NCBI GenBank assembly: GCA_030698395.1
Contig: JAUYKW010000026.1
Location: forward strand, 12,797-76,796
Origin: a bacterium
GTDB taxonomy: Bacteria > Patescibacteriota > Patescibacteriia > UBA9570
DNA length: 64,000 nucleotides
Direction of reading: 5' to 3'
Below, piece by piece: positions 1-64,000 of this stretch (positions are counted from its first letter, which is position 1; each line of letters starts with the position of its first letter). The translations under genes were made by a program, and so were the position numbers. The notes beneath the pieces were generated by a model. That model was not told the DNA's origin and ran no database searches. It saw only the letters and a program-made list of their open reading frames with translations.

Positions 1-186
1 GATATTTGGAAATGAAATGCCGTATTGTTTAATGGCTGCTCGAATTCGCTCTCGCGATTCTTGAATCGACGCATCTGGTAATCCTACAATGGTAAATGAA
101 GGAAAACCGGCTGATACATCTACCTGTACCTCTATAGGGTGAGCTGCTAAACCTTGTAACGATGCTGAATATACTTTTGTTAACAT
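1..186 (-). CDS. Mg-chelatase-like ATPase YifB/ComM family, N-terminal fragment; the gene continues beyond the window start
   Basis: The reverse complement from the ATG at 186..184 reads MLTKVYSASLQGLAAHPIEVQVDVSAGFPSFTIVGLPDASIQESRERIRAAIKQ, which matches the conserved ComM/YifB N-terminus. No stop codon is reached before position 1. Confidence 0.6.
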   Translation of the reverse strand, partial: MLTKVYSASLQGLAAHPIEVQVDVSAGFPSFTIVGLPDASIQESRERIRAAIKQYGISFPNI

Positions 187-264
187 AAAAAACGCCACCC
201 ATGATTGGTAGCGCTCAAAAATTAGACTAACACTCTTTATCTATACTTGTCTAGTACAAATTTC

Positions 265-588
265 TCACTTTAATAATTCCTCATTCAGTCTGGTTTGAAT
301 CTCGGATAATTTATTCATATTATCATTAGCATGTACCTTATTACGTTTAGAATATCCACATTTTTCACATGTATGTTTGATAATCCAATCTCCATGCTCG
401 AGCTGAATATCTGCAACAAACATTATGCCGCCACATTCTGCTGCACGATCTCCAGGCTTTACATCTACATGCTGAGATGAAAAACACTCAGGACAATGAT
501 TGGTATATCCATCACCTGATACATAAAATCCGCACTTAATACAATTAAAATCTTCTTTACGTCTTTGAAATCGTCTTTCCTTTAACAT
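265..588 (-). CDS. RNHCP-domain Cys-rich zinc-finger protein
   Basis: 107 aa with multiple CxxC pairs and a TNHCPEC motif typical of the RNHCP domain. Confidence 0.5.
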   Translation of the reverse strand: MLKERRFQRRKEDFNCIKCGFYVSGDGYTNHCPECFSSQHVDVKPGDRAAECGGIMFVADIQLEHGDWIIKHTCEKCGYSKRNKVHANDNMNKLSEIQTRLNEELLK

Positions 589-1075
589 CTTTTTCTTCTA
601 AAAAAATCTTTATTAACCAAATCCCAATTGCACTAATTATATAAACATCAGCTAAATTAAATACACTCCAAAAAGATATAGAAATAAAATCAACCACCCC
701 CCCATAAATTGCCCGATCAACAAGATTTGCAAATGCTCCTGACAAAATAATTGTTACTACTGCAAACTCAAAATAATTCTTATGCTGCATGGCCTTTACC
801 AACAGAACCATCAATATAATTACCACAATAACTATCAAAGAATAATACAAGGGTGGAAACAAAGGTAGGCTCAATGCCATGTTCGTATTCAAATGCAATT
901 TTAAAAATAAAATATCAGAAATAATATCAAACTGTTCATCTGGATGCATGACAAAATACCACTTAGTAACTCTATCTAATAAAAATAGTCCAAGAGCAAA
1001 TGATAGTGTACCTGCCAATTTTGTTATAACAAAATTCCCACCATGAACAGAGGATGTTTGTGACTTTTTTTCCAT
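557..1075 (-). CDS. lspA: lipoprotein signal peptidase (signal peptidase II)
   Basis: 172 aa polytopic membrane protein with a conserved FNLAD motif and LspA-like topology. Confidence 0.8.
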   Translation of the reverse strand: MEKKSQTSSVHGGNFVITKLAGTLSFALGLFLLDRVTKWYFVMHPDEQFDIISDILFLKLHLNTNMALSLPLFPPLYYSLIVIVVIILMVLLVKAMQHKNYFEFAVVTIILSGAFANLVDRAIYGGVVDFISISFWSVFNLADVYIISAIGIWLIKIFLEEKDVKGKTISKT

Positions 1076-1082
1076 GTTTACT

Positions 1083-1454
1083 TTACGGTTTTGGAATAGC
1101 AGTTTCTGCTGCTGGATTTACTTGCAAACGTTCTACAGAAATTGGCTCGCCTGTTTTAATATCCATACCATATGTACCATCCTCTATTCGTTCTAAAGCA
1201 GCTTCAACTTTTTTAAGATAATCTTCTAACTGACCTGTAATTGATACATTAACTTCGTATGCTTGAACTTCATCTGGCGAGTCTGATCCAGCATCTAAAT
1301 AGTTATCATCACCAAAGTTTGGAAACTTTGCTGCCCATTCACCTGGTACATGATCACCGATGTCTTTATCCGCAACCGAAGATAGTTCTTTTTCGATCTC
1401 TACTTTAAGATCTGAAAGTTTATTTTTAAATTCGTCTAATTGTACTTGTTCCAT
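1083..1454 (-). CDS. DksA/TraR-family (YteA-like, no Cys4 finger) regulator
   Basis: 123 aa with an N-terminal coiled coil and a C-terminal EDGTYGxDxxTGEPI motif typical of DksA-like proteins lacking the zinc finger. Confidence 0.5.
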   Translation of the reverse strand: MEQVQLDEFKNKLSDLKVEIEKELSSVADKDIGDHVPGEWAAKFPNFGDDNYLDAGSDSPDEVQAYEVNVSITGQLEDYLKKVEAALERIEDGTYGMDIKTGEPISVERLQVNPAAETAIPKP

Positions 1455-1498
1455 GTTTATACTATATATAATAAAAATTGTTTTATCTAGTAGGAAGA

Positions 1499-1723
1499 CT
1501 ACTCTTTGGCAGTTGCATCCACCTCAGCTTGCTCTGCACCAGCTTTTCGTTCTGCATCACGTAATGCTCTAGCTGCTGCTATAGCATCTCGAATGTCACC
1601 TTCTCGAGCACGTTGTCCAGCATCACCTTGTGGCACATCCTCATGTTTTTTTTCTTCATCCACTTCTAAATCAAAGTCATTATCTGATTGAATATTAATA
1701 TTTTGATTATTTTGAAAATTCAT
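1499..1723 (-). CDS. small acidic hypothetical protein (74 aa); the ORF-track start at 1822 is rejected in favour of the ATG at 1723
   Basis: The ATG at 1723..1721 is preceded by AGGGGTAAAT (SD-like). The upstream extension overlaps a terminator hairpin. The C-terminal half is locally GC-enriched and Ala/Arg/Glu-rich. Confidence 0.4.
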   Translation of the reverse strand: MNFQNNQNINIQSDNDFDLEVDEEKKHEDVPQGDAGQRAREGDIRDAIAAARALRDAERKAGAEQAEVDATAKE

Positions 1724-1733
1724 ATTTACCCCT

Positions 1734-1760
1734 AAAAAACACTTAGGGGTGTCCCCCCTG
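1734..1760 (-). terminator. intrinsic terminator or attenuator hairpin immediately upstream of the small ORF
   Basis: The minus strand reads CAGGGGGGACACCCCTAAGUGUUUUUU: a 5-bp GC stem, a 5-nt loop and a U6 run. Confidence 0.4.
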
Positions 1761-2165
1761 ATTACTATGGCCACAAAGGACCAGTTTTTTTGTAATAGTG
1801 CGAAACACCCCGATATCTTCAAGTTAACCTTGTTTAATCCCTTTTACAAGGGATCAAGCAATGGATTTCCGCTTGAAGACGATTGGAAGTGCAACGTACC
1901 CACGTAAGCCGATGTCCGTAGGATACTCCCGCAAATGGGGACCCTCTAGTATGCCGCTGCCCCTCGATTTCACCTAGAGTGAAATATAATTGAGGGCTGG
2001 CGGAAAAATACATTTTTGTTTTTGTTTTAGTACGGCTTGCATACCAGAGAAATGATTATTTCCAAGTTGTAATACAGTTAGAAACAATGAGCTCTCTGTT
2101 ATTCGTACTGGTACGAAGCATTTAAGTTTTAAAGAACGACTTGTTTCTTCATTCGTTACTGTAGA
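1745..2165 (-). ncRNA. candidate structured non-coding RNA or long 5' leader (roughly 400 nt, class unknown)
   Basis: No credible ORF on either strand. It is bounded by a near-consensus sigma70-type promoter (TTGACC-17-TATACT) at its 5' end and a terminator hairpin at its 3' end. Internal GC-rich helices include CCGCUGCCCCUC...GAGGGCUGGCGG enclosing a GAUUUCACCUAGAGUGAAAU hairpin (plus-strand reading; the complementary helix forms in the minus-strand transcript). Confidence 0.3.
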
Positions 2166-2169
2166 TTAA

Positions 2170-2198
2170 AGTATAGCATGATTTTTGTCTATGGTCAA
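2170..2198 (-). promoter_or_regulatory. sigma70-like promoter (-35 TTGACC 2198..2193, 17-nt spacer, -10 TATACT 2175..2170)
   Basis: Read directly on the minus strand. It would drive leftward transcription through the non-coding region towards the dksA-like/lspA genes. Confidence 0.5.
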
Positions 2199-2205
2199 CT
2201 ATATA

Positions 2206-2241
2206 GATATAAAAATAGCTAACATTAGCTATTTTTATATC
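2206..2241. promoter_or_regulatory. 36-bp perfect palindrome GATATAAAAATAGCTAACATTAGCTATTTTTATATC immediately upstream of the -35; candidate operator or UP element
   Basis: Perfect dyad symmetry. It contains the 14-mer ATAAAAATAGCTAA, which recurs upstream of a TTGACA at 29025..29038. Confidence 0.4.
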
Positions 2242-2326
2242 CTTGACAACACTATCAACAGGTTAATCCACAATGTTTTTATCCAATAAACTTATCCACA
2301 ATCTGTGCATAAGTCATGTTATAGTT

Positions 2327-2893
2327 TTAAGATTGCTTTTTTATGATGTCCACTACCTCAGTTGCAGCGTCGTCTAGCTTTCCTTCCTCATTTACGACTA
2401 AATAATCCCAATCCAAGAGGTTTTTTAGCTCTTTTTCGGCTGTATTAAGCCTTTGTTTTATTACTTCTTTAGAGTCTGTCTCTCTATTAATCAATCTTTT
2501 CTCCAAATACTCATAAGAGGATGGCATGATAAATATAGTTTTTGCTTCTGGTAACATCTTTTTATATGATCTTGCACCCTGCGGATCTACTTTCACTATT
2601 ACTACATCGTGATCTGTTAGCTTCTGTTCCACCTCATCTTTTGTACAACCATAGAGATTTCCATAAACTTCGGCCCATTCAATCATTTTACCGTCATCAA
2701 TTAACTCTCTAAAGGATTCTTGATCGATAAAATAATAAGGAATACCTTCTGATTCATCTAATCGCATAGGCCTCGTACTAGTAGTAATAACCTGACTAAA
2801 AACTAAGCCTTGTTCTCTTACTTCATTAATCACAGAATCCTTACCTGCTCCAGATGGCCCTGTGACTACAAATAATTTACCTTTATTAGCCAT
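2327..2893 (-). CDS. gmk: guanylate kinase
   Basis: P-loop GPSGAGK, the TTRPMR motif and a length of 188 aa. Confidence 0.9.
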   Translation of the reverse strand: MANKGKLFVVTGPSGAGKDSVINEVREQGLVFSQVITTSTRPMRLDESEGIPYYFIDQESFRELIDDGKMIEWAEVYGNLYGCTKDEVEQKLTDHDVVIVKVDPQGARSYKKMLPEAKTIFIMPSSYEYLEKRLINRETDSKEVIKQRLNTAEKELKNLLDWDYLVVNEEGKLDDAATEVVDIIKKQS

Positions 2894-2912
2894 AGTTTTG
2901 AGTATTTTAAGC

Positions 2913-5063
2913 TTATTTACCTAATAAAGCCTTACGTGATAGAGAAATTCTACCAGTTCTAGAATCTACTTCTAATACTTTAACTTCAATAACTTCTCCC
3001 TCTTTAACTACATCCGATACTTTATTAATTCTTTCCTGAGCTATTTCTGATATGTGAACCATACCATCTTGATTTGGTGTTAACTGTACAATTGCACCAA
3101 TTTCCTTTTCTACATTGTTTCTATCAGTAATAATCTTTAAAATCTTACCTTTATAAACTTCACCAGGCTGGATTTCTTTTACAATTCCTTCAATAATTTC
3201 TAGTGCTTCAGCTAAGGCAACGTTATCTTTGGTTGTAACGTATACAAGACCAGTCTCTTCAATGTCAATTTCCACGCCAGTTTTCTCAATAATACCATTG
3301 ATAACTTTTCCACCGGGACCAATAAGTTCACCAATTTTCAATGGATTAATTTGAATAGTCTTAATTTTTGGTGCATATTCTGATAATTCTGCACGCGGTT
3401 CTGGAATAACAGCTGTCATTTTCTCTAATAGCTCTAATCTAGCAGTTTTTGCCTTTTCCAGAGTATCACGTACCATATCTAGAGTTATTCCATCAAGCTT
3501 AATGTCTAATTGTACAGCAGTTACGCCTTCTTTAGTGCCTGCAACTTTAAAATCCATAGATTCTTCATGATCCTCAACATCTTGAATATCAGTAAGAATT
3601 TTATAATCTTCCTTATTACCTTCGCCATTTAGCGCTAATCCCATTGCAATTCCGGCAACTGGGCTTTTAATTGGTACACCAGCATCCATTAAGCATAAAG
3701 TTGAACCACAAATGGAGCCTTGTGATGATGAACCATTAGAAGATAATACATCTGATCGAACTCTAATAGTATATGGAAACTCACTTTTTGCAGGTAATAC
3801 AGGAACTAAAGCTTTTTCAGCTAATGCCCCATGTCCAATTTCACGTCTTCCTGGACCACGCATTGGTCTTGCTTCACCTACAGAAAATGGTGGGAAGCTA
3901 TAATGATGAAAATAATTTCTCTTCTCATCATGTCTCATAGTATCTAGAATCTGCTCATTACTTGGAGAACTTAAAGTAGCAACAGATAAGATCTGTGTAT
4001 CACCACGAGAAAACATACCAGAACCATGTACACGTGGCACTCCGCCAGCTTCTACATTAATTTCTCTAATCTCTTCAATTCCGCGATCATCTACTCGCTT
4101 TCCATCTGCAAAAATACGTTTAATCATTGCCTCTTGAAATAAAAAATCCAAGTGCTTAACAGCAAATTTAGCAGCATCTGCTTGTTCTTCAGTAAATGCT
4201 TCTTTTAATGCTAAATTAGCATTAGACATTCTAATGGCTTGTTCACGTTTATTACCAGGGCCAAATAATTCGCTACCTCTTTCTGCAAAATATTTTACTG
4301 CTGCTTCTTCACCAACTTTCTTCATCTCTAACTGCTCTGCAGTTAGTTCAGGATCGGTCATTACTCTCTTTTCTAGCCCAATTTCACTACCTATTTTATT
4401 AATTAATTCAATTACTGGTTCAATTTCTTTTAAGCCAAATTCAATTGAATTATATACTGCATCTTCACTTGCTTCACTACCATCTGCTTCAAGCATGATA
4501 GTCTCCATATCACGACCAGAAACAAACACATTCAAATCTGCCTCTTTAACTTCCTCTGCTGATGGATTTAATTTCATTTCACCATCCTTTGTGGTAACTA
4601 CACATCCACCCAAAGGTCCTGCCCATGGAATATCAGATACTGTTAAAGCAGCTGATGCACCAATTAAACCAGCAATATCTGGATCACATGAAGGATCATA
4701 AGATAAAACACTAACAGTTACTTGAATATCATTCCGAATTGACGTATTTGTAAATAATGGCCGGATACATCTATCAATTATACGAGCAGATAACATTGCT
4801 TGATCTGATGGTCTACCTTCACGCTTAATAAAACGAGAACCAGAAATTTTTCCGGCTGCAGACATACTTTCTTGAAATTCAACCATTAGAGGGAAATAGT
4901 CGATTTCTCCTCGGACAGATTCTGACATTACAGCTGTAACCAAAACCATGGTATCGCCATACTGGACAGTACATGACCCATTAGTTTGCCCTGCGTATCT
5001 ATTAAACTCAATAGCTAAAGGCTTTCCGCCCCATTCTAACTCGTATTTCTTAATATTTTTCAT
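2913..5063 (-). CDS. pnp: polynucleotide phosphorylase
   Basis: 716 aa with two RNase PH domains plus KH and S1 domains. Classic rpsO-pnp synteny. Confidence 0.95.
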   Translation of the reverse strand: MKNIKKYELEWGGKPLAIEFNRYAGQTNGSCTVQYGDTMVLVTAVMSESVRGEIDYFPLMVEFQESMSAAGKISGSRFIKREGRPSDQAMLSARIIDRCIRPLFTNTSIRNDIQVTVSVLSYDPSCDPDIAGLIGASAALTVSDIPWAGPLGGCVVTTKDGEMKLNPSAEEVKEADLNVFVSGRDMETIMLEADGSEASEDAVYNSIEFGLKEIEPVIELINKIGSEIGLEKRVMTDPELTAEQLEMKKVGEEAAVKYFAERGSELFGPGNKREQAIRMSNANLALKEAFTEEQADAAKFAVKHLDFLFQEAMIKRIFADGKRVDDRGIEEIREINVEAGGVPRVHGSGMFSRGDTQILSVATLSSPSNEQILDTMRHDEKRNYFHHYSFPPFSVGEARPMRGPGRREIGHGALAEKALVPVLPAKSEFPYTIRVRSDVLSSNGSSSQGSICGSTLCLMDAGVPIKSPVAGIAMGLALNGEGNKEDYKILTDIQDVEDHEESMDFKVAGTKEGVTAVQLDIKLDGITLDMVRDTLEKAKTARLELLEKMTAVIPEPRAELSEYAPKIKTIQINPLKIGELIGPGGKVINGIIEKTGVEIDIEETGLVYVTTKDNVALAEALEIIEGIVKEIQPGEVYKGKILKIITDRNNVEKEIGAIVQLTPNQDGMVHISEIAQERINKVSDVVKEGEVIEVKVLEVDSRTGRISLSRKALLGK

Positions 5064-5072
5064 AATATGTTG

Positions 5073-5131
5073 GCCTTACCGAGAGACTGTAGACTCCCTA
5101 AATGGAGAATCTAGATGTCTTTAGGTAAGGC
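5073..5131 (-). promoter_or_regulatory. long hairpin in the rpsO-pnp intergenic region (GCCTTACC ... GGTAAGGC)
   Basis: An 8-bp perfect inverted repeat encloses about 43 nt. The position matches the rpsO terminator / pnp leader processing hairpin known from other bacteria. Confidence 0.45.
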
Positions 5132-5147
5132 ATTTAATTAATTGTTC

Positions 5148-5798
5148 TTAATTACTTATTTTTATATATTGATCTAAACTTTCCAGAAAATCATCTGAGC
5201 CTCGGAAATCGTACAAATAATCGTCTGAAATTACTTGAACCACTGATATTTCTGAACCATCCTTTGCACTTGCTATGGTTAATCTTTCAGCAACTTGATT
5301 ACCTACACTAATTGTTTCTCTATCTAGTACATCAGTTTCATTAAGAGAAATACCCTCATAACTACTAGGCATTACGCTTAAAGTATTCTCTGGTTCAAAT
5401 GTATATGTAGTTATCTCATCGTATTTAGCAGTAGTAGCAGGCACTAAGACTTCTAGGTTGAATTCTGTTAAATCTATTCCTGCTCCGCCTGTAGCAGTGA
5501 TATCGCTAACATCCTCTGCAAGTGTTTCATCTTGATTCTCTGCTTTATCTAAACTATCAGAATCATCTGTTTCTGAATCTGCTTCATTATTAATATTTGT
5601 ATCAACTGAATCTACCTCAGTATCAGAATCATCTGTGACAAATTCTTCGTCATTGGAATTGTTTGAATCTAGATAATTTTCTTCCTGCTTAAAATCAGTT
5701 GATTTTTGAGAAACCACAGTAACTGCAATGATTACAATCAATCCAGCGACGATAACGAATATTCCAAAAATTGTACCTTTTTGCTTTCGCTTAGACAC
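5148..5798 (-). CDS. membrane-anchored, highly acidic hypothetical protein
   Basis: N-terminal TM helix followed by a D/E/S/T-rich low-complexity region and a C-terminal globular part. Confidence 0.5.
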   Translation of the reverse strand: MSKRKQKGTIFGIFVIVAGLIVIIAVTVVSQKSTDFKQEENYLDSNNSNDEEFVTDDSDTEVDSVDTNINNEADSETDDSDSLDKAENQDETLAEDVSDITATGGAGIDLTEFNLEVLVPATTAKYDEITTYTFEPENTLSVMPSSYEGISLNETDVLDRETISVGNQVAERLTIASAKDGSEISVVQVISDDYLYDFRGSDDFLESLDQYIKISN

Positions 5799-6081
5799 TA
5801 TCCTTTAATTTAAGGGCTTTAATCAAAGTTTCGTAAGATCCTTTATCTTCCTTTTTTAAATATCTCATTAATCTACGACGTAAACCAACTTTCTTCAACA
5901 AACCACGCCGAGAAGAAAAATCCTTTTTATGTTGTTTTAAATGCCCAGTAAGATCCTCGATTTCGTATGTAAGTAACGCGATCTGTACCTGAGAAGATCC
6001 AGTATCACCTTCTTTGATGGCGTATTTCTGGATAATTTTGTTCTTTTGTTCTTTTGATATCATATTGCTTCTACTGATCAT
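5791..6081 (-). CDS. rpsO: 30S ribosomal protein S15
   Basis: TGSSQVQIALLT...HLKQHKKDFSSRRGLLKKVGLRRRLMRYL. The true start is probably the second Met, at 6063. Confidence 0.9.
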   Translation of the reverse strand: MISRSNMISKEQKNKIIQKYAIKEGDTGSSQVQIALLTYEIEDLTGHLKQHKKDFSSRRGLLKKVGLRRRLMRYLKKEDKGSYETLIKALKLKDSV

Positions 6082-6223
6082 AGCGATTATTCCGAGAAGT
6101 CGTTAGTTTTACGTAACGAAATCAACCAAGAATATCGACAGCTAATTAATTTTGTAGGCGTGAGTATACCAACCGAACCACAAAAGGTCAAGTGATCAAA
6201 ACAAGTTAAATTTCCTCACTAAT

Positions 6224-6790
6224 TTATTTCTTTGGAGACCTGCCAACTGGCCGAGGCTGGGCTCTTTTTTGCTGAACTCGAGGTTTTTGAGGTCGAGCAG
6301 TGCCAATTAATATATTGTCCTTTAATTCTGCTAAATCAATGAACTGGTCCGCTTCTTCTCGTAATTGAATTGATGAAGATGGTCCAAACGCTACTGCTTC
6401 AGCTCTGCAACCTAAAGATTTTACATGTTCCAATAAAGGAGCAAAATCACCATCACCCGAAACTACTGAAATTACATCTAACTTATCTGCCAACCGCATT
6501 ACATCCATCGCGATGCCAACATCCCAATCACCCTTCTTGTTGCCGTCGTAGAACGTTTGTAATTCTTTTGCCCTAACTTCTAAGCCCCTCTTCTTTAATG
6601 AATCAAAAAAAGATTGTTCTGCACTATGTTCTGCTCTTATAACATAAGCAATGGCTCGTACTAAGGTTCTATCACCCACTGCTACTTCCAATACTTTGCC
6701 AAAATCAACTTTCTGGTTATACAAAGCCTTGGCTGAATAATATAAGTTTTGAATGTCGATAAATACACCGACTCTTTGTTGAATATTCAT
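6224..6790 (-). CDS. NYN-domain (LabA-like) protein
   Basis: Motifs VFIDIQNLYY, DVGIAMDVM and VSGDGDF. Confidence 0.7.
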   Translation of the reverse strand: MNIQQRVGVFIDIQNLYYSAKALYNQKVDFGKVLEVAVGDRTLVRAIAYVIRAEHSAEQSFFDSLKKRGLEVRAKELQTFYDGNKKGDWDVGIAMDVMRLADKLDVISVVSGDGDFAPLLEHVKSLGCRAEAVAFGPSSSIQLREEADQFIDLAELKDNILIGTARPQKPRVQQKRAQPRPVGRSPKK

Positions 6791-6968
6791 ATAATGATTA
6801 TAGCATAGTTATTAATTGTATCCGCATTCTAACCATTGACAAAACTGGTTTTTTAGTGTATGCTTCTTGCGCGTTAGTAGAGAAAGCTGCCATCCCGGTA
6901 GTAGTTCCTACCCAAGGAACTTGCTCTCTCCCCGAGAGTTTTTCTTCGAACCGCAGAAGGAAACACTG

Positions 6969-7238
6969 ATGCTGAAGTTGAATATGCTGTTCCGGAAGCT
7001 GATGGGCGCTGTGGCTTTTATCGGGTTCTTCCTGGTCGCCACCCTGGCGCCGGATGTCCCGGGTCACGAGATGTCCACTCTCGCCATGATCGTCGCCTAT
7101 GCGACTGGTCTGGCGATGATCATCATCCCCTTCGTCCTGAACTACTTCCTCGGCTGGGGATGGTTCGACGAGATGGAGAGCGACGACGAGATCGACACAA
7201 GGGAAGATCTCGAAACGAACGAGACCTGGTCGAAGTAG
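6969..7238 (+). CDS. small 2-TM membrane protein with acidic C-tail, on a high-GC islet
   Basis: SD AAGGA lies 7 nt upstream of the ATG at 6969. There are two hydrophobic helices, and the tail reads GWGWFDEMESDDEIDTREDLETNETWSK. A GC hairpin terminator follows. Local GC is far above that of the flanks. Confidence 0.5.
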   Translation: MLKLNMLFRKLMGAVAFIGFFLVATLAPDVPGHEMSTLAMIVAYATGLAMIIIPFVLNYFLGWGWFDEMESDDEIDTREDLETNETWSK

Positions 7239-7263
7239 ACCGAACCCCCGTCCGAAAGGGCTG

Positions 7264-7308
7264 CCGCCTCTGGAGATCGCGCGATGCGATCGTTTGTACA
7301 GAGGCGGC
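7264..7308 (+). terminator. GC-rich hairpin (GCCGCCTCTG ... CAGAGGCGGC) after the small TM gene
   Basis: 10-bp perfect stem read from the sequence. Confidence 0.45.
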
Positions 7309-7333
7309 GGCTACCCAACTTTTATATATTCCG

Positions 7334-7357
7334 ATTCCCAATTTGGGAATTTTTTTA
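7334..7357 (+). terminator. intrinsic terminator ATTCCCAA-T-TTGGGAAT followed by T7
   Basis: Perfect 8-bp stem followed by TTTTTTT. Confidence 0.5.
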
Positions 7358-7422
7358 TTTTCAATTTCGTGGATTGTTATAAATATATTTTCTTATTCTT
7401 TTTAATTCATATTCATTCCGAA

Positions 7423-7668
7423 TTATTCTGTCATGAAAACGTGGTTGCCATGCGAAATGATTCCAATTATTTTTATTACCCCATCTTGTAACTGCAGATT
7501 TATATGATCGAACAATTGTTGATATGGAATTTGATTTTGGTGAAACATTAGAATAAAAATTTTATTTGTTACAGAATCGTTTCGTTTTTGGGTAGAGACG
7601 TTGCATGCAACGTCTCTACGACGATCATTAATCACAATGATCCCGTGTACATGATTTGGCATTATCAC
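7423..7668 (-). pseudogene. degraded HUH (IS200/IS605 Y1 or RAYT-like) transposase fragment
   Basis: The ORF begins exactly at MPNHVHGIIVI (HuH motif). The upstream region and the catalytic Tyr region are missing. It contains a REP-like palindrome. The surrounding 7.3-7.7 kb is AT-rich junk. Confidence 0.35.
7592..7619. repeat. 28-bp perfect palindrome GTAGAGACGTTGCATGCAACGTCTCTAC (REP-like, variant centre)
   Basis: Shares GTAGAGAC/GTCTCTAC arms with the palindromes at 19348 and 25259. Confidence 0.6.
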
Positions 7669-7852
7669 AAATGCTCATTAATTAATATATCAAAAAATAC
7701 ATTTTATACAAAAAACCGCTCATTATAATATGAAGCGATCTTTCAAAAAAATTCTGGAGGAAGCCCATGTGTATGTCATGCTGGGAATGAACCCACACGA
7801 TCATGTTCACACGAGCAATCCTCGTTACTGGTTCACTACCGCGGCTGCGACT

Positions 7853-8029
7853 CTACCAGAGGTACGTATTCTCAGTCCGAGACCGATCTTCTGCGTCAGG
7901 ATCATTCTCTTTCGCGTAATCGTCTGCCCAGTCCTGAGCCACAGCACCCAAGACCTTCGCGAAGAAAATCATGGTACCCAGGGACGCAACGCTAGCGCCA
8001 ACTTGCGCCAGCAACACAACAACAGTCAT
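7853..8029 (-). CDS. small 1-TM membrane protein with acidic C-tail, on a high-GC islet
   Basis: GGAG lies 6 nt upstream of the ATG at 8029. The protein is MTVVVLLAQVGASVASLGTMIFFAKVLGAVAQDWADDYAKENDPDAEDRSRTENTYLW. The tail resembles that of the 6969 gene. Confidence 0.45.
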   Translation of the reverse strand: MTVVVLLAQVGASVASLGTMIFFAKVLGAVAQDWADDYAKENDPDAEDRSRTENTYLW

Positions 8030-8365
8030 CTTCAGCTCCACAATACGCAGGTTCTGGAAGGAACTGCGGTAGGATTAACGAGGATTGGCTATGTAGCCAA
8101 AAAAAATTTTACTATATTAATAATATTTGTCAATAGTATTTTTTAGATAAAAATAAAAAACGACCGGTTCTGATTTCAGCAATGGTCGTGAAAGCTACAA
8201 ATTCAGTTGTTAAGTTTATGGGTACCTGTGACATTCAAAATGATTATCACAGGCGTTCCTCCTTGCAGCGTCAACCGCCAGAACGAACTAGCCCGTGGTG
8301 CATCAGTTTGAAGCCGAAATAAATCGAGCTCCTAACATCATTACACCACGAGCATCGTCCCAGCT

Positions 8366-8512
8366 TTACTCCTTCGGCTTCAGTCGATTTTCTTCGTACA
8401 CCGGATCGGTCCGGGCCCGATACATCATGAATGCTGCCAGACCGAGCGAGCCACCGATGAAAACGGTAATCAGGAGCAGAGTTAACAGGGGCGAGTTCTC
8501 GATGAATGTCAT
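8366..8512 (-). CDS. small 1-TM membrane protein with charged C-tail, on a high-GC islet
   Basis: Strong SD GGAGGA lies 5 nt upstream of the ATG at 8512. The protein is MTFIENSPLLTLLLITVFIGGSLGLAAFMMYRARTDPVYEENRLKPKE. Confidence 0.5.
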   Translation of the reverse strand: MTFIENSPLLTLLLITVFIGGSLGLAAFMMYRARTDPVYEENRLKPKE

Positions 8513-8595
8513 AACAGTCCTCCATAGACAGATATTATCGAGATGCACACCTTATTAAATAATCCGCTATCTGTAAAGTTCACAAGAATCATGAA

Positions 8596-9540
8596 GTGTC
8601 GTACAATAGTTATATGACTGTAAATAAATTAATTATAGAATTTCTAGAATACTTAGAAATTGAGCGCAATCGTTCTGCTCAAACTATTAAAAATTATGAT
8701 TATTACCTGAAAAGGTTCCTAAAACTTTCAAAAGTTAAAACTCCGCAAGATATTACTCAAGATAAGGTAAGAAAATATCGTCTACAATTAAACCGTATCA
8801 CCAACCCAAATACAGGAGAACCTCTTAAGAAAAAAACTCAAAATTATCACATGATTGCACTGCGAGCTTTTCTAAAGTATCTCGCTAAACGAGATATCAA
8901 ATCAATGGCAGCAGAAAAAATTGAATTAGCCAAACAAGAAGATCGTCAAATCGAATTTCTAGATGGTAGTGAACTTGAACGACTACTAGAAGCTCCACTT
9001 CAAGTAAAAGGTAATGAAATTATAAAATTACGAAATAAAGCAATCTTAGAACTGTTATTTTCTACAGGATTACGTGTTTCAGAATTAGCGCATTTAAAAA
9101 TTTCTGATATCAATTTAAAACGCGAAGAATTCTCTGTGCGTGGTAAAGGCGGTAAAGTAAGAATAGTATTTTTATCCGAACAAGCCAGATACTGGCTAAA
9201 AAAATATCTAGATAAAAGAACTGATATTTCGCCATACATGTTCGTTGCCCATGATCGCGCTCAATCAGCTCGTGAACAAACTGATAGCGCACCAATTACA
9301 TCACGATCCATTGAGCGTATGGTGAGTAAATATGCTAGAGTTGCCGGCATTATGAAAAAAATCACTCCACATACACTACGTCATAGTTATGCTACTGATC
9401 TACTACGTAATGGCGCAGATATTCGATCTGTTCAAAGTATGCTGGGTCACTCTTCTATTACCACAACTCAAGTTTATACTCACGTTACGGATCAACAATT
9501 AAAAAAGATCTATAAAAAATTCCACAACAAGAAGACATAG
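8596..9540 (+). CDS. tyrosine site-specific recombinase, XerC/XerD family
   Basis: R...HTLRHSYAT...GHSSITTTQVYTHV catalytic box. It lies next to the accessory junk region. Confidence 0.85.
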   Translation: MSYNSYMTVNKLIIEFLEYLEIERNRSAQTIKNYDYYLKRFLKLSKVKTPQDITQDKVRKYRLQLNRITNPNTGEPLKKKTQNYHMIALRAFLKYLAKRDIKSMAAEKIELAKQEDRQIEFLDGSELERLLEAPLQVKGNEIIKLRNKAILELLFSTGLRVSELAHLKISDINLKREEFSVRGKGGKVRIVFLSEQARYWLKKYLDKRTDISPYMFVAHDRAQSAREQTDSAPITSRSIERMVSKYARVAGIMKKITPHTLRHSYATDLLRNGADIRSVQSMLGHSSITTTQVYTHVTDQQLKKIYKKFHNKKT

Positions 9541-9560
9541 AAAATCGTAGCTTGTTTTCT

Positions 9561-11324
9561 TTATAAAGTTTGGAGATAACGCAAAGCTTTATTTCCACCC
9601 ACTTTAAACCTGCCATCACCAGAACTTTTTAACACATTGCTTTTTTGAAAAATCTTTACTCGCATTTGCCCCACTCCTGTTAAATCCAAAAGTAAACTTT
9701 TCGCACGTTGAGTATTCCAATATGCGTACATATCATAATGGCCTTTATGAAATCTATACAAATATGCATCCGCTATTTTAGACGCATATAATTCATCTAT
9801 ATAAACCGTACCCTCTTCCAAGCTACCGTCTGCATCATCCAAAATAAATGAATCGAATGTTAATGGATAATCTAACTTACCGTCGTTATTACCGCCCCAA
9901 CTTCCTTGATAATTCTTAAGTTGGATTGTATAGAACAACCATTCTTTTGGCATGTATCCTAAGTTGTATTGAAATGTTTCACCTTTATTATCAGTTATTC
10001 TAACTCTTAAAGTTGTATCATCATTATCTCCCTTTACTTTAAATTGCAAAGCTTTAATCCTTCCTGGCAACTGCTTCTGTAATGCAATCGGAGCATAACA
10101 ATTACCATTTCCTGTAAAATTATAGTACACCTTCATTGTGCCTCCATCATGATCATCTAGAGCTCCACTAGTACATTCAGTTTCAGAAAAATGCCATCCC
10201 TTGCTGGAAACAAAATTATCAATAATTCTATATTCTGGTAAATTCATTCCTTCAAAGTACTTTCTATTCAAATTACGTTGCATAAATTTGTAGGCATGAT
10301 ATGCAGGCTTAGGTTTATACTCATGATCCACTAATCCAAATTGAGATTCTAAATAGGACTCATCCGCAGAAGAATCTGTCATGGTGTACCAAAATACTTT
10401 TTTTACATTTGGAATAGATAGTGCAATAGTGTAAAATCGCATTAAATATTTAGCCTGCATATTCTCTGTGATACCTCCAGAATAAGTTGTCCATCCAGCT
10501 TCCGTAATCCAAATTGGTGTATCAGTAAAACCGTGTTTATTCATTACTGCCTTAACATTATAAATGTCTACATATAACGGATTCAATCCAGCACCAGTAC
10601 GCTCTGGCATATAGTTAAAATTTCCATCGATAGTTCGGTAAGGATGTATAGCCACAACTTCAATATCCGATTTATCATCTACTTCTGAAAAAAATTCATC
10701 TAACCAAACAGCATCTGCTCCTGATACACCACCCAAAATTACTTTTGCATCTGGATTGGCAGATTTGATTTCATCTACTGCTGAAGAATAATAGGTTGCG
10801 TACTCTTTCAAGCTACCTTTCCAAAAACCTTCATGATTTGGCTCATTCCAGATCTCCCATGTATCAACAGATCCAGCATAATGCTCTGCAACTTTACCAA
10901 CGTAATCTTTCCAAGCATCTAAATCTGGCGGATAAAATTCTGAATCTGATGCGCCCGGATTTGTTGATGCCCACGAACTACTATATGTTAATAATCCTAA
11001 CATCTCAATATTTTTGTCCTGATACGCTTGAAGCACATTATCATAAGTAGTCCAATTATAATTACCGTCAGATGGTTCTATAACATCCCAATTAAATTGC
11101 TCTCTACCCCACTGAGCTCCTGTAGCCTCTACCTTTCCCAATACTGTATCCCAATCCGCCTCATCAACTCGCTCTCGCAAATGAACATTCACGCCAAAAG
11201 CATCTTTGATTCTATCTGAATTCGCTGAAGCAATGCCTGGCATAAATAGTATGCTAAATAACATACCTATAAATACTGGGGCTATGATAGATTTTATGCG
11301 CATAATTTTAATCTTTATAAGCAT
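9561..11324 (-). CDS. secreted clan GH-A (GH5-like) glycoside hydrolase with C-terminal extension
   Basis: Signal peptide, WEIWNEPN (acid/base Glu) and IWITEAGW (nucleophile Glu). The likely true start is the Met at 11303, which avoids overlap with cca. Confidence 0.7.
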   Translation of the reverse strand: MLIKIKIMRIKSIIAPVFIGMLFSILFMPGIASANSDRIKDAFGVNVHLRERVDEADWDTVLGKVEATGAQWGREQFNWDVIEPSDGNYNWTTYDNVLQAYQDKNIEMLGLLTYSSSWASTNPGASDSEFYPPDLDAWKDYVGKVAEHYAGSVDTWEIWNEPNHEGFWKGSLKEYATYYSSAVDEIKSANPDAKVILGGVSGADAVWLDEFFSEVDDKSDIEVVAIHPYRTIDGNFNYMPERTGAGLNPLYVDIYNVKAVMNKHGFTDTPIWITEAGWTTYSGGITENMQAKYLMRFYTIALSIPNVKKVFWYTMTDSSADESYLESQFGLVDHEYKPKPAYHAYKFMQRNLNRKYFEGMNLPEYRIIDNFVSSKGWHFSETECTSGALDDHDGGTMKVYYNFTGNGNCYAPIALQKQLPGRIKALQFKVKGDNDDTTLRVRITDNKGETFQYNLGYMPKEWLFYTIQLKNYQGSWGGNNDGKLDYPLTFDSFILDDADGSLEEGTVYIDELYASKIADAYLYRFHKGHYDMYAYWNTQRAKSLLLDLTGVGQMRVKIFQKSNVLKSSGDGRFKVGGNKALRYLQTL

Positions 11325-12726
11325 TTAAGTCTGCTAATGCAGAACGATACTCCTTCATAATAGCACGAGCATCACTTTCTGACATCTCTTTAAAATCATC
11401 TACCAAAGCTTCTGCTCGGCTAGTTAAAAACTCAGCAGTATTTCGTTTTGGATCTTCCAATACTTCATCCAACAAACGATGGAGCACAACACCTATTTTT
11501 GCACCTGGCTTCATGCCATATTTCTTCATTAATTCATTGCCATCAATAGCTAACATGCTAGTTGATATTGGATCTTTCTGAACATGTTCTATTCTTTGCT
11601 CTAGCTCTATTAATTTGTAAGGTTTTTCTTTGTACACGCCAGACCCCATACGATCGGCAATTCTAACTGCCATTAAATCTTCTAAATGTTCCACACCAAC
11701 ACGCTGTAACAATCGTCTAACTCCAGCATCAGTAATTTCACCAACATTGTAATAAAACATATGATGTTTAACTAAATGAAAAATTCTCTTAATATCGTTA
11801 TTAGAAAAATTCATCCGTCGCATAATTTGGCGGGCAATTTTTGCACTAACATGTTCGTGTTGATAGAAAGTTGCATCCCTCCCAGATCCCTCCTTCACTT
11901 CAGGCTTGCCAATATCATGAAATAAAGAAGCAAGTCGTACCTGCCAATCATCAGAGGGACAAAACTGCATGGCTAACAAGTTATGAGAGAAAACAGTATA
12001 AATATGATGCAAGTTCTGTTCTACACCAACGCAATTTTCTAACTCTGGTATGATAATTGCTAATAACCCACTAGTATGGAGCTGCCAAAAAGCTTTGTAT
12101 GAATCATCCGTAGAAACCATTTTAATAATCTCGTCCCGAATACGCTCTTGAGAAACATGTTTGATAAGTTCTGTATTTTTTACAATTGCCTGCCAAGTTT
12201 CTGCTTCAATGGCAAAACCTAACTGGCTACTAAAACGAATCGCGCGCAACATTCTTAAAGCATCTTCTTGAAATCGTTCATTTGCATCACCAACTGCGCG
12301 GATTAATTCTTTATCAATATCCAAAATGCCGGCAAATTTATCAACCAGCTCTTCGCCATCATAAGCAAGTGCATTAATAGTGAAATCTCTCCGTTCTACA
12401 TCTTCTTGTAATGATACGCCAAACTTCACCTCATCTGGATGACGATGATCTGTATAACCACCCTCACTTCGATATGTGGTTATTTCAATTTCAGCCTTAC
12501 CAATTTTAACTGTTACCGTACCAAAAGTATTCAAATACAGTGTTTTTGGAAAAATCTTCTGTATTTCATCCGGCAAAGCATTAGTAGTAACATCCCAATC
12601 CTTTGGTGTCCGCTGCATAATTAGATCACGCAAACAACCACCTACTACATAGGCTTGATGCTCATTTTGGTGTAATATCTGTAACACCTGTTGAACTTCT
12701 TTCGGTAAGCTGATAGTATAATCCAT
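11308..12726 (-). CDS. cca: CCA-adding tRNA nucleotidyltransferase with HD domain
   Basis: Pol-beta-type NTase N-terminus (GGCLRDL...DWDVTT) plus an HD motif (LFHDIGKP). Confidence 0.8.
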   Translation of the reverse strand: MDYTISLPKEVQQVLQILHQNEHQAYVVGGCLRDLIMQRTPKDWDVTTNALPDEIQKIFPKTLYLNTFGTVTVKIGKAEIEITTYRSEGGYTDHRHPDEVKFGVSLQEDVERRDFTINALAYDGEELVDKFAGILDIDKELIRAVGDANERFQEDALRMLRAIRFSSQLGFAIEAETWQAIVKNTELIKHVSQERIRDEIIKMVSTDDSYKAFWQLHTSGLLAIIIPELENCVGVEQNLHHIYTVFSHNLLAMQFCPSDDWQVRLASLFHDIGKPEVKEGSGRDATFYQHEHVSAKIARQIMRRMNFSNNDIKRIFHLVKHHMFYYNVGEITDAGVRRLLQRVGVEHLEDLMAVRIADRMGSGVYKEKPYKLIELEQRIEHVQKDPISTSMLAIDGNELMKKYGMKPGAKIGVVLHRLLDEVLEDPKRNTAEFLTSRAEALVDDFKEMSESDARAIMKEYRSALADLNAYKD

Positions 12727-12749
12727 ACTGTTATTACAGTATCACGTCG

Positions 12750-12821
12750 GTCCCTGTAGTTCAACGGATAGAACAACGGCCTTCTAAGCCGTGGATGTAG
12801 GTTCGATTCCTGCCGGGGACA
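12750..12821 (+). tRNA. tRNA-Arg (anticodon TCT)
   Basis: Manual cloverleaf: acceptor GTCCCTG/CGGGGAC, anticodon loop CUUCUAA, T-loop TTCGATT. CCA is not encoded. Confidence 0.85.
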
Positions 12822-13080
12822 CAATTAGAAATCAACACAATATAAAATCTCTATTCAGAGCATTCAAAAAACTGGATAAAAAATGGCAAAATATTGCATA
12901 ATATCAATTCTTTTGTTAAAATATTTTAGCTCTTTTTATTGTAAATCAATCTGGAAACAGAAACTAGAAAAGGTTAAATTAAAGCATGATACGACTTATC
13001 GTGGTATAAATATAGTCAGACAAAACTTCTTAAGTTCGTAGCCGAACAGAAAGGCAATTGAATAATTCTCAATGGCAATT

Positions 13081-13130
13081 CCGTTCAGTTTCGAACTACT
13101 AAGTAAGATTCTGATTTTGACAGGGTAGCT
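13081..13130 (+). repeat. degenerate duplicate of the tRNA-Met 5' leader and first 12 nt (pseudo-tRNA fragment)
   Basis: CCGTTCAGTTTCGA plus TGACAGGGTAGCT occur here and again at 13198..13244, where they form the real tRNA start. Confidence 0.4.
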
Positions 13131-13232
13131 TCTGAACAAGTTCTTGAAAACTCGAAATTGAACAGACAAGTAGCTAGTTAATAACACTAAGGCTTATCCG
13201 TTCAGTTTCGATCGATGTGAGAAACTGTTCGT

Positions 13233-13309
13233 GACAGGGTAGCTCAGCTGGTTAGAGCGCGGGACTCATAAGCCCGAGGTCGAGGGTTCAATCCCCTCTC
13301 CTGTCACCA
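13233..13309 (+). tRNA. tRNA-Met (CAT; elongator type or possibly Ile2-lysidine)
   Basis: Acceptor GACAGGG/TCCTGTC paired at 1:72, anticodon loop CUCAUAA, T-loop TTCAATC. CCA is encoded. Confidence 0.8.
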
Positions 13310-13310
13310 T

Positions 13311-13386
13311 GGTGGGCGTGGCGCAGTGGTAGCGCAGCGGCTTGTGGTGCCGTTGGTCGGGGGTTCGAATCCCCTCGTTCACCCCA
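13311..13386 (+). tRNA. tRNA-His (GTG) with encoded G-1
   Basis: Extra 5' G pairing with discriminator C73, anticodon loop UUGUGGU, T-loop TTCGAAT. CCA is encoded. Confidence 0.85.
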
Positions 13387-13476
13387 AATATTTAAACCAA
13401 CCTTTTTGGTTGGTTTTTATTTTGCAACCAGATTGGTAACAATAGATAAGAGTAATTAATAATTATTCATCTATGA

Positions 13477-14586
13477 ATGAGCCAAGAAAAAACAAATAGT
13501 AATGGCAGAGGCATATTGCCATCAGCATCAGTTTTACAAAAACTAGTTGTAGAATTCACAATTCGCGAACGTTGGTTTTTAGTAATTATTTTAGTTGGCT
13601 TAACTCTTGCTGGAGTTGCGCTTAGACTACCTCTAGGATTTACCATGGCAATTGGATTTATTTTTGCCAGTTATCCTGTAATTGCAAATGATTCAATCCA
13701 AACCCTCGGAACATTTATTGCATCCAACCGTGACGTTGCTTGGTGGAAAAAATGGCTCTTTATGGGCGGAATATTTATTATCACCATGGTTTTTTCATGG
13801 ATAATGTTCGACGGTGATCTTTCCTTTCAACGCCTAGCATCAAAAGGATTTAATGAAACACCTACTGCATTTCACTATCTACAAATCATCGCTCCTCTAG
13901 CATTGCTTGTATTAACACGATTACGGATTCCAGTTTCAACTAGCTTACTAATTCTTACTGCTTTTGCCACAGAAGCTAGTGCAATTCAAAAGGTTGTAAT
14001 GAAAAGTCTTAATGGATATGTATTAGCTTTTGTTGGTGCAGTTATTCTTTGGGGATTAATTACAAGATTAGAAGAAAAATTATTTACATCTCCTGCTAAA
14101 CCATATTGGCGTTGGTTACAATGGATTACGACTGGCATACTATGGTCTTTTTGGTGGCAACAGGATGCAGCCAATATAGCAGTTTACCTCCCACGACAAA
14201 TACCTCTGATAGGACTAATTGGATTTTTAGCTGTAATATTTTTTGGGCTTGGTTTGCTAATGAAAAAAGGAGGTGAACGCATTCAACAAATTGTTGAAGA
14301 AAAAAGTTACATAGTTGATATTCGTTCTGCAACAATAATTGACGCTCTCTACGCTGTAATTCTATGGTATTTTAAAGTTATTAGTAATATCCCAATGAGT
14401 ACAACCTGGGTATTTCTAGGACTACTTGCTGGAAGAGAATTAATGATCGCACTGCGTAGTAAACGAAAAGGCAAGAGATCTTTTTGGTCTGCTGGAAGAA
14501 TTATTGCTTTAGATGCAGTCGCGGCAACAATTGGCTTAATTATCAGCTTGATTATTGGAGCAAGTGTAAACGGAATTTCGTTTTAA
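13477..14586 (+). CDS. polytopic membrane protein, PiT-like (inorganic phosphate transporter family) candidate
   Basis: IANDSIQTLGTFIAS and QQDAANIAVYLP resemble the duplicated GANDVANA signature. About 10 TM helices. Confidence 0.45.
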   Translation: MSQEKTNSNGRGILPSASVLQKLVVEFTIRERWFLVIILVGLTLAGVALRLPLGFTMAIGFIFASYPVIANDSIQTLGTFIASNRDVAWWKKWLFMGGIFIITMVFSWIMFDGDLSFQRLASKGFNETPTAFHYLQIIAPLALLVLTRLRIPVSTSLLILTAFATEASAIQKVVMKSLNGYVLAFVGAVILWGLITRLEEKLFTSPAKPYWRWLQWITTGILWSFWWQQDAANIAVYLPRQIPLIGLIGFLAVIFFGLGLLMKKGGERIQQIVEEKSYIVDIRSATIIDALYAVILWYFKVISNIPMSTTWVFLGLLAGRELMIALRSKRKGKRSFWSAGRIIALDAVAATIGLIISLIIGASVNGISF

Positions 14587-14674
14587 GAAATAATTCAAAC
14601 AAGACATGTAAGTAATTATTGATATTTTTTGAATCTGACAATATTTAGAACTTCTGATAAAATAATAAATACAT

Positions 14675-15121
14675 ATGAAATTAATAATCAGAAAAATCAG
14701 AACCATTGATCACCCAGAGGTAATCAATCTAATTAAGGCCTTTTATCGAGAAGATACCGAGGGTTTGCCTACAAATATCCGAAAAATTCGAAAAACTTTT
14801 CGCCATTTACAAAATTCTCGGCGCGGAGAAATTATTGTGGCAAAAATGAATAATAAAGTTGTGGCATATTCTATTCTGGCGAATTATTGGAGTAATGAAT
14901 ATGGTGGTAACATTCTGCACATCGACGAACTATATGTTGCAGCAGACTATCGTAGCCATGGCATCGGAACGCGAATGTTAAAGTATATCAAGAAAGAATA
15001 CGGACAAGATGCCAAAGCTCTAATGCTGGAAGTAATACCCTCAAATACCCGAGCAGAACATCTATATAATAAAATGGGCTTTAAGCCTGTGCGCAATAAA
15101 TTCTTCATCCAAAAAATTTAG
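14675..15121 (+). CDS. GNAT family N-acetyltransferase
   Basis: IDELYVAADYRSHGIGTRML acetyl-CoA binding motif. Confidence 0.8.
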   Translation: MKLIIRKIRTIDHPEVINLIKAFYREDTEGLPTNIRKIRKTFRHLQNSRRGEIIVAKMNNKVVAYSILANYWSNEYGGNILHIDELYVAADYRSHGIGTRMLKYIKKEYGQDAKALMLEVIPSNTRAEHLYNKMGFKPVRNKFFIQKI

Positions 15122-15204
15122 AATAACAAAATACACCTAGTATATATCTCCTCTAATCTAGCTTATAGAAAAAAATTGAAATCAATCGATACAAAATATT
15201 AATA

Positions 15205-15525
15205 ATGTTACTAGTAGTTACTGGTGTTTTTTGGTTCATTAACTCAATACTCTTCTTACTTACTTCAAATGTTGATTCAACTTTAACTAAATATATTGTC
15301 TCTCTATTGTTACTTATAAATAGTGCTGGATTTTTTTTGTTACTTTACGGATTCCTGACGCGAAAAAGTTGGACTAATATATCAGCAATTGTTTTCTTGT
15401 TACTTAACATCGTACTTACGATAACAAATGATTTCGGCATGGCAGATTTTGGAATCATCATTATCTATGCAATTACTCTTATTATCTTTATAATGAATAT
15501 TAAATCAGTTACCAAAAAAAAATGA
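15205..15525 (+). CDS. small membrane protein (3 TM)
   Basis: Hydrophobic profile only. Confidence 0.4.
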   Translation: MLLVVTGVFWFINSILFLLTSNVDSTLTKYIVSLLLLINSAGFFLLLYGFLTRKSWTNISAIVFLLLNIVLTITNDFGMADFGIIIIYAITLIIFIMNIKSVTKKK

Positions 15526-16076
15526 CACCTCCTCACATCCAATGCAGTAATAGAAAAATTCTCTATTGGGAATTAATAGGAATAGTTTTTTTAGTTTGCG
15601 TCGGTTCGCTACTACATTTTACTTATGCTTGGTCTGATTATTCTCCGTTCGTTGGATTGTTCAGTTCTGTAAATGAAAGTGTTTGGGAACATCTTAAACT
15701 AGGCTTCACATCTCTAGTTATTTTTTCACTGATAGAGTTTTGGTTCATAAAAAAAGATGCGCAGAATTTTTTCCTTGCCAAAGCTGTTGGAATTCTATAC
15801 TTACAGCTATTTATTGTTATATTTTTTTACGGATATACTTTTCTAACCGGCACCGAAATTTTATTGGTTGATATATTATCTTATATAGTAGGCTGTATCA
15901 TCTGTCAGCTAGTTAGTTTTAGGATACTTATCAATAAAAAATTGCCTGAATCTTGGAATATTGCTGGAATGGTATTCCTCTTCTTGCATGCAATTATTTT
16001 AATGATGTTTACTTTCTATTCACCGGAATTACCGATCATCAAAAATCCTCATGCCGATGCTTATGGTACCACTTAG
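15522..16076 (+). CDS. membrane protein (5-6 TM), unknown function
   Basis: Hydrophobic profile. Its start overlaps the stop of the preceding gene. Confidence 0.45.
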   Translation: MTPPHIQCSNRKILYWELIGIVFLVCVGSLLHFTYAWSDYSPFVGLFSSVNESVWEHLKLGFTSLVIFSLIEFWFIKKDAQNFFLAKAVGILYLQLFIVIFFYGYTFLTGTEILLVDILSYIVGCIICQLVSFRILINKKLPESWNIAGMVFLFLHAIILMMFTFYSPELPIIKNPHADAYGTT

Positions 16077-16180
16077 GATTACATGCCGAGTGATAATGAT
16101 CAGGATCACTCATAATCAATAAAAAGAGCCGGCGATTAACCGACTCTTCACTTCTATATGGATTCGAAGCTTTTTAAATT

Positions 16181-16564
16181 TTAGGCGTCCATCATGAACC
16201 TTGCTCCATGGTGTCGCATTCCCTTATTGCCAAATGGATGCTCTCCAGATTTCATCTTTTCGAACCTATCTTCATTAATACTATCATTCATATTGTCAAA
16301 CATCTCTTGATTTCGTGTTTGCATCAACTCAACCCAAGCATCATAATTATCCTCATCTAGAACTTTCCTCATTTCCTCCATGTGCGTCTGATGCTCTGCT
16401 TTGTTTTCTTCTATTTGCTGTTGCTGTTCCACAGATAAATCCTCAAACGCTGGCTTGTCTCCATCAAAACCATGGGCATAAGCAGATGTGATTCCAGCTG
16501 TAAGAGCTAATCCTAAAGCGCTCGCTATTAAAGGTACATGTTTCTTGGACAAAATTTTCTTCAT
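16181..16564 (-). CDS. secreted Spy/CpxP-like (LTxxQ-type) periplasmic stress protein
   Basis: Signal peptide, a helical His/Glu/Met-rich region and an LSVEQQQQ motif. Confidence 0.45.
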   Translation of the reverse strand: MKKILSKKHVPLIASALGLALTAGITSAYAHGFDGDKPAFEDLSVEQQQQIEENKAEHQTHMEEMRKVLDEDNYDAWVELMQTRNQEMFDNMNDSINEDRFEKMKSGEHPFGNKGMRHHGARFMMDA

Positions 16565-16620
16565 ATATTATTTACTTGTTATTATTTAGTTTAGCAGCTG
16601 CTCACTTAGAAGATACGCAA

Positions 16621-17379
16621 CTAGCGACTAAATTCTTTCATTAACTGTTTACCCTGTTTGTATGGCTTGTGTGGAAAAAAATCATCACTATCCTCACGTA
16701 ATCTTATTTTAGTTGCTCTAAATATATATTCATCTTCTTGTTCTCCAATCATCCGCGCAAACATATCTGCATGTGGATCTCCTCTAACATCTGCACCCTC
16801 TATTACAATTATCTCCCACTCCTCTCCATAAATATCTTTTATCTGAAAATTCATCCCATCACTCGTTTCTATGATCATTCCAACTAACATTCCATCATCC
16901 GGATTCATCCAAAGCTCTGGTTTAGGTGCGGCCAATCTTAATAACGATGAATCGGATTGTAATAATAACCGTTCACTCATTCTTGCTACACCAGCTAAAT
17001 GAAGAATTACGCCTAACATTAATGTTAAAGATAGTAGCACCATGAAGAAAACCGAAAATCTATAATGATATCCCTTCTCTGTATGAACAATATTGTAATA
17101 AATAATACCAGCCAATATTGCTAGTAGCACCACCCAAAAATACGGCATCATAGACATAACATACCGGAATGTTCCAAACTCTGCTTCTCTTATAAAATCT
17201 AAATCACTAGTAGCAAAACGATGAATAATAACCGATACGGCTAAACCACCAACAATCACAGATACTCCAGCAGTTGACCACAAAACATACTCCTTCAATA
17301 AAAAGTTCCACCGTGGTTTCGGAGTTATATTTTCTTCTTGAATCTTATCTAAGATTTTTTTCTGAATATCGTCGATCAT
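16621..17379 (-). CDS. membrane protein co-transcribed with the ECF sigma factor; anti-sigma candidate
   Basis: 4-bp overlap with the sigma gene and a 4-TM core. Confidence 0.45.
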   Translation of the reverse strand: MIDDIQKKILDKIQEENITPKPRWNFLLKEYVLWSTAGVSVIVGGLAVSVIIHRFATSDLDFIREAEFGTFRYVMSMMPYFWVVLLAILAGIIYYNIVHTEKGYHYRFSVFFMVLLSLTLMLGVILHLAGVARMSERLLLQSDSSLLRLAAPKPELWMNPDDGMLVGMIIETSDGMNFQIKDIYGEEWEIIVIEGADVRGDPHADMFARMIGEQEDEYIFRATKIRLREDSDDFFPHKPYKQGKQLMKEFSR

Positions 17380-17957
17380 TGTTGATTTATTACTTTTTTC
17401 AATTTTTTCTTAGCTCTATTAATTAGAGTAGCTATAGTTCCTTCTGGTTTTCTTAGAATATCAGAGATTTCTTTATAACTCTTTTCTTCTAAATATTTTA
17501 ACACCAATACATCTCGATATTTAGCGTCCAATTTTTGCAATGCTGTTTGCATGTGCTCTCGTAAAATTGCTTTATCTATATCCTGTTCAATATCTGTATC
17601 ATCTTGAAACATAGAATCGTATTGTTCATCTGAGATAACCACACTATTACCATGGGGACGTGCCTTCCGCGACCTAAAATCACTAATCACTTGATTATGA
17701 GCTATTCGGTAAATCCATGATGAGAAGGGCATTTTTGGATTATAACTATTCAGATTCTGATAAGCCTTTATAAACGTCTCTTGCAAAATATCCTCAGCAT
17801 CTTCATTTGTTACATTCGTTAGTCTTCTAATATAACGCAATAAAGGCTGTTCATATTTTTCTATAATGTACTTAAAACGCTCGTTGTTTTGAACACTTTG
17901 GCTCACCAACTCTTGATCTGAATATTTCTCACTATCTGTGGAATGCATAGTGTTCAT
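17376..17957 (-). CDS. RNA polymerase sigma factor, ECF (sigma-70 region 2 and 4) family
   Basis: DAEDILQETFIKAYQNL (region 2) and EISDILRKPEGTIATLINRAKKKL (region 4 HTH). Confidence 0.8.
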   Translation of the reverse strand: MNTMHSTDSEKYSDQELVSQSVQNNERFKYIIEKYEQPLLRYIRRLTNVTNEDAEDILQETFIKAYQNLNSYNPKMPFSSWIYRIAHNQVISDFRSRKARPHGNSVVISDEQYDSMFQDDTDIEQDIDKAILREHMQTALQKLDAKYRDVLVLKYLEEKSYKEISDILRKPEGTIATLINRAKKKLKKVINQQ

Positions 17958-18060
17958 CTTTAAGTAATACGCAACAAATACACATTTTCTTTCATTTAAT
18001 TTTTGCTAGTATTAAGTATTTAGTTTATAATATAGCTAATTAATTCATAATTACCATAGC

Positions 18061-18552
18061 ATGAAATACAACAAAACAATCATTCTGGGTATCGGCGCAC
18101 TACTTAGTGCTATAGTACTAGCTGGCGCTGCTTGTGGTACTGATGCAGATACCACTACACCAGTAACTACAACAACTGACACCGCAACAACTAAAGTAGA
18201 AGTTGCTGATACCGCAGATGCAGGATTTGATCAAACAACTCCAGAAGGAACAATAGAGCTTGTTTTCTTAGCTGCTAGCATAGGAGATATGAGTCTCGTA
18301 GCCGACCTTTGTGATCCTACAGGAGACAACGACGGTGACACTCAAGCTATTTGTGATTTAGGCACAGACGCAATAGGTGAAGCAACTGAAGATGAATTCG
18401 TACAAGTCTTTGCAGCTGGTAAAGTTACCGGAGATGCGGTAATCGAGGCAGACGAAGCAACAGTCCCATTCATGTTCGGACAAGACGGAACGGATGAGGA
18501 AACCATGACTCTGATCAACAGAGATGGTATGTGGTATCTATACAGCTTCTAA
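18061..18552 (+). CDS. acidic Thr-rich lipoprotein
   Basis: Signal peptide with lipobox LAGAAC. Confidence 0.55.
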   Translation: MKYNKTIILGIGALLSAIVLAGAACGTDADTTTPVTTTTDTATTKVEVADTADAGFDQTTPEGTIELVFLAASIGDMSLVADLCDPTGDNDGDTQAICDLGTDAIGEATEDEFVQVFAAGKVTGDAVIEADEATVPFMFGQDGTDEETMTLINRDGMWYLYSF

Positions 18553-18628
18553 ATACTCCTCCATAAACCTAAAAGATTGTAATCAGAGATACTCTCTAGT
18601 TGCAATCTTTTTTTATGCCAGATAAACT

Positions 18629-19333
18629 ATGGTCTACATGACTAACTCTAAAGATAAAACTAAGCAGAAAGAAAACGCACTGATCAACATTGTGATTAAT
18701 ATTGTAATTCCATCAATTATCTTGATGAAATTTAGTGGCGATCAACAATTGGGTCCGGCTTATGGATTAATTATCGCCCTCTTATTTCCTTTTGGCTATG
18801 GCGTTTATGATTTTATCAAACGAAAAAAATATAATTTTATTTCTATACTAGGAATTATTAGTATATTTCTAACTGGTGGTATAGGATTATTACATTTAGA
18901 TATTAAATGGATTGCAGTAAAAGAAGCTGCTGTACCACTCATTATTGGACTGGCGATTTTATTTTCTACAAGAACAAAGTTTTCTTTTGTAGAAAAACTT
19001 CTAGCTGAAATGTTAGATATGGAAAAAATTAATACCTCACTCAAGCTCCATAAAGCAGAATTTGCTTATAAAAAACGCATGAAAATTGTGAATTATTTAA
19101 TAGTAGGATCCTTCATGCTATCAGCAACACTAAATTATATTCTAGCCAAAGTAATTGTTATTAGCCCTTCCGGTACACCAGAGTTTACTGCAGAACTAGG
19201 AAAATTAACTGCTCTTAGTTACCCGGTAATTGCTCTGCCATCGACCATTGTAATGATAGTAGCATTAGTATATTTGATTACCGGCATCACAAAAATTACT
19301 GATTTGGAAATTGAAGATTTGGTTAGTAAATAA
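18629..19333 (+). CDS. membrane protein (6 TM), unknown function
   Basis: Hydrophobic profile. Confidence 0.5.
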   Translation: MVYMTNSKDKTKQKENALINIVINIVIPSIILMKFSGDQQLGPAYGLIIALLFPFGYGVYDFIKRKKYNFISILGIISIFLTGGIGLLHLDIKWIAVKEAAVPLIIGLAILFSTRTKFSFVEKLLAEMLDMEKINTSLKLHKAEFAYKKRMKIVNYLIVGSFMLSATLNYILAKVIVISPSGTPEFTAELGKLTALSYPVIALPSTIVMIVALVYLITGITKITDLEIEDLVSK

Positions 19334-19347
19334 AAATGATTGTAAAT

Positions 19348-19387
19348 AAATAAGTAGAGACATGCCATGGCATGTCTCTACTTATTT
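19348..19387. repeat. 40-bp perfect REP-like palindrome AAATAAGTAGAGACATGCCATGGCATGTCTCTACTTATTT
   Basis: Perfect dyad verified base by base. It lies between convergent genes. Confidence 0.7.
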
Positions 19388-19416
19388 TACGTTAGATCTT
19401 TTTAGGTAGCGTAATA

Positions 19417-19992
19417 TTACAATCCTAGAAACACCCTCGCATATCCTACGGCTGTAGGATGTATACCAGCAAAGCCAGTTGCTAATGCTATAGCATCATC
19501 GTTGCCGTTATTATTCACATCTCCACATAAAATTAATGTTCCAAACAAACCATTTGAAATGGAAGATTTTTTATTTGACATTAATTTCGTTTTAAGCGAA
19601 TATTTAGCCACACTTTTTTCGAAATATGCCACCGCTTGTGTGATTCCTGTAAAGGAAACACCTAATGAGAGGACAGAGAGGTGATATTTTACAGAACATT
19701 GAGAGTCAGTGAAGCTACGGCTGCTTGGGCATACGGCATGGCCAGGCTCCGAACCCGTAAGCGAGAAACAGTCATCAATCCGAGGGACAACATCAGCACC
19801 TGCACGATCCACCGATCCGGACCGTCTAGTGCCGTCCTGATGCAGATCCCAAGGAGAAGAAACGCAACTCCGGTACGGTACCACCTGCACCTTCGAGTGT
19901 ACTCCCACCGTGGAGAACTGCTGGTGCGGAGTATTCTGGCCGACAGCGCCAGAAGCATTCCGAAAGTGAGGAGGAACAAGACCCGAGAACAT
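19417..19992 (-). CDS. uncertain chimeric ORF: AT-rich 3' part (dockerin/FG-GAP-like GDVNNNGNDD) fused to a high-GC 5' part
   Basis: Composition switches abruptly around 19650. The high-GC part (19680-20040) has overlapping ORFs on both strands. Confidence 0.25.
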   Translation of the reverse strand: MFSGLVPPHFRNASGAVGQNTPHQQFSTVGVHSKVQVVPYRSCVSSPWDLHQDGTRRSGSVDRAGADVVPRIDDCFSLTGSEPGHAVCPSSRSFTDSQCSVKYHLSVLSLGVSFTGITQAVAYFEKSVAKYSLKTKLMSNKKSSISNGLFGTLILCGDVNNNGNDDAIALATGFAGIHPTAVGYARVFLGL

Positions 19993-20043
19993 CCTGCACC
20001 AATGGATTTCTCGGGTCGTGTTCTTATTTGCTATAATTAAGGC

Positions 20044-20694
20044 ATGATATTTAAAAACCGTGTAGACGCCGGAAAAAAATTAGCTACCGCTCTGACTGAT
20101 TATAAAAATCAAAAAGATACTATGGTTGTAGCTCTACCCAGAGGAGGGGTGATATTAGGCTATGAAGTTGCAAATAAATTAAACTGCCCACTAGATATTG
20201 TAGTGCCACGCAAAATAGGTGCACCCGGAAATGAAGAATTCGCAATCGGAGCAATCGCCGAAGATGGAGAAGGTTTTTTTGATGACAACACGATTTACAG
20301 CTCCAACGTATCACAAGAATACATCGATAAAACTGTAAAAACAGAAAAAGTAGAAGCAAATCGTAGACTTGTCACCTACCGAGGAAATCGTCCACCACTA
20401 GACTTAACAGACAAAACAGCAATCATTGTAGATGATGGCATAGCAACTGGATACACCATGCTAGCAGCAATTGAATCTGTAAAAATAAAAAATGCAAAAA
20501 AAATTATTGTAGCTGTACCAGTAACTGCCAAGGATTCTATAGAAACAATTATACCCAAAGTTGATGAAGTTATTTACCTAGATGCCCCAATCTTCTTTGG
20601 TGCAGTTGGTATGTTCTATACCGAGTTTAACCAAACTACAGACGAAGAAGTAATCGCTTTATTGCAAAAAGCTCAAAAGCTCTCTACCACGTAA
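20044..20694 (+). CDS. phosphoribosyltransferase-family protein
   Basis: IIVDDGIATGYTM PRPP-binding motif. Confidence 0.7.
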   Translation: MIFKNRVDAGKKLATALTDYKNQKDTMVVALPRGGVILGYEVANKLNCPLDIVVPRKIGAPGNEEFAIGAIAEDGEGFFDDNTIYSSNVSQEYIDKTVKTEKVEANRRLVTYRGNRPPLDLTDKTAIIVDDGIATGYTMLAAIESVKIKNAKKIIVAVPVTAKDSIETIIPKVDEVIYLDAPIFFGAVGMFYTEFNQTTDEEVIALLQKAQKLSTT

Positions 20695-20701
20695 TTGCTT
20701 A

Positions 20702-22030
20702 TTACTTTTTTCTTAAATCTTTATACCACCGCCACACTGGCTTATTGGTAAAATCTTCCTGGAGTAATCCAAAATAGGCCTCATAAGCATCTAGATATGT
20801 CCGATCCCGGATAGTATATAGCAGAATAGGGCGAGTGTATTTATATGAACGCAACAATTTAACAGCCTGCTTTGTATATCGTCGTACTAATGTATCATCT
20901 ATGCCATACTCTCCAGTGGAACATCCCATTTCGGTAACCCAAATTTTCTCATTCTTGCGATATGTAGAAACTAATCTATTCAATGCTTCCCAATCCATCT
21001 GCAATCTTCCTAAATCTTCTCCATCGTCTCGAAATTCATCACAGTAATATAAATGTACGTTCAACTCATCGAAATATGGTTTACCTTCTTCGTACATCTG
21101 CTTAATAAAATCCTGATCATTGATATTTGCAATCGCTCCATTTAAAACTATGGCATCTTTATCATATTTCCTAATTACTCTGGATCCAACTTTTAAAATT
21201 GGCTTATATGTTTTCCAATTATTTGGCGTCATATAATCTGGGCTATCTGGTTCGTTCCAGATTTCCCAAACATCAACGTAATTACGATATCTTTTTACAA
21301 CCTTTGTTACATAACGCTGCCATTTTTCTTTTCCGGGAGGATGATGCTCGTTACTCGCTTCACCATATGCTAACATTCCAACTACTCGCATGTTTCTATC
21401 CTTATACTTCAACATTGTTTGATCGTATCTTTTTAACCAAGCACTAGAATCGTCTCCCATGATTAACTTATAACTAAAATGCTCCCGTGCCCATTTTGTA
21501 TTAGAGCTATCAAGCTTACTCGCAAATTGTTCATCGTCATTTGCATTACTTCCCAACGCCCAATGAACATTTAACCCCACAGTTCTCTTGGTAGACTTTT
21601 TTACATGAGGAGTATGATTCAGATATCTTTTTACGCGTTGTTTTTTATAGCTTCCTAAAAAAGGATCAAAAATCTGAATTTTTTTATCTGCGATTACAAC
21701 AGGTTCACCAGTATTCTTTATTACAAGTTCGTATGTTGCATTACGTCGCTCCAACAAAGAATGATCAACAGTAATAGTGATATTCATGCCAGTGGAATTT
21801 CCGGCAATACTTGTAGCTTCAAACGGCCCTAACCAAACTGAAACATCACCACCTAATAAATAATTAAAATTCTCACCATAAATTGCAAAAGTTGAGCTGT
21901 ATGGTTCTGTTTCTATTACAGATATAAAATCTGTAGAATAAGAATCTACCACTGGCAATACTTCCTGCGCCGATGCCATAACAGGTAAAAATATAATGAA
22001 TGATGCTATTGCTAATATAATATTTTTCAT
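20702..22030 (-). CDS. secreted clan GH-A (GH5-like) glycoside hydrolase, paralog-type of the 9561 gene
   Basis: Signal peptide, VWEIWNEPDSP and IWVTEMGCS. Confidence 0.7.
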   Translation of the reverse strand: MKNIILAIASFIIFLPVMASAQEVLPVVDSYSTDFISVIETEPYSSTFAIYGENFNYLLGGDVSVWLGPFEATSIAGNSTGMNITITVDHSLLERRNATYELVIKNTGEPVVIADKKIQIFDPFLGSYKKQRVKRYLNHTPHVKKSTKRTVGLNVHWALGSNANDDEQFASKLDSSNTKWAREHFSYKLIMGDDSSAWLKRYDQTMLKYKDRNMRVVGMLAYGEASNEHHPPGKEKWQRYVTKVVKRYRNYVDVWEIWNEPDSPDYMTPNNWKTYKPILKVGSRVIRKYDKDAIVLNGAIANINDQDFIKQMYEEGKPYFDELNVHLYYCDEFRDDGEDLGRLQMDWEALNRLVSTYRKNEKIWVTEMGCSTGEYGIDDTLVRRYTKQAVKLLRSYKYTRPILLYTIRDRTYLDAYEAYFGLLQEDFTNKPVWRWYKDLRKK

Positions 22031-22136
22031 GAGTATAACAGTATACCGTTCTTTTAGAGACTAATCAATTGTAATCTCTACAAGGACGGATCGAACATGA
22101 ACATGATAAATTATCAGTGGTTGTACGCCCTGGATC

Positions 22137-22547
22137 CTACTGTTTCATTCCCACCTGGATCGCATCAACCACATCCTGATGCATCAACGGTCCCTCCGCC
22201 AAGCCAGCATACACACCCTTGCAGAACTGAATCTCCAGTTCATGAAGAGCAACTCTCAAAATCAGGCTCAGCTCGTAATCATAGATCTGCGTCAGATCTG
22301 GGAATTGCGGGATACCCCATCGACTATCCAACTTCCCCGAGAATGGATTAGTGCCCGTCAGGTTGATATGATCCGTAATCACCATCAGCCGGTGTGGCTG
22401 AAAGGATGCATTGGTGAGTACCAACACCGAGGCACCCCACAACCGCATGACCCGTACTGCATGCACCACGACGTTCGCGAAATGACCTTCGTACAGATGC
22501 ACTCGACCACTGAGAACGACCACTGCGACATCATATGGCCTAATCAT
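22137..22547 (-). pseudogene. truncated purine nucleoside phosphorylase (PNP/MTAP family) fragment, high-GC
   Basis: VLVLTNAS...ITDHINLTGTNPFSG...GVYAGLAEGP match the PNP core. Both the N- and C-terminal regions are absent, leaving 136 aa against an expected roughly 270. Confidence 0.5.
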
Positions 22548-22644
22548 TGTCTATCCCATCCTGTATTATTGATGAACATTAAGGTTAGCTCGATAATATT
22601 ATAGAAAAACTTAATTCAGGTCAATTTATTTTCCTAACCAATTC

Positions 22645-23229
22645 ATGTACACTGTATTGATGAGTAAATTTTTAGAAGACCTCCAAGCAGAAGGCCGGTG
22701 GCATCAATGGATGCGCAAATATAAAGATTTGATATTTCAACCTTTTGCCAAATTCTGTGTAGTATTAAAAATTTCGCCTTCAGCTGTTACGATAGCTGGT
22801 TTTATATTGGGAATACTTAGTATCTGGTTACTATTCATTAATTACTGGTACTTTGTGCTAGCTATGTTTTTAAGTTTATTTTTAGATGGCGTTGATGGTG
22901 CATTAGCTAGACACACAAATACAGTATCTAAATTTGGCAAAACTTTCGATTATTACGTTGATACTATATTAATGATCCTCATGTTTAGTGCTTTAACGTT
23001 TTGGTTAGGTGAACCATTATGGATAATTGGCCTTGATATTTATGGATTAGTTTTCTTATCGAACATGATAGCAGGTTCTCCTTTACGACCAGTTCCAGGC
23101 AGAACAGCAATGCTAATTCCTTGCATGTTAGGGTTACCGAAAGTTGGATTATTTCTACTATCTTTGTACGGTATAACTATGGCCATTGCTTTAACAAGGC
23201 ATTTACTAACAAAACAGACAAAAATGTAA
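22645..23229 (+). CDS. CDP-alcohol phosphatidyltransferase family protein
   Basis: LDGVDGALARHTN...G...DYYVD signature. Confidence 0.75.
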   Translation: MYTVLMSKFLEDLQAEGRWHQWMRKYKDLIFQPFAKFCVVLKISPSAVTIAGFILGILSIWLLFINYWYFVLAMFLSLFLDGVDGALARHTNTVSKFGKTFDYYVDTILMILMFSALTFWLGEPLWIIGLDIYGLVFLSNMIAGSPLRPVPGRTAMLIPCMLGLPKVGLFLLSLYGITMAIALTRHLLTKQTKM

Positions 23230-23258
23230 GGACATGCCATGGCGTGTCCTTACATTTT
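23221..23258. repeat. REP-like palindrome AAAATGTAAGGACATGCCATGGCGTGTCCTTACATTTT (1 mismatch) followed by T-run
   Basis: Shares the GACATGCCATGGC core with the other copies. It lies between convergent genes. Confidence 0.6.
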
Positions 23259-23813
23259 TTGATAAATAAAGATTTTTTCTTTTTTATGATCAATTCTTTC
23301 TTTTGAAAAATACTTTTCTGCATCCTGTGGTAGTTCAAACATATTGCTTACAATTATACAACCAGGTTTACACTCTTTAATAAACTTTTCTGAAATTTTT
23401 GGCATCAATTTAGGAATCCAAAATCCAACAATTGCATCTGCATCGCTGATTGGATACATAAACATATCACCTTGTTCAATTTTTGGTTTACTTTTTGCTA
23501 ACAAAAATCGCAACCTTGCAATTCGTGCTAAATTAGAACTTATTTCCACTCCAAAAAACTCTGCATCTTTATACTTTTTCCTTAAGCCAGAAATTAAGAC
23601 ACCATCACCACAACCAAGATCAACAATATTTTTTTTATTTTTCAAAACTCCAGACTCAATAATCAAATTAACTACCTTTTGTTGAGTTGGTACAAATGGT
23701 AGGGGCCGATTATATAAAAAAATAATTGGTAGCACTCTCCATATTATTCCTAACAATGCTATTAGCAAAACACATTGTAATACGATATAAATCCAGATTA
23801 TTACGTTTGGCAT
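23250..23813 (-). CDS. class I SAM-dependent methyltransferase with N-terminal TM segment
   Basis: VDLGCGDGVLI motif I. Confidence 0.7.
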   Translation of the reverse strand: MPNVIIWIYIVLQCVLLIALLGIIWRVLPIIFLYNRPLPFVPTQQKVVNLIIESGVLKNKKNIVDLGCGDGVLISGLRKKYKDAEFFGVEISSNLARIARLRFLLAKSKPKIEQGDMFMYPISDADAIVGFWIPKLMPKISEKFIKECKPGCIIVSNMFELPQDAEKYFSKERIDHKKEKIFIYQKM

Positions 23814-23935
23814 AGTAATAGCATAACATACCTAAAAACATTGACTAGGTAATCCAAAACTAGTAATGTGTTGGGCACGATCTGTACATTTCACCGCCCA
23901 AATATTACAAAAGGGCACAAACCGAGAGGATTCTC

Positions 23936-25111
23936 ATGGGTACCCAGCACGTTAGTCGCAATGTCATCATCGTCGGCGATTCTCCCAACAAGAACGCTGG
24001 CGAACATCATCCCTTCACCATGGTAGACGGAGCCATCTACCACACTGACATGGTCGGCATCGATCCCCGAGCCAGCGCCGTCAACTACGGCCTCGCACGC
24101 ATCTCCGGCTATGGAGCCTGGCGCCGTCCCGAGGACGATACGCACTGGATGTTCCGCCCGGAAGACCACATGACGCGCATTCACCAGAACGCTTTGGCCA
24201 TTCCCGTTCTGGGAGATTTCCCGAGCACAAACATGCTCGTAGACTGGTCCATAACCAGTCTGGGCCTCGGCATCCCTCACCTCACGCGGGCCAAGGACGT
24301 CTACGGACGGACGCTAGTGGTGCAGGGTGGCGTCGCTCTCGGTGTTGGAACCCGCGGTCACGGCCACGTGATCAACTTCACGCGAGACCTGACAGAATAT
24401 GTTCCGGCTGAAGGGCTGGATCTGCTGTTCCCTGGCATGCTCTGTCGCCGACCCAACATTTTCATGGGTCGCCCCTTCGAAAAGGCGGCCGGCAACTACG
24501 ACTTGGCCCACTTCTGGAAAGGCGTCGTTGCCAAGGGACTAGGCTTCAACGAAATTCTGATGCTCAACTGGAACGGCACCGAAATCGCCGAGACCAGTGG
24601 TAGCATCCCGGTAGCCATCGTCCGCCTGTCGGACAAGAAAATTCAGATGCGTGTGCCACGCCTGGAATCCGGCCGACTGAATTCGATCACCACTGACACA
24701 CTCATCTACTTGGCCCATAAGCTGGGCTGGGAAGTAATCGTGAACCAACGCCTGACATTGGATCACCTGATCCATGCGGACGAACTCTGGGTGGCTGGTT
24801 CCTGGAGTGGTCTTGCTAGTGTGAGGAACATTAGCTTGGACCAACGCTGGATGCGTGAAGCACCCATCCTTCCACCTGAGATCTTCAGAGACGGAGTAGG
24901 GCCGGCATACAAAGCGTGGCTGGATGAAAATTTTCAGCCCGTGAATGCTCGCAAACTGGGCTGGACCCCTTCCTTCGCACCTGGTCCACTCGGTACTCAG
25001 CTCCGCGAACTCTACTGGGGCGTGGTGCGCAACCGCCCAGAATTCCGGCGCATCGATCGTCCCAGCAACTGGAATGTCAAGGTGAACCCGATCGTCCCAA
25101 ACACGGAATAA
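23936..25111 (+). CDS. aminotransferase class IV (BCAT/D-amino-acid aminotransferase fold)-like protein, high-GC
   Basis: FRPEDHMTRIHQNA, NWNGTEIAETSGS, ITTDTLIYLAHKLGWEV and ADELWVAGS resemble fold-type IV PLP enzymes. GC is roughly 58 percent, against about one-third in the backbone. Confidence 0.5.
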   Translation: MGTQHVSRNVIIVGDSPNKNAGEHHPFTMVDGAIYHTDMVGIDPRASAVNYGLARISGYGAWRRPEDDTHWMFRPEDHMTRIHQNALAIPVLGDFPSTNMLVDWSITSLGLGIPHLTRAKDVYGRTLVVQGGVALGVGTRGHGHVINFTRDLTEYVPAEGLDLLFPGMLCRRPNIFMGRPFEKAAGNYDLAHFWKGVVAKGLGFNEILMLNWNGTEIAETSGSIPVAIVRLSDKKIQMRVPRLESGRLNSITTDTLIYLAHKLGWEVIVNQRLTLDHLIHADELWVAGSWSGLASVRNISLDQRWMREAPILPPEIFRDGVGPAYKAWLDENFQPVNARKLGWTPSFAPGPLGTQLRELYWGVVRNRPEFRRIDRPSNWNVKVNPIVPNTE

Positions 25112-25258
25112 AGATCTAGGAGGACACCTGGAGCCACGTACCAATGTACGTAGCAACAGGTGGGGGAAATTGTTATGCATGCATAACGTTTCCCCGCCTC
25201 CCCAATGGTTATTAGCTACTTAATAGCTATCGGTGAGAATCAAAATAACTTAAATAAA

Positions 25259-25296
25259 AAACAGTAGAGACATTCCATGGCATGTCTCTACTGTTT
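25259..25296. repeat. REP-like palindrome AACAGTAGAGACATTCCATGGCATGTCTCTACTGTT (1 mismatch)
   Basis: Lies between convergent genes. Same family as the 19348 copy. Confidence 0.65.
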
Positions 25297-25330
25297 ATCA
25301 TGTCCCTACTTTATAAATTTCTCTATCTAA

Positions 25331-26392
25331 TTATTCATTATACTGTGCCGCTCTTGATTCCGGTCTTCTATCTTTATGTGGCATAGCTGCTCTAGCATCT
25401 CTAGGGCTCATAGCATTTGAACCTCTTGAAGTTTTTCTTGATACACCTTTATGTTTTCCTGCTAAATAGGTTTCTAACTTACCAACTGCATCAGCTCTAT
25501 TCTCTGGATCATCTAAATTTCTAGATAGTTGTTCTTTATATCGTAAATCATTTTCAACTGTATCAGTATCATCTATTGGATACCCATTAGCATCCATTTT
25601 TTCTCCAGCTATTGGCACTACTTCACCCGTCAATTCTCCATATGCAGTATTCCAATTTTCTCCAGCAAACTGAAGACTTGCCGCAACTGCATAAGCCTCT
25701 CTTGCAGCTTTAGCTCTTCGTATATTAACTTCAGAATTAGAATCAAGTACAGCTTGGCCAGCTTTCGCTAACTCCTGTCTTAACTGTACAACTGTTTCTG
25801 CTTGAGCTTTTACAAAATTTGCTTGCTCTTCTAAAAGTGAATTCGTTTCAACTGCTTCTGAAGTTCGAACTTCTCGTATTCCACTTGCTGCATTTTCTCG
25901 TACTACATCTTCACTTACTCTACTAGCAAAATCTGATCCTGCTGACTCTGGACTAGCTGATGGACCTGCATCAGTCTCTATTTCATCTTCATTAATTGCT
26001 TCCATAATTCCTTTATCAAGCACTTTCAATTCCCTAACAGCGCCTTGAAATAAAGAATATGCTTCATCCCTAGCCTGCTTTGCAGCAGTAACTGCTTCTT
26101 CATATTGTGTTAAATCCCCACTCCCAGAAAATTTACTTGATTCATCCAAAATAGATTGAGCTACAACTAGATTTTCATTTTCCGCATCATAGCCAGCTTT
26201 CAAGCTATCAATTTTCGTTATTAATGCAGCTCTTTGTTCTCCTGCAGATACTTGTGCCGATTCATCACCATCTCTGGCACCTTGCATCATCACATCTTCT
26301 CTAGATCTACTAACTGGCATTCCAGAATCTCTACGAGGTTCTGCTGGAGTAGTTGGCATTTTTAATCTTGGTTCTCTCTTTGGTTCTCCCAT
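25331..26392 (-). CDS. acidic, low-complexity, predicted coiled-coil hypothetical protein
   Basis: No TM segment and no recognisable domain. Ala/Glu-rich. Confidence 0.45.
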   Translation of the reverse strand: MGEPKREPRLKMPTTPAEPRRDSGMPVSRSREDVMMQGARDGDESAQVSAGEQRAALITKIDSLKAGYDAENENLVVAQSILDESSKFSGSGDLTQYEEAVTAAKQARDEAYSLFQGAVRELKVLDKGIMEAINEDEIETDAGPSASPESAGSDFASRVSEDVVRENAASGIREVRTSEAVETNSLLEEQANFVKAQAETVVQLRQELAKAGQAVLDSNSEVNIRRAKAAREAYAVAASLQFAGENWNTAYGELTGEVVPIAGEKMDANGYPIDDTDTVENDLRYKEQLSRNLDDPENRADAVGKLETYLAGKHKGVSRKTSRGSNAMSPRDARAAMPHKDRRPESRAAQYNE

Positions 26393-26580
26393 ATGTTTAT
26401 AAATCCAATATTTATCAATAAAATTACTAACAAATATACCCTATAATAGGGCTTTTGTCAATACCTAAAGCATAAATAGATAACTTCCGGCCAATAAGAA
26501 CCATATATGATTCGCATTGGGGGAAGACGGAACCAGCTGTTTGAGAGCGTAATTCCGTCTGCCGTGTCCTCCTCACGGCA

Positions 26581-27012
26581 TCATGCCGACTGTTGGCACG
26601 TGAACACGAAGTGCGTCCTGTCCCATTTCACTTCCAGTCTGGTACCGACCTGAATGTTCAGCTCATCTCGAATCCTGCTGGGAATCGTCAAACGACGCTG
26701 ACCGTCCGTATTTACGGGTTCACCAGCGAAGGCCTGAACTCCGTCCAGAATCCGACCAGCCGGCGTCTGGACCATCTCGATCCACTCGGACATAGGAAAC
26801 ACATGGAGTGAACCATCCCGGAACGAAGTCATGTAGAACGTTTCGTCCGGTCCGTACTCTCCGTACAGTGGATTCATGAAGTGATTGGCAAGCATCAGAC
26901 GACCCTTCTGATCGACTGTCGCAGTTCGGACACCAAAAATATAAACACACATCTTGCACATCCTCCTCTTCTGTTGGGTGCAGAAACTCCCAGGGGACGG
27001 GAGTAGTTCCAA
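26581..27012 (-). CDS. MraZ-like protein (orphan, high-GC)
   Basis: Two DxxGR-type motifs (VDQKGRLMLANHF and TDGQRRLTIPSRIRDEL). The likely start is near 26952-26961. It is not adjacent to mraW. Confidence 0.5.
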   Translation of the reverse strand: MELLPSPGSFCTQQKRRMCKMCVYIFGVRTATVDQKGRLMLANHFMNPLYGEYGPDETFYMTSFRDGSLHVFPMSEWIEMVQTPAGRILDGVQAFAGEPVNTDGQRRLTIPSRIRDELNIQVGTRLEVKWDRTHFVFTCQQSA

Positions 27013-27084
27013 GGGATAGGAACGTCGTTGATGCCACAGTGGCCCCTATAGATTAAAGACCATATACGGCCTTGTCAACACAAA

Positions 27085-27549
27085 TTATTCCTCGATAATG
27101 TCGATTGGAATATCCAAAGATTCCTGCAACTCTTGCAATGGAGAACCAAATAATAATCTAGAAAATTTAGAACGATCTCTTTTTGTAATAATAATTCTAT
27201 TAATATCTTTCTCTTGCGTAATTTTTTTAACTTCTGTAATCAAGGAGCCTGTTTTTAATATTTTTTCTGATGCAACACCGCGTTGTTCTGCTAGCTCTGC
27301 AATTTCCAGCAACATCCTATCTCCCCGTTCAATATATTCATCAGCTAACACCTTAGCTACTACCTGACTAGCAGCTCTATCTAAAAAACTATTTTGTTTA
27401 ATATCGGAAATTGCTTCATTTGTAATAACATCATCTACTACAAATAAAATTATCAACTTTGTTTTATCTTGTTCCGCTAAATCTAAAGCTTGTTTAACTG
27501 TAGCTTTAGATTGTCTTAATGTTGATAATACTAATAAATTCATATTCAC
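27085..27549 (-). CDS. universal stress protein (UspA family)
   Basis: Usp fold motifs. It lies adjacent to the permease gene. Confidence 0.75.
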   Translation of the reverse strand: MNMNLLVLSTLRQSKATVKQALDLAEQDKTKLIILFVVDDVITNEAISDIKQNSFLDRAASQVVAKVLADEYIERGDRMLLEIAELAEQRGVASEKILKTGSLITEVKKITQEKDINRIIITKRDRSKFSRLLFGSPLQELQESLDIPIDIIEE

Positions 27550-27552
27550 ATT

Positions 27553-28962
27553 CTAAAAAATAGAAACCCCTACTAACGGCCACCAAACTAAAGCGCCAAT
27601 AATAAAAATTACTAAAGCAATAATATTCATAAATATACCAGCTCTAATAGTATCCTTTAATGTATAAAAGTTTGCCGAATATGCCAGTGCATTCGGAGGG
27701 CTCCCCATTGGCATCATAAAAGCAAATCCAGCAGGCACCGCGATAATAAATGCTATACCAATAGGATTCAAATTATAAGTTAGTGCAATACTTAATGCTA
27801 CTGGCATTAACATAGCTACCACTGCAGCATTAGACATTACCTCCGTAAAAGCCAATGTACAAATAATCAAACCTATCACAAGCACCCAAGGATGAACCGG
27901 GATAATATCCAAAACACTATTTGTAATAAATAATGCAGCTCCTGTTCTTTCTAAAGCAACTCCCAAAGCAATAGCACCACCATACATTAAAATAATTCCC
28001 CAATTCACATGCTCTTCTGCATCTTGCCAACGCACAACTCGAAATAAAAACATTACGACTACAGAAATTATCGCAATATTGGCCAAGCCAAGACTTTCGC
28101 TTAAAAATATCCATGCTCCAACTGTAGCAACCAAGATTGCTAACATTGTAATTTCATCATCAGATAATTTACCAAGTGATTTCCTTTTCTCTATTAATTT
28201 TATATGCACAGATTCGGTAGTATCAATTTCAATTGGAAACATTTTCTGTAACAAGAAGAAACCAACAATTGCAATTACAATACTTATGGGTAAAATCGCA
28301 ACAGCCCAATCAGTGAAAGAAATTGATAAACCAGTATTTTCTTCTAAGATAGCTACAGCTAATATATTTCTAGCCCCACCTAAAAATGTAGCCACACCAC
28401 CAGTAAGCGTTCCCCAAACAATTGCGAGCAATAATGCTTTACCGAAATTTGATTTATATGGTTCCAACTTTAACCAATGAATCATCTGTAAAACAATTGG
28501 CAACATCATTGCAGCTACTGCATGTTCTGGCATGATAAAGGAAGTAACTACACATAAAAAATAAACCCCAGCTAGCAATCTTTTTGGTTTATTTCCGGAA
28601 CGTCGCAATACCCATAAAGCTATCCGTTCTGCTAATCCGGTAGTAACTAATCCGGTAGAAAGAATCAACGCTCCAATAATAAAAAAGACAGCTGAATTTC
28701 CAAATAGGCTATAAGCTTCCGCTGTCTCTAAAATTCCAAATAAAGGTAATAAAACAATTGCCAATAATGATGTAATGGCTAATGGCAAAACATGTGCTAC
28801 CCAAAACACTACGCACATACCAAATACAACCACGGCACGATAACCAGCCACAGACAAGCCAGCAGGAGGATTCTGCATTAAAGCAATACCAGCCAAAACC
28901 GCAACTATAAGGAAAAGAATTCCTTTATAATTTTCTTTCAATAGGGTATATCGAGAAATCAT
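27553..28962 (-). CDS. anion permease of the ArsB/NhaD (DASS/SLC13-like) superfamily
   Basis: 469 aa with about 12 TM helices and a duplicated-half architecture. Confidence 0.65.
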   Translation of the reverse strand: MISRYTLLKENYKGILFLIVAVLAGIALMQNPPAGLSVAGYRAVVVFGMCVVFWVAHVLPLAITSLLAIVLLPLFGILETAEAYSLFGNSAVFFIIGALILSTGLVTTGLAERIALWVLRRSGNKPKRLLAGVYFLCVVTSFIMPEHAVAAMMLPIVLQMIHWLKLEPYKSNFGKALLLAIVWGTLTGGVATFLGGARNILAVAILEENTGLSISFTDWAVAILPISIVIAIVGFFLLQKMFPIEIDTTESVHIKLIEKRKSLGKLSDDEITMLAILVATVGAWIFLSESLGLANIAIISVVVMFLFRVVRWQDAEEHVNWGIILMYGGAIALGVALERTGAALFITNSVLDIIPVHPWVLVIGLIICTLAFTEVMSNAAVVAMLMPVALSIALTYNLNPIGIAFIIAVPAGFAFMMPMGSPPNALAYSANFYTLKDTIRAGIFMNIIALVIFIIGALVWWPLVGVSIF

Positions 28963-29050
28963 CTAAACGATTATAGCATGGCCTTATTATTGTATAAAGC
29001 TACTTATTTTAGCAGTAAATAGTTATAAAAATAGCTAATAATAACACCCC

Positions 29051-29078
29051 TTGACATAATCTTAAATTGTGTTACGTT
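29051..29078 (+). promoter_or_regulatory. candidate promoter (-35 TTGACA 29051..29056, 16-nt spacer, -10 TACGTT) preceded by the ATAAAAATAGCTAA motif
   Basis: Read from the sequence. The 14-mer is shared with the 2209..2222 site. Confidence 0.35.
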
Positions 29079-29131
29079 AACCTATTCTTTTGGCGAAAAC
29101 CAAAGGAATAGGGCTAAAATAATGGTTTACA

Positions 29132-30328
29132 GTGGCGTTTTTAACGCAATATCTGTTCTCTATTTATATTTTATATTATTTAATGTCATTATCGATTGAA
29201 GATCAAATTACATCGCTGATTAACCAGCATTCTAATATTTTAGTGTGTTTACCAGCAAACCCCACAACGGATGCAATTGCATCTGGTTTAGCTATACATA
29301 GCATATTACAAAAGATGGGAAAATACAGTAAAGTTGTTTCTGATGGTTTTGCATTACCTAATAACCACAAATTCTTGCCAAAAAGCGAAGAAATTGAAAA
29401 TAATCTAGCCGCTGCGAAGAAATTTGTTATTTCCTTAGATATTACAGATACTTCAGTACAAAACCTTACTTATGATATTCAAGGTAATAAACTCCAAATC
29501 TACGTTACTCCACAACGAGGTCAATTTGATAACAATAGTATAAATACTTCAACCAGCCAGTACTCATACGATTTAATAATAGTACTTGATAGCAGAGATT
29601 TAAACTCAATTGGAAAAGTATTTGAAGATAATGCTGAATTCTTTTATCACACGCCAATTCTTAATATCGATCACCATCCTGGAAATGAACAGTTTGGACA
29701 AATTAATGTAGTAAATGTAACAGCAACTAGTATATCTGAAATTATATTTGAATTATCAACTAATCTTAGTGGTGGTTTACTTGATGAATTCATTGCAACT
29801 AACCTGCTTACTGGAATTATTTCTAAAACCAAATCATTCAAAACTAATGATGTTACTCCCCGATCGCTAGCAATAGCCAGTCATTTAATATCTAATGGTG
29901 CGCGCCGTGAAGATATTGTAAAACATCTTTATCAAACAAAATCATTACAATCTCTTAAACTATGGGGCAGAGCTTTATCTAAGTTAGAAGTAGATTCTGA
30001 GTATAAAATTGTATGGTCTGTCTTAAAACGAGAAGATTTTGTAGAAACCGATAGTAGCCCGCTAGATTTAGAATCTGTCATTGATGAATTAATTGTGAAT
30101 ACACCTGATGCCAAAAATATCTATATTGTTTATGAACAACCTGATGAGCGAGGTCACATGCAAATAAATGCAATTATCTATACAGCGCCATATATTAATG
30201 GGCTAACCGAATTCAAAGACTGGTCTGCACATGGCTCAAACAATTTTGTATATGCATCTGTGCCGCACAGTTCATTACAAATGGCTCAAACTTTAATCCA
30301 TGACAAAATCAGATCTCTAGTAAAATAA
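29132..30328 (+). CDS. DHH-family phosphoesterase (NrnA-like)
   Basis: NIDHHPGN DHH motif. The alternative start at 29183 (MSLSIEDQ) is plausible. Confidence 0.75.
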   Translation: MAFLTQYLFSIYILYYLMSLSIEDQITSLINQHSNILVCLPANPTTDAIASGLAIHSILQKMGKYSKVVSDGFALPNNHKFLPKSEEIENNLAAAKKFVISLDITDTSVQNLTYDIQGNKLQIYVTPQRGQFDNNSINTSTSQYSYDLIIVLDSRDLNSIGKVFEDNAEFFYHTPILNIDHHPGNEQFGQINVVNVTATSISEIIFELSTNLSGGLLDEFIATNLLTGIISKTKSFKTNDVTPRSLAIASHLISNGARREDIVKHLYQTKSLQSLKLWGRALSKLEVDSEYKIVWSVLKREDFVETDSSPLDLESVIDELIVNTPDAKNIYIVYEQPDERGHMQINAIIYTAPYINGLTEFKDWSAHGSNNFVYASVPHSSLQMAQTLIHDKIRSLVK

Positions 30329-30387
30329 GATTTCAAAAGCAGGTGCATCATATGCGATAAACCTGCTTTTTATGTTATAATCATTTT

Positions 30388-32160
30388 ATGGTTCAACGCA
30401 TAGAAGACTTACTAGCTGCTAACAAAAAAAGTCAGCAGTCTACAAGCACTACAACAACTCAACAGCCAGCCAAGGGTGGTAATAAGCCCAATGTTACTGA
30501 AGATGATCCTGCAGAAAAGTTGATAGAGAAAATGCAAGCAATGGGGCTGGATAAAAAAGAAGAGCTAATTCAACAAAGAGCTGCCGAGTTGAGTATGGAA
30601 TATATCAATCTCCAAGGATTTCCTGTTGGTCCTGAAGTATTGTCATTAATAAAAGAAGATCAGGCGCGGAAAATGCAAACTGTAGCCTTCTTCAAATTAG
30701 GTGGCCAAATAAGATTAGCTACTAGATTACCAGATCATCCAGAATTAAATGACACTATTTCAGACATCCAAAAAACATTCCCTGGGATCAACATTGCTAT
30801 TTATCTAACTTCTGAACACAGCCTAAATGAGGCTTTTAAGTTATATAAAAATATTGCGCGAGTAAAAAAAATAGAAACAGAAGTTAAAATAACCAAAGAA
30901 GATCTAGAGCGTTTTCAAGAGGAAATCAAAGATTATCCAACCATGGAGAAACGACTCGCGGAAGTGAATATGACAGAAGCGTTCGCCATTATCATTGCCA
31001 TGGCTTTAAATGTTAACTCATCTGATATTCATATAGAAGCAGAGGAAACCTACATAACAATACGTTATCGTGTAGATGGCATTCTTCAAATTGCTGCAAA
31101 AATCCCCAAAAGTATTTGGCACCGATTGATTGCTCGTATCAAGACTATCTCGGGATTAAAAATTAACATCAACCACATACCTCAGGATGGTAGAATTACC
31201 ATTAAGTTTGAAACCGACAAGATGGATATTCGTGTTTCTACTATGCCAACTGCTTATGGCGAATCAGTAGTAATGCGTTTATTAAAATCATCATCGGTTG
31301 GTTTAAGTTTCGAGCAACTTGGTTTCCGAGATTCTGCATTTAATCGTTTAAAATATGAAATCGAAAAACCACAGGGAATGATTGTAACCACCGGACCAAC
31401 CGGTTCTGGTAAAACTACAACTTTGTATGCCATATTAAATAAATTAAATACGCCTGATACAAAGATTATTACCTTAGAAAATCCTATTGAGTATAGATTA
31501 CCTGGTGTTGCTCAATCACAAATTGATCATTCCAAAGGCTATACATTTAGTAAAGGTTTAAGAGCTATTTTACGTCAGGATCCAGATGTAATCATGGTTG
31601 GTGAAATCCGTGATTTAGAAACTGCTGAAACTGCAATTCAAGCAGCTCTTACTGGTCACTTAGTACTATCCACCATTCATACCAATGATGCTGCTGGTGC
31701 AATTCCTAGATTCTTATCCATGGGTGTACCACCATTCTTATTAGCTCCTGCAATGAACGCTATTCTAGGACAACGTTTGGTACGTAAAATATGTAAAGAT
31801 TGTAAAACTGAAGTTACTCTTGATTTAGAAACATTAGAGCGCGTGAAAAAACTAATTTTAGATATTCCAGAAAATTCTGGTGAAGAAAAAGTTGATGTTG
31901 AGAACATGACTTTTTATGAAGGAAAAGGTTGTGCAACTTGCGGTGACGTAGGTTATAAAGGACGCGTAGGTATCTATGAAGTATTTACAATGAATAAAGA
32001 TATCGAAGCACTAACTTTATCTGGTAATGTTTCCGAATATCAAATGAAAGAAATTACACATAAAACTGGTATGGTAGGCATGGCACAAGATGGTATTCTA
32101 AAAGCTCTCGCAGGAGATACATCTGTTTCGGAAGTACTACGCGTTGCAGTAATTGATTAA
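30388..32160 (+). CDS. pilB: type IV pilus / type II secretion assembly ATPase (PilB/GspE family)
   Basis: GPTGSGKTTTLYA Walker A and tetracysteine-type C-terminus CKDC...CATCGD. Confidence 0.85.
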   Translation: MVQRIEDLLAANKKSQQSTSTTTTQQPAKGGNKPNVTEDDPAEKLIEKMQAMGLDKKEELIQQRAAELSMEYINLQGFPVGPEVLSLIKEDQARKMQTVAFFKLGGQIRLATRLPDHPELNDTISDIQKTFPGINIAIYLTSEHSLNEAFKLYKNIARVKKIETEVKITKEDLERFQEEIKDYPTMEKRLAEVNMTEAFAIIIAMALNVNSSDIHIEAEETYITIRYRVDGILQIAAKIPKSIWHRLIARIKTISGLKININHIPQDGRITIKFETDKMDIRVSTMPTAYGESVVMRLLKSSSVGLSFEQLGFRDSAFNRLKYEIEKPQGMIVTTGPTGSGKTTTLYAILNKLNTPDTKIITLENPIEYRLPGVAQSQIDHSKGYTFSKGLRAILRQDPDVIMVGEIRDLETAETAIQAALTGHLVLSTIHTNDAAGAIPRFLSMGVPPFLLAPAMNAILGQRLVRKICKDCKTEVTLDLETLERVKKLILDIPENSGEEKVDVENMTFYEGKGCATCGDVGYKGRVGIYEVFTMNKDIEALTLSGNVSEYQMKEITHKTGMVGMAQDGILKALAGDTSVSEVLRVAVID

Positions 32161-32201
32161 TACCTCTCCCCCAGCCCCTCTCCTCATCAAGAGAGGGTAG
32201 T

Positions 32202-34763
32202 TTAACTCAATGCTTCAAACGATTCTCGTAAAATAGTAAGCGTTTCTTTTTTTTCTGCTAGATTTTTTTTATCTCGCTCCACCACATCTGCAGGAGCATT
32301 ACCTGTATAACTTTCATTACCCAGCTTCTTTTCTAATCCAATTACATATCCGTTCAGTTTATCTATTTCTTTCTGCAATCTTTTCTGTTCTGCCACCACA
32401 TCAATCACATCACCTAGATTTATAGTAAGTGAGTATTTAGCATTTGTAATTTCCGTAGACGCACTATCCTTTATTTTATCTCCAAAATCAACTTTACATA
32501 ATTTCTCAATAATTTCACGCACTTGTGGAGATATATTGTTTGCAGAATATACAGAAATTTGTTTTGCATAACTAATTTTATATTGACCCCGCAAATTTCT
32601 AATTTGAATAACAATATCTTGCAACAAAGCAAACTCTTTTTCCATTTTTTTATCCCGATCAATCTCACTAGCTTGTGGCCACTCGGAAATTAACAACATC
32701 TGCTCTTTGCCTAGCTCTTGCCATAACACCTCAGTTACAAATGGTACAAATGGATGTAATAATTTTAATGTTGTCTCTAACACTTCTTGCGCCAATAAAG
32801 GATTTGGCTGAAACTTTGTAATCTCTACATACCAATCTGCAAACTCATGCCAAAGAAAATCATAAGCTAACTCTGCAGCTGCACTAAACCGATAATTTTC
32901 TATATCTGCAGTAACTTTATTAATCACGTCTGCTAATCTAGATTTAATCCACTTATCTGCCAACGACTCTTCTTTAATTTGATCACCTACCTCTTGTAAC
33001 AAAACATAGCGCGATACATTCCAAATTTTATTTACGAAATTTCGGTAGCCAGCAATTTTTTCCTCATACAAACGAGAATCATTTCCTGGAGTTGTGCCAA
33101 CCATTAAAGCTAACCTTAAGGCATCGGTACCATACTTCTCAATCATATCCAAAGGATCAATTGCATTATCTAAAGATTTAGACATCTTGCGTCCATCCTT
33201 ATCTCGCACCAATCCATGTAGATAAACATTTTTAAATGGCACATCACCCACTGCATAAGTAGTCATCAAAATCATTCGAGCTACCCAAAAAAATAAAATA
33301 TCATAACCAGTTTCCAAAACATTAGTTGGATGAAACATTTTATAATCTTCCGTTTTGTCTGGCCAACCCAGAGTAGAAAATGTCCATAAACCAGAACTAA
33401 ACCAAGTATCAAGTGTATCTGGATCCTGCTCCCAACCTTCACCTGCTGGCTCCTCAACTCCTACATATATTTCATCACCTTTATACCAAACCGGAACTCT
33501 ATGGCCATACCAGATTTGCCGGCTGATATTCCAATCTCGTAAATTATCTATCCAATGAAAATATATTTTGTTAAAACGATCTGGAATAATTTGAATATCA
33601 TCTGATTTAACTGCTTCTTGCATTAACTGTTTTAATGATACCTCTTTTCCAGACACGTGGTGTTTAAATTTTTTATTCACATCAATGAACCACTGAATTT
33701 TTGGCAAAGGCTCTATTGCCGAATCGCAACGATAGCAAATAGAAAGATTATGTACATAATCCTCATCAATTCTGTCTACCAATCCCTTTTCTTGTAATCG
33801 CGCTACAATCTCATCTCGTGATTCCCTGGCATTCTTACCAGCAAATTCACCAGCTGCCTTGGTAAAATTTCCGTCTTCATCAATAATCTTAACAATTGGT
33901 AAATCATGCTTCTTAGCTAATTCAAAATCCACCATGCTATGTCCTGGTGTTATTGTCATCGCCCCGCTACCAAAATCTTTATCTGCTGCTTCATCAGCAA
34001 TCATATTAGCTGCAACTTTGCCATCAATCCATTCCACATCAAACTCCTTGCCTATCATATCTTGATAACGCTCATCAGCTGGATGCACAATAATGGTTTT
34101 ATCTAAAAACTTTGTTTCTGGCCGAGCAGTACCAATTATTACAGGCCCATACTTAAAATAATAAAACTTACTTTTTTCTTCTCGATACTCTACCTCATCA
34201 TCAGATAAAGTTGATTTACATCTTGGACACCAATTAACAACCCGATCTCCTTTATAAATCAAATCATCTTCGTACATCATTTTAAATACTGTTTTTACAG
34301 CCTTGCTTCTTGCTTCATCAAAAGTATATGCCTCTCGTGACCAATCCAAAGACGCTCCCATTTTTTTTGCTTGATTCACAATAGTGTCATGCGATTCAGC
34401 AGCAAACTCCTCCACTCTCTTTAAGAACGCCTCTCTGCCAAGCTCATGCCTAGGATCAGCAATGCCTTCTTTTATGAGTATCTTTTCTACTTTAGTTTGA
34501 GTGGCAATTCCTGCGTGATCTGTGCCCGGAATCCATAAGGCTTTTTTACCTTGCATCCGTTGATATCGAATCATCACATCTTCAATCGCCAACATTACTG
34601 CATGCCCTAAATGCAACGTACCGGTAACATTAGGTGGTGGCAAAGCAATCGTATATGGCTCTCCATCAGGTAAATTATCTGGATTAAACATTCCAGAATC
34701 TTCCCAACTTTGATAAATTTTATCTTCATGCTCTTTCCACTCGTAAGCTTTAGGTAATGTCAT
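32202..34763 (-). CDS. valS: valine--tRNA ligase
   Basis: HLGHA and KMSKS motifs, 853 aa, C-terminal coiled coil. Confidence 0.95.
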   Translation of the reverse strand: MTLPKAYEWKEHEDKIYQSWEDSGMFNPDNLPDGEPYTIALPPPNVTGTLHLGHAVMLAIEDVMIRYQRMQGKKALWIPGTDHAGIATQTKVEKILIKEGIADPRHELGREAFLKRVEEFAAESHDTIVNQAKKMGASLDWSREAYTFDEARSKAVKTVFKMMYEDDLIYKGDRVVNWCPRCKSTLSDDEVEYREEKSKFYYFKYGPVIIGTARPETKFLDKTIIVHPADERYQDMIGKEFDVEWIDGKVAANMIADEAADKDFGSGAMTITPGHSMVDFELAKKHDLPIVKIIDEDGNFTKAAGEFAGKNARESRDEIVARLQEKGLVDRIDEDYVHNLSICYRCDSAIEPLPKIQWFIDVNKKFKHHVSGKEVSLKQLMQEAVKSDDIQIIPDRFNKIYFHWIDNLRDWNISRQIWYGHRVPVWYKGDEIYVGVEEPAGEGWEQDPDTLDTWFSSGLWTFSTLGWPDKTEDYKMFHPTNVLETGYDILFFWVARMILMTTYAVGDVPFKNVYLHGLVRDKDGRKMSKSLDNAIDPLDMIEKYGTDALRLALMVGTTPGNDSRLYEEKIAGYRNFVNKIWNVSRYVLLQEVGDQIKEESLADKWIKSRLADVINKVTADIENYRFSAAAELAYDFLWHEFADWYVEITKFQPNPLLAQEVLETTLKLLHPFVPFVTEVLWQELGKEQMLLISEWPQASEIDRDKKMEKEFALLQDIVIQIRNLRGQYKISYAKQISVYSANNISPQVREIIEKLCKVDFGDKIKDSASTEITNAKYSLTINLGDVIDVVAEQKRLQKEIDKLNGYVIGLEKKLGNESYTGNAPADVVERDKKNLAEKKETLTILRESFEALS

Positions 34764-34766
34764 ACA

Positions 34767-35798
34767 CTATTTCTTATTTAAAATTCTCAAGTAATATCCG
34801 GCCTGTCTTTTTATTCGATAAGCCTCATTGTTTTGTTTAAATTCATCATCTAAATCTGACAACCTGACTAATTCATTATCCTGCATCACATAAGGATCTA
34901 CAATTCTAATTTTCGTCTTGATAAAAAAATCATAATTAATTGGATCTTCCTCTACTTTAAGATGATTCACTAGCTCTAAGTTACCTACAATTTTCTCATG
35001 TTGCGATTGAGCTAATTTCTCATACACAATTTCATCAACTGAGAATAAATCTTTAAATGTAATAACATTTTCAAACAAAGCTATCTTAATTGCCTCGGCA
35101 AATAAATAATAAAGTGCCGCTTGTAAAGGATGGCCCCACAATCGCGCATCACCTTCTCTATATTTATCTGCAAATTGTCTAGCCACCGCTTCGTGTTCAA
35201 AAGCAATATTGTCTTCCACACGAATCATGTCATCTAAAATCTTCATAGCTTCTGGAGTGGTTAACATATTATCTGTAACCAAATCTCGAAAGAAGTAATC
35301 CACTCTATCCATGCATAAATCTGGCAAATCTCGCTCTAATAAATGAAATCGATGTTTATCTAGCAACTCATCAACAGAAAAATTATGTTTCTTTAAAATC
35401 TCTGGAATTTGAGAATTCAACACAACTTCTTTATGAAATTCTTCATGGAACGTTCCCACTTCAGACCCACCAAACACAAAATCAATCACATGAGAAAACG
35501 CTGTATGAGGAACGTCATGTAATAAGCCAGCAATCTGCTCTTCTAAAGTTGCATTAAACTTACGCAACAATAAATACACTCCTACACAATGCTCAAATCT
35601 ATTAGTAGTTAAATGTGAAAATCGATAAAAGCTAGCTCCATACTGATTAACTTTTTTAAGACGCTGCATAGCATCCGAAGCCATGATCTCTAAAATCGCA
35701 GGTTCGATAATATCTGTTGTGCCGTATATTCTATCTTGATAATTCATAAAAAATAAAAAAAGTGAATCGGTAGATGGGGCCAAGCGTGGCGGTACCAC
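34767..35798 (-). CDS. HD-domain metal-dependent phosphohydrolase
   Basis: H...HD motif (LLHDVPHTAFSH). Confidence 0.65.
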   Translation of the reverse strand: MVPPRLAPSTDSLFLFFMNYQDRIYGTTDIIEPAILEIMASDAMQRLKKVNQYGASFYRFSHLTTNRFEHCVGVYLLLRKFNATLEEQIAGLLHDVPHTAFSHVIDFVFGGSEVGTFHEEFHKEVVLNSQIPEILKKHNFSVDELLDKHRFHLLERDLPDLCMDRVDYFFRDLVTDNMLTTPEAMKILDDMIRVEDNIAFEHEAVARQFADKYREGDARLWGHPLQAALYYLFAEAIKIALFENVITFKDLFSVDEIVYEKLAQSQHEKIVGNLELVNHLKVEEDPINYDFFIKTKIRIVDPYVMQDNELVRLSDLDDEFKQNNEAYRIKRQAGYYLRILNKK

Positions 35799-35933
35799 CC
35801 ATCAGTTTCACTTCATTAATTGGAGATTACGGATCCACCGTGATTTATTAAATCCAGCTCGCCTGGTGACACTACTCCAGGGTCAGAACTTTTATAATTG
35901 TAAGCTAATAATATGTTAAATTAGTGTTACCTG

Positions 35934-36350
35934 TCAAGTTGTTTCATCTAGCTCCAATAACTGCAAACCACTGTAATCATCATGTGTCCGGTGCGTCTCT
36001 TGATAAGGAGAAATCATCACTTCCAGTGTTGGATTCGCTATAGCCCTGTTACAATGACCAGCAAAAGCTTGAAAATTTTCATCTCCAATCGTCATGTGAA
36101 TGTGCAACTTTTCTGCCGAAATATTTCCGGTTAGATTTGATACCTCAAATTCTCCGGTAAAAGTTTTCTTTTTATATTCCTTAGTATCAACACTAAAAAA
36201 TCCCAGTTCCACTTCTTTAGCTGCTCCTAAACCAATAATTGTTCCACCAGAAATATTATGTTCTTTACAAAAAGTTGTTAAACTTTCAACTAATTCCTCA
36301 TCTGGCATTAAACGAATTAAGTATTTACCGTTATCTTTTGAATAAGTCAT
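35934..36350 (-). CDS. PPC/DUF296-domain protein
   Basis: GTIIGLGAAKEVELGFF...EVSNLTGNIS pattern typical of PPC (PCC) domain proteins. Confidence 0.5.
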   Translation of the reverse strand: MTYSKDNGKYLIRLMPDEELVESLTTFCKEHNISGGTIIGLGAAKEVELGFFSVDTKEYKKKTFTGEFEVSNLTGNISAEKLHIHMTIGDENFQAFAGHCNRAIANPTLEVMISPYQETHRTHDDYSGLQLLELDETT

Positions 36351-36353
36351 ATT

Positions 36354-37103
36354 TTAATAAATTCCGAATGTATAGTTAGCAATTTGTCTTAATAATTTAT
36401 TTGGATCTCTTTCAATATCCGATCTCCTTAATCCACTCTTTTTTTCAAACTCTTCAAATACAGAAGTATAAAATTCATCATTTATTATGTCTTCCGGATT
36501 AACTTCAGCTATCAATTCCAGCCAAGCAACTCGAGCTTTAAAATCTTCATTTAAATGCACGTCAGACATTTCTGAATAACGCCGAATGGAAAAACCAGAA
36601 TCAATATATCTAACATCTCCATCCTTAGTAACCATTAAATTTGTATCACCTAATAAATCAAATGGCAAATTACCTTCATCAGTTCCGGTTTCTTCATATT
36701 CTCGATAACTAGTTTTTAGTAAACCTGCTATCTCTGCTAATTGGACACGACTTTTTTCCTGTAAACCACCAATTTCATATTCATATACATCTGCTGGTTC
36801 TGCTGGCTGTAATCTCTCCTGAGCCAAAAAAAAACTTTTCCTAGGTTTCTCACTATAATGTGGCATCACCCATTGCCGTGGAATATATTTTCCATAGTGT
36901 TTCTGCAGACTTTTATACCGATCCCGCAATTCATATGCAGTTTCTTCATCAAATCCTTCTTCAGATCCTTTACCAAATCTTCCTTCTAAATGTTTGATTA
37001 CCAATTTACTATCAGTACCATCTTCTTTCTTTACACCATAAACCATGGTTTCATTTCCCATGCTTAATAGACTCTTCCTTTTACTACCTCTTCTATCATC
37101 CAT
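36354..37103 (-). CDS. hypothetical protein (possible kinase-like fold)
   Basis: Only a weak LMVTKDGDVRYIDSGFS segment resembles the catalytic-loop/DFG region. Confidence 0.4.
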   Translation of the reverse strand: MDDRRGSKRKSLLSMGNETMVYGVKKEDGTDSKLVIKHLEGRFGKGSEEGFDEETAYELRDRYKSLQKHYGKYIPRQWVMPHYSEKPRKSFFLAQERLQPAEPADVYEYEIGGLQEKSRVQLAEIAGLLKTSYREYEETGTDEGNLPFDLLGDTNLMVTKDGDVRYIDSGFSIRRYSEMSDVHLNEDFKARVAWLELIAEVNPEDIINDEFYTSVFEEFEKKSGLRRSDIERDPNKLLRQIANYTFGIY

Positions 37104-37107
37104 ATAA

Positions 37108-38082
37108 TCAGCGTGGTGTTAATTCCCAATTTGGATTAGCTTTAAATGAAAATAAATCTGTAGGTTGTTCATGAAATCTACAAGCTGCCGCAATCATCGC
37201 TGCATTATCTGTACAAAATTCTGGCGCTGGAATGTAAATATTAGCATTCAAGTTTTCTAATTCTGTACGTAATGCAGAATTTGCTGCCACACCACCTCCA
37301 ACTAACAATGATTTTGCGCCATGCACCTTTAACGCTTTTTTTGTTTTAGCTACCAAAACATTTACAATCGCATTTTCAATGGATGCGCATACATCTTCTA
37401 ATTTTGCATCAGGATTATCACGATGGAAATATAATACCGCTGTCTTCAAACCAGAAAAAGAAAAATCAGAATTATCGCTATCTAACATCGGGCTTGGTAA
37501 ATGATGAATTGTCGAATCTCCTTTAGCTGCTAATTTCGAAATTTCTGGACCGCCCGGATAATCTAATCCCAAAATGCGGGCACATTTATCAAAACACTCT
37601 CCTGCTGCATCATCTCTTGTTGCACCTATTAATTCATATGTTCCCGGTTTTGGTACAAATAGTAATTCAGTGTGTCCACCAGATACAACTAATGCCACTG
37701 CTGGAAATTCAATATCTGGATTCCCAATAAAGTTTGCAGCTATATGTCCTTCAATATGATTAATAGAAAACAATGGTTTATTCCAGCTATATGCCAATGT
37801 CCGCGCTGTCTCCACTCCCACCATCAATGATGTTATCAAGCCAGGACCAGAGGTTACCGCAATTCTATCAATATCATCCGGTATTAAAACAGTTTTCTGC
37901 ATAATTTCTTTTATTATTGGAATCATTACTTGAACATGTTCTCGAGCAGCAACTTCTGGTACGATTCCTCCGGTAATTCTATGAACGTCTATTTGCGATG
38001 CAGTAACATGAGTTACGTCATCACCATTCAAAATAGCAACACTCGTTTCATCGCACGATGTTTCAATAGCCAAAATCTTCAT
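37108..38082 (-). CDS. tsaD: tRNA N6-adenosine threonylcarbamoyltransferase
   Basis: MKILAIETSCDETSVAI N-terminus of the Kae1/TsaD family. Confidence 0.9.
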   Translation of the reverse strand: MKILAIETSCDETSVAILNGDDVTHVTASQIDVHRITGGIVPEVAAREHVQVMIPIIKEIMQKTVLIPDDIDRIAVTSGPGLITSLMVGVETARTLAYSWNKPLFSINHIEGHIAANFIGNPDIEFPAVALVVSGGHTELLFVPKPGTYELIGATRDDAAGECFDKCARILGLDYPGGPEISKLAAKGDSTIHHLPSPMLDSDNSDFSFSGLKTAVLYFHRDNPDAKLEDVCASIENAIVNVLVAKTKKALKVHGAKSLLVGGGVAANSALRTELENLNANIYIPAPEFCTDNAAMIAAACRFHEQPTDLFSFKANPNWELTPR

Positions 38083-38708
38083 ATTACAGAAAAAGCAAAT
38101 GGTGAAATACTAAATATATAAAAACATCCAAAAACTACCATAGCGGTAAATACAGAACCGGAAATTGCTTGAGCAACTGTGTGTTTTTTTCGCACAACTC
38201 GAGCCCACATCAATGCAGGTAGTAACAATAATAATGGCCACCATTGCCATCCAAATGCAACATTCAAAATCAATACCGTCATTGTGAATGCGGCTGTATG
38301 TACACTTATCTTCCAGAAAAAAGTAACTGCCGTGCCCAAGACCTCAATTACCAAAGCTATTGCCCTAATTTTCCAGGCAATATCATTTCCCCAAAAATAC
38401 AAACATAATAAAGCAACAACATGCACTATAACTACCAAAGTAAAATAAACCCTACGTTCATTAACGTCTGTCATTTCCCAATCACTCACCTTACCAGTTC
38501 GATGAAAATACGCCAGAATTACAACTGGCGTTAAAAGCTCTAGCACAAATAAAGGTATCAATAATATTTTAACCTGTTCTGAAGATAGGCCCGTTCCTAA
38601 TAAAATAATCAATACAAATAAAGGCCACATCAATGATGGATCTAGTGCGTGTGATATAATTTTAGCGCAAGTTTGTTTCATAATTCTGAATACAGTATAC
38701 AATAGCAT
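38079..38708 (-). CDS. PAP2-like membrane phosphatase (tentative)
   Basis: KISVHTA and RVVRKKHTVAQAISGS resemble PAP2 motifs 2 and 3. About 6 TM helices. Confidence 0.4.
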   Translation of the reverse strand: MLLYTVFRIMKQTCAKIISHALDPSLMWPLFVLIILLGTGLSSEQVKILLIPLFVLELLTPVVILAYFHRTGKVSDWEMTDVNERRVYFTLVVIVHVVALLCLYFWGNDIAWKIRAIALVIEVLGTAVTFFWKISVHTAAFTMTVLILNVAFGWQWWPLLLLLPALMWARVVRKKHTVAQAISGSVFTAMVVFGCFYIFSISPFAFSVI

Positions 38709-38713
38709 ATATC

Positions 38714-39787
38714 ATGATGAAAGCATTAAAACAATTCTACTACCTATATAGATGGCCACTCATAATAATGTTATCTATCTTTATACTATCGGTAATTTTA
38801 GGTATAGTTTTGCCCTCAGCTTGGAAACTAATCATGTTCGAATCTATTGCTGACAAGTTTGATCAAATTCTATCAGGTGCAACCAACGATCTTCATCTAA
38901 CCCAAAGAGTCTTCTTAAACAACTTAATGGTAAGTACAATTTTATATGCTTTAGGTTTTAGCGTAATTTTGCCAATCTTCATAATTATTAGCAATGGCAT
39001 AATGATAGGTATCTTCATTTCCTTACTAGTTCGAGCCGAAGCAATAATGCCAGGAGTTTTTACCAGCTCGATCATATCATTAATACCACATGGCATATTT
39101 GAACTTAGTGCATTTTTTATTGCAGGAGCATTAAGTATAATCGCTACTATCAAAGTTATATTTACAAAAATTGTTGAACCCACAAAATCACGCAAGTTTG
39201 TTCTCTATGAATCATTTATGCGTTTCTTTATTTTAGTCATGCCCCTACTAATTATCGCTGCTTTTGTTGAAGTCTATATATCAAACAACGTAAGAGAAGC
39301 ATATCTAAACTTAAACGCAAAACGTCATATTAACGATAAATTACAGGTAGCTATTAATCCAAAATTTATTTCCGATAAAAATTGTCATCCAAATACAAAA
39401 TCTAATGCATCAGAGGATGATAATGCTGGCACAAATCTTACTAGCATTGCCACTATTTTATATGATGAAGATATTAATGTTCAATTAAAAAAACGCAAAC
39501 AAGGGTCATATTGGAATACAAATTATAAATGTGATGATAATTTCTTTATCGCCATTCAAGTATGGTCTGGAGATTCTTGGAGTATAGATCAAGGAATTGA
39601 CTTGCAAAAAAAGATCTTAAACATCTCTAATGCGGATTTTAAAATAAGTAACTATAATACTAATAGGATTATATTAAACTCTGAAAATCCAGATAATAAA
39701 TCTATTATTGAATTTCTTGAATTAAACAATAAAGTTGTTATGTTGGAAGCACCTTACTTTGAAACAAATGAAATTATTTCTCAGTAA
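38714..39787 (+). CDS. SpoIIM/DUF95-family membrane protein with C-terminal extracytoplasmic domain
   Basis: IPHGIFELSAFFIAGALSI motif. Confidence 0.5.
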   Translation: MMKALKQFYYLYRWPLIIMLSIFILSVILGIVLPSAWKLIMFESIADKFDQILSGATNDLHLTQRVFLNNLMVSTILYALGFSVILPIFIIISNGIMIGIFISLLVRAEAIMPGVFTSSIISLIPHGIFELSAFFIAGALSIIATIKVIFTKIVEPTKSRKFVLYESFMRFFILVMPLLIIAAFVEVYISNNVREAYLNLNAKRHINDKLQVAINPKFISDKNCHPNTKSNASEDDNAGTNLTSIATILYDEDINVQLKKRKQGSYWNTNYKCDDNFFIAIQVWSGDSWSIDQGIDLQKKILNISNADFKISNYNTNRIILNSENPDNKSIIEFLELNNKVVMLEAPYFETNEIISQ

Positions 39788-39795
39788 ATTCTAGG

Positions 39796-41505
39796 TTAAA
39801 ATGATTGACGCTCTCGATATTCTGTAACTTTATCCGATAACCGCATTAATACACCGTCTCTTTGCTCTGATCCTAATTTATCAATAACTTGAGCATACTC
39901 TTCAACTTCACTCGGATTGTCAATACCGTTTCTTTCCAAATAATGTGAAAACTCTTGTCTAGCGATTAACTCATTTTCATTACCTTTCTGGTATTCATCT
40001 AGACGTATCCCTAACCTAACTAATACTTCATATAATCTAATTACTCTGATCGGGCGTGATAAAATATCTACTTCTTCAATAGATTCTCGCCGTAATTGTT
40101 TACTTAAAAAATCAAATGCTTCCTGATTTCTTTCTGTATGAGTTTTATTATTAGTAGATTCCTCAGCATGCTTGGCATAAGCATATAACAATTCCCTATC
40201 CACAATTGCTCTTGGTACTGAATTCATGTCATGACCATATTCAGCTAATATGGTTTCGTAAAACAATATACTATCTGCCGGTGATTTAAAATGTTCTTTG
40301 CCGAATTGTTGAGTATGCCACGCTAAAACTGATTGTGGATCACTATCAATTAATGAATTTGAAACATCAGAGCGAGAATTTGTAGTATCTACACCTATTA
40401 CGTCAACGCTATTATCTGGTTTTGCCAAAACAAACATACCCCTGGTATGTTTTGCATCACTTGCCTGAGCAACTGGGACATACAACAAACCACGATCTGC
40501 CAAATCAAACATTTCATTAGCTACCACCCAACTGCTAATATTAACCCTCTCAATATCTCTACATACACCTTTACGCTCGATCATTAACTCCTCGATAGTT
40601 AAATTCACATGACTGCTAGTTAGTTCTGGATCATAATCAGCGTAACCACTGGCTAATCTAGTATCGTAATCAAATTCAGATGCGGGGGTCTGTAATAAAA
40701 CCATCCACTGATAAGTTGTTAACCCCTCGAACGCTTCCAGACTATCAAGATCATTCCAACCGAATCTTTCCGCAGCACTACTCCATTCCTCCATCATTTG
40801 CGTCTGTACAAAATCAGGATTACCAAATTCCATATTTCCATACATTCCTGCATAAGATGGATACTCACCTGGTTCCATAATCCTTGGCTCGAAACCTCCG
40901 GAAGGTGTACCAACTAAAGCTGGTACATCAATAAGAGATTGACTATATTGTAAATCAAATACATCTTTATACATCTGAAATGTTGTGTTGTCTGGTACAT
41001 ACCACGCATCTTCTCTGGCCGGTAATTCTATATCCCAATTATGGGGTTTATTATAATCTTGAATAAATATTGAATATTCCCCAGCATTAATATCTACCTC
41101 TATCGCGCTTTCTCTTTCGATATAATTAATTGAACTTATAGCTTGTGCAGTGGATATTGTTTCTGCAGATCCTTTATCCATTCCTCTATTTTGAATAGTC
41201 AAAGCCGAAGCCATACCCAAAGAACCAATTACTGCTAATCCAGTAATCAACTGATTTAATCTAGCACGTGATATTGCTGGTAAATTAATTTCTGGTTGAG
41301 TATCAATATCATCATAAGAAGTGGGTGTCAAAAAAACACCAAGTGAATCATTAGCTCGTACCTCAAAATAACTATCCATCAAAGCGTGCATCACGTCTCC
41401 ATCGCTCGGCTCTAATAATTCAGCAGAAAAATGACGCCCTTGTTCAACACCACTACTATTATTTCCTTTATCTCTTTTATTTAATCTGTCTGGTGATATT
41501 GGCAT
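39796..41505 (-). CDS. large membrane-anchored hypothetical protein; possible transglutaminase-like Cys-protease core
   Basis: RKGVCRDIERV ... AKHTRGMFV ... D spacing resembles a Cys-His-Asp transglutaminase-like core. This is tentative. Confidence 0.4.
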   Translation of the reverse strand: MPISPDRLNKRDKGNNSSGVEQGRHFSAELLEPSDGDVMHALMDSYFEVRANDSLGVFLTPTSYDDIDTQPEINLPAISRARLNQLITGLAVIGSLGMASALTIQNRGMDKGSAETISTAQAISSINYIERESAIEVDINAGEYSIFIQDYNKPHNWDIELPAREDAWYVPDNTTFQMYKDVFDLQYSQSLIDVPALVGTPSGGFEPRIMEPGEYPSYAGMYGNMEFGNPDFVQTQMMEEWSSAAERFGWNDLDSLEAFEGLTTYQWMVLLQTPASEFDYDTRLASGYADYDPELTSSHVNLTIEELMIERKGVCRDIERVNISSWVVANEMFDLADRGLLYVPVAQASDAKHTRGMFVLAKPDNSVDVIGVDTTNSRSDVSNSLIDSDPQSVLAWHTQQFGKEHFKSPADSILFYETILAEYGHDMNSVPRAIVDRELLYAYAKHAEESTNNKTHTERNQEAFDFLSKQLRRESIEEVDILSRPIRVIRLYEVLVRLGIRLDEYQKGNENELIARQEFSHYLERNGIDNPSEVEEYAQVIDKLGSEQRDGVLMRLSDKVTEYRERQSF

Positions 41506-41772
41506 ATTTTTACTTCTGGCTTATAAAAATAACTAGACAAGATACACTTTTAATACATAAATGTCAATTCCTTTCTAACCACTATATTATATCAACTTGA
41601 CCAGAAAATATACATCGTGTAGTATTTTTAAGCTGATTATACAGCGTGGCCCGTTCGCCCGCCTGCAACGCTTTGCGTAGCGTAGCGTAGCAATGCGGGC
41701 AGGTCTAGTTAATCCTTTCGCAACAATTCATAATTAAATTACGTTTTGTTGTGAACGGATTAGAGCAAAAAT

Positions 41773-42018
41773 ATGTTCTATACTTACGTTCTAAAAAGCC
41801 ATAAAGACGGAAAGCTATACATCGGATGGACAAATAACCTCCAACTACGTATAAAACTCCATAACTATGGTAAAGTGAAATCAACCAAAAATCGCAGACC
41901 TTTAAATCTAGTTTATTATGAAGCTTGTCTAAATAAGACAAACGCAATTGCGAGAGAAAAAGCTCTGAAGACTGGTTTCGGAAGGTCGTATTTAAAAAAA
42001 CGGATAAGCGATTTATAA
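41773..42018 (+). CDS. GIY-YIG nuclease-family small protein
   Basis: YTYVLKSHKDGKLYIGWTNNLQLRIKLHN GIY-YIG signature. It ends 3 nt before tRNA-Glu. Confidence 0.75.
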   Translation: MFYTYVLKSHKDGKLYIGWTNNLQLRIKLHNYGKVKSTKNRRPLNLVYYEACLNKTNAIAREKALKTGFGRSYLKKRISDL

Positions 42019-42021
42019 CAT

Positions 42022-42093
42022 GGCCCGTTCGTCTAGTGGTTAGGACATCAGGTTTTCATCCTGAAAACAGGGGTTCAATTCCCCTACGGGCTA
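42022..42093 (+). tRNA. tRNA-Glu (anticodon TTC)
   Basis: Acceptor GGCCCGT/ACGGGCT (G1-U72), anticodon loop UUUUCAU, T-loop TTCAATT. Confidence 0.75.
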
Positions 42094-42190
42094 CATGGAA
42101 AAATTCACGTCTGAAAGACGTGGATTTTTATTAAATTGGATTTTTTCTCTTACCTATGTTACTGTCTTTATGATTAGCATAAGCACTGAA

Positions 42191-42901
42191 ATGAAACGTA
42201 TTACTAAACATTCTCTATCATTTACCCTTGTTCTCAGTCTTCTGTGGATTCCTTTTATTACTCAAGCAAATGTAATTCCTGTTGATGGCCCAACTTGGTA
42301 TCCTCAAATACAAGTTACCATAGATGATGAACCTATTGATAACTCATATGTACTCCGACTAGCACATCCATATCCTTCTACTAACGCAAAAGGTGTAACT
42401 AAAATAGGTTACGAACGTAAAGTTATGCGTTGCGATCAAGGTTTATGTTTCATTTTTCCATATGCCAAATATGATGATGAAAAGCCAAAATACTATGTAG
42501 AAAAACTCTCCAAACAAGTTCCAGAGAGCGCTATTGAAGATTTTGTTCATATAGATAAAGGTTTCTACAAAAAACAAAAAAACACTATCGAAGAAACTTA
42601 TGATGTAACCGAACAATTACAGAACCTAGATTTTGATAAGCAATATCTATTATCAGTAGATTCTCTTTCTGGATTTAGTAAAGTTGAAAATCAAAATTTC
42701 CATGACAATCCTCTATACAAAGAGTACAAAGATATGTATCAAGGCCAGTTAAGAGATAGTGTTTTTTCAATCATCGGCCTATTCCTAAAATCCTTTGGCA
42801 TACCAATATTTGTTATTCTAGTAATCATCTTTGGAATACTCACATATACTAGTAAACGTAGAGCAGATAAAAAGAATAAAGATAAAAAAGGCTCTCTATA
42901 A
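42191..42901 (+). CDS. secreted protein with C-terminal TM anchor, unknown function
   Basis: Signal peptide MKRITKHSLSFTLVLSLLWIPFITQA. The ORF-track start at 42095 overlaps the tRNA and is rejected. Confidence 0.5.
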   Translation: MKRITKHSLSFTLVLSLLWIPFITQANVIPVDGPTWYPQIQVTIDDEPIDNSYVLRLAHPYPSTNAKGVTKIGYERKVMRCDQGLCFIFPYAKYDDEKPKYYVEKLSKQVPESAIEDFVHIDKGFYKKQKNTIEETYDVTEQLQNLDFDKQYLLSVDSLSGFSKVENQNFHDNPLYKEYKDMYQGQLRDSVFSIIGLFLKSFGIPIFVILVIIFGILTYTSKRRADKKNKDKKGSL

Positions 42902-43036
42902 TTTTTTTCATCTGTTTTAACTACAACATATCACTTTTTTTGTTCTCTTTCTACGAAGAGAAAATCATATAAATTGATTAAATAACTGTTAGAATGTTAT
43001 ACTTTTTATAATTATTATTGCTAAATAAAAACTAAT

Positions 43037-44953
43037 ATGAGAAAATTTTTCTTCTACCTCATAAGCATTTCAATAGGACTATTTGCGTTTACAGCATCTG
43101 CACAAGCAGCTGCAACGCTAAATGGTACCATACACGATATTAATGGCGATGTTATCACAGGTACATCTTGCGTAACATATACAGTTTCTGGAACGGATAC
43201 TGACACAGGAACCATAACTACTAATGGTACTTTTAGCGCAACGGTAAATGGTGGTGAAATATATACGATTGCATTTAGTTCAGCCACAACAGACTGTATT
43301 CCAGTAGAGCGAACACAACGCTCTTATTATTTGACGAACGGGAATACAATAGATGATAATTTCTATTTGGATGTTCCCGAAAGAAGAGGAAGAATTCGTG
43401 GAAAAGTCGTAAATGCCAGAAAAGATAATGTACCTATCGATGACATAGAAGTTAGAATCTATGGTGAAGACGCAGAAGAAATAACATCCAACTACAATAC
43501 AACTACAAATAGTACAGGTAATTTTAATACAACAGTACCTGTTGGCAATTACGACATTGTTATTAAAGTAAATAATGATAAACCATGTCCTTTAGAATCT
43601 GATAGTGAGCTATGGTTCGAAACTAAATGTTATGATTACGTATTACTAGACCAAGAAATTTCTGCTGGTGAAGATCTTAATTTAGGAACAGTTAACTTCA
43701 CCGGTGGTGATGATTTAACAGTTTTCTATATAACGAAACGTAATAGTCAGGGAAATTTTGACTACATTAACTTTGATCAACTATATGTAATAGCTCACTC
43801 AAATTCTGGTAAGCTTATTCAATATGCAACTAGTGGTGCAACTCTTCTTGGTAATACCGCCTTTGGACGTATCATACAATCCGACACACAACCTTATGCA
43901 AGCTTTGTCCTAGATGCTGATGAAGATTGGACATTTGATGCTTTCGCTATCGAAGGAACAAAAGCATATCACGGTGTCTTATCTTTAAATGCAGAGCAAA
44001 TCCCAGAAGTTGATTGGACAGAACCAAGATTGAATGAACCCAATCAAAGAGGAAATGCAGGACAAGCAGACATTCTTGTTAGTGAAGTTTACACCTACGA
44101 TGCTACTGCAGGAGTTGATGTAACGTTTAATTCAACTACGGCTAGAACAATAAATTCTAGCGATGGTCTACCAACTGGTACTGAAGTAGTGATACCTGCT
44201 TATGCAATTGATGATGGTGGAAATGTAAATGTTGTCATGGAACCAGCGTTCGATATCCTTACACCTCAATATCCACTTAATGGCTTCTCCTGGAATTTAA
44301 CAGCTTATGACAACATTAATGAAACTGTTAGCGAATTCAACAGACCAATCACTATCACTTTACCTTATGATGAAGCAGAACTTGTGGTATTAGGAGTTAA
44401 TGAAAGCGATGTTCAGCCTTGGTACTATAATGAAACTTCTGAAAGATGGAAAAGAGTTCCAACACCAAATGTAACTGTTGATACTGTGGCTAATACAGTA
44501 ACATTTACAACTTATCATTTTTCTCAATATGGTTTACTAGCAGACCGAATAACAGACTTGGATATCGAATACACAATGGGTAATGCAAAAAAGCAAGTTC
44601 GCGCTACACCCAGAAAAGTACGCAAAGTCCGCATAGATGAACTTACGTATGATGCCGTTAATAATAACGTAAAGATGAGAGTTTCCTGGCAGCACAAAAA
44701 AAGAAATAATGGTTATTTAGTAGATGTTATTAAAGTAAATAGCAATGACAGGGTTGTTAGAAAAAATAAAGAAAGAAATAAAAAAACCAAACTGGACAAA
44801 AGAATGCATGTCAAATTTAAAAACAGTTCTGGTTTAAAAACAAATAAAACCTACAGATTAAGAGTGAAAGCATATAAATGGGTTCATAGTAAATATATAT
44901 ACGGCAAGTGGAGTAAAAAGATAAAATTCCATACACCGGAAAAACCAGTATAA
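43037..44953 (+). CDS. large secreted Thr/Asn-rich surface protein with C-terminal basic FN3-like region
   Basis: Signal peptide ending ASAQAA and repetitive beta-rich composition. Confidence 0.55.
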   Translation: MRKFFFYLISISIGLFAFTASAQAAATLNGTIHDINGDVITGTSCVTYTVSGTDTDTGTITTNGTFSATVNGGEIYTIAFSSATTDCIPVERTQRSYYLTNGNTIDDNFYLDVPERRGRIRGKVVNARKDNVPIDDIEVRIYGEDAEEITSNYNTTTNSTGNFNTTVPVGNYDIVIKVNNDKPCPLESDSELWFETKCYDYVLLDQEISAGEDLNLGTVNFTGGDDLTVFYITKRNSQGNFDYINFDQLYVIAHSNSGKLIQYATSGATLLGNTAFGRIIQSDTQPYASFVLDADEDWTFDAFAIEGTKAYHGVLSLNAEQIPEVDWTEPRLNEPNQRGNAGQADILVSEVYTYDATAGVDVTFNSTTARTINSSDGLPTGTEVVIPAYAIDDGGNVNVVMEPAFDILTPQYPLNGFSWNLTAYDNINETVSEFNRPITITLPYDEAELVVLGVNESDVQPWYYNETSERWKRVPTPNVTVDTVANTVTFTTYHFSQYGLLADRITDLDIEYTMGNAKKQVRATPRKVRKVRIDELTYDAVNNNVKMRVSWQHKKRNNGYLVDVIKVNSNDRVVRKNKERNKKTKLDKRMHVKFKNSSGLKTNKTYRLRVKAYKWVHSKYIYGKWSKKIKFHTPEKPV

Positions 44954-45048
44954 GAGAATAAATAAAGAGGTGTCTAAAATAGTCACCTCTTTTGTTACCA
45001 AAAAAAATATCCTTGCATTAATTATCGAGGATCAGTATAATATATTTA

Positions 45049-45591
45049 ATGGCGACTAAACATAAAGAGTTCAAAAATAAAATAAAAGATCTACAAACGG
45101 AGGACTTCGAGCATCCAGAAGATTTTTTTAGTCGTGCGCATGAACTAAACGAATCCAGCGCTCAACCAGGAACTCTATATACAGACGAAACTCCACCATC
45201 TCAAAGATTAACCAATGCAGATGAAATGTGGATTGATGCTAGCAATGAAGGCTATGAAGGGCAACTTGCTATTGATGTTTACCAAGACGACAAATTTTTA
45301 TATGTAAAAGCAATCGTTGGCGGTGTACCACCAGATGATATTGAAATACACCTAAACAATGATATGTTAACAATCAAAGGAAAACGATCTCAGCCTGATA
45401 TGGGTATAGACCCAGAGAATTATTATATTCAAGAATGTTACTGGGGTGGTTTCTCTAGATCCGTAATCCTACCTGTAGATATCCAAAACGAACAAGTTGA
45501 AGCAATTACAGAGAATGGTGTACTCACAATTACTCTACCAAAATCAAATCGACCAAAAAACGCAAGAATTCCGATTAAGGAAATAAAGTAG
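45049..45591 (+). CDS. Hsp20/alpha-crystallin small heat-shock protein
   Basis: Alpha-crystallin domain with the GVLTITLPK C-terminal motif. Confidence 0.85.
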   Translation: MATKHKEFKNKIKDLQTEDFEHPEDFFSRAHELNESSAQPGTLYTDETPPSQRLTNADEMWIDASNEGYEGQLAIDVYQDDKFLYVKAIVGGVPPDDIEIHLNNDMLTIKGKRSQPDMGIDPENYYIQECYWGGFSRSVILPVDIQNEQVEAITENGVLTITLPKSNRPKNARIPIKEIK

Positions 45592-45747
45592 CAATCGTTT
45601 AGAACCAGGAGGGTACAAAGATTAATATTTTGTTAACGAGCGCTGTGTCGAAATGCATACTGCGCTATTTAATATTGACGTTTTTCCCGATTACTGGTAA
45701 ACAGGTCTAGTTACAAATAATAATAAATACAGAAAGTGTAAAAAATA

Positions 45748-47784
45748 ATGACAAATCAAGAATCAAAAAAGAAACAACCTCCAGTTGATGAGAAGAAATC
45801 TACAGAAAAAAAGGTTATTGAAGAACAACCTACAGAAAAAACATCTCCTGAAAAAAAGAAATTCCCTATCAAAAAAACTCTTGGCATTATCGCCGGAAGC
45901 ATCGTCGTGCTTATACTACTTATTATTGTTGGTTATTTTATTTATGAATACACCTACCAAGATAAAATTTATCCAGGCGTAACGTTAAACAATGAAGACA
46001 TGTCTGGAAAAACCTATTCAGACATAACTAGTGAAATAAATACCTATAAAGCATCATTAGATAATACAGGTTTAAATTTTAGCTACGAAGAAAAAGAATA
46101 TTCTATCAAACCACAAACAAAGGATGAAGAAAGTGGTGATATTATGTATTTAGTTAATATTAATACTGACGAAACAGCACAGGCAATATATGGTATAGGT
46201 AGAAGCGATGATGAGCAAACAAATCTAAAAAACAAAGTTAGTGCTTTATTTGGTGGGTATGACGTTACACCAAATTATTCTGTAGATAAAGAAACACTGA
46301 TAGCGTTATTGAGTAACGAATTCAGTGAATTCGAACAACCAGATGAAAATGCTAAACTTAGTTTTTCAGAAAACGGTGAAATACAAATTAGTGACCATAA
46401 AGATGGCTACACTTTTGATTGGGAATCATATCTGGATGAAGTGGAAAGCAATTTAAACAGTTTTGAACCTGTTAATATTAAGCTAGAACTTACTGCTAAT
46501 CCTGCACCAATTACTACGGAAACTGCCGAAAATATGCGTACCGAAATTGAGGCTATCTCAGATCTCTCTCCAATAACACTTACTTATGAAGATCAAACAT
46601 TTGAAATTGAAAGTGAAGAATTTAATTCTTGGTTAATGCTCACAGAAAATGGAGTTAGTTTTGATGAAGAACTTGTTGATTCATCACTCGATACTATTGC
46701 AGGTAAAATTGATATTCCCGTTAAAGAAGGACGCTTTAGCTTAGACATAGTAAACGATGTGGTGGAACTAACTCAATTCGAAGAAGGCGCTGATGGACTG
46801 GAAGTAAATATCGAAAAAACCATTACAGAAGTAAACGCATCAATTCTTGATAATAAACAAAGTAAATCAGAGCTTATAGTTGAAGTGACAACTCCCCGCG
46901 TAACACCAGGCAACCTAAACGAACTAGGAGTTAAAGAAATCTTAGGAACCGGAACTACTAGCTTTGCCGGAAGCCCATATAACCGTATTGGTAATATTCA
47001 AAAAGGTGCAGATTTATTAAATGGTTTGTTAATAGCCCCTGGAGAAACTTTCTCATTAATGAAATTACTATCACCAGTTGATATTGCTCATGGTTGGCTT
47101 TCAGAATTAGTTATTAAAGGAGATAAATTGGAAAAAGAAGCTGGCGGTGGGCTATGCCAGATTGGTACAACGGTTTTTAGAGCAACTATGATGTCTGGAT
47201 TAGAAGTAGTAGAACGACGTAATCATTCTTGGGCAGTATCATATTATAATTACAATGGAAAAGCTGGAGTTGATGCAACCATTTATGAACCATCTCCTGA
47301 TTATAAATTTAAAAATGATACTGAAAATTATATATTGATCCGTAGTAGAATAGAAGGTAGTGATATATACTTTGAATTCTGGGGTACATCTGATGGTAGA
47401 AAAGGTAGCTTTACTGAGCCTACAAACTACGGCTATGTATATCCTGGTCCAACCGAAGAAATAGTTGATCCTAGTTTACCGCCGGGTGCCAGAAATTGTC
47501 CTACTCATGCTTTTACCGGAGTTAGCGCATCATTTGATTATATTATTGAACGTCCAGATGGTTCCATAGACACAACTAATTACACTAGTGTATACAAATC
47601 ACGATCTGCCGTGTGTATGGTTGGTCCAGAAGCTGAAAAAACACCTACTGAAGAAACTACTCAAGATATTACTGAAACAGTCGACACAACGACTCCAGTT
47701 GTAACTCCGGAAGTTGATGTTCCTACCGAAACAACAAAAGATACAACTAAGAAAGATACGACAAAAAAGAAAAAGAAGAATTAA
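45748..47784 (+). CDS. VanW-domain protein with N-terminal TM anchor
   Basis: GGGLCQIGTTVFRA VanW signature. Confidence 0.7.
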   Translation: MTNQESKKKQPPVDEKKSTEKKVIEEQPTEKTSPEKKKFPIKKTLGIIAGSIVVLILLIIVGYFIYEYTYQDKIYPGVTLNNEDMSGKTYSDITSEINTYKASLDNTGLNFSYEEKEYSIKPQTKDEESGDIMYLVNINTDETAQAIYGIGRSDDEQTNLKNKVSALFGGYDVTPNYSVDKETLIALLSNEFSEFEQPDENAKLSFSENGEIQISDHKDGYTFDWESYLDEVESNLNSFEPVNIKLELTANPAPITTETAENMRTEIEAISDLSPITLTYEDQTFEIESEEFNSWLMLTENGVSFDEELVDSSLDTIAGKIDIPVKEGRFSLDIVNDVVELTQFEEGADGLEVNIEKTITEVNASILDNKQSKSELIVEVTTPRVTPGNLNELGVKEILGTGTTSFAGSPYNRIGNIQKGADLLNGLLIAPGETFSLMKLLSPVDIAHGWLSELVIKGDKLEKEAGGGLCQIGTTVFRATMMSGLEVVERRNHSWAVSYYNYNGKAGVDATIYEPSPDYKFKNDTENYILIRSRIEGSDIYFEFWGTSDGRKGSFTEPTNYGYVYPGPTEEIVDPSLPPGARNCPTHAFTGVSASFDYIIERPDGSIDTTNYTSVYKSRSAVCMVGPEAEKTPTEETTQDITETVDTTTPVVTPEVDVPTETTKDTTKKDTTKKKKKN

Positions 47785-47842
47785 TCATAAACAAAATCGT
47801 ATCTACTATTTATTGTGTCGTTTTTAATTTTTAGTTTCAAAA

Positions 47843-47957
47843 ATCCCCGAAGTCTGTAGGCAAGAGAACTTGCGGAAGGGATGCATAGAGCTTGCGCCTT
47901 ATATATCCTTCCTACACGTTCCCATGCTCGTCGTGCCTACAGGAGTCAGGGATTTTT
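47843..47957 (+). repeat. large nested inverted-repeat element (24-nt arms AAAAATCCCCGAAGTCTGTAGGCA / TGCCTACAGGAGTCAGGGATTTTT) ending in a U-run
   Basis: Arms pair with 3 mismatches. An inner GGAAGGGAT...ATCCTTCC hairpin is present. It sits at the left edge of the largest high-GC island. Confidence 0.4.
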
Positions 47958-48193
47958 GCTTTTAAATTTATGCCGATCGAATACAAATTATTCAAACGAC
48001 CAAATAGTATAGCGGACTCTTGCCTATTTGTCAAGAGGTATGATAAAGCCAAGCATCAATAATGTACGTATTTAAGCTAACATTAGCAAAATTCTATGTT
48101 TTTAAACTCTTTATAAGAACGTATCAATAAATACGAACTTGACTCATATCTAGTTATTCACTACGGTGATGGTCCGGTTGCACTCATAGCTAT

Positions 48194-48721
48194 GTGTGCG
48201 ATGACTGGGCCTTGAAAAACACTCACGAAGCCACTGTGCTTCTAGCGGAGACGAAATTGCAGACCGACGCCCCAACCCCTGACCTCACCCCCCGCCCTCA
48301 GAACTCTACGAAGACGCTCCCGACCGCACAGATCATCGCCGAAATCGTGATGGCTACTGGCGAAGACCGCAACCGCCTCGTGGTCATGCTGGCCATCGAG
48401 ATCGAGCTCCGGCGGATCGCGTACGAGCTGCTCACGCTCGCGCCGAACAAGATCCACGACGTCGGACAGCTGACCCCCTGCTTGGAACAGGCCGAAGCAC
48501 TGGACGAACTGATCCTCAAGCACCAGCTCGATGAGCGTGTGACCGACGTGATCGTACTGCTCGATGAGCGTGTGACCGACTCGTCAACCATCATCCGGGC
48601 CGCGAACATGCTCGCCCAGGCCGCGAACCGGATCGCGACGCAGGCCAAGGAGGTGGCGGATGATCTGCGCAAGGATCGCCTCAAGCCCCCCGAGCCGTTC
48701 GTAGCGATCAACGGCTGCTGA
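48194..48721 (+). CDS. high-GC hypothetical helical protein, member A of a tandem paralog trio
   Basis: DRNRLVVMLAIEIELRRIA segment is shared with member B. It contains a 21-bp direct duplication (LDERVTD twice). Confidence 0.45.
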   Translation: MCDDWALKNTHEATVLLAETKLQTDAPTPDLTPRPQNSTKTLPTAQIIAEIVMATGEDRNRLVVMLAIEIELRRIAYELLTLAPNKIHDVGQLTPCLEQAEALDELILKHQLDERVTDVIVLLDERVTDSSTIIRAANMLAQAANRIATQAKEVADDLRKDRLKPPEPFVAINGC

Positions 48722-49002
48722 CTCACAAGTCAACCGGACAGGAGGAGTTCCGGACGAAATCACACTAGCAGGCATGGTAGCAATACCCACCCGCAAAGAG
48801 ATCTCGTCCGGTACCCCGCACACAATCTTTTTCAACATCTTCAACTTATTTCATCTATTCCAAGACGCGATAAATCGCGTCTTTACTCTTTTTCAATACA
48901 TACTGCCCTTGACTTTAGGGTCTTTTTTTACTACGGTTGTAGCCTGGTCGCAAGCAAATGTAACCAGATTCCACTGAAACTCTCACCTCCAAAGGAGCAG
49001 AA

Positions 49003-49434
49003 ATGCGCCTTCCCTCCGCGGCAAGCACCATGCTTCGCTGTCACCGCCTTCTCGCCAAGATCGAGCTCACCGACCACAACCGCACCCTGCAGTTGTGTGC
49101 CATCCCGGCACTTCAGGTGGAGCTCTACCGCATTGCGTCTATGATGACGCGACGCGAAGATGTGAGACCTGAACAGGTTCACAAGATTCTCAAGGAGATT
49201 CGCGATATCGTGACTCTCGCCGAAACGCACCAAATGCTGATCGGCAATACGAATGAAATCGAAGATCTCCTCAACCAAGCTGAGGTCCGCGAACTGGCAT
49301 GGTCCGTTGTTCGGCACCTGGTCACCAATGCGATCGATGCATTGGACCTGTACGCTGATCAACTGGACGCCGACGTGGACGTCGAGCTACTGAGTATCGG
49401 CATGATGGCACTCGCTCCGAGTGTCCACGCCTGA
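49003..49434 (+). CDS. high-GC hypothetical helical protein, member B of the paralog trio
   Basis: DHNRTLQLCAIPALQVELYRIA aligns with member A. Confidence 0.45.
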   Translation: MRLPSAASTMLRCHRLLAKIELTDHNRTLQLCAIPALQVELYRIASMMTRREDVRPEQVHKILKEIRDIVTLAETHQMLIGNTNEIEDLLNQAEVRELAWSVVRHLVTNAIDALDLYADQLDADVDVELLSIGMMALAPSVHA

Positions 49435-49746
49435 TCATGCTCAGCTATGGTAGCTCTCCTCCTCCAGAGGGCTAGGCTCCAAGCCATCCGGGGAAGAGTG
49501 TTCGCTGATTCTGCACCGTGCAGGAACATCGACGCTCTCCCCGGATCCTACCCCCCCTGTATATGTAAACCAACTAAATTGCATATAGAGGAAAGAAAAT
49601 AACCCAACAATCGGGTTATTTTTTATTACTAAAAAACATTATTATCAGGTCTCAAATGATTGACAATTACCCTATTTTACATTACGGTTATGGGGCTTTT
49701 CAGTTTGTAAACATCCCATTTCGGGACAATAGAGAGGACCAAATAG

Positions 49747-50166
49747 ATGACTGACCAGTACCTGTCGTGGGCGAGAAATGCTTTGCGGAGCACAGATGAG
49801 AACCTGCGTATCGCATCTACCGTGCCGAACCTGAACACGAACTTTGTCAGACGACTCCTCGTGAGTCGTAACCAGATCAACGTCTTCCTGACCGGTCCGC
49901 TCACGCAGCCGGGACTGGTGACGTTCGACCTGCACATCACCTGCCAGGAAGAACTGGCTGATCTGGTCGCCAAGTTGCTGCACATCTTCGAAGACATCGG
50001 CCACGAGGACATGCTCGAGGCGCAGTATGTGAGCGGCCTGCTCACTTCGGCCGTCGGGCAGACCACAGTCGCTTCAGCACTCTTGCAGAAGGCTCTGCGA
50101 GACGGCGAGGAGATCAAGAAGGTCGAGTCCATCGAAGGACCGTCGATCTGGTCCGCTGGTTGCTGA
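49747..50166 (+). CDS. high-GC hypothetical protein, member C (more distant)
   Basis: Same strand, size and composition as A and B, with weak TDENLRIA similarity. A GC hairpin plus T-run follows at about 50283-50305. Confidence 0.4.
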   Translation: MTDQYLSWARNALRSTDENLRIASTVPNLNTNFVRRLLVSRNQINVFLTGPLTQPGLVTFDLHITCQEELADLVAKLLHIFEDIGHEDMLEAQYVSGLLTSAVGQTTVASALLQKALRDGEEIKKVESIEGPSIWSAGC

Positions 50167-50337
50167 AAAGCGCCACCCGCGGAGGACGGGAATCCAGGGT
50201 GGAACGACTGCAACAAGCATCGTTCTCCCTGGCCCCACCCACACTTGAAATAATTCCTCTTTTTATCTATAATATATTAACAGCGCGCCACTTGGGCGCT
50301 TTTAATTTCATAATTATTCACTTAATTAAAAGTACAT

Positions 50338-51363
50338 ATGATGACTGTAGAACAAATATATAAACTAGGTATAGAATTAGGTATAGAATCAGATCCAAGA
50401 GGAAAAGCATTCGTAAAAAAACAGCTCAAACGAACTCAACTTGAATATGATGAAATGCCAAAAAAGAATAAACAATACTTCGATAAAGAGTATTTGACAA
50501 ATCCTTATTCAGATAGTCGCATTCTCTATACTCCATCGCTAGATCATGAAGTTAAAAAAATATTTGCCGGTATTGATTGTGATGCACCAGAGCTAATGGT
50601 AGCAAATCAACTAGGAGATATTGATTTGGTGCTTTCTCATCATCCAGAAGGTACTGCTCTAGCAGACCTACATACAGTGATGGACCTGCAGGTTGAAATG
50701 CTTGAAAGAGCTGGAGTGCCAATTCATATTGCAGAAAGCTTAATGGACGCAAGAAGTGCAGAGGTAGGCCGAGGAATTCATCCACTCAACGATCAAAAAT
50801 CTGTAGATATAGCCAGAGTACTGAATATACCTTTTATGTGTACACACACCATCACCGACAATATGGTAACAATGTTCTTTGAAGACTTAATAGAAAAAAA
50901 CCGCAAAAAAATTGATACCATTGGCGATATTATGGATATTCTAATGGAAATCCCCGAATATCAAGTAGCTACTCGTCTTAAATCAGGACCAGCGATTTTT
51001 ATTGGTAGCCGTAAACGCCGAACTGGTAGAATTGCCATCACCGAAATGACTGGCGGAACTAATGGTGCTAAAGAAATGTTTGAACAATTATCTCGAGCAG
51101 GAGTTGGCACTGTTATCGGAATGCACATGCGAGAAGACTATAAAACAGAAGCGCAAAAACACCATATTAATGTTATTGTAGCTGGCCACATGTCTTCTGA
51201 TTCACTTGGCATGAATCTATTTTTAGATGAACTTGAAAAGAAAGGTATAGAAATTGTACCAATTGGTGGTCTAATTCGTGCAAAACGTTTTAAAGAAAAA
51301 AAAGCAAGCAAGAAAATTAAACCTAAGAAAAAAAGTACTACAGCAAAAAAGAAAAAGAAATAA
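50338..51363 (+). CDS. Nif3-like (DUF34, dinuclear metal centre) protein with Lys-rich C-tail
   Basis: IDLVLSHHPEG and VIVAGHMSSD resemble conserved His clusters of the NIF3 family. Confidence 0.5.
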   Translation: MMTVEQIYKLGIELGIESDPRGKAFVKKQLKRTQLEYDEMPKKNKQYFDKEYLTNPYSDSRILYTPSLDHEVKKIFAGIDCDAPELMVANQLGDIDLVLSHHPEGTALADLHTVMDLQVEMLERAGVPIHIAESLMDARSAEVGRGIHPLNDQKSVDIARVLNIPFMCTHTITDNMVTMFFEDLIEKNRKKIDTIGDIMDILMEIPEYQVATRLKSGPAIFIGSRKRRTGRIAITEMTGGTNGAKEMFEQLSRAGVGTVIGMHMREDYKTEAQKHHINVIVAGHMSSDSLGMNLFLDELEKKGIEIVPIGGLIRAKRFKEKKASKKIKPKKKSTTAKKKKK

Positions 51364-51366
51364 GCC

Positions 51367-52395
51367 ATGGAAGACGCTGACCGTATTATAGCTCCAGCTC
51401 AACAATCTGATGAATCTTCATTAGAGAATACTTTGCGTCCAACAACGCTGGATGAATATATTGGTCAGCAAGCTGTAAAAGATAACCTTAAAATTTTTCT
51501 AACAGCCGCCCAACAAAGAAAAGAATCCATCGAACATGTTCTACTTCATGGTGGACCAGGCTTAGGAAAAACAACTTTGGCTCATATTATTGCCAAAGAA
51601 ATGAATGTGAACATTAGAGTAACTAGTGGACCAGCCATTGAACGAGCAGGTGACCTCGCAGCAATATTAACTAATCTTGGTGAAGGAGATATCTTATTCA
51701 TTGACGAAATTCATCGCTTACAAAAAACTATCGAAGAAGTGTTATATCCAGCTATGGAAGATTATTCTTTAGATATGATCATTGGTAAAGGACCAAGTGC
51801 TCGCACCTTACGCTTAGATCTACCACGCTTCACTGTAATAGGAGCAACTACTCGCATGAGCTTACTATCATCCCCACTCCGTGATCGTTTTGGAGTGCAT
51901 CACAAATTACAATTTTATGTACTTGAAGAAATGATGCAAATAGTAAGTCGTTCTGCTAAAATCCTCAATGTACAAGCAACAGATGATTCACTAGAAACCA
52001 TCGCCAAAAGATCTCGTAGTACACCTAGAATAGCTAACCGTCTATTAAAAAGGGTTCGTGATTATGCACAAGTTAAGAGTTCTGATGATGTTATTAGTCC
52101 AGAAATCGCTCAGCAGGCACTCGATATGATGAGTATAGATGAATCAGGACTTGATCAAGTAGACAGATTAATTCTTACGTCTATCATCGAAACATTTAAA
52201 GGTGGTCCCGTAGGTGGTTCAACCTTGGCAGCAACCATTGGAGAGGATATTGATACCTTAGAAACTGTTTATGAGCCTTTTTTAATGCAACAAGGCTTAC
52301 TTGCCAGAACCCCCCGCGGTCGAGTTACCACGGAAAAAGCATATCAACATCTTGGTTTCACCGCTCCAGAAGATTTGCAGTCTAGACTGCTCTAA
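51367..52395 (+). CDS. ruvB: Holliday junction branch-migration helicase RuvB
   Basis: [18 protein letters not shown] Walker A and RuvB sensor motifs. Confidence 0.95.
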
Positions 52396-52410
52396 AGCTA
52401 TACTAAACTT

Positions 52411-52674
52411 ATGGATATTCCTTACTACATATTCGGAATCATTTACTTAATCGCCCTATTAATATTCTTTGCTTTTGCTTTTACCAATATTTACCACATG
52501 GTCCGATTTGGATTTTTTGATTTTGTTGGCCGACTACATACATTACTCTTAACTGCCGTGATAGCAGTAGTACTATTTTTTACAATTCTGCTCCTGAAAG
52601 ATATAGATTGGCTAGGAAGTTTTACCATTTTTGAAGATACCCTAAATAGTTTAGGAGGTAATTTTGAATTATGA
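52411..52674 (+). CDS. small 2-TM membrane protein
   Basis: Hydrophobic profile. Translationally coupled to the next gene. Confidence 0.4.
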   Translation: MDIPYYIFGIIYLIALLIFFAFAFTNIYHMVRFGFFDFVGRLHTLLLTAVIAVVLFFTILLLKDIDWLGSFTIFEDTLNSLGGNFEL

Positions 52675-53306
52675 GTAATAATCCCACAAAACCTAAAGAT
52701 AGGATAAAATTTTTTCCAACCCAAAGAGTTGATGAGCATATTGTTGTCATGCTCCGACGTCACTGGATTATCTGGTCTAAATACGTTATGCAACTAATAC
52801 TCTTTAACATCATACCTGCTGGAATATTTGCTTTTTTATATTATTTACTTGATTGGACTATTCCAAATGAAGGGCCAATATTTGTCGGACTTGTTTTATT
52901 ATTGTCTTTCTATTATCTAAGTATTTGGCTCGTTTATTTTCATCAATTTGTTGATTATCGCCTTGATGTCTGGATACTAACCGATCAAAGAATTATTAAC
53001 ATTGAACAACAGGGATTATTCGATCGAGTTATCTCTGAACTAAACATCCAAAAAGTTCAGGATGTCACATCTGAAATTCGTGGACAAGCTCAAACTTTCC
53101 TTGATTACGGCGATGTTTTTGTACAAACAGCTGGTGAGCAACAACGCTTTGTATTCCAAAATGTACCACATCCAGAAGAAGTTGCCCGCTTAGTAATAAA
53201 AACTAACGATGCGTCAACTCAAATAAATAATGTAAATATAAATCATCAACAGTCACCTCAAATTCAACATGAACCCAGCAGTAAATCAGACACTGAGATT
53301 AAGTGA
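52671..53306 (+). CDS. bacterial PH-domain (bPH_2, YdbS/YdbT-like) membrane protein
   Basis: Two TM helices followed by a LTDQRIINIEQQGLFDRVISELNIQKVQDV PH-like domain. Confidence 0.55.
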   Translation: MSNNPTKPKDRIKFFPTQRVDEHIVVMLRRHWIIWSKYVMQLILFNIIPAGIFAFLYYLLDWTIPNEGPIFVGLVLLLSFYYLSIWLVYFHQFVDYRLDVWILTDQRIINIEQQGLFDRVISELNIQKVQDVTSEIRGQAQTFLDYGDVFVQTAGEQQRFVFQNVPHPEEVARLVIKTNDASTQINNVNINHQQSPQIQHEPSSKSDTEIK

Positions 53307-54276
53307 TTTCGATTACACTCTTCCAAAAAAATTAATCGCCCAGCATCCAGTTAAGCCTCGTGACCACTCTAGATTAATGATTTTAGATCGCGTAAAAAAA
53401 GATTTTGTTCATCAAAAGTTTTTTAATTGCCTAGATTATTTTAATCCGGGAGATATTTTAGTTGTAAACAACTCCAAAGTAATTCCCGCTCGTTTAATCG
53501 GACATAAATTAACTGGCGGAAAAATTGAAATTTTCTTACTTCAAAATATTAAGGATAATTTATGGGAATGCTTAGTTGGCGGAAAAAAAATGAAGCCAAC
53601 CACAATCATAGAATTTGATAATGATTTTAAAGGAAAATTAATCAAAAAAATATCAGACCAAACTTGGGAAATCGAGTTCAATAAACCTAACATCACATCA
53701 ATTGGTGACACTCCACTTCCTCCATATATCACAGAATCTAGTTCTCCCGAAGATTATCAAACAGTTTATGCCAAAACTGACGGTTCAGTTGCCGCACCCA
53801 CTGCTGGTTTACACTTCACTCCTGAATTAATGAAAAAAATTAAAGCCAAAGGAATTGAAATTTTCGATGTCACTCTGCATGTTGGTTTAGGAACGTTTGC
53901 CCCTGTAAAAACAGAAAAAATCAGCGAACACAAAATCCACAAAGAATATGGAGAACTATCAAGAGAAACAGCTGTAGCAATAAAAGAAGCTAAAGCAAAA
54001 AATAAACGAGTAATTGCCGTAGGTACAACATCCGTTCGTACTTTAGAAGCATTCGCAGGAAAAGAAAAAAAAGATTGGATTGATTTATTTATTACACCTG
54101 GCTATAAATTTCAAATAGTTGATGCCATGCTAACAAATTTTCATCTACCAAAATCAACACTCCTAATGTTGGTAGGAGCGTTTGCTGAAAAAAAATATAT
54201 GGAAGAAGCTTACCAAGAAGCAATTAAAAAAGAATATCGCTTTTACAGTTTCGGTGATGCTATGCTAATTCTTTAA
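53269..54276 (+). CDS. queA: S-adenosylmethionine:tRNA ribosyltransferase-isomerase
   Basis: DFDYTLPKKLIAQHPVKPRDHSRLMIL N-terminus. Confidence 0.9.
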   Translation: MNPAVNQTLRLSDFDYTLPKKLIAQHPVKPRDHSRLMILDRVKKDFVHQKFFNCLDYFNPGDILVVNNSKVIPARLIGHKLTGGKIEIFLLQNIKDNLWECLVGGKKMKPTTIIEFDNDFKGKLIKKISDQTWEIEFNKPNITSIGDTPLPPYITESSSPEDYQTVYAKTDGSVAAPTAGLHFTPELMKKIKAKGIEIFDVTLHVGLGTFAPVKTEKISEHKIHKEYGELSRETAVAIKEAKAKNKRVIAVGTTSVRTLEAFAGKEKKDWIDLFITPGYKFQIVDAMLTNFHLPKSTLLMLVGAFAEKKYMEEAYQEAIKKEYRFYSFGDAMLIL

Positions 54277-55448
54277 TTCCAAAGTTTATTTAAAGTAATA
54301 CCTTGATAATAATATTTCAGAATTTTTTTCCAACCCCAATCTTTTTCTTCAGCAAAGTATCGGGCACCCTTAGCACTTAAACCTACACCGTGTCCTAACA
54401 ATTCTTCATCAGTGCAACAAGGATCATTAACTGAATTCAAATACGGATAATCTCCAGACCATACTTCAGACCATGCTCTCGTACGTCCATCTGTTTGCGA
54501 AAAATATGGTGTAACAACTGGAACACCATTGTAATGTATAATTTTTCCCCGCGTTGCATCAACTGCAGCTGCAATATTGGGTGCTCTTTGAGTAAAACCA
54601 TATCCCCTATAAACTTGGTCATTAGCAGTAGTATCTACTAAATATGGTTCATCCGCATGTTTAGTAGGATGTAAATAATGATAATTCACATAGCTACGAG
54701 CTGCCGTATATAAAGTTTTTAAATAAGCTATATCATTAATATCACCTGCCTCAGAAACGCCTTTAACATAATTTTCAATTCCTAACTCATTGATCATCCA
54801 TACTTTATCAGTACTGCTAGCATACTGCATCTCCAACATTCCTAAGAATTGATTATCATTATAATCTGTATTCCAAGTTGGCCGATTCTCATAACTATGA
54901 ATAGTTATAACTTTGTTGCTATACTCGGGCACTATCCTTACAAACTGATCAACCGACTTTCTCCATAAACCTCGTTTAATAATATATTTACCTGAAAATC
55001 GATTATATCTAATAGATATTTTTTTATCTTTTGCTACTTTTTTTATTTCTGATCCGTCGGCTAATACAATCTTCGAACTACTATTAACAGAAGCTACCAC
55101 TTTTTCTTCTCCAGCATCATACAAGCCAACTCTTATCCATGGCCTATTATTTGCTTTTTGAGGGGCCTTCGTTCTAGCTGGCGCACTAACTGCAGGAATT
55201 TTCTGATTTATTTCCGGTAAATGGGAAATCTGTATACTATCTCCTTGAGGCAATGGTGCTATGTAGCCAAATTCTCCAATATGTCCTGCTCTTAAATCAA
55301 TATCACCAGATTGTTGAGTGGCCGCCGTTACCAACTGTATTTGTAATAGATTTTTTCCAACTAAACTAAAAACACCAGCCGCCGTAATTACTATTACGAA
55401 TGCTAGTGCGAATGTAAAAAAATTGTTCAAAGCTACACTAAGTTTCAT
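54273..55448 (-). CDS. SpoIID/LytB-domain secreted protein
   Basis: TTANDQVYRGYG ... HYNGVPVVTPYFSQTDGRTRAW signature. Confidence 0.7.
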   Translation of the reverse strand: MKLSVALNNFFTFALAFVIVITAAGVFSLVGKNLLQIQLVTAATQQSGDIDLRAGHIGEFGYIAPLPQGDSIQISHLPEINQKIPAVSAPARTKAPQKANNRPWIRVGLYDAGEEKVVASVNSSSKIVLADGSEIKKVAKDKKISIRYNRFSGKYIIKRGLWRKSVDQFVRIVPEYSNKVITIHSYENRPTWNTDYNDNQFLGMLEMQYASSTDKVWMINELGIENYVKGVSEAGDINDIAYLKTLYTAARSYVNYHYLHPTKHADEPYLVDTTANDQVYRGYGFTQRAPNIAAAVDATRGKIIHYNGVPVVTPYFSQTDGRTRAWSEVWSGDYPYLNSVNDPCCTDEELLGHGVGLSAKGARYFAEEKDWGWKKILKYYYQGITLNKLWN

Positions 55449-55573
55449 CTCCTTATTTTATTTTTATTTTCTGTGATAATTTTAGCATAAAAATAGGCTT
55501 TTGTAAAGGTCATCAACTTCAGCGAAAACATTGACCAGACGCTCTTTCTAGGCTATAGTGAGAGCTGATTTTT

Positions 55574-57019
55574 ATGTCAATTATGCAAAAAGTAGCGCAA
55601 AATACTGCGCTACAATTTATTGGAAAAATATTAGGAACAGTACTAGGTTTTAGTGCTACGCTTTTTTTATTGAGGTATTTAGGAGATGAAAAATACGGCA
55701 ACTATACCACCGCCTTAGCATATCTTCAGTTATTTGGAATAGTAATGGATCTTGGTCTATACATTGTACTCCTCAAACATATTTCAAGTGATGAAAATAA
55801 AAATGGTAAATTACAAAATAATATTTTCTCGGCTCGGTTAGTAACAGCCATTTTCTTTCTTGTGACTTCCTGTATTCTAGTTTGGTTTATTCCTACATAT
55901 CCAACCATTGTTAAGTGGTGCGTCATAGTAGTAGCAGCAAATTTTTTCTTTATCACCATGAATCAACTACTCATGGGTATATACCAAAAGAATTTTGCTA
56001 TGGGTAAAGTGGCGATTGCTGAAGTTGTTGGCAAAACATTTTTATTTATAAGCACCTTACTAGTTGTGTTTGTATTTAAAGCTGGCTTATTAGCAGTAAT
56101 GCTAACAGTTGTGCTAGCTGGTGGCATAAACTTCCTTATACTATGGATAGGTGTTAGAAAATATACTCGCATCAATTTCGCTTTTGATCTATCCGTATGG
56201 AAACGCATTTTTAAAGAGAGTTGGCCCGTTGCTTTATCTATAGCACTTAATCTTATTTACTTTAAAGCAGATACAATTATTCTTGGTTTTTTTCAATCCC
56301 AAGCCGAAGTTGGCATATACGGTGCGCCTTACAAAATATTAGAAGTCATTATCACTCTACCCGCAATGATCGTTGGTTTAGTCATGCCTGTTCTGGGTAA
56401 AGCCTTTGCTAGTAAAGACATGGGACAATTTAAAAAAATATATCAACAATCCTTCAATGCTGTGATCATGATAGCCGCTCCATTAGTAGCTGGAACTTTA
56501 GTAGTAGCACATCCATTCATGCAATTAGTAGCTGGTAATGATTTCACTGATAAACAAAATGATCTAGGTTCAATTTTACAAATTCTAATTCTAGCAGTTG
56601 GAGCCATTTTTATCGGCACACTTACTGGTTATCTAATTGTCGTTATTAATAAACAAAAAAGTATGTTATGGGGCTACGGTTTTATTGCAATTACTGCATT
56701 TATAGGGTACCTATATTTTATTCCTAAGTATTCTTACTTTGGCGCTGCTTGGGTAACAGTCTATTCCGAGATAGCCATTATGTTAATTGCATTCATTATT
56801 ATCTGGAGGAGCACCGGGGTTGTACCATCATTCAATATTCCTCTCAGAATTATCTTGGCCAGCATTGTGATGGGAGTCATTCTTCTTTTACTTGGCAGCA
56901 TTAATGTAGTAATCGTTATTCTGGTTGGATTAATTGTTTATCCAGCAGCACTACTTGTACTGAAAGCAATATCAAAACAAGAAATAATGTCTATATTGAA
57001 ACTTCGTACCAATGAATAA
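55574..57019 (+). CDS. oligosaccharide flippase (MOP/Wzx-like) family membrane protein
   Basis: 14-TM polysaccharide biosynthesis protein profile. Confidence 0.7.
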   Translation: MSIMQKVAQNTALQFIGKILGTVLGFSATLFLLRYLGDEKYGNYTTALAYLQLFGIVMDLGLYIVLLKHISSDENKNGKLQNNIFSARLVTAIFFLVTSCILVWFIPTYPTIVKWCVIVVAANFFFITMNQLLMGIYQKNFAMGKVAIAEVVGKTFLFISTLLVVFVFKAGLLAVMLTVVLAGGINFLILWIGVRKYTRINFAFDLSVWKRIFKESWPVALSIALNLIYFKADTIILGFFQSQAEVGIYGAPYKILEVIITLPAMIVGLVMPVLGKAFASKDMGQFKKIYQQSFNAVIMIAAPLVAGTLVVAHPFMQLVAGNDFTDKQNDLGSILQILILAVGAIFIGTLTGYLIVVINKQKSMLWGYGFIAITAFIGYLYFIPKYSYFGAAWVTVYSEIAIMLIAFIIIWRSTGVVPSFNIPLRIILASIVMGVILLLLGSINVVIVILVGLIVYPAALLVLKAISKQEIMSILKLRTNE

Positions 57020-58136
57020 CTCTAAACGACATAATATATTAATTCTGAAATTCCCCTACTCCTCTACTTATGGTGGTGGTGAAAAACACACCATTCGCTT
57101 AGTAGAAAAGCTAGATAATTATAATTTCTATTTATTATCAACCTGTTCAGTGCTAATTTCGGAATTCAAAAAACGTGATTGGAATGTAAATACTGCTTGG
57201 GCTGGCACAGAACCTGTAACTCCCACGTCTCTAGTGTTATTTTTCTTTACTGCGCCATTTGTATCACTAAATTTACTAAGGCTTTTAATTTTATATAAGC
57301 GCAAACACAATATTGATACCATATATTGTCTATCGCTTACTGAGAAAATTTTATTAACCCCATGGGCCAAACTAATGGGAATAAGAATTTTTTGGATGGA
57401 ACATCTACAGATAGAACGATGGCTTTTAAAAAGTCCCCTACGAATATTCTATGTCTTATGGTCTAAATTTGTCACAATCATTACAGTAGTGGAAGCTGTT
57501 CAGGATCAATTAACAAAGATTGGAATTGCCAAAGAAAATACACAGGTAATCTACAATTCTGTAAATATAAAACAGTTTATTCAGCATCCCTCGGAACCTG
57601 AGAAAGTAAAAAATAATTACTCAATTTTATTCGTTGGTCGCTTAGCAAGAGAAAAGGGAATAGATGATCTACTCCAAGCAATTAAAATAGTTAAATTACA
57701 AATACCTCACATCAATCTAACCATCGTGGGAAAAGGTGAACAAAAAGAACAATTAGAAAAAATAACTGAAGAATTGCAGTTATCAGATACTATAACTTTT
57801 ACCGGATTTCAAGATGATATTGTATCCTCAATGCAACAGTGTGATGCTTTAGTATTACCATCCACTCGGCGCGAAACATTTGGTATTGTAACTGCAGAAG
57901 CTCTAGCAAGTATGAAGCCAGTAATCGCCACAACAACTGGGGGATTAAGTGAAGTTGTTGGTAAACATGGTTGGTTGGTAGAACCAAGTAAACCTACACA
58001 GATAGCAGATGCATTATTAGAAATTTATCATGATTATCCAGCTGCTTTAGAAAAAACACGTCGTGGCCGTTTGCACGTATTGGAATTATTTCGAGAAGAA
58101 CGTATGTTAAAAGAATATGATAATATCTTCGCGTAA
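57012..58136 (+). CDS. GT4-family glycosyltransferase
   Basis: E..FGIVTAEALASMKPVIATTTGG EX7E-type motif. Confidence 0.85.
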   Translation: MNNSKRHNILILKFPYSSTYGGGEKHTIRLVEKLDNYNFYLLSTCSVLISEFKKRDWNVNTAWAGTEPVTPTSLVLFFFTAPFVSLNLLRLLILYKRKHNIDTIYCLSLTEKILLTPWAKLMGIRIFWMEHLQIERWLLKSPLRIFYVLWSKFVTIITVVEAVQDQLTKIGIAKENTQVIYNSVNIKQFIQHPSEPEKVKNNYSILFVGRLAREKGIDDLLQAIKIVKLQIPHINLTIVGKGEQKEQLEKITEELQLSDTITFTGFQDDIVSSMQQCDALVLPSTRRETFGIVTAEALASMKPVIATTTGGLSEVVGKHGWLVEPSKPTQIADALLEIYHDYPAALEKTRRGRLHVLELFREERMLKEYDNIFA

Positions 58137-59535
58137 AATATTATATTACATCATTAGTATTATAATACTATGCCTTGTAGCATATAGTTTAGGCTACACA
58201 GCTGCCTTTATAGATCCAAAATTAATCATTGGCGCTATCATCGGCTTAATACTGTGTGGTTTAATCTTAAAACAACCCTTAGCAGGAATTTACTTATTAA
58301 TCTTCTTTCTCCCCTTCGAACGCATTGGATCGCTAGATTTAGCCGGAGTTACAATTCGCATCAGTCATGTAATTACCATTCTAACAATAATTTCTTGGAT
58401 AGTACGCGGTTTTGTTATGGGTAAATTTAAATTTCGCCCAAATCCAGTCATCATACCAATAGCATTATTTCTATCAGTAAATATTATCAGCCTAACTAAC
58501 TCTCCAAATCTAGACAGATCAATTTTTGTATTGTTATTTACATTATTTACAATTTCAGTAGCTTTAGCAATTCCAAACTTATTACGTCACCGTTCTCAAT
58601 TACACACCGCTGTAGTCGTTTTATTAATTAGTATGACTGTTGTTAGCATATTTGGTATATATCAGTTCCTAGGCGACCTGGTGGGTCTACCAGAGACGTT
58701 AACAGGCTTACGTCCTCAATATACCAAAGATATCCTGGGATTCCCTAGAATTCAATCTACTGCGCTAGAACCTTTATATTTTGCCAACTATCTATTAATT
58801 CCACTTGGCGTAGCAATTGCTTTATTTTTAAGTAAGTACAAAAAAATAAAACCCATATTTTTATTGGGTGCAATTATTTTGGGAGGTTTAAATTTAGTGC
58901 TAACAGTATCTCGCGGAGGCTACATTGCTTTTGCTGGTACACTGGCCATTCTTGCTCTAATATATTGGAAAGAATTAATCAGACCACATAATGTTATCGC
59001 TGGATTAGTTATTGTTGCAGTTGTAAGCATGGTTGCTGTTAGAGTTTTGAACGTAGAAGAGCAACTCGAAACATTCACAACCCATGTTGGTAATCTATTT
59101 GAAGGAGCATCGTACTCTGAAAGAGTAGATACATTTGAAACAGCAAATACAATTTGGAATCAACACCCTTGGATTGGCATTGGTCCCGGAGGTTTTGGTC
59201 CCTACACTTCTTATCACCCTCTAATTGTTCCTGGCGATGGTTATAAAATTGTAAATAATGAATACATAGAATTACTAGCTGAAACCGGCATGCTAGGTTT
59301 GGCATTCTATATATTAATCATCATTACTTTAATGGTCCGATCTATCAAGGCTCTTAAAATAGGTAAAGATCCTTTTTTACGAAATCTTCTAATTGGTCTT
59401 CTAGCTGCATACACAGGAATACTCATCCAATACAATACCTTCTCTATTCTCTATATCATCCATATTTGGTTTACAATTGGTATAATAATAGCAGTCCAAA
59501 ATTTACTGCTTAGCCCCAATGAAAAAGAAAGATAG
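58117..59535 (+). CDS. O-antigen ligase/polymerase-like (Wzy_C) membrane protein
   Basis: Polytopic with a large loop. Positional context in the polysaccharide cluster. Confidence 0.55.
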   Translation: MIISSRKILYYIISIIILCLVAYSLGYTAAFIDPKLIIGAIIGLILCGLILKQPLAGIYLLIFFLPFERIGSLDLAGVTIRISHVITILTIISWIVRGFVMGKFKFRPNPVIIPIALFLSVNIISLTNSPNLDRSIFVLLFTLFTISVALAIPNLLRHRSQLHTAVVVLLISMTVVSIFGIYQFLGDLVGLPETLTGLRPQYTKDILGFPRIQSTALEPLYFANYLLIPLGVAIALFLSKYKKIKPIFLLGAIILGGLNLVLTVSRGGYIAFAGTLAILALIYWKELIRPHNVIAGLVIVAVVSMVAVRVLNVEEQLETFTTHVGNLFEGASYSERVDTFETANTIWNQHPWIGIGPGGFGPYTSYHPLIVPGDGYKIVNNEYIELLAETGMLGLAFYILIIITLMVRSIKALKIGKDPFLRNLLIGLLAAYTGILIQYNTFSILYIIHIWFTIGIIIAVQNLLLSPNEKER

Positions 59536-60652
59536 TATACTAATCTATTCAATTTTACTACTACTACCAACCTATCTGGTAAATTTTCAATTTGGTGCTA
59601 TCTCACTAAACTTATTAGACGTAATAATTTTAATCAATTTTTCCATATTTTTATTTAGATTTCGAAATAATATTCAGCTCGGTAACTGGAAATATTTAAT
59701 GGGGTTATTTTTAATCCTAGGCGCCACAGCAGCTTTGATTTCACCAAATTTATTATCTGCTATTGGCATCTACAAAAGCTATATTTTAGAGCCCGTGTTA
59801 GTGGGAATTATGATTTTGACGCTAAAACCACCGTTTCATAAAATTATTTATGCACTGTCTAGTCTAGCATTATTCATTATGATCATTGGATTATTTCAAT
59901 ATATCAGTGGCTATGGCATTCCTGCGCCGTGGAATGTTAGAGGCGATGGTTTTAGAATCACCAGCATATATCCTTATCCAAATGCTGTTGGCTTAATTAT
60001 TGCTCCAATTTTGGCAATGTTAACCGCCTGGCTTATTCATATAAAAAACCATCGCCAAATATTTATCTATCTTGTATTGTTTGGCTTCGCAATACTATTA
60101 TTTGCCCGCGCTGATGGCGCAATAGTAGCTCTACTGGCAGCCATGATTGTTAGCATGCTTTACACAAGATGGCGCTGGATTGCAATTGTTAGTTTTCTAA
60201 TTGTCCTTGCACTAGGTTTTTTATGGCAACCTACAAGAGAAATACTATTATTTCAAGATACATCAGGCGAAGTTCGGCTTGCCATTTGGGAAGGAACCTT
60301 TAACCTATTAAAAGATCATCCAATAGTAGGAGCTGGACTTGCGGGTTTTCCTGATGCTTACCAGAACTATAAATTAGATAGACACGTAGAACTATTACTC
60401 TATCCGCATAATATATTTTTAAATTTTTGGGTAGAGTTAGGAATTGCCGGATTAATTTGGTTACTGTTCGCATTGGTAACTTTCTTAAAAAATATTATTA
60501 CTAGTAAATCAAATCAAAAAATTATTTTACTAGCTGGCATGACAGCAATAATAGTTTATGGATTAGTTGATGTACCATACTTCAAAAATGATTTAGCTAT
60601 TATTTTTTGGACATTACTTACCATGAGTAGTGTTATTGCTGAAAAAAAATAA
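59519..60652 (+). CDS. second O-antigen ligase/polymerase-like membrane protein
   Basis: Similar topology. The tandem arrangement suggests paralogy. Confidence 0.55.
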   Translation: MKKKDSILIYSILLLLPTYLVNFQFGAISLNLLDVIILINFSIFLFRFRNNIQLGNWKYLMGLFLILGATAALISPNLLSAIGIYKSYILEPVLVGIMILTLKPPFHKIIYALSSLALFIMIIGLFQYISGYGIPAPWNVRGDGFRITSIYPYPNAVGLIIAPILAMLTAWLIHIKNHRQIFIYLVLFGFAILLFARADGAIVALLAAMIVSMLYTRWRWIAIVSFLIVLALGFLWQPTREILLFQDTSGEVRLAIWEGTFNLLKDHPIVGAGLAGFPDAYQNYKLDRHVELLLYPHNIFLNFWVELGIAGLIWLLFALVTFLKNIITSKSNQKIILLAGMTAIIVYGLVDVPYFKNDLAIIFWTLLTMSSVIAEKK

Positions 60653-60743
60653 GTTAACTATTTTTCCATGGCCTTTACAAAAGGTCTTTTTTTTGATATA
60701 ATAATTGTAATTCAAGTTTCTCTGCAGCCAAAATAAAAACAAA

Positions 60744-62519
60744 ATGTACTACTTAAAACATCAAATAAAATTTGTAGGAGTCTTTGTAACTGTTTTTTGT
60801 TTACTAACAGCCCTAGCCTTAATAGACACAGTATCTGCTGATCAACCAGGTACAGTTGCTACTACCATATCTCACACACCAACGGATGAAGAATTATCAT
60901 CTGTTTTATTTTCTAATGACATTGATTCAAATCAAGAATATATATCTCCTGAATTCAATACAGAATTTGAATTTAATGGAGCTGGTCTTACCTGGATAGG
61001 TAATGCAAAAGCAAAAGTAAATTTCTTTATCAGGATTGTAGATGGAGAATGGATAGAAGTTCCGATGATGAATAGTGAAGCTAAGGATAAAAATGAGACA
61101 AATGTTTCTGCTCCTATATTCTTCCAAGGTAACACTTTACAATATAAATTAGTCGGAAAAGATATAAAACAAATACAAAATGTTCGTCTTACATATTTTG
61201 ATTCTACACCACCACCAGAAACATCAACTTTAAAATCTATTAAAACTGCTTTTAATCGTAAACTAACTCAATCCTATAAATTAAATATAATTAGTCGCGA
61301 AGAATGGGGTGCCGATGAATCATATCAAACATGGTCTCCTAGTTACACAGATCCACAAATGTTTATCATTCATCATACCGCAGGTGGTGATAGCAATTCC
61401 GATCCAGCTGCCATGATTAGAGGAATTTATTATTGGCATGCAATTGTATTAGGCTGGGGAGATATTGGCTACAATTATATTATTGATCAACAAGGTAATG
61501 TATATGAAGGTAGATACGGAGGCGATGGAGTTATTGGTGCACACACATACAACGATGCAACAAACACAAATTACAATCTAAATAGCATTGGCATTGCCAT
61601 ACTTGGATGCTATGAAGACAAAACTGGTGCATGTGGAACTACTAGCGAATACAGCACACCGATTCATCAGGCAATTACAGACCTTATTTCAAAAAAGGCC
61701 AATAAATTCAAAATAAAACCGCAAGGTACAAACCTTTATGCATCAACTGAAATATCAAATGTACTTGGACACAGTGATGTAGATCAAACCTACTGCCCCG
61801 GCAGTATCGTACATAACAAGTTAGTAAATGTTAGAAACACTGCAGCAATAAAATATCAAAAATTAGTAAATAAAAAACCACCTTATAGAACAGAGTTAGT
61901 AAATAGCACCCTACCTCAATCCTATATAGTAGGAAACGACACTGATTTATCAATAACATACAAAAACACTGGATTGTATAAATGGAATCCAACTGAAGTA
62001 GTTGCTCAAATTTCTGTAATGCGAAAAAATAAGCGGAAACGAATTGAAATTCCAGAAATAATATATAAAAGAGCTGAATTAAATATATCTACCGATTTAG
62101 ATAAATTAACTCAAAAAAGCGGCGACTACACAGCTCTAATTAAATTGTATCGCAAAGGAAAAGTTATTAAAGGAAGTAGAGTAAAATACGTATATTCAGT
62201 ATCAAATCCTTATCGAGCAAAAATAATTGGATCAAGTCTACCAATCGCAATTAAAAATAATTGGTCGCCAACTACAAATATTACTTTACGGAATACAGGA
62301 GAAATAGATTGGGACAAAAAAACCGAAATTATCGTGAATGGCAATACGGCAGGCTATCTAAAAAAGGATATTCCTACAGGAGAAAAAGTTACAATAAAAA
62401 TAATACTTAATCCAAATCAAGACTGGGATATTGGGAATAAGAATGTTGAGATTCGCTTACAAAATAATGGGGCACGAATCCAAGGATCTAGAATAAAACA
62501 AACGATACGCGTAGACTAA
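60744..62519 (+). CDS. secreted N-acetylmuramoyl-L-alanine amidase (Amidase_2/PGRP domain) with extra N- and C-terminal domains
   Basis: FIIHHTAGG ... GYNYIIDQQGNVYEGR ... AHTYN zinc-amidase signature. Confidence 0.75.
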   Translation: MYYLKHQIKFVGVFVTVFCLLTALALIDTVSADQPGTVATTISHTPTDEELSSVLFSNDIDSNQEYISPEFNTEFEFNGAGLTWIGNAKAKVNFFIRIVDGEWIEVPMMNSEAKDKNETNVSAPIFFQGNTLQYKLVGKDIKQIQNVRLTYFDSTPPPETSTLKSIKTAFNRKLTQSYKLNIISREEWGADESYQTWSPSYTDPQMFIIHHTAGGDSNSDPAAMIRGIYYWHAIVLGWGDIGYNYIIDQQGNVYEGRYGGDGVIGAHTYNDATNTNYNLNSIGIAILGCYEDKTGACGTTSEYSTPIHQAITDLISKKANKFKIKPQGTNLYASTEISNVLGHSDVDQTYCPGSIVHNKLVNVRNTAAIKYQKLVNKKPPYRTELVNSTLPQSYIVGNDTDLSITYKNTGLYKWNPTEVVAQISVMRKNKRKRIEIPEIIYKRAELNISTDLDKLTQKSGDYTALIKLYRKGKVIKGSRVKYVYSVSNPYRAKIIGSSLPIAIKNNWSPTTNITLRNTGEIDWDKKTEIIVNGNTAGYLKKDIPTGEKVTIKIILNPNQDWDIGNKNVEIRLQNNGARIQGSRIKQTIRVD

Positions 62520-62559
62520 AATAGCCCCAGTTTTTCTGGGGCTATTTCTTTTCCTGTTA

Positions 62560-62751
62560 CTACTTTTTCTTTCGCTTTTTTGCCGGTTTACGCTTAGCTA
62601 CTTTCTTTTTAGCTGGTTTTTTCGCAACCTTCTTTTTAGCTGGTTTACGTTTTGCCGGTTTACGCTTAGCTACTTTCTTTTTAGCTGGTTTTTTCGCAAC
62701 CGCCTTTTTAGCTGGCTTACGCTTAGCTACTTTCTTTTTTTTCACTGGCAT
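62560..62751 (-). CDS. histone H1-like Lys/Ala-rich basic repeat protein
   Basis: KKVAKRKPAKK repeats. The DNA carries two exact 72-bp direct repeats. Confidence 0.6.
   Translation of the reverse strand: MPVKKKKVAKRKPAKKAVAKKPAKKKVAKRKPAKRKPAKKKVAKKPAKKKVAKRKPAKKRKKK
62581..62724. repeat. two exact roughly 48-bp units with 72-bp periodicity inside the KAKK-repeat gene
   Basis: TGCCGGTTTACGCTTAGCTACTTTCTTTTTAGCTGGTTTTTTCGCAACC begins at both 62581 and 62653. Confidence 0.6.
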
Positions 62752-62844
62752 TTTTTTCCACCTCCTTTCAAATTTATATAAAATTTTCTTGCTTTCTTAA
62801 TTATAATTTTAAAAGCAATTATCTGTCAATGTATTTTATAATAA

Positions 62845-63219
62845 TTATGCTAAATATTTTTTTATTTTTTCTAATAACTCATCAATTGATGTTGAATTCT
62901 TTATACAATAATCAACTGCACCTAACTCTAAACCTTTTGCTATATCTGAATCTTGTCCAAGATTAGATAAAATAATAACGGGAATATTTTTTATTGATGC
63001 ATCCTTTTTAATTTTTTTTAAAAACATAAAGCCATCCATAACTGGTAATAAAATATCCAACAAAACCAAATCAGGTTTTTCTTTTCGCAATATTTTATAC
63101 CCTTTCTTCCCATTATTAGCTAAAATAACATTATATCCACGTTCAGTTAACATCTTAATATAAATATCATAAAGAATTTCTTCATCTTCTACAAGTAATA
63201 TATTTTTGCTTATAGCCAT
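62845..63219 (-). CDS. single-domain response regulator (CheY-like receiver)
   Basis: LLVEDEE ... DLVLLDILLP ... K receiver motifs. No output domain. Confidence 0.8.
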   Translation of the reverse strand: MAISKNILLVEDEEILYDIYIKMLTERGYNVILANNGKKGYKILRKEKPDLVLLDILLPVMDGFMFLKKIKKDASIKNIPVIILSNLGQDSDIAKGLELGAVDYCIKNSTSIDELLEKIKKYLA

Positions 63220-63227
63220 ATATTTAT

Positions 63228-64000
63228 TTATTTAATTTTCTTTAATTTTGGTATGCTAATGTAAATTTTAGTACCCTTCCCTTCAATACTATCAAGCCAC
63301 ATATCTCCTCCAGATAATTCTACTATCTGTTTAGCAATAGATAATCCCAAGCCTGTACCAACTGTGCTTAAACTTAAAACATTTTCCGCTCTGAAAAACT
63401 CTGTAAATACTCTTTTTTGCTGATCATCAGGAATACCTACGCCAGTATCCTCAAATGCAAAAATTACATTGCGTTGACTTGTTTCACTGGTTATTATAAT
63501 TTTCCCATGCAGTTTATTATACTTTATTGCATTACTAATAATATTCTGAATTACTATCCGAATCATAGCCGGATCAATATTAACTAGTGGTGTCTTATCT
63601 ACTTTATTCTCCATAACAATCTGGATATCTTTTTCATCAATTACAAAATGTTCTTCCTTAATAATTTCTGCAATTAATTTTTGTAATGCAACCGGCTTTT
63701 TAGCAAATTTTATTCTTCCTTGTTCAATTTGTGAACTTTTGAGCAAATTATTTACTAAAGTAATTGCCCGTTTAGAACTTTGATCTATATGCTTTATATA
63801 TTTTGATTGTTCCTTATTCAATTTACCTAAATAACCATTAATAAATAATTCGCTTGATAATTTAATAGCTGATAATGGCGTTTGTAATTGATGCGAAGCA
63901 ATGGAAATAAATTCGGCGCGCATTTTACTTAATTCCTTCCGTACACTACAATCTCTAACAATACTAACAACTCCTACCACCTTATTTTTTATTGAAATGG
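63228..64000 (-). CDS. sensor histidine kinase (HisKA plus HATPase_c), N-terminus beyond the window end
   Basis: H-box SIASHQLQTPLSAI and G-box GTGLGLSIAKQIVE. The reading frame remains open to the window edge, and the M in the track is a GTG inside the ORF. Confidence 0.8.
   Translation of the reverse strand, partial: ISIKNKVVGVVSIVRDCSVRKELSKMRAEFISIASHQLQTPLSAIKLSSELFINGYLGKLNKEQSKYIKHIDQSSKRAITLVNNLLKSSQIEQGRIKFAKKPVALQKLIAEIIKEEHFVIDEKDIQIVMENKVDKTPLVNIDPAMIRIVIQNIISNAIKYNKLHGKIIITSETSQRNVIFAFEDTGVGIPDDQQKRVFTEFFRAENVLSLSTVGTGLGLSIAKQIVELSGGDMWLDSIEGKGTKIYISIPKLKKIK

Follow-up and report, generated by a model that had tools for sequence, protein, structure and literature searches.

The window, a 64-kb stretch of DNA from a Patescibacteria/CPR MAG, holds four short palindromes and the remnant of a Y1 (HUH) transposase gene; its PNPase is 63-70% identical to proteins of the Kerfeldbacteria and the Patescibacteria group. 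The features concerned are as follows.

7361..7674, minus strand: TnpA_REP/RAYT pseudogene, assigned to subclass 2.4 by two-frame translation, tblastn, NCBIfam/Pfam profiles, alignment and PDB 4ER8
7592..7619, no strand: REP copy 1, a perfect 28-bp double-foot palindrome, GTAGAGACGTTGCATGCAACGTCTCTAC, embedded in the RAYT remnant
19348..19387, no strand: REP copy 2, a perfect 40-bp palindrome; core 19354-19381 = GTAGAGACATGCCATGGCATGTCTCTAC; flanks AAATAA/TTATTT
23220..23259, no strand: REP copy 3, a 40-bp palindrome with one mismatch; core 23226-23253 = GTAAGGACATGCCATGGCGTGTCCTTAC; flanks AAAAAT/ATTTTT
25254..25301, no strand: REP copy 4, an extended palindrome, 88% complementary; core 25264-25291 = GTAGAGACATTCCATGGCATGTCTCTAC

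All four palindromes had been reported in an earlier sequence-only reading of this DNA, and all are present where it placed them. The Logan assembly, made independently from the same run, matches base for base across both regions; its contig ends within copy 2, at 19358, and perfect palindromes of this kind interrupt de Bruijn-graph contigs.

A family of double-foot palindromes

The claim that these elements form a REP-like palindrome family is borne out by pattern counts that exceed those of shuffled sequence. Three sites (7592-7619, 19354-19381 and 25264-25291) fit the pattern GTAGAGAC-N(6-16)-GTCTCTAC, for which 100 shuffles give an expectation of 0.00 matches, and the core GACATGCCATGGCATGTC is found at 19359, 23231 and 25269 with 0, 1 and 1 mismatches, respectively, against an expectation of 0.04. 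No further copies or half-sites were found in the 64-kb window, and the total for the window plus 2.6 kb of extra Logan sequence is four copies, which span 18 kb. The core proposed as common to all of them holds for the copies at 19348, 23221 and 25259, but not for that at 7592, whose likeness to the other three is confined to the outer 8 bp (GTAGAGAC/GTCTCTAC) and the CATG at the centre. The inner stem is GTTG/CAAC in the 7592 copy and of the ATGC/GCAT type in the three intergenic copies. Copies 1, 2 and 4 have GTAG...CTAC feet; those of copy 3 are altered to GTAA...TTAC (GTAAGGAC/GTCCTTAC), both changes being compensated on the opposite arm. An A-tract precedes the core of copy 4 and a T-tract follows it; the core itself has one inner mismatch. 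The REP unit of 28 bp, with 5' GTAG and 3' CTAC, thus offers a GTAG foot on either strand. In length and tag, the window palindromes fit the definition of the GTAG superfamily of REPs (20-40 bp palindromes with a terminal GTAG tag; Di Nocera et al. 2013, PMC3733652).

The family is widely dispersed, with REPs in at least 120 genome stretches plus 38 viral-contig stretches. The genome stretches span Cyanobacteria, Bacteroidota, Chloroflexota, Ignavibacteriales, Acidobacteria, Desulfobacterota and Parcubacteria, and most of the genomic copies are distant from any RAYT gene. The 28-mer GTAGAGACATGCCATGGCATGTCTCTAC of the intergenic variant is matched exactly in at least 120 metagenome stretches, whose flanks are unrelated, and two metagenome loci (L229 and L252) hold intact REPtrons carrying it, in which the REP lies upstream of, inside and downstream of an intact RAYT of 182-200 aa. 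Across the four free stem pairs, 96.9% of the cells are paired and 74 cells have changed on both sides, a result matched by none of 500 shuffles. Judged by this covariation, the REP hairpin is maintained across what is a real dispersed family; perfect palindromy as such could stem from template switching at the DNA level rather than from selection for function. Dispersal, unrelated flanks and covariation also agree with the further GTAG-superfamily criterion of many unrelated loci with a maintained hairpin.

A decayed transposase gene of subclass 2.4

As had been noticed, the ORF 7423-7668 begins with V-I-MPNHVHGIIVI; it is the front part of a Y1 (HUH) transposase pseudogene, whose HuH motif NHVH lies at 7656-7645 on the minus strand. 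A second reading frame contains WQ at 7450-7445 (FAWQPRF; W at 7450-7448) and YIYNNP at 7387-7370, and the three motifs come together in one protein only after repair of one frameshift, which falls at about 7560-7572, within a run of A/T. They fit the HuH, W and Y motifs (NH[IFV]H, WQ and YIxNNP) tabulated for TnpA_Y1 subclass 2.4 by Quentin, Siguier, Chandler and Fichant (2018, BMC Genomics 19:475; PMC6006769), which is RAYT Group 4 of Bertels et al. (2017).

The profile check that had been proposed for ORF 7423..7668 against Y1 transposases had a divided outcome: the raw 80-aa ORF has no match in a Pfam search, whereas the reconstructed protein of 100 aa matches both NCBIfam NF047646 (REP_Tyr_transpos; E 1.7e-10, 41 bits, equivalog cut-off 80) and Pfam PF01797 (Y1_Tnp; 18.7-21.2 bits, 3e-4, cut-off 23). 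The curated cut-offs are missed because the gene is truncated, and homology is clear. The reconstructed protein has 153 homologs, many of them labelled RayT, and the family profile and alignment reach E. coli TnpA_REP (PDB 4ER8) at E 6.9e-9, with the HuH and Y regions both aligned. The identification of a degraded HUH/Y1 transposase of the RAYT type is upheld by these matches.

Homology begins at about 7674, leaving some 75 N-terminal residues absent, and tblastn with full-length homologs shows that the remnant spans only homolog residues ~53-158. A premature TGA stop (7363-7361) stands where the homologs have a conserved Trp. The intact core of subclass 2.4 proteins (about 146 aa, in proteins with a median of 194 aa) is not complete in the remnant, which ranks as a pseudogene because of this partial core, the frameshift and the TGA. 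To judge from these lesions, the gene is dead (5'-truncated, frameshifted and prematurely stopped) with its internal REP retained, and is a pseudogene of subclass 2.4 rather than a functional member; the 79-aa "hypothetical protein" annotated here is a pseudogene fragment. The window encodes no active enzyme. Within 11 kb of the remnant there is no REP except the internal copy, and hence no REPtron arrangement. The remnant sits in a lineage-specific junk region, adjoining an Xer-type recombinase gene.

A REP in frame inside the gene

Copy 1 lies in frame within the remnant, starts 13 residues after the beginning of NHVH and codes for RRDVACNVST. The identical 28-mer is present at the same position within homologous genes of unrelated genomes (L165, L166), and this 28-mer accounts for 24 of the 172 copies sampled from other genomes. 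The REP-coded peptide is found in 49 of 120 homologs, invariably between HuH and Y. Such recurrence of RDVACNVST at a similar position in many homologs might suggest that the palindrome is a coding feature kept for a required peptide, with no inserted REP. However, the same DNA is read in two frames among the homologs (CRDVACNVST and VETLHATSL), giving unrelated peptides, and the third frame, which would open with a TAG stop, was never observed. Moreover, the peptide is absent from 71 of the 120 homologs, appears as tandem or partial repeats in some (P0014, P0023, P0113), and is encoded by 28 identical bp in host proteins only about 58% identical to the window remnant. A required peptide is therefore a very improbable explanation. 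On the strength of the sequences compared, the palindrome within the gene is a hallmark of the family and no accident; double-foot REPs lying in frame inside tnpA_REP have been published for Cyanobacteria, Bacteroidetes and various phyla (PMC6006769).

Gene context of the intergenic copies

Copy 2 begins 15 nt past the stop of the plus-strand gene 18629-19333. Copy 3 lies between a CDP-alcohol phosphatidyltransferase gene (plus strand, ending at 23229) and a methyltransferase gene (minus strand, ending at 23250), and its feet hold both stop codons of these convergent genes. Copy 4 lies between an aminotransferase-IV-like gene of 58% GC (plus strand, ending at 25111) and the minus-strand gene 25331-26392. 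The earlier statement that three copies lie exactly between convergent genes is firm for two of them, but doubtful for copy 2: the space downstream of it is taken up by the degenerate remnant of a plus-strand gene, so the minus-strand ORF called there may not be real.

On all six sides of copies 2-4, 5-7 of the adjoining 8 nt are A or T. The folding energies on the two strands are -28.8 and -26.8 kcal/mol for copy 2 (z about -8), -25.0 and -21.5 kcal/mol for copy 3, and -21.2 and -24.1 kcal/mol for copy 4, where a terminator scan flags the minus strand as terminator-like. All three stand at gene 3' ends and, read on either strand, give a stem followed by a U-tract, and the window's native terminators have the same A-tract/stem/T-tract grammar. 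Because of their A- and T-tracts and their location at gene 3' ends, copies 2-4 probably act as bidirectional Rho-independent terminators, with which they share a G+C-containing stem stable on both strands; they differ from such terminators in that the stem comes from a mobile repeat common to unrelated organisms. Adjacency to T-tracts was not seen for REP copies family-wide, so terminator function is no property of the element itself, and the terminator-like context is particular to the window rather than general to the wider family.

One may ask whether the three intergenic palindromes are simply ordinary intrinsic terminators specific to this lineage, with neither a mobile origin nor a link to an HUH enzyme. 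Their A/T tracts at gene 3' ends, their architecture, so like that of the native terminators, and their small number (three in 64 kb) would all be in keeping with this. It is nonetheless scarcely credible: the metagenome stretches carrying the exact copy 2 core mostly lack T-tracts, this same variant lies inside and beside intact RAYT genes, and in syntenic relatives (L161, L162) the orthologous convergent site of copy 3 has a 48-nt spacer with a different, small and unrelated hairpin.

Proximity to high-GC islands

The sequence-only reading had further proposed, from their colocation with high-GC islands, that the palindromes mark hot-spots of insertion; they might also create such spots for the islands. 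A link to the islands is nominal in the window, where an island is found 109-684 bp from each of the four copies and positions within 700 bp of one make up about 23% of the sequence; in the relative L162, a double-foot REP follows a 57% GC ORF by 20 nt. However, the test in the window was post hoc and concerned 4 sites, and there is no enrichment family-wide: 93 copies at other low-GC loci, examined within 400 nt, gave 7 against 5.8 expected and 2 against 2.9 expected. GC-rich genes also occupy these syntenic slots in relatives, with no REP there, and whole native genes separate copy 3 from its nearest islands. More simply, permissive intergenic spots may be the only places where either kind of insertion survives. 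We thus consider the hot-spot proposal unlikely and do not retain it.

Discussion

On the evidence presented here, the four palindromes are very probably GTAG-tagged double-foot REPs of TnpA_Y1 subclass 2.4, accompanied by a dead gene remnant and, in the intergenic copies, by a terminator-like context. The earlier description of the pairing as analogous to proteobacterial REP/RAYT systems stands as regards the association of REP with RAYT, but the architecture is the published subclass 2.4 design (PMC6006769). The likeness to that subclass extends from the HuH, W and Y motifs to the REP feet (5' GT[AG]G, 3' C[TC]AC), the in-frame REP between HuH and Y, and the patchy phylum distribution. The window differs in its gene, a pseudogene without ~75 N-terminal residues or flanking REPs, in its host, a Patescibacteria/CPR MAG, and in its intergenic copies, whose terminator-like A/T-tract contexts are atypical for the family.

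Other known systems are less similar. The E. coli REP/TnpA_REP system (subclass 2.2, 4ER8) has in common the HUH/Y1 fold family, GTAG at the hairpin foot and extragenic copies downstream of genes. However, its REPs, which occur in hundreds of copies and often in BIMEs, are bulged, imperfect palindromes with only one foot, and its enzyme has the motifs DHLH and YIHYNP and is encoded by a gene without an internal REP. The REPIN-RAYT systems of Pseudomonas and Xanthomonadaceae (subclass 2.5, Group 3) likewise combine a domesticated single-copy Y1 transposase with dispersed short palindromes, but their REPs are inverted doublets at high copy number, whereas the window copies are single self-complementary double-foot units. 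Such a unit could derive from a REP dimer via a central deletion (Quentin et al., PMC6006769). HUH with a single catalytic tyrosine, together with recognition of ssDNA hairpins, is shared with IS200/IS605 TnpA (subclass 1.1). Identity with IS200/IS605 was rejected on the basis of YIYNNP (Y---NP, not Y---Q) and the lack of subterminal ends, tnpB or a multicopy gene.

By analogy with other TnpA_REP enzymes, an enzyme of this subclass would bind the folded single-stranded hairpin, read its GTAG foot, and cleave and rejoin ssDNA by means of a HuH-bound metal and the catalytic tyrosine. REP cleavage and strand transfer in vitro are described, as far as the account in PMC8266576 extends, only for the enzymes of E. 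coli, S. maltophilia and Marinomonas, and our literature search found no biochemical data on any subclass 2.4 enzyme. The intergenic copies would then be relics of transposition by a RAYT, or else be mobilised in trans by another RAYT, probably one with the ATGC/GCAT variant, as in the metagenomic REPtrons. They may now provide the G+C-containing stems of A-tract/stem/T-tract hairpins, likely serving as terminators and 3'-end stabilisers.

The match between REP and enzyme inside the window is inexact, the internal stem of the remnant differing from the intergenic stems. Since the inner-stem variant differs and intact RAYTs with the intergenic variant exist elsewhere, the remnant may not be the cognate enzyme. 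A sister REP subfamily (ATGC/GCAT), with its own RAYT of the VETCHGMSL type, present now or formerly elsewhere in the genome, may have spread the intergenic copies, the remnant being a gene that was acquired independently and has since decayed. Such a view agrees with the subclass 2.4 explanation and refines its pairing. The contrast between GTTG/CAAC in the remnant and ATGC/GCAT-type stems in all three intergenic copies speaks for it, as do the REPtrons L229 and L252, each of which repeats a single inner-stem variant within its intact RAYT and in either flank, and the position of the remnant in junk beside the recombinase gene. Conversely, L166 has the GTTG variant inside its gene and a GCCC/GGGC variant just downstream, so mixed variants around one gene do occur. 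In other TnpA_REP groups, moreover, recognition is mostly by the GTAG foot and hairpin shape, according to that part of the subject which PMC8266576 covers, and we count both as common to all copies here. We therefore advance the sister-subfamily refinement tentatively, as a real possibility that falls somewhat short of being the favoured pairing.

Our literature search found no paper linking REP or RAYT to Patescibacteria/CPR. The present observations extend the published subclass 2.4 design, with its REP inside the transposase gene, to a bacterium of the candidate phyla radiation; this is a new host rather than a new system, and knowledge of how REPs or RAYTs work is unchanged. As a long shot, less likely still than the hot-spot proposal, the lineage might have recruited double-foot REPs as terminator stems, with REPs and GC-rich ORFan genes accumulating at a few conserved slots. 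If true, the two would share a route by which foreign DNA inserts into ultra-small genomes, perhaps one that uses ssDNA and is assisted by a RAYT. Metagenomes can be conveniently screened for subclass 2.4 REPtrons with the exact 28-mers, and the window offers a clean example of REP copies within terminator-like contexts, in one of which two convergent genes take their stop codons from the REP feet.

Palindromes and their genomic neighbourhood

All four palindromes described by the sequence-only reading are present in the window, one of them inside the remnant of a RAYT (TnpA_REP, Y1/HUH transposase) gene:

7592..7619: copy 1, inside the RAYT pseudogene 7361..7674 (-)
19348..19387: copy 2, 15 nt after gene 18629-19333 (+)
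23220..23259: copy 3, flanked by Pfam-supported genes for a CDP-alcohol phosphatidyltransferase (+) and a methyltransferase (-)
25254..25301: copy 4, between an aminotransferase-IV-like gene (+) and gene 25331-26392 (-)

A pattern search of the window with GTAGAGAC-N(6-16)-GTCTCTAC gave three matches (7592, 19354 and 25264) against 0 expected, and the core GACATGCCATGGCATGTC was found with at most one mismatch at 19359, 23231 and 25269 (0.04 expected); no extra copies or half-sites occur in the 64 kb with up to three mismatches permitted. Copy 1 has the outer 8 bp and the central CATG in common with the other copies, and its inner stem is GTTG/CAAC, not ATGC/GCAT. The feet of copy 3 are changed to GTAAGGAC/GTCCTTAC, each change being compensated on the other arm. 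On both strands, the hairpins of all copies fold at -20.5 to -28.8 kcal/mol (z -4.9 to -8.1), and the Logan assembly of the same run (SRR13727534) shows no difference from the window over both regions. The Rfam scan at gathering scores identified only four tRNAs in the window. A permissive scan placed whalefall-1 on copy 1 (17.9 bits vs the gathering score of 37, E 0.2), a match which we judged to be chance because it was not reproduced in seven REP-rich loci. A literature search with REP 8-mers returned unrelated primer lists only.

Three copies had been described as lying between convergent genes. Gene calls bear this out for copies 3 and 4, and the stop codons of both convergent neighbours of copy 3 (TAA and TAA) lie within its two feet; the status of copy 2 is uncertain, since the sequence downstream is either the called ORF 19417-19992 (-) or what is left, in degenerate form on the plus strand, of a small GC-rich gene intact in relatives. 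GTAG-tagged REPs have already been united as a superfamily, which prefers intergenic sites whose neighbouring ORFs are convergent or unidirectional (Di Nocera et al. 2013, PMC3733652).

The PNPase encoded in the window shares 63-70% identity with Candidatus Kerfeldbacteria and Patescibacteria-group proteins, and the closest orthologs of the REP-flanking genes are 42-58% identical, with synteny kept. Gene order is conserved in two syntenic contigs from relatives (L161 and L162); in both, the spacer at the copy 3 site is 48 nt long and contains a small unrelated hairpin and no REP. These relatives are too distant for dating the REP insertion or recovering its exact target. No RAYT genes were found in the four syntenic contigs (L161-L164). 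L162 ends (14340-14368) in another double-foot REP, GTAGAGACGCCCCGGCGGGGCGTCTCTAC, that is, a palindrome with a GTAG-type 5' foot and a CTAC-type 3' foot, and the double-foot family is thus present elsewhere in the clade. This contig stops within the REP, and the Logan contig L160 starts at window position 19358, inside a perfect palindrome. Such perfect-palindrome REPs break de Bruijn-graph assemblies, so that REP counts from short contigs are too low.

A decayed RAYT gene

The translation of ORF 7423-7668 begins VI-MPNHVHGIIVINDRRRDVACNVSTQKRNDSVTNK... before passing into unrelated sequence, while a second frame of the remnant carries on as ...NFYSNVSPKSNSISTIVRSYKSAVTRWGNKNNWNHFAWQPRFHDRIIRNEYELKRIRKYIYNNPRN*. 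Pfam gave no match on the raw ORF and its neighbouring ORFs; similarity of this ORF to Y1 transposases became visible in profile searches only once both frames were joined (100 residues). The joined sequence matches NCBIfam REP_Tyr_transpos (1.7e-10, profile positions 55-131 of 146), Pfam Y1_Tnp (3e-4 to 2e-3) and, across the WQPRF...YIxNP stretch, E. coli TnpA_REP (4ER8), and these matches support the degraded HUH transposase proposed earlier. The database search returned 153 homologs, many named RayT and 160-175 aa when full-length, and a 27-sequence profile of these homologs matched 4ER8 at 6.9e-9 with the HuH and Y regions both covered. When full-length homologs were compared with the window by tblastn, residues ~53-158 were matched and no other RAYT sequence was found. 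Homology starts at AFVIMPNH (about 7674), immediately 3' of in-frame stops. From this start and the tblastn coverage, four lesions can be recognized, and the gene is a pseudogene:

N-terminus: about 75 residues absent
about 7560-7572: frameshift in an A/T run
7363-7361: TGA stop at the site of the homologs' NP.xW
C-terminus: final 15-20 residues absent

Like the window ORF, 21 of 120 database homologs (P0001, P0002, P0018, P0023, P0030, P0045, P0049 and others) begin at the conserved Met of (V/I)MPNH(V/I)H. Many public "RayT" entries of TnpA_Y1 subclass 2.4 are probably 5'-truncated or frameshifted genes restarted at that Met by gene callers.

The surroundings of the pseudogene (6800-8590), from an NYN-domain gene to a Xer-type tyrosine recombinase gene (8596-9540), are lineage-specific, and relatives have other genes or nothing at the equivalent place. 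Besides the pseudogene, the region holds a GC-rich small membrane-protein ORF (6867-7238, +) and two GC-rich pieces with non-coding-looking ORFs, and looks like a graveyard of inserted DNA beside the recombinase gene.

A REP inside the gene

In many homologs from unrelated sources, the peptide ...RDVACNVST... or ...VETLHATSL... occurs a few residues past the HuH motif. These peptides are two reading frames of one 28-bp palindrome; the third frame would begin with TAG. At the DNA level, the exact GTAGAGACGTTGCATGCAACGTCTCTAC is found inside the gene in two loci, L165 (40% GC) and L166 (52% GC), read in one as TGT-AGA-GAC... and in the other as GTA-GAG-ACG..., and the encoded proteins are each only about 58% identical to the window remnant. 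Among 120 homologs, 28 carry the first frame, 21 the second and 71 neither; in carriers the REP-coded peptide always lies between HuH and Y, in some as tandem or partial repeats. The in-gene palindrome is a DNA element and not a protein motif. L166 also has a GCCC/GGGC-variant REP (6556-6584) 3' of its intact RAYT gene, identical to the REP at the end of L162, followed at about 6820-6900 by a second, partial RAYT copy with its own internal REP, which indicates that tandem decayed copies occur.

The inner-stem variant of the intergenic copies was also found elsewhere: at least 120 JGI metagenome stretches contain GAGACATKCCATGGMATGTCTC. Among the matches listed, 108 of 129 copies have full GTA...TAC feet, with unrelated flanks, and 11 lie inside RAYT-like genes and 10 within 1 kb of one. 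GC content is 32-36% in several of these loci. In two loci (L229 and L252), this variant is found 5' of, inside (VETCHGMSL) and 3' of an intact RAYT gene of 186-189 aa, forming a complete REPtron. Since the window remnant carries the other inner-stem variant, the three intergenic copies may have a different cognate RAYT; L166, however, is a counter-example, with mixed variants around one RAYT gene.

Dispersal and maintenance of the stem

The arrangement GTAGAGAC-N4-CATG-N4-GTCTCTAC was found in at least 120 genome stretches and in 38 stretches of contigs assigned to viruses (IMG/VR; phage or host fragments). The genome matches listed belong to Cyanobacteria, Bacteroidota, Chloroflexota, Ignavibacteriales, Acidobacteria, Desulfobacterota, Gammaproteobacteria and one Parcubacteria MAG. 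For 159 of the 174 REP copies among the matches listed (172 from these loci plus three in the window, less overlap in counting), the locus has no RAYT-like ORF. The eight unconstrained positions are nearly always complementary: across 43 distinct variants, pairing holds in 96.9% of cells, 74 cells have both sides changed, and neither shuffles nor slid structures approach the observed pairing. The stem is kept either by selection or by hairpin-templated correction.

Terminator-like context

In copies 2-4, the sequence 5' of the feet is A-rich and that 3' of them T-rich (5-7 of 8 nt, six of six sides), which prolongs pairing past the feet, and native terminator-like hairpins of the window have the same build of A-tract, stem and T-tract. 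Family-wide, T content beside the REPs equals background (284 copies), with only 5-14% of sides reaching 5 of 8, and a terminator context is not a property of the family; about 15% of the listed metagenome copies have flanks complementary over at least 3 further bp vs ~2 expected by chance, which is far from universal. With moderate confidence, we infer that the surviving copies in the window genome sit in, or were shaped into, bidirectional Rho-independent terminators.

Two other palindromic structures were observed. A conserved hairpin lies just 5' of the phosphoribosyltransferase gene (window 19974-20023; L161 about 7160-7235; L162 about 7185-7245), with a fixed base (GGAGGAACAA ... GTTC(G)TTTT) followed by a TATAAT-like box, and an upper stem that is wholly different yet paired in the three genomes. 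This hairpin probably terminates the GC-rich gene upstream and abuts the phosphoribosyltransferase promoter; less probably, it is a leader or attenuator. A separate G+C-rich palindrome, GGGGAAATTGTTATGCATGCATAACGTTTCCCC (25164-25195), begins 50 nt past the aminotransferase-IV-like gene (58% GC). This palindrome is unrelated to the REP family and is probably the foreign gene's own terminator.

High-GC islands

The window (36.8% GC) contains ten islands of 200-1250 bp with 51-61% GC. Distances from the four REPs to the nearest island are 109-684 bp, and ~23% of window positions are within 700 bp of one, a proximity that is nominally unusual in a post-hoc test on four sites. No enrichment near GC islands was found among 93 copies from other low-GC loci, and the same syntenic slots of L161 and L162 hold single 57-68% GC genes among 36-42% GC genes, without REPs. 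The proposal that the palindromes mark insertion hot-spots at these islands is thus unsupported as a property of the palindromes, and the islands are a separate oddity.

Single GC-rich genes and fragments (51-68% GC) among 36-42% GC genes, in shared syntenic slots of the window and two distant relatives
Window: 6920-7307, 7791-8039, 8286-8487, 19680-20001, 22134-22520, 23923-25168, 26522-27041, 48198-50247
L161: 4017-4508, 5217-5435, 6778-7146, 9308-9973
L162: 3861-4397, 6791-7177, 9265-9930, 13889-14320

Most of these slot genes, including those of L161 and L162, are ORFans without a Pfam match. In one slot, the small GC-rich ORFs of L161 and L162 are orthologs, and the window has a decayed remnant; in another, the GC-rich content of the window is unrelated to that of the relatives. 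Pfam family coverage is only partial for two GC-rich ORFs, 22137-22547 (-; PNP_UDP_1 positions 44-150 of 233) and the 391-aa 23936-25111 (+; Aminotran_4 positions 130-223 of 223), which points to fragments of genes or to foreign genes that have strongly diverged.

A probable relic of a published subclass

TnpA_Y1 subclass 2.4, equivalent to Bertels' RAYT group 4, was defined by Quentin, Siguier, Chandler and Fichant in 2018 (PMC6006769) by the HuH motif NH[IFV]H, the W motif WQ, the Y motif YIxNNP, "long" or "double foot" REPs (5' GT[AG]G plus 3' C[TC]AC) and a REP placed in frame within the transposase gene, in Cyanobacteria, Bacteroidetes and various phyla. The window remnant, with NHVH, WQ, YIYNNP and a double-foot REP inside, agrees with it in every sequence criterion, and differs solely in being no longer intact and in lacking flanking REPs. 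No report linking REP/RAYT to Patescibacteria was found in the literature searched. The core of the original reading, a REP family paired with a degraded HUH transposase, was right, and the window system is very probably a textbook case of this published subclass, preserved, probably as a relic, in a Patescibacteria genome.

Follow-up and report, generated by a model that had tools for sequence, protein, structure and literature searches.

Three GC-rich open reading frames lie one after another in a Patescibacteria MAG, flanked by a VanW-like gene and the NIF3-ruvB operon, and the question is what they are and how they came to be there. The stretch of DNA that was analysed (the window) is 64 kb long and has an overall GC content of 36.8%; the genes around the trio code for VanW-like, HSP20, NIF3, RuvB and QueA proteins. 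The original prediction described a high-GC block of three paralogous same-strand genes, bounded by a large nested hairpin on the left and a GC hairpin with a T-run on the right, and proposed a novel, horizontally acquired and diversifying family of effector/immunity-like or phage-like character. The three plus-strand ORFs, here termed A, B and C, are located exactly where they were predicted, and both bounding hairpins are real (Table 1). The high-GC claim holds as well, the ORFs having 57-62% GC (62.1% for A, 56.7% for B and 58.1% for C).

The units of the trio differ from the flanking genes in nucleotide composition, and GC3 reaches 0.81, 0.68 and 0.76 in A, B and C, respectively, versus 0.15-0.38 (about 0.2) in native genes. 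Isoleucine is encoded by ATC in 28 of 31 cases in the trio versus 48 of 329 in native genes, and lysine by AAG in all 13 cases versus 64 of 286. The leucine codon TTA makes up 162 of the 335 leucine codons of native genes and is absent among the 61 of the trio. Arginine is more frequent than lysine in the trio, whereas most native proteins checked contain more lysine than arginine; all three ORFs end with TGA, while 39 of 55 native genes (71%) use TAA. From these counts we infer that codon, amino acid and stop codon usage of the trio are those of a high-GC genome, which fits the claim of horizontal acquisition.

GC content is strongly periodic by codon position in the plus frames of A, B and C (chi-square p = 2e-15, 2e-9 and 1e-8, respectively) and not in the 3′ untranslated stretches (p 0.7-0.97), and the limits of the periodicity coincide with those of the plus-strand ORFs. 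In addition, the base-by-codon-position profiles of the trio are typical of genes. ORFs of 142, 143 and 179 aa are found on the minus strand; for A and C these are mirror frames with GC2 higher than GC1, and they were rejected, since the periodicity together with GC1 higher than GC2 on the plus strand (GC1/2/3 of C, 0.59/0.40/0.76) favours the plus frames. For B, GC content is indecisive with regard to the strand (GC1/2/3, 0.67/0.35/0.68), and the plus strand is favoured by the Shine-Dalgarno (SD) sequence and ATG, the promoter-like site, the terminator and the A-like base-by-codon-position profile. Periodicity bounded by the plus-strand ORFs identifies protein genes, neither RNAs nor minus-strand ORFs; A, B and C are thus real plus-strand protein genes, and codon periodicity and GC3 do not support the opposite-strand ORFs that the original prediction had considered as a possible refutation. 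Nor are they fragments of one larger gene, because each has its own promoter-like site and terminators lie between the three. A, B and C code for acidic proteins of only about 14-17 kDa that are predicted to be all-alpha, and no membrane-spanning segments were evident by inspection.

Table 1. Features of the A-B-C locus. Positions are those of the window; dG, folding energy; z, comparison with shuffled sequences.
Feature	Position	Strand	Description
Long nested hairpin	47838-47958		directly after the VanW-like gene, left bound of block; inverted repeat I1; dG -48 kcal/mol, z -4.3
Promoter-like site, unit A	48139-48167	+	TTGACT-N17-TACGGT
5′ leader palindrome/hairpin, unit A	48180-48199	+	GCACTCATAGCTATGTGTGC; inverted repeat I3
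ORF A	48194-48721	+	maximal ORF 175 aa; acidic, pI 4.8; ends ...NGC
Exact 22-bp direct duplication	48526-48547 and 48559-48580	+	33-bp spacing, in frame; repeat families D2 and D3 (with next row)
Second repeat, ORF A	48595-48636	+	21-bp/7-aa, RAANMLA/QAANRIA
3′ module, unit A	48741-48817	+	GGAGGA, hairpin, C/A-rich tail CCCCGCACACAA
Intrinsic terminator, unit A	48862-48893	+	9-bp stem, then TACTCTTTTT
Promoter-like site, unit B	48909-48937	+	TTGACT-N17-TACGGT
5′ leader hairpin, unit B	48944-48967	+	CTGGTCGCAAGCAAATGTAACCAG; whole-unit fold
ORF B	49003-49434	+	143 aa; SD AAGGAG 6 nt ahead of ATG; acidic, pI 5.3
3′ module, unit B	49450-49546	+	two hairpins, then CCUACCCCCCC; dG -57.2 kcal/mol, z -5.5
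Intrinsic terminator, unit B	49596-49629	+	palindrome AAAATAACCC...GGGTTATTTT + T-run
Promoter-like site, unit C	49660-49688	+	TTGACA-N17-TACGGT
ORF C	49747-50166	+	139 aa; SD-like GAGAGGA 5′ of ATG; acidic, pI 4.9; ends ...AGC
3′ module, unit C	50181-50240	+	GGAGGA at 50181-50186, 15 nt past stop; hairpin; then CCCCACCCACAC
Native promoter-like site before NIF3-ruvB operon	50245-50273	+	TTGAAA-17-TATAAT
GC hairpin + T-run before NIF3-ruvB operon	50285-50299	+	

Each unit contains a 5′ leader hairpin, a GC-rich periodic ORF and a stable 3′ hairpin. The sigma-70-type promoter-like sites have the unusual -10 hexamer TACGGT in common, and exact matches to TTGAC-N18-TACGGT occur only three times in the 64 kb, all within the A-B-C block. 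Downstream of every ORF lies a GC-rich, non-periodic stretch of 75-125 nt with a very stable hairpin, and units A and B both end with an intrinsic terminator that is AT-rich. The common promoter suggests that A, B and C might be co-regulated, and each unit would be expressed independently. A promoter and a terminator of its own around a single gene, as in a moron-like unit, are present at the sequence level. Three further ideas about the transcripts were rejected. GGAGGA is not a Shine-Dalgarno sequence for a downstream ORF, since no start codon follows it. Pairing of the 5′ and 3′ ends in a panhandle is attributable to chance, as RNAduplex energies equal those of shuffles (z about 0), although perfect 8-9-bp complements exist in transcripts A and C. 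Evasion of a sequence-specific RNase is not indicated, no 3- or 4-mer being notably avoided.

The reading frame of A probably starts downstream of position 48194. Its initial ~30 codons show no periodicity (p = 0.17), which points to TTG at 48257 (154 aa; GGAG seven bases upstream), GTG at 48236 (161 aa) or a later codon as start. Gene callers disagree on A: in one run, from a Logan assembly, an 84-aa ORF was called on the minus strand, which we rejected because it conflicts with the plus-strand periodicity where it overlaps ORF A. None of the five candidate starts gave a match with an NCBI-sourced protein. The predicted duplication in A, LDERVTD occurring twice, is correct; it is exact over 22 bp, and the 33-bp spacing keeps it in frame. 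GGAGGA begins 20 nt past the stop codon (48741-48746), and the 3′ hairpin (48744-48817) has a folding energy of -32.9 kcal/mol (z -3.3). The product has a Pro/Thr-rich, disordered N-terminus ahead of a predicted four-helix bundle (single-sequence AF2, pLDDT 80-92 across 105 residues). Foldseek with this model gave no match with an E-value below 0.05, no HPt-type His motif was seen in A, and sequence identity to generic four-helix bundles (CheA P1/HPt, de novo designed, Borrelia OspC/DbpA-like) is only 9-17%. The four-helix bundle is too common a fold to imply a function for A.

B and C are deposited in GenBank as hypothetical proteins MDP3971153 (a 134-aa version of B) and MDP3971154 (C). The AF2 model of B is all-helical with six helices and of low confidence (pLDDT 57). 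The 3′ region of B folds into a first hairpin (about 49450-49473) with the loop CCUCCUCC and a second, long and near-perfect one (49486-49546); that of C has its inner stem at 50194-50232 and a folding energy of -34 kcal/mol (z -3.0). The hairpin with T-run downstream of C is situated behind NIF3's own promoter-like site and may be part of the NIF3 leader instead of the terminator of unit C. At the other end of the block, the long nested hairpin belongs to no Rfam family. Possible roles are a terminator acting in both directions and a minus-strand small RNA driven from the promoter-like site TTGACA-17-TATACT found on the minus strand at 48034-48006.

The claimed novelty of the genes is borne out, as no homologue was found for A, B or C. 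Word-indexed searches in 5.8 billion protein clusters returned only self matches for the three proteins, C being a cluster of one, and a full HMMER search with A in 1.84 billion representatives again found only A itself. No GC-rich lineage yielded close homologues of A-C, with identities above roughly 60-70%. Profile-HMM searches confirmed that no known domain is recognisable: the best Pfam E-values were 0.017 (FliG_N) and 0.047, both far below the cut-off, and PHROGs and NCBIfam gave no matches for the trio. Known defence, immunity, toxin-antitoxin and phage protein families gave no profile match (best PADLOC E = 0.042), and no matches to the trio were obtained in IMG/VR viral contigs or, with blastn, in plasmids and phages. 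An effector/immunity-like or phage-like nature is pure conjecture; PHROGs, PADLOC, the immunity families of Pfam, viral contigs and phage genomes all gave no match. Full-text topic searches of the literature yielded no account of such GC-rich islands either.

Rather than standing apart as a block of its own, the trio belongs to a genome-wide set that the original prediction overlooked. Altogether, the window contains at least 10 GC-rich single-gene islands, trio included, which make up 9.1% of its length. The further island genes include a divergent aminotransferase-IV-like (BCAT-like) gene at 23936-25111, a MraZ/AbrB-like gene at 26581-26952, a truncated purine-nucleoside-phosphorylase (PNP) domain at 22137-22547 and small membrane proteins. 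Consensus promoter matches lie directly before islands in 8 of 22 cases. An AT-rich, recipient-style consensus promoter right before islands is not what random integration of foreign DNA predicts. GGAGGA is found within 30 nt after the stop codon in four of nine island genes and in none of 65 native genes (Fisher p = 1e-4; the native denominator is an estimate, 55 native genes being tabulated). The 3′ module of GGAGGA, hairpin and C-rich tail recurs in several islands and is absent or altered in B and in islands I1, I2 and I5. This recurrence may reflect a shared system or a shared convention of the donor.

The identification of the donor via the PNP-like and BCAT-like genes failed, since identities of only 38-43% to proteins of diverse phyla were obtained. 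The best matches of the PNP fragment come from several phyla and share about 42% identity with it, with at most 43% identity in plasmids or chromids and at most 76 bits versus PDB sequences. The BCAT-like gene scores 65 bits versus a cut-off of 279, and the MraZ-like gene about 23 bits versus 168. Because these genes are only remotely related to their families, they cannot have come recently from a high-GC bacterium that is well sampled. An old transfer, in turn, should have ameliorated towards AT.

The same site was inspected in relatives. In L003, whose NIF3 is 75% identical, a non-homologous insert with 59% GC occupies the same position. It adjoins the conserved NIF3 leader hairpin, which is kept in L003 together with the following TTTTAAT..TCATAATTATT, and carries GGAGGA at L003:499 and a hairpin with z -4.0. 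L003 stems from Southwest Indian Ridge vent chimneys (PMC9769843). In the more distant relatives L005 and L006 a tRNA-Leu gene lies just upstream of NIF3, and in L004 a tRNA-Ala and other genes; all three are without a GC-rich island at this position. The claim of a diversifying family is not supported, as there are no homologues and the sole hint is this unrelated GC-rich insert at the same site of a relative.

Taken together, A, B and C are probably three independent, horizontally acquired, moron-like single-gene cassettes in a variable intergenic hotspot. The high-GC usage and the GC-richness that extends into the untranslated 3′ region make horizontal acquisition of the transcribed segments most likely, from a donor lineage or mobile element that is rich in GC and poorly sampled. 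The acquired genes would be expressed from AT-rich promoters of the recipient type, and the same process would have generated the at least seven further GC-rich single-gene islands of the window. Points against this reading are the failed donor identification, the amelioration expected of an old transfer, the consensus promoters right before the islands and the recurrent 3′ module.

An unlikely alternative is a dedicated cassette system, comparable to integrons or to recombinase-associated arrays of orphan immunity genes, in which lineage-specific capture or maintenance would place foreign ORFs behind resident promoters and the 3′ module would be the recombination or processing site. The same architecture is found in at least eight islands, each starting directly after a consensus promoter, and the 3′ module is island-specific and also present in the unrelated L003 insert. 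Such a system might also explain the different cargo at one site in two genomes and the tandem arrays A-B-C and I1-I2-I3, the latter of which adjoins an Xer-like recombinase (8596-9540). However, no recombinase, transposase or reverse transcriptase adjoins A-B-C, no attC-like R′′/R′ core was seen by eye in the 3′ regions, and the units share neither direct repeats nor target-site duplications. The module is moreover loosely defined, with the exceptions named above, and the comparison spans two genomes only. The broadest version, which we hold to be just as doubtful, is that the clade stocks its tiny genome, by a route not described before, with single GC-rich ORFs that are added one by one from a specific GC-rich partner (a host or its mobile elements), behind resident consensus promoters at recurrent intergenic hotspots; the ORFs would be tagged or stabilised by the 3′ module, a recombination or RNA-processing signal, and the trio would be what one hotspot carries at present.

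Slightly less probable still is that the three genes are paralogues from a single, rapidly diversifying family, duplicated in tandem at this site and by now diverged past easy recognition. The three share the rare promoter hexamers and are similar in size, acidity and helical character (the model of B being of low confidence). The base-by-codon-position profiles of A and B are nearly identical, and A and C both have a Gly-Cys C-terminus. The predicted alignment of A and B was reproduced with BLASTP (23% identity over 60 residues, E = 0.024 in a single comparison) and includes the local motif A[IL]x[IV]ELxRIA; it is, however, insignificant in Smith-Waterman comparisons against 2000 shuffles (p = 0.054). 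For A-C and B-C the BLASTP E-values are 6.7 and 13, and the Smith-Waterman scores lie under the shuffle mean (p = 0.91 and 0.76, respectively). Apart from the promoter hexamers there is no similarity between the units at the DNA level, their GC3 values are unequal, and the mRNA structure of B is sharply unlike that of A and C. The claim of a paralogous trio is thus not upheld: without significant similarity among them, A, B and C cannot be shown to be related to one another.

It is very improbable that the units are structured non-coding RNA genes and the ORFs by-products of GC-richness. In AT-rich genomes, RNA genes classically stand out as GC-rich islands, numerous overlapping ORFs exist on both strands, and all 3′ stretches are strongly structured. 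Unit B also folds far better than shuffles (z -7.4 for the whole unit and -4.6 for the CDS). The coding regions of A and C, on the other hand, are no more stably folded than shuffles (z +0.7 and -1.0), three-base periodicity does not extend beyond the ORFs, an SD sequence and ATG precede or begin the frames of B and C, and a protein fold is confidently predicted for A. Rfam detected only four tRNAs in the window at the gathering threshold, and in the region 47700-50400 no credible match emerged even with E relaxed to 10. A chimeric assembly or binning contamination, with high-GC reads joined to a low-GC contig, would account for abrupt GC switches and orphan genes in a MAG and can practically be dismissed, since an independent Logan assembly contains this 14.7-kb stretch without a difference, both AT/GC junctions of unit A are covered by a 916-nt contig of another sequencing run, functional-looking signals are found at every junction of the six GC-rich/AT-rich alternations in 2.3 kb, and L003 also has a GC-rich insert at this site.

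Several known types of mobile or variable elements were compared with the locus. A diversity-generating retroelement (DGR) was rejected, as there is no template/variable repeat pair and the genes called near the trio include no reverse transcriptase; nor was one noticed in the remainder of the window, with the domain scan confined to the surroundings of the trio. A transposon was rejected because terminal inverted repeats and target-site duplications are lacking, and an integron because no RYYYAAC...GTTRRRY pair was seen by eye and no integrase is encoded within 10 kb of the trio.

Phage morons, as conceived by Hendrix and Juhala, are autonomous promoter-gene-terminator units of atypical composition between conserved genes. 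Like these, the units of the trio are single genes with their own sigma-70-type promoter-like site and, in A and B, their own terminator; they are unlike their neighbours in composition, are inserted between conserved genes, and their cargo is unrelated from unit to unit and differs between related genomes. Unlike morons, they reside in a bacterial chromosome, have no phage genes in their vicinity and no PHROG matches, are GC-rich relative to the resident genome and belong to a set of at least 10 in 64 kb. The 3′ GGAGGA-hairpin module of several units lies outside the moron definition. The trio also resembles acquired orphan genes and genomic islets in its foreign GC3, codon, amino acid and stop usage and its variable location. 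It differs in that neither a gene for mobility nor a tRNA attachment site nor a flanking repeat is present; each islet is one complete translation unit and not a random fragment, and no donor is detectable even for island genes that have families.

Recombinase-associated arrays of orphan immunity genes (rAID) reportedly occur in Bacteroidales. The trio shares with these and with integron cassettes the tandem arrangement of small, mutually unrelated genes of heterogeneous origin and a structured non-coding element directly past each stop codon. It differs from both in the absence of an adjacent integrase or recombinase and of attC cores visible by eye, in the promoter-like site of each unit, in the terminators between units and in the lack of a match to an immunity family. 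High-GC Actinobacteria have hairpin terminators without a U-tract (I-shaped terminators). The 3′ hairpins of the trio are similarly GC-rich, stable, directly past the ORFs and without an adjacent U-run, which is consistent with donor-type 3′ ends that travelled with the genes. In contrast to I-shaped terminators, they are preceded by GGAGGA, have a C-rich tail and are followed after 20-60 nt by a conventional AT-rich terminator or a hairpin with T-run; they are putative terminators only.

We do not think that A, B and C are enzymes. As a tentative suggestion, they might be strain-variable accessory proteins that act by protein-protein binding, for example as immunity, anti-defence or regulatory partners. 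The setting would be the dealings of a symbiont with a GC-rich host or with the mobile elements of that host.

The genomes of Patescibacteria (CPR) are minimal, and the general view is that these bacteria live attached to other cells. In the present case about 9% of 64 kb consists of complete, individually promoted genes with a GC-rich type of composition, three of which are true orphans. This bears on how Patescibacteria gain functions, which is poorly understood. If the 3′ module reflects a dedicated mechanism of capture or expression, the units would represent a new type of gene-cassette system; otherwise, the claimed paralogous family is replaced by three unrelated acquired genes, which is still useful. 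Should the units turn out to be expressed and to vary between strains, they would point to where symbiont and partner meet (in immunity, anti-defence or manipulation of the host), and GC contrast would be a simple and scalable means to find such genes in other CPR genomes.

The original prediction of three plus-strand ORFs in GC-rich DNA was confirmed: A, B and C have GC contents of 62, 57 and 58%, in a window of 36.8%. The block DNA is base-for-base identical in a 14.7-kb contig from Logan (independent assemblies of sequencing runs), and a 916-nt contig assembled from another run covers both AT/GC junctions of unit A (a unit is an ORF with its promoter, leader hairpin and 3′ hairpin stretch); thus, the GC mosaic is not an assembly artefact. 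GC1/GC2/GC3 values are 0.66/0.39/0.81 for A, 0.67/0.35/0.68 for B and 0.59/0.40/0.76 for C, with chi-square p values for codon-position GC of 2e-15, 2e-9 and 1e-8 within the ORFs. In a three-phase sliding profile the periodicity sets in near 48280, 49000 and 49720 and ends at the three stop codons; the GC-rich stretches 3′ of the ORFs show none (chi-square p 0.7-0.97). The long ORFs on the minus strand represent mirror frames; opposite A and C they have GC2 exceeding GC1 and are not gene-like. For B, GC1 is close to GC3 and the strand is therefore not decided by composition alone; we favour the plus strand, judging from the promoter and terminator, AAGGAG-N6-ATG and a base-by-position profile that nearly coincides with that of A. 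An 84-aa minus-strand ORF over the 3′ end of A, taken from one Logan gene call, is contradicted by the plus-frame periodicity there. In the maximal ORF A, periodicity is missing from the first ~30 codons (p = 0.17), and the true start is probably TTG 48257 (GGAG upstream), GTG 48236 (the start in one Logan gene call) or a later codon. No NCBI-sourced protein matched A when five candidate starts were compared.

The 64 kb contain exactly three matches to TTGAC-N18-TACGGT (48139, 48909 and 49660), each 55-94 nt upstream of one maximal ORF; even with one mismatch permitted, 0.69 matches are expected. Every leader starts with a small hairpin. Each stop codon is followed by 75-125 nt that are GC-rich yet aperiodic and fold as long, very stable hairpins (z -3.3, -5.5 and -3.0 for A, B and C). 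AT-rich DNA resumes only beyond the 3′ hairpin and contains a conventional intrinsic terminator after A and B. The hairpin and T-run predicted to the right of the block (50285-50299) were recovered by a terminator scan; located after C and downstream of the promoter-like site of NIF3, they may be part of the NIF3 leader. Promoters, hairpin stretches and terminators thus divide the block into three tightly packed promoter-to-terminator modules of ~650-770 bp each, which argues against an operon or one gene in pieces. In this arrangement, A, B and C are each predicted to be transcribed and translated autonomously, from promoters of a common type and with stable RNA structures on both the 5′ and the 3′ side. 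The mRNA of B is exceptionally structured (CDS z -4.6 with dinucleotide shuffles, whole unit z -7.4), those of A and C are not; many short perfect hairpins, e.g., CCAATGCGATCGATGCATTGG and GGCACTCGCTCCGAGTGTCC, lie in the B coding region. The large nested hairpin on the left was likewise found (47838-47958; -48 kcal/mol, z -4.3). This 120-nt hairpin is faced by a minus-strand promoter close to consensus (TTGACA-17-TATACT, 48034-48006) and followed by a T-run on that strand. The element (47830-48034) could be an unannotated small RNA of ~160 nt and matches no Rfam family.

Positions of the ORFs, their neighbours and related features in the window
Feature	Position	Strand	Remarks
ORF A	48194-48721	+
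ORF B	49003-49434	+
ORF C	49747-50166	+
VanW-like gene	45748-47784		left neighbour of A-B-C block
NIF3-ruvB operon	50338 onward		right neighbour of A-B-C block
Seven further islands	6860-7373, 7746-8104, 8246-8554, 19653-20049, 22114-22579, 23870-25212, 26469-27054
Small membrane proteins (island genes)	6969-7238; 7853-8041(-); 8366-8512(-)
Truncated purine-nucleoside-phosphorylase (PNP) domain	22137-22547	-	residues 74-194 of 274-position model; own SD and ATG
Very divergent class-IV aminotransferase-like protein	23936-25111		catalytic-lysine motif kept
MraZ/AbrB-like protein	26581-26952	-
3′ module	25119; 26572(-); 48741; 50181; 8262(-); 19970; L003:499		stop, 8-26 nt, (A)GGAGGA, long stable hairpin, C/A-rich tail; L003, contig of a related MAG

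The ORFs had been proposed as a diversifying paralogous family, A carrying an internal duplication. This duplication is exact over 22 bp (48526-48547 and 48559-48580, spacing 33 bp) and in frame. The A-B alignment was also recovered (BLASTP, 23% identity over 60 residues, E = 0.024 for one comparison), with a Smith-Waterman p of 0.054 (2000 composition-preserving shuffles), and the A-C and B-C scores are under the shuffle mean (2000 shuffles). A paralogous trio is therefore not accepted; the observation was largely right, its reading as a family was not. All three have promoter hexamers, size, acidity (pI 4.8-5.3) and helical character in common, A and B share the local motif A[IL]x[IV]ELxRIA, and A and C a Gly-Cys C-terminus, features which are suggestive of paralogy at most.

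Among 5.8 billion protein clusters A, B and C matched only themselves, as did A in an exhaustive HMMER search over 1.84 billion representatives; no homologues were found in IMG/VR, phage and plasmid DNA, Pfam, PHROGs, NCBIfam or PADLOC. Their codon usage corresponds to a high-GC genome and is the opposite of that of native genes: ATC encodes 28 of 31 Ile, AAG all 13 Lys, and TTA, ATA and AAA are absent. The proteins contain more Arg than Lys and are Ala/Leu-rich; TGA is the stop codon in each of the three ORFs, and the GC-richness includes the untranslated 3′ parts of the units. Native genes have a GC3 of 0.15-0.38, a TAA stop in 39 of the 55 tabulated, and more Lys than Arg in most proteins checked; several of their products, including NIF3 and the VanW-like protein, carry lysine-rich tails. 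Codon and amino-acid usage, stops and GC-rich 3′ parts together point to horizontal acquisition after long residence in a GC-rich genome, and not to in-place codon-level selection. Two points speak against a simple recent transfer: there is no donor, and those island genes that can be assigned to families are no more than remote relatives of them. The donor lineage may be divergent and unsampled; otherwise, something holds the segments GC-rich.

Altogether, the window contains at least 10 such GC-rich islands (9.1% of bases), A, B and C included. The seven others have 48-58% GC vs. 37% in the background, and most contain one complete ORF behind a consensus promoter. The exception to one ORF per island is 19653-20049, where neither a convincing ORF nor an Rfam match was found. 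In A, C, and the aminotransferase-like and MraZ-like genes, GGAGGA is located 8-20 nt past the stop, is followed by no start codon, and adjoins a stable hairpin and then a C/A-rich tail; in B the hairpin loop CCUCCUCC is at the equivalent position. The modules of the aminotransferase-like and MraZ-like genes have AGGAGGACAC and CCCCAATG in common. The module was found in none of ~65 native genes (estimated count; Fisher p = 1e-4). TTGACN-N16-18-TANNNT is present at 22 sites in the window, eight of them directly before islands. Mainly because islands begin just after an AT-rich consensus promoter, a placement which random integration does not predict, a dedicated cassette system that installs GC-rich units is the leading rival explanation, although we consider it unlikely.

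The closest retrievable relative (NIF3 75% identical) is a Patescibacteria MAG originating from vent chimneys of the Southwest Indian Ridge (PMC9769843). Its contig L003 has kept the leader hairpin GCGCCAC..GGCGC TTTTAAT directly upstream of NIF3, preceded by a ~540-bp insert (L003:65-601, 59% GC) for which no alignment with unit C is obtained. The insert also bears GGAGGA and a strong hairpin; its ORF is ambiguous in strand (plus, 90 aa, or minus, 122 aa; mirror frames). The contig ends inside or just beyond the insert, as expected for a strain-variable region. Among more distant relatives, which include a MAG labelled Saccharibacteria, a tRNA-Leu gene lies just upstream of NIF3 in L005 and L006, and tRNA-Ala and other genes in L004; none of these three has a GC-rich island there. 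Given this differing content, the site behaves like a hotspot in which GC-rich cargo is exchangeable. Two metagenome contigs of 70-74% GC encode homologues of the window's NIF3 (43-45% identity), thus this NIF3 type is present in high-GC organisms.

Elsewhere in the window, four copies of a REP-like palindrome, GTAGAGACATGCCATGGCATGTCTCTAC (7586-7620, 19348-19382, 23220-23254, 25258-25292), would act as terminator-like hairpins. One adjoins an 81-aa remnant (7423-7668, minus strand) with an MPNHVHGII (HUH) motif that resembles a REP-associated tyrosine transposase. Tandem 72-bp repeats, 96% identical and with a third partial copy (62578-62739), would, on the minus strand, be translated into repeats rich in Lys and Ala. 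At 41597-42094, a GC-rich stretch lies behind a promoter-like site and opens with the first 11 bases of the tRNA-Glu gene at 42022 (TGGCCCGTTCG); between this match and the tRNA gene, a small GIY-YIG-nuclease-like protein is encoded (assigned by eye, 41773-42018). The arrangement resembles the outcome of an endonuclease insertion in which the 5′ part of tRNA-Glu was duplicated.

We infer that the block encodes three small proteins, acidic and helical, which are unrelated, acquired and co-regulated and in which no membrane-spanning segments are evident; speculatively, they might bind other macromolecules in host- or mobile-element-related interactions. The block contains three moron-like orphan genes in tandem, all of foreign composition, and exemplifies a genome-wide class of islands, GC-rich and with a single gene each, in this lineage of Patescibacteria. 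Its significance would be greater if the recurrent 3′ module and the promoter-adjacent placement reflect a real capture system.
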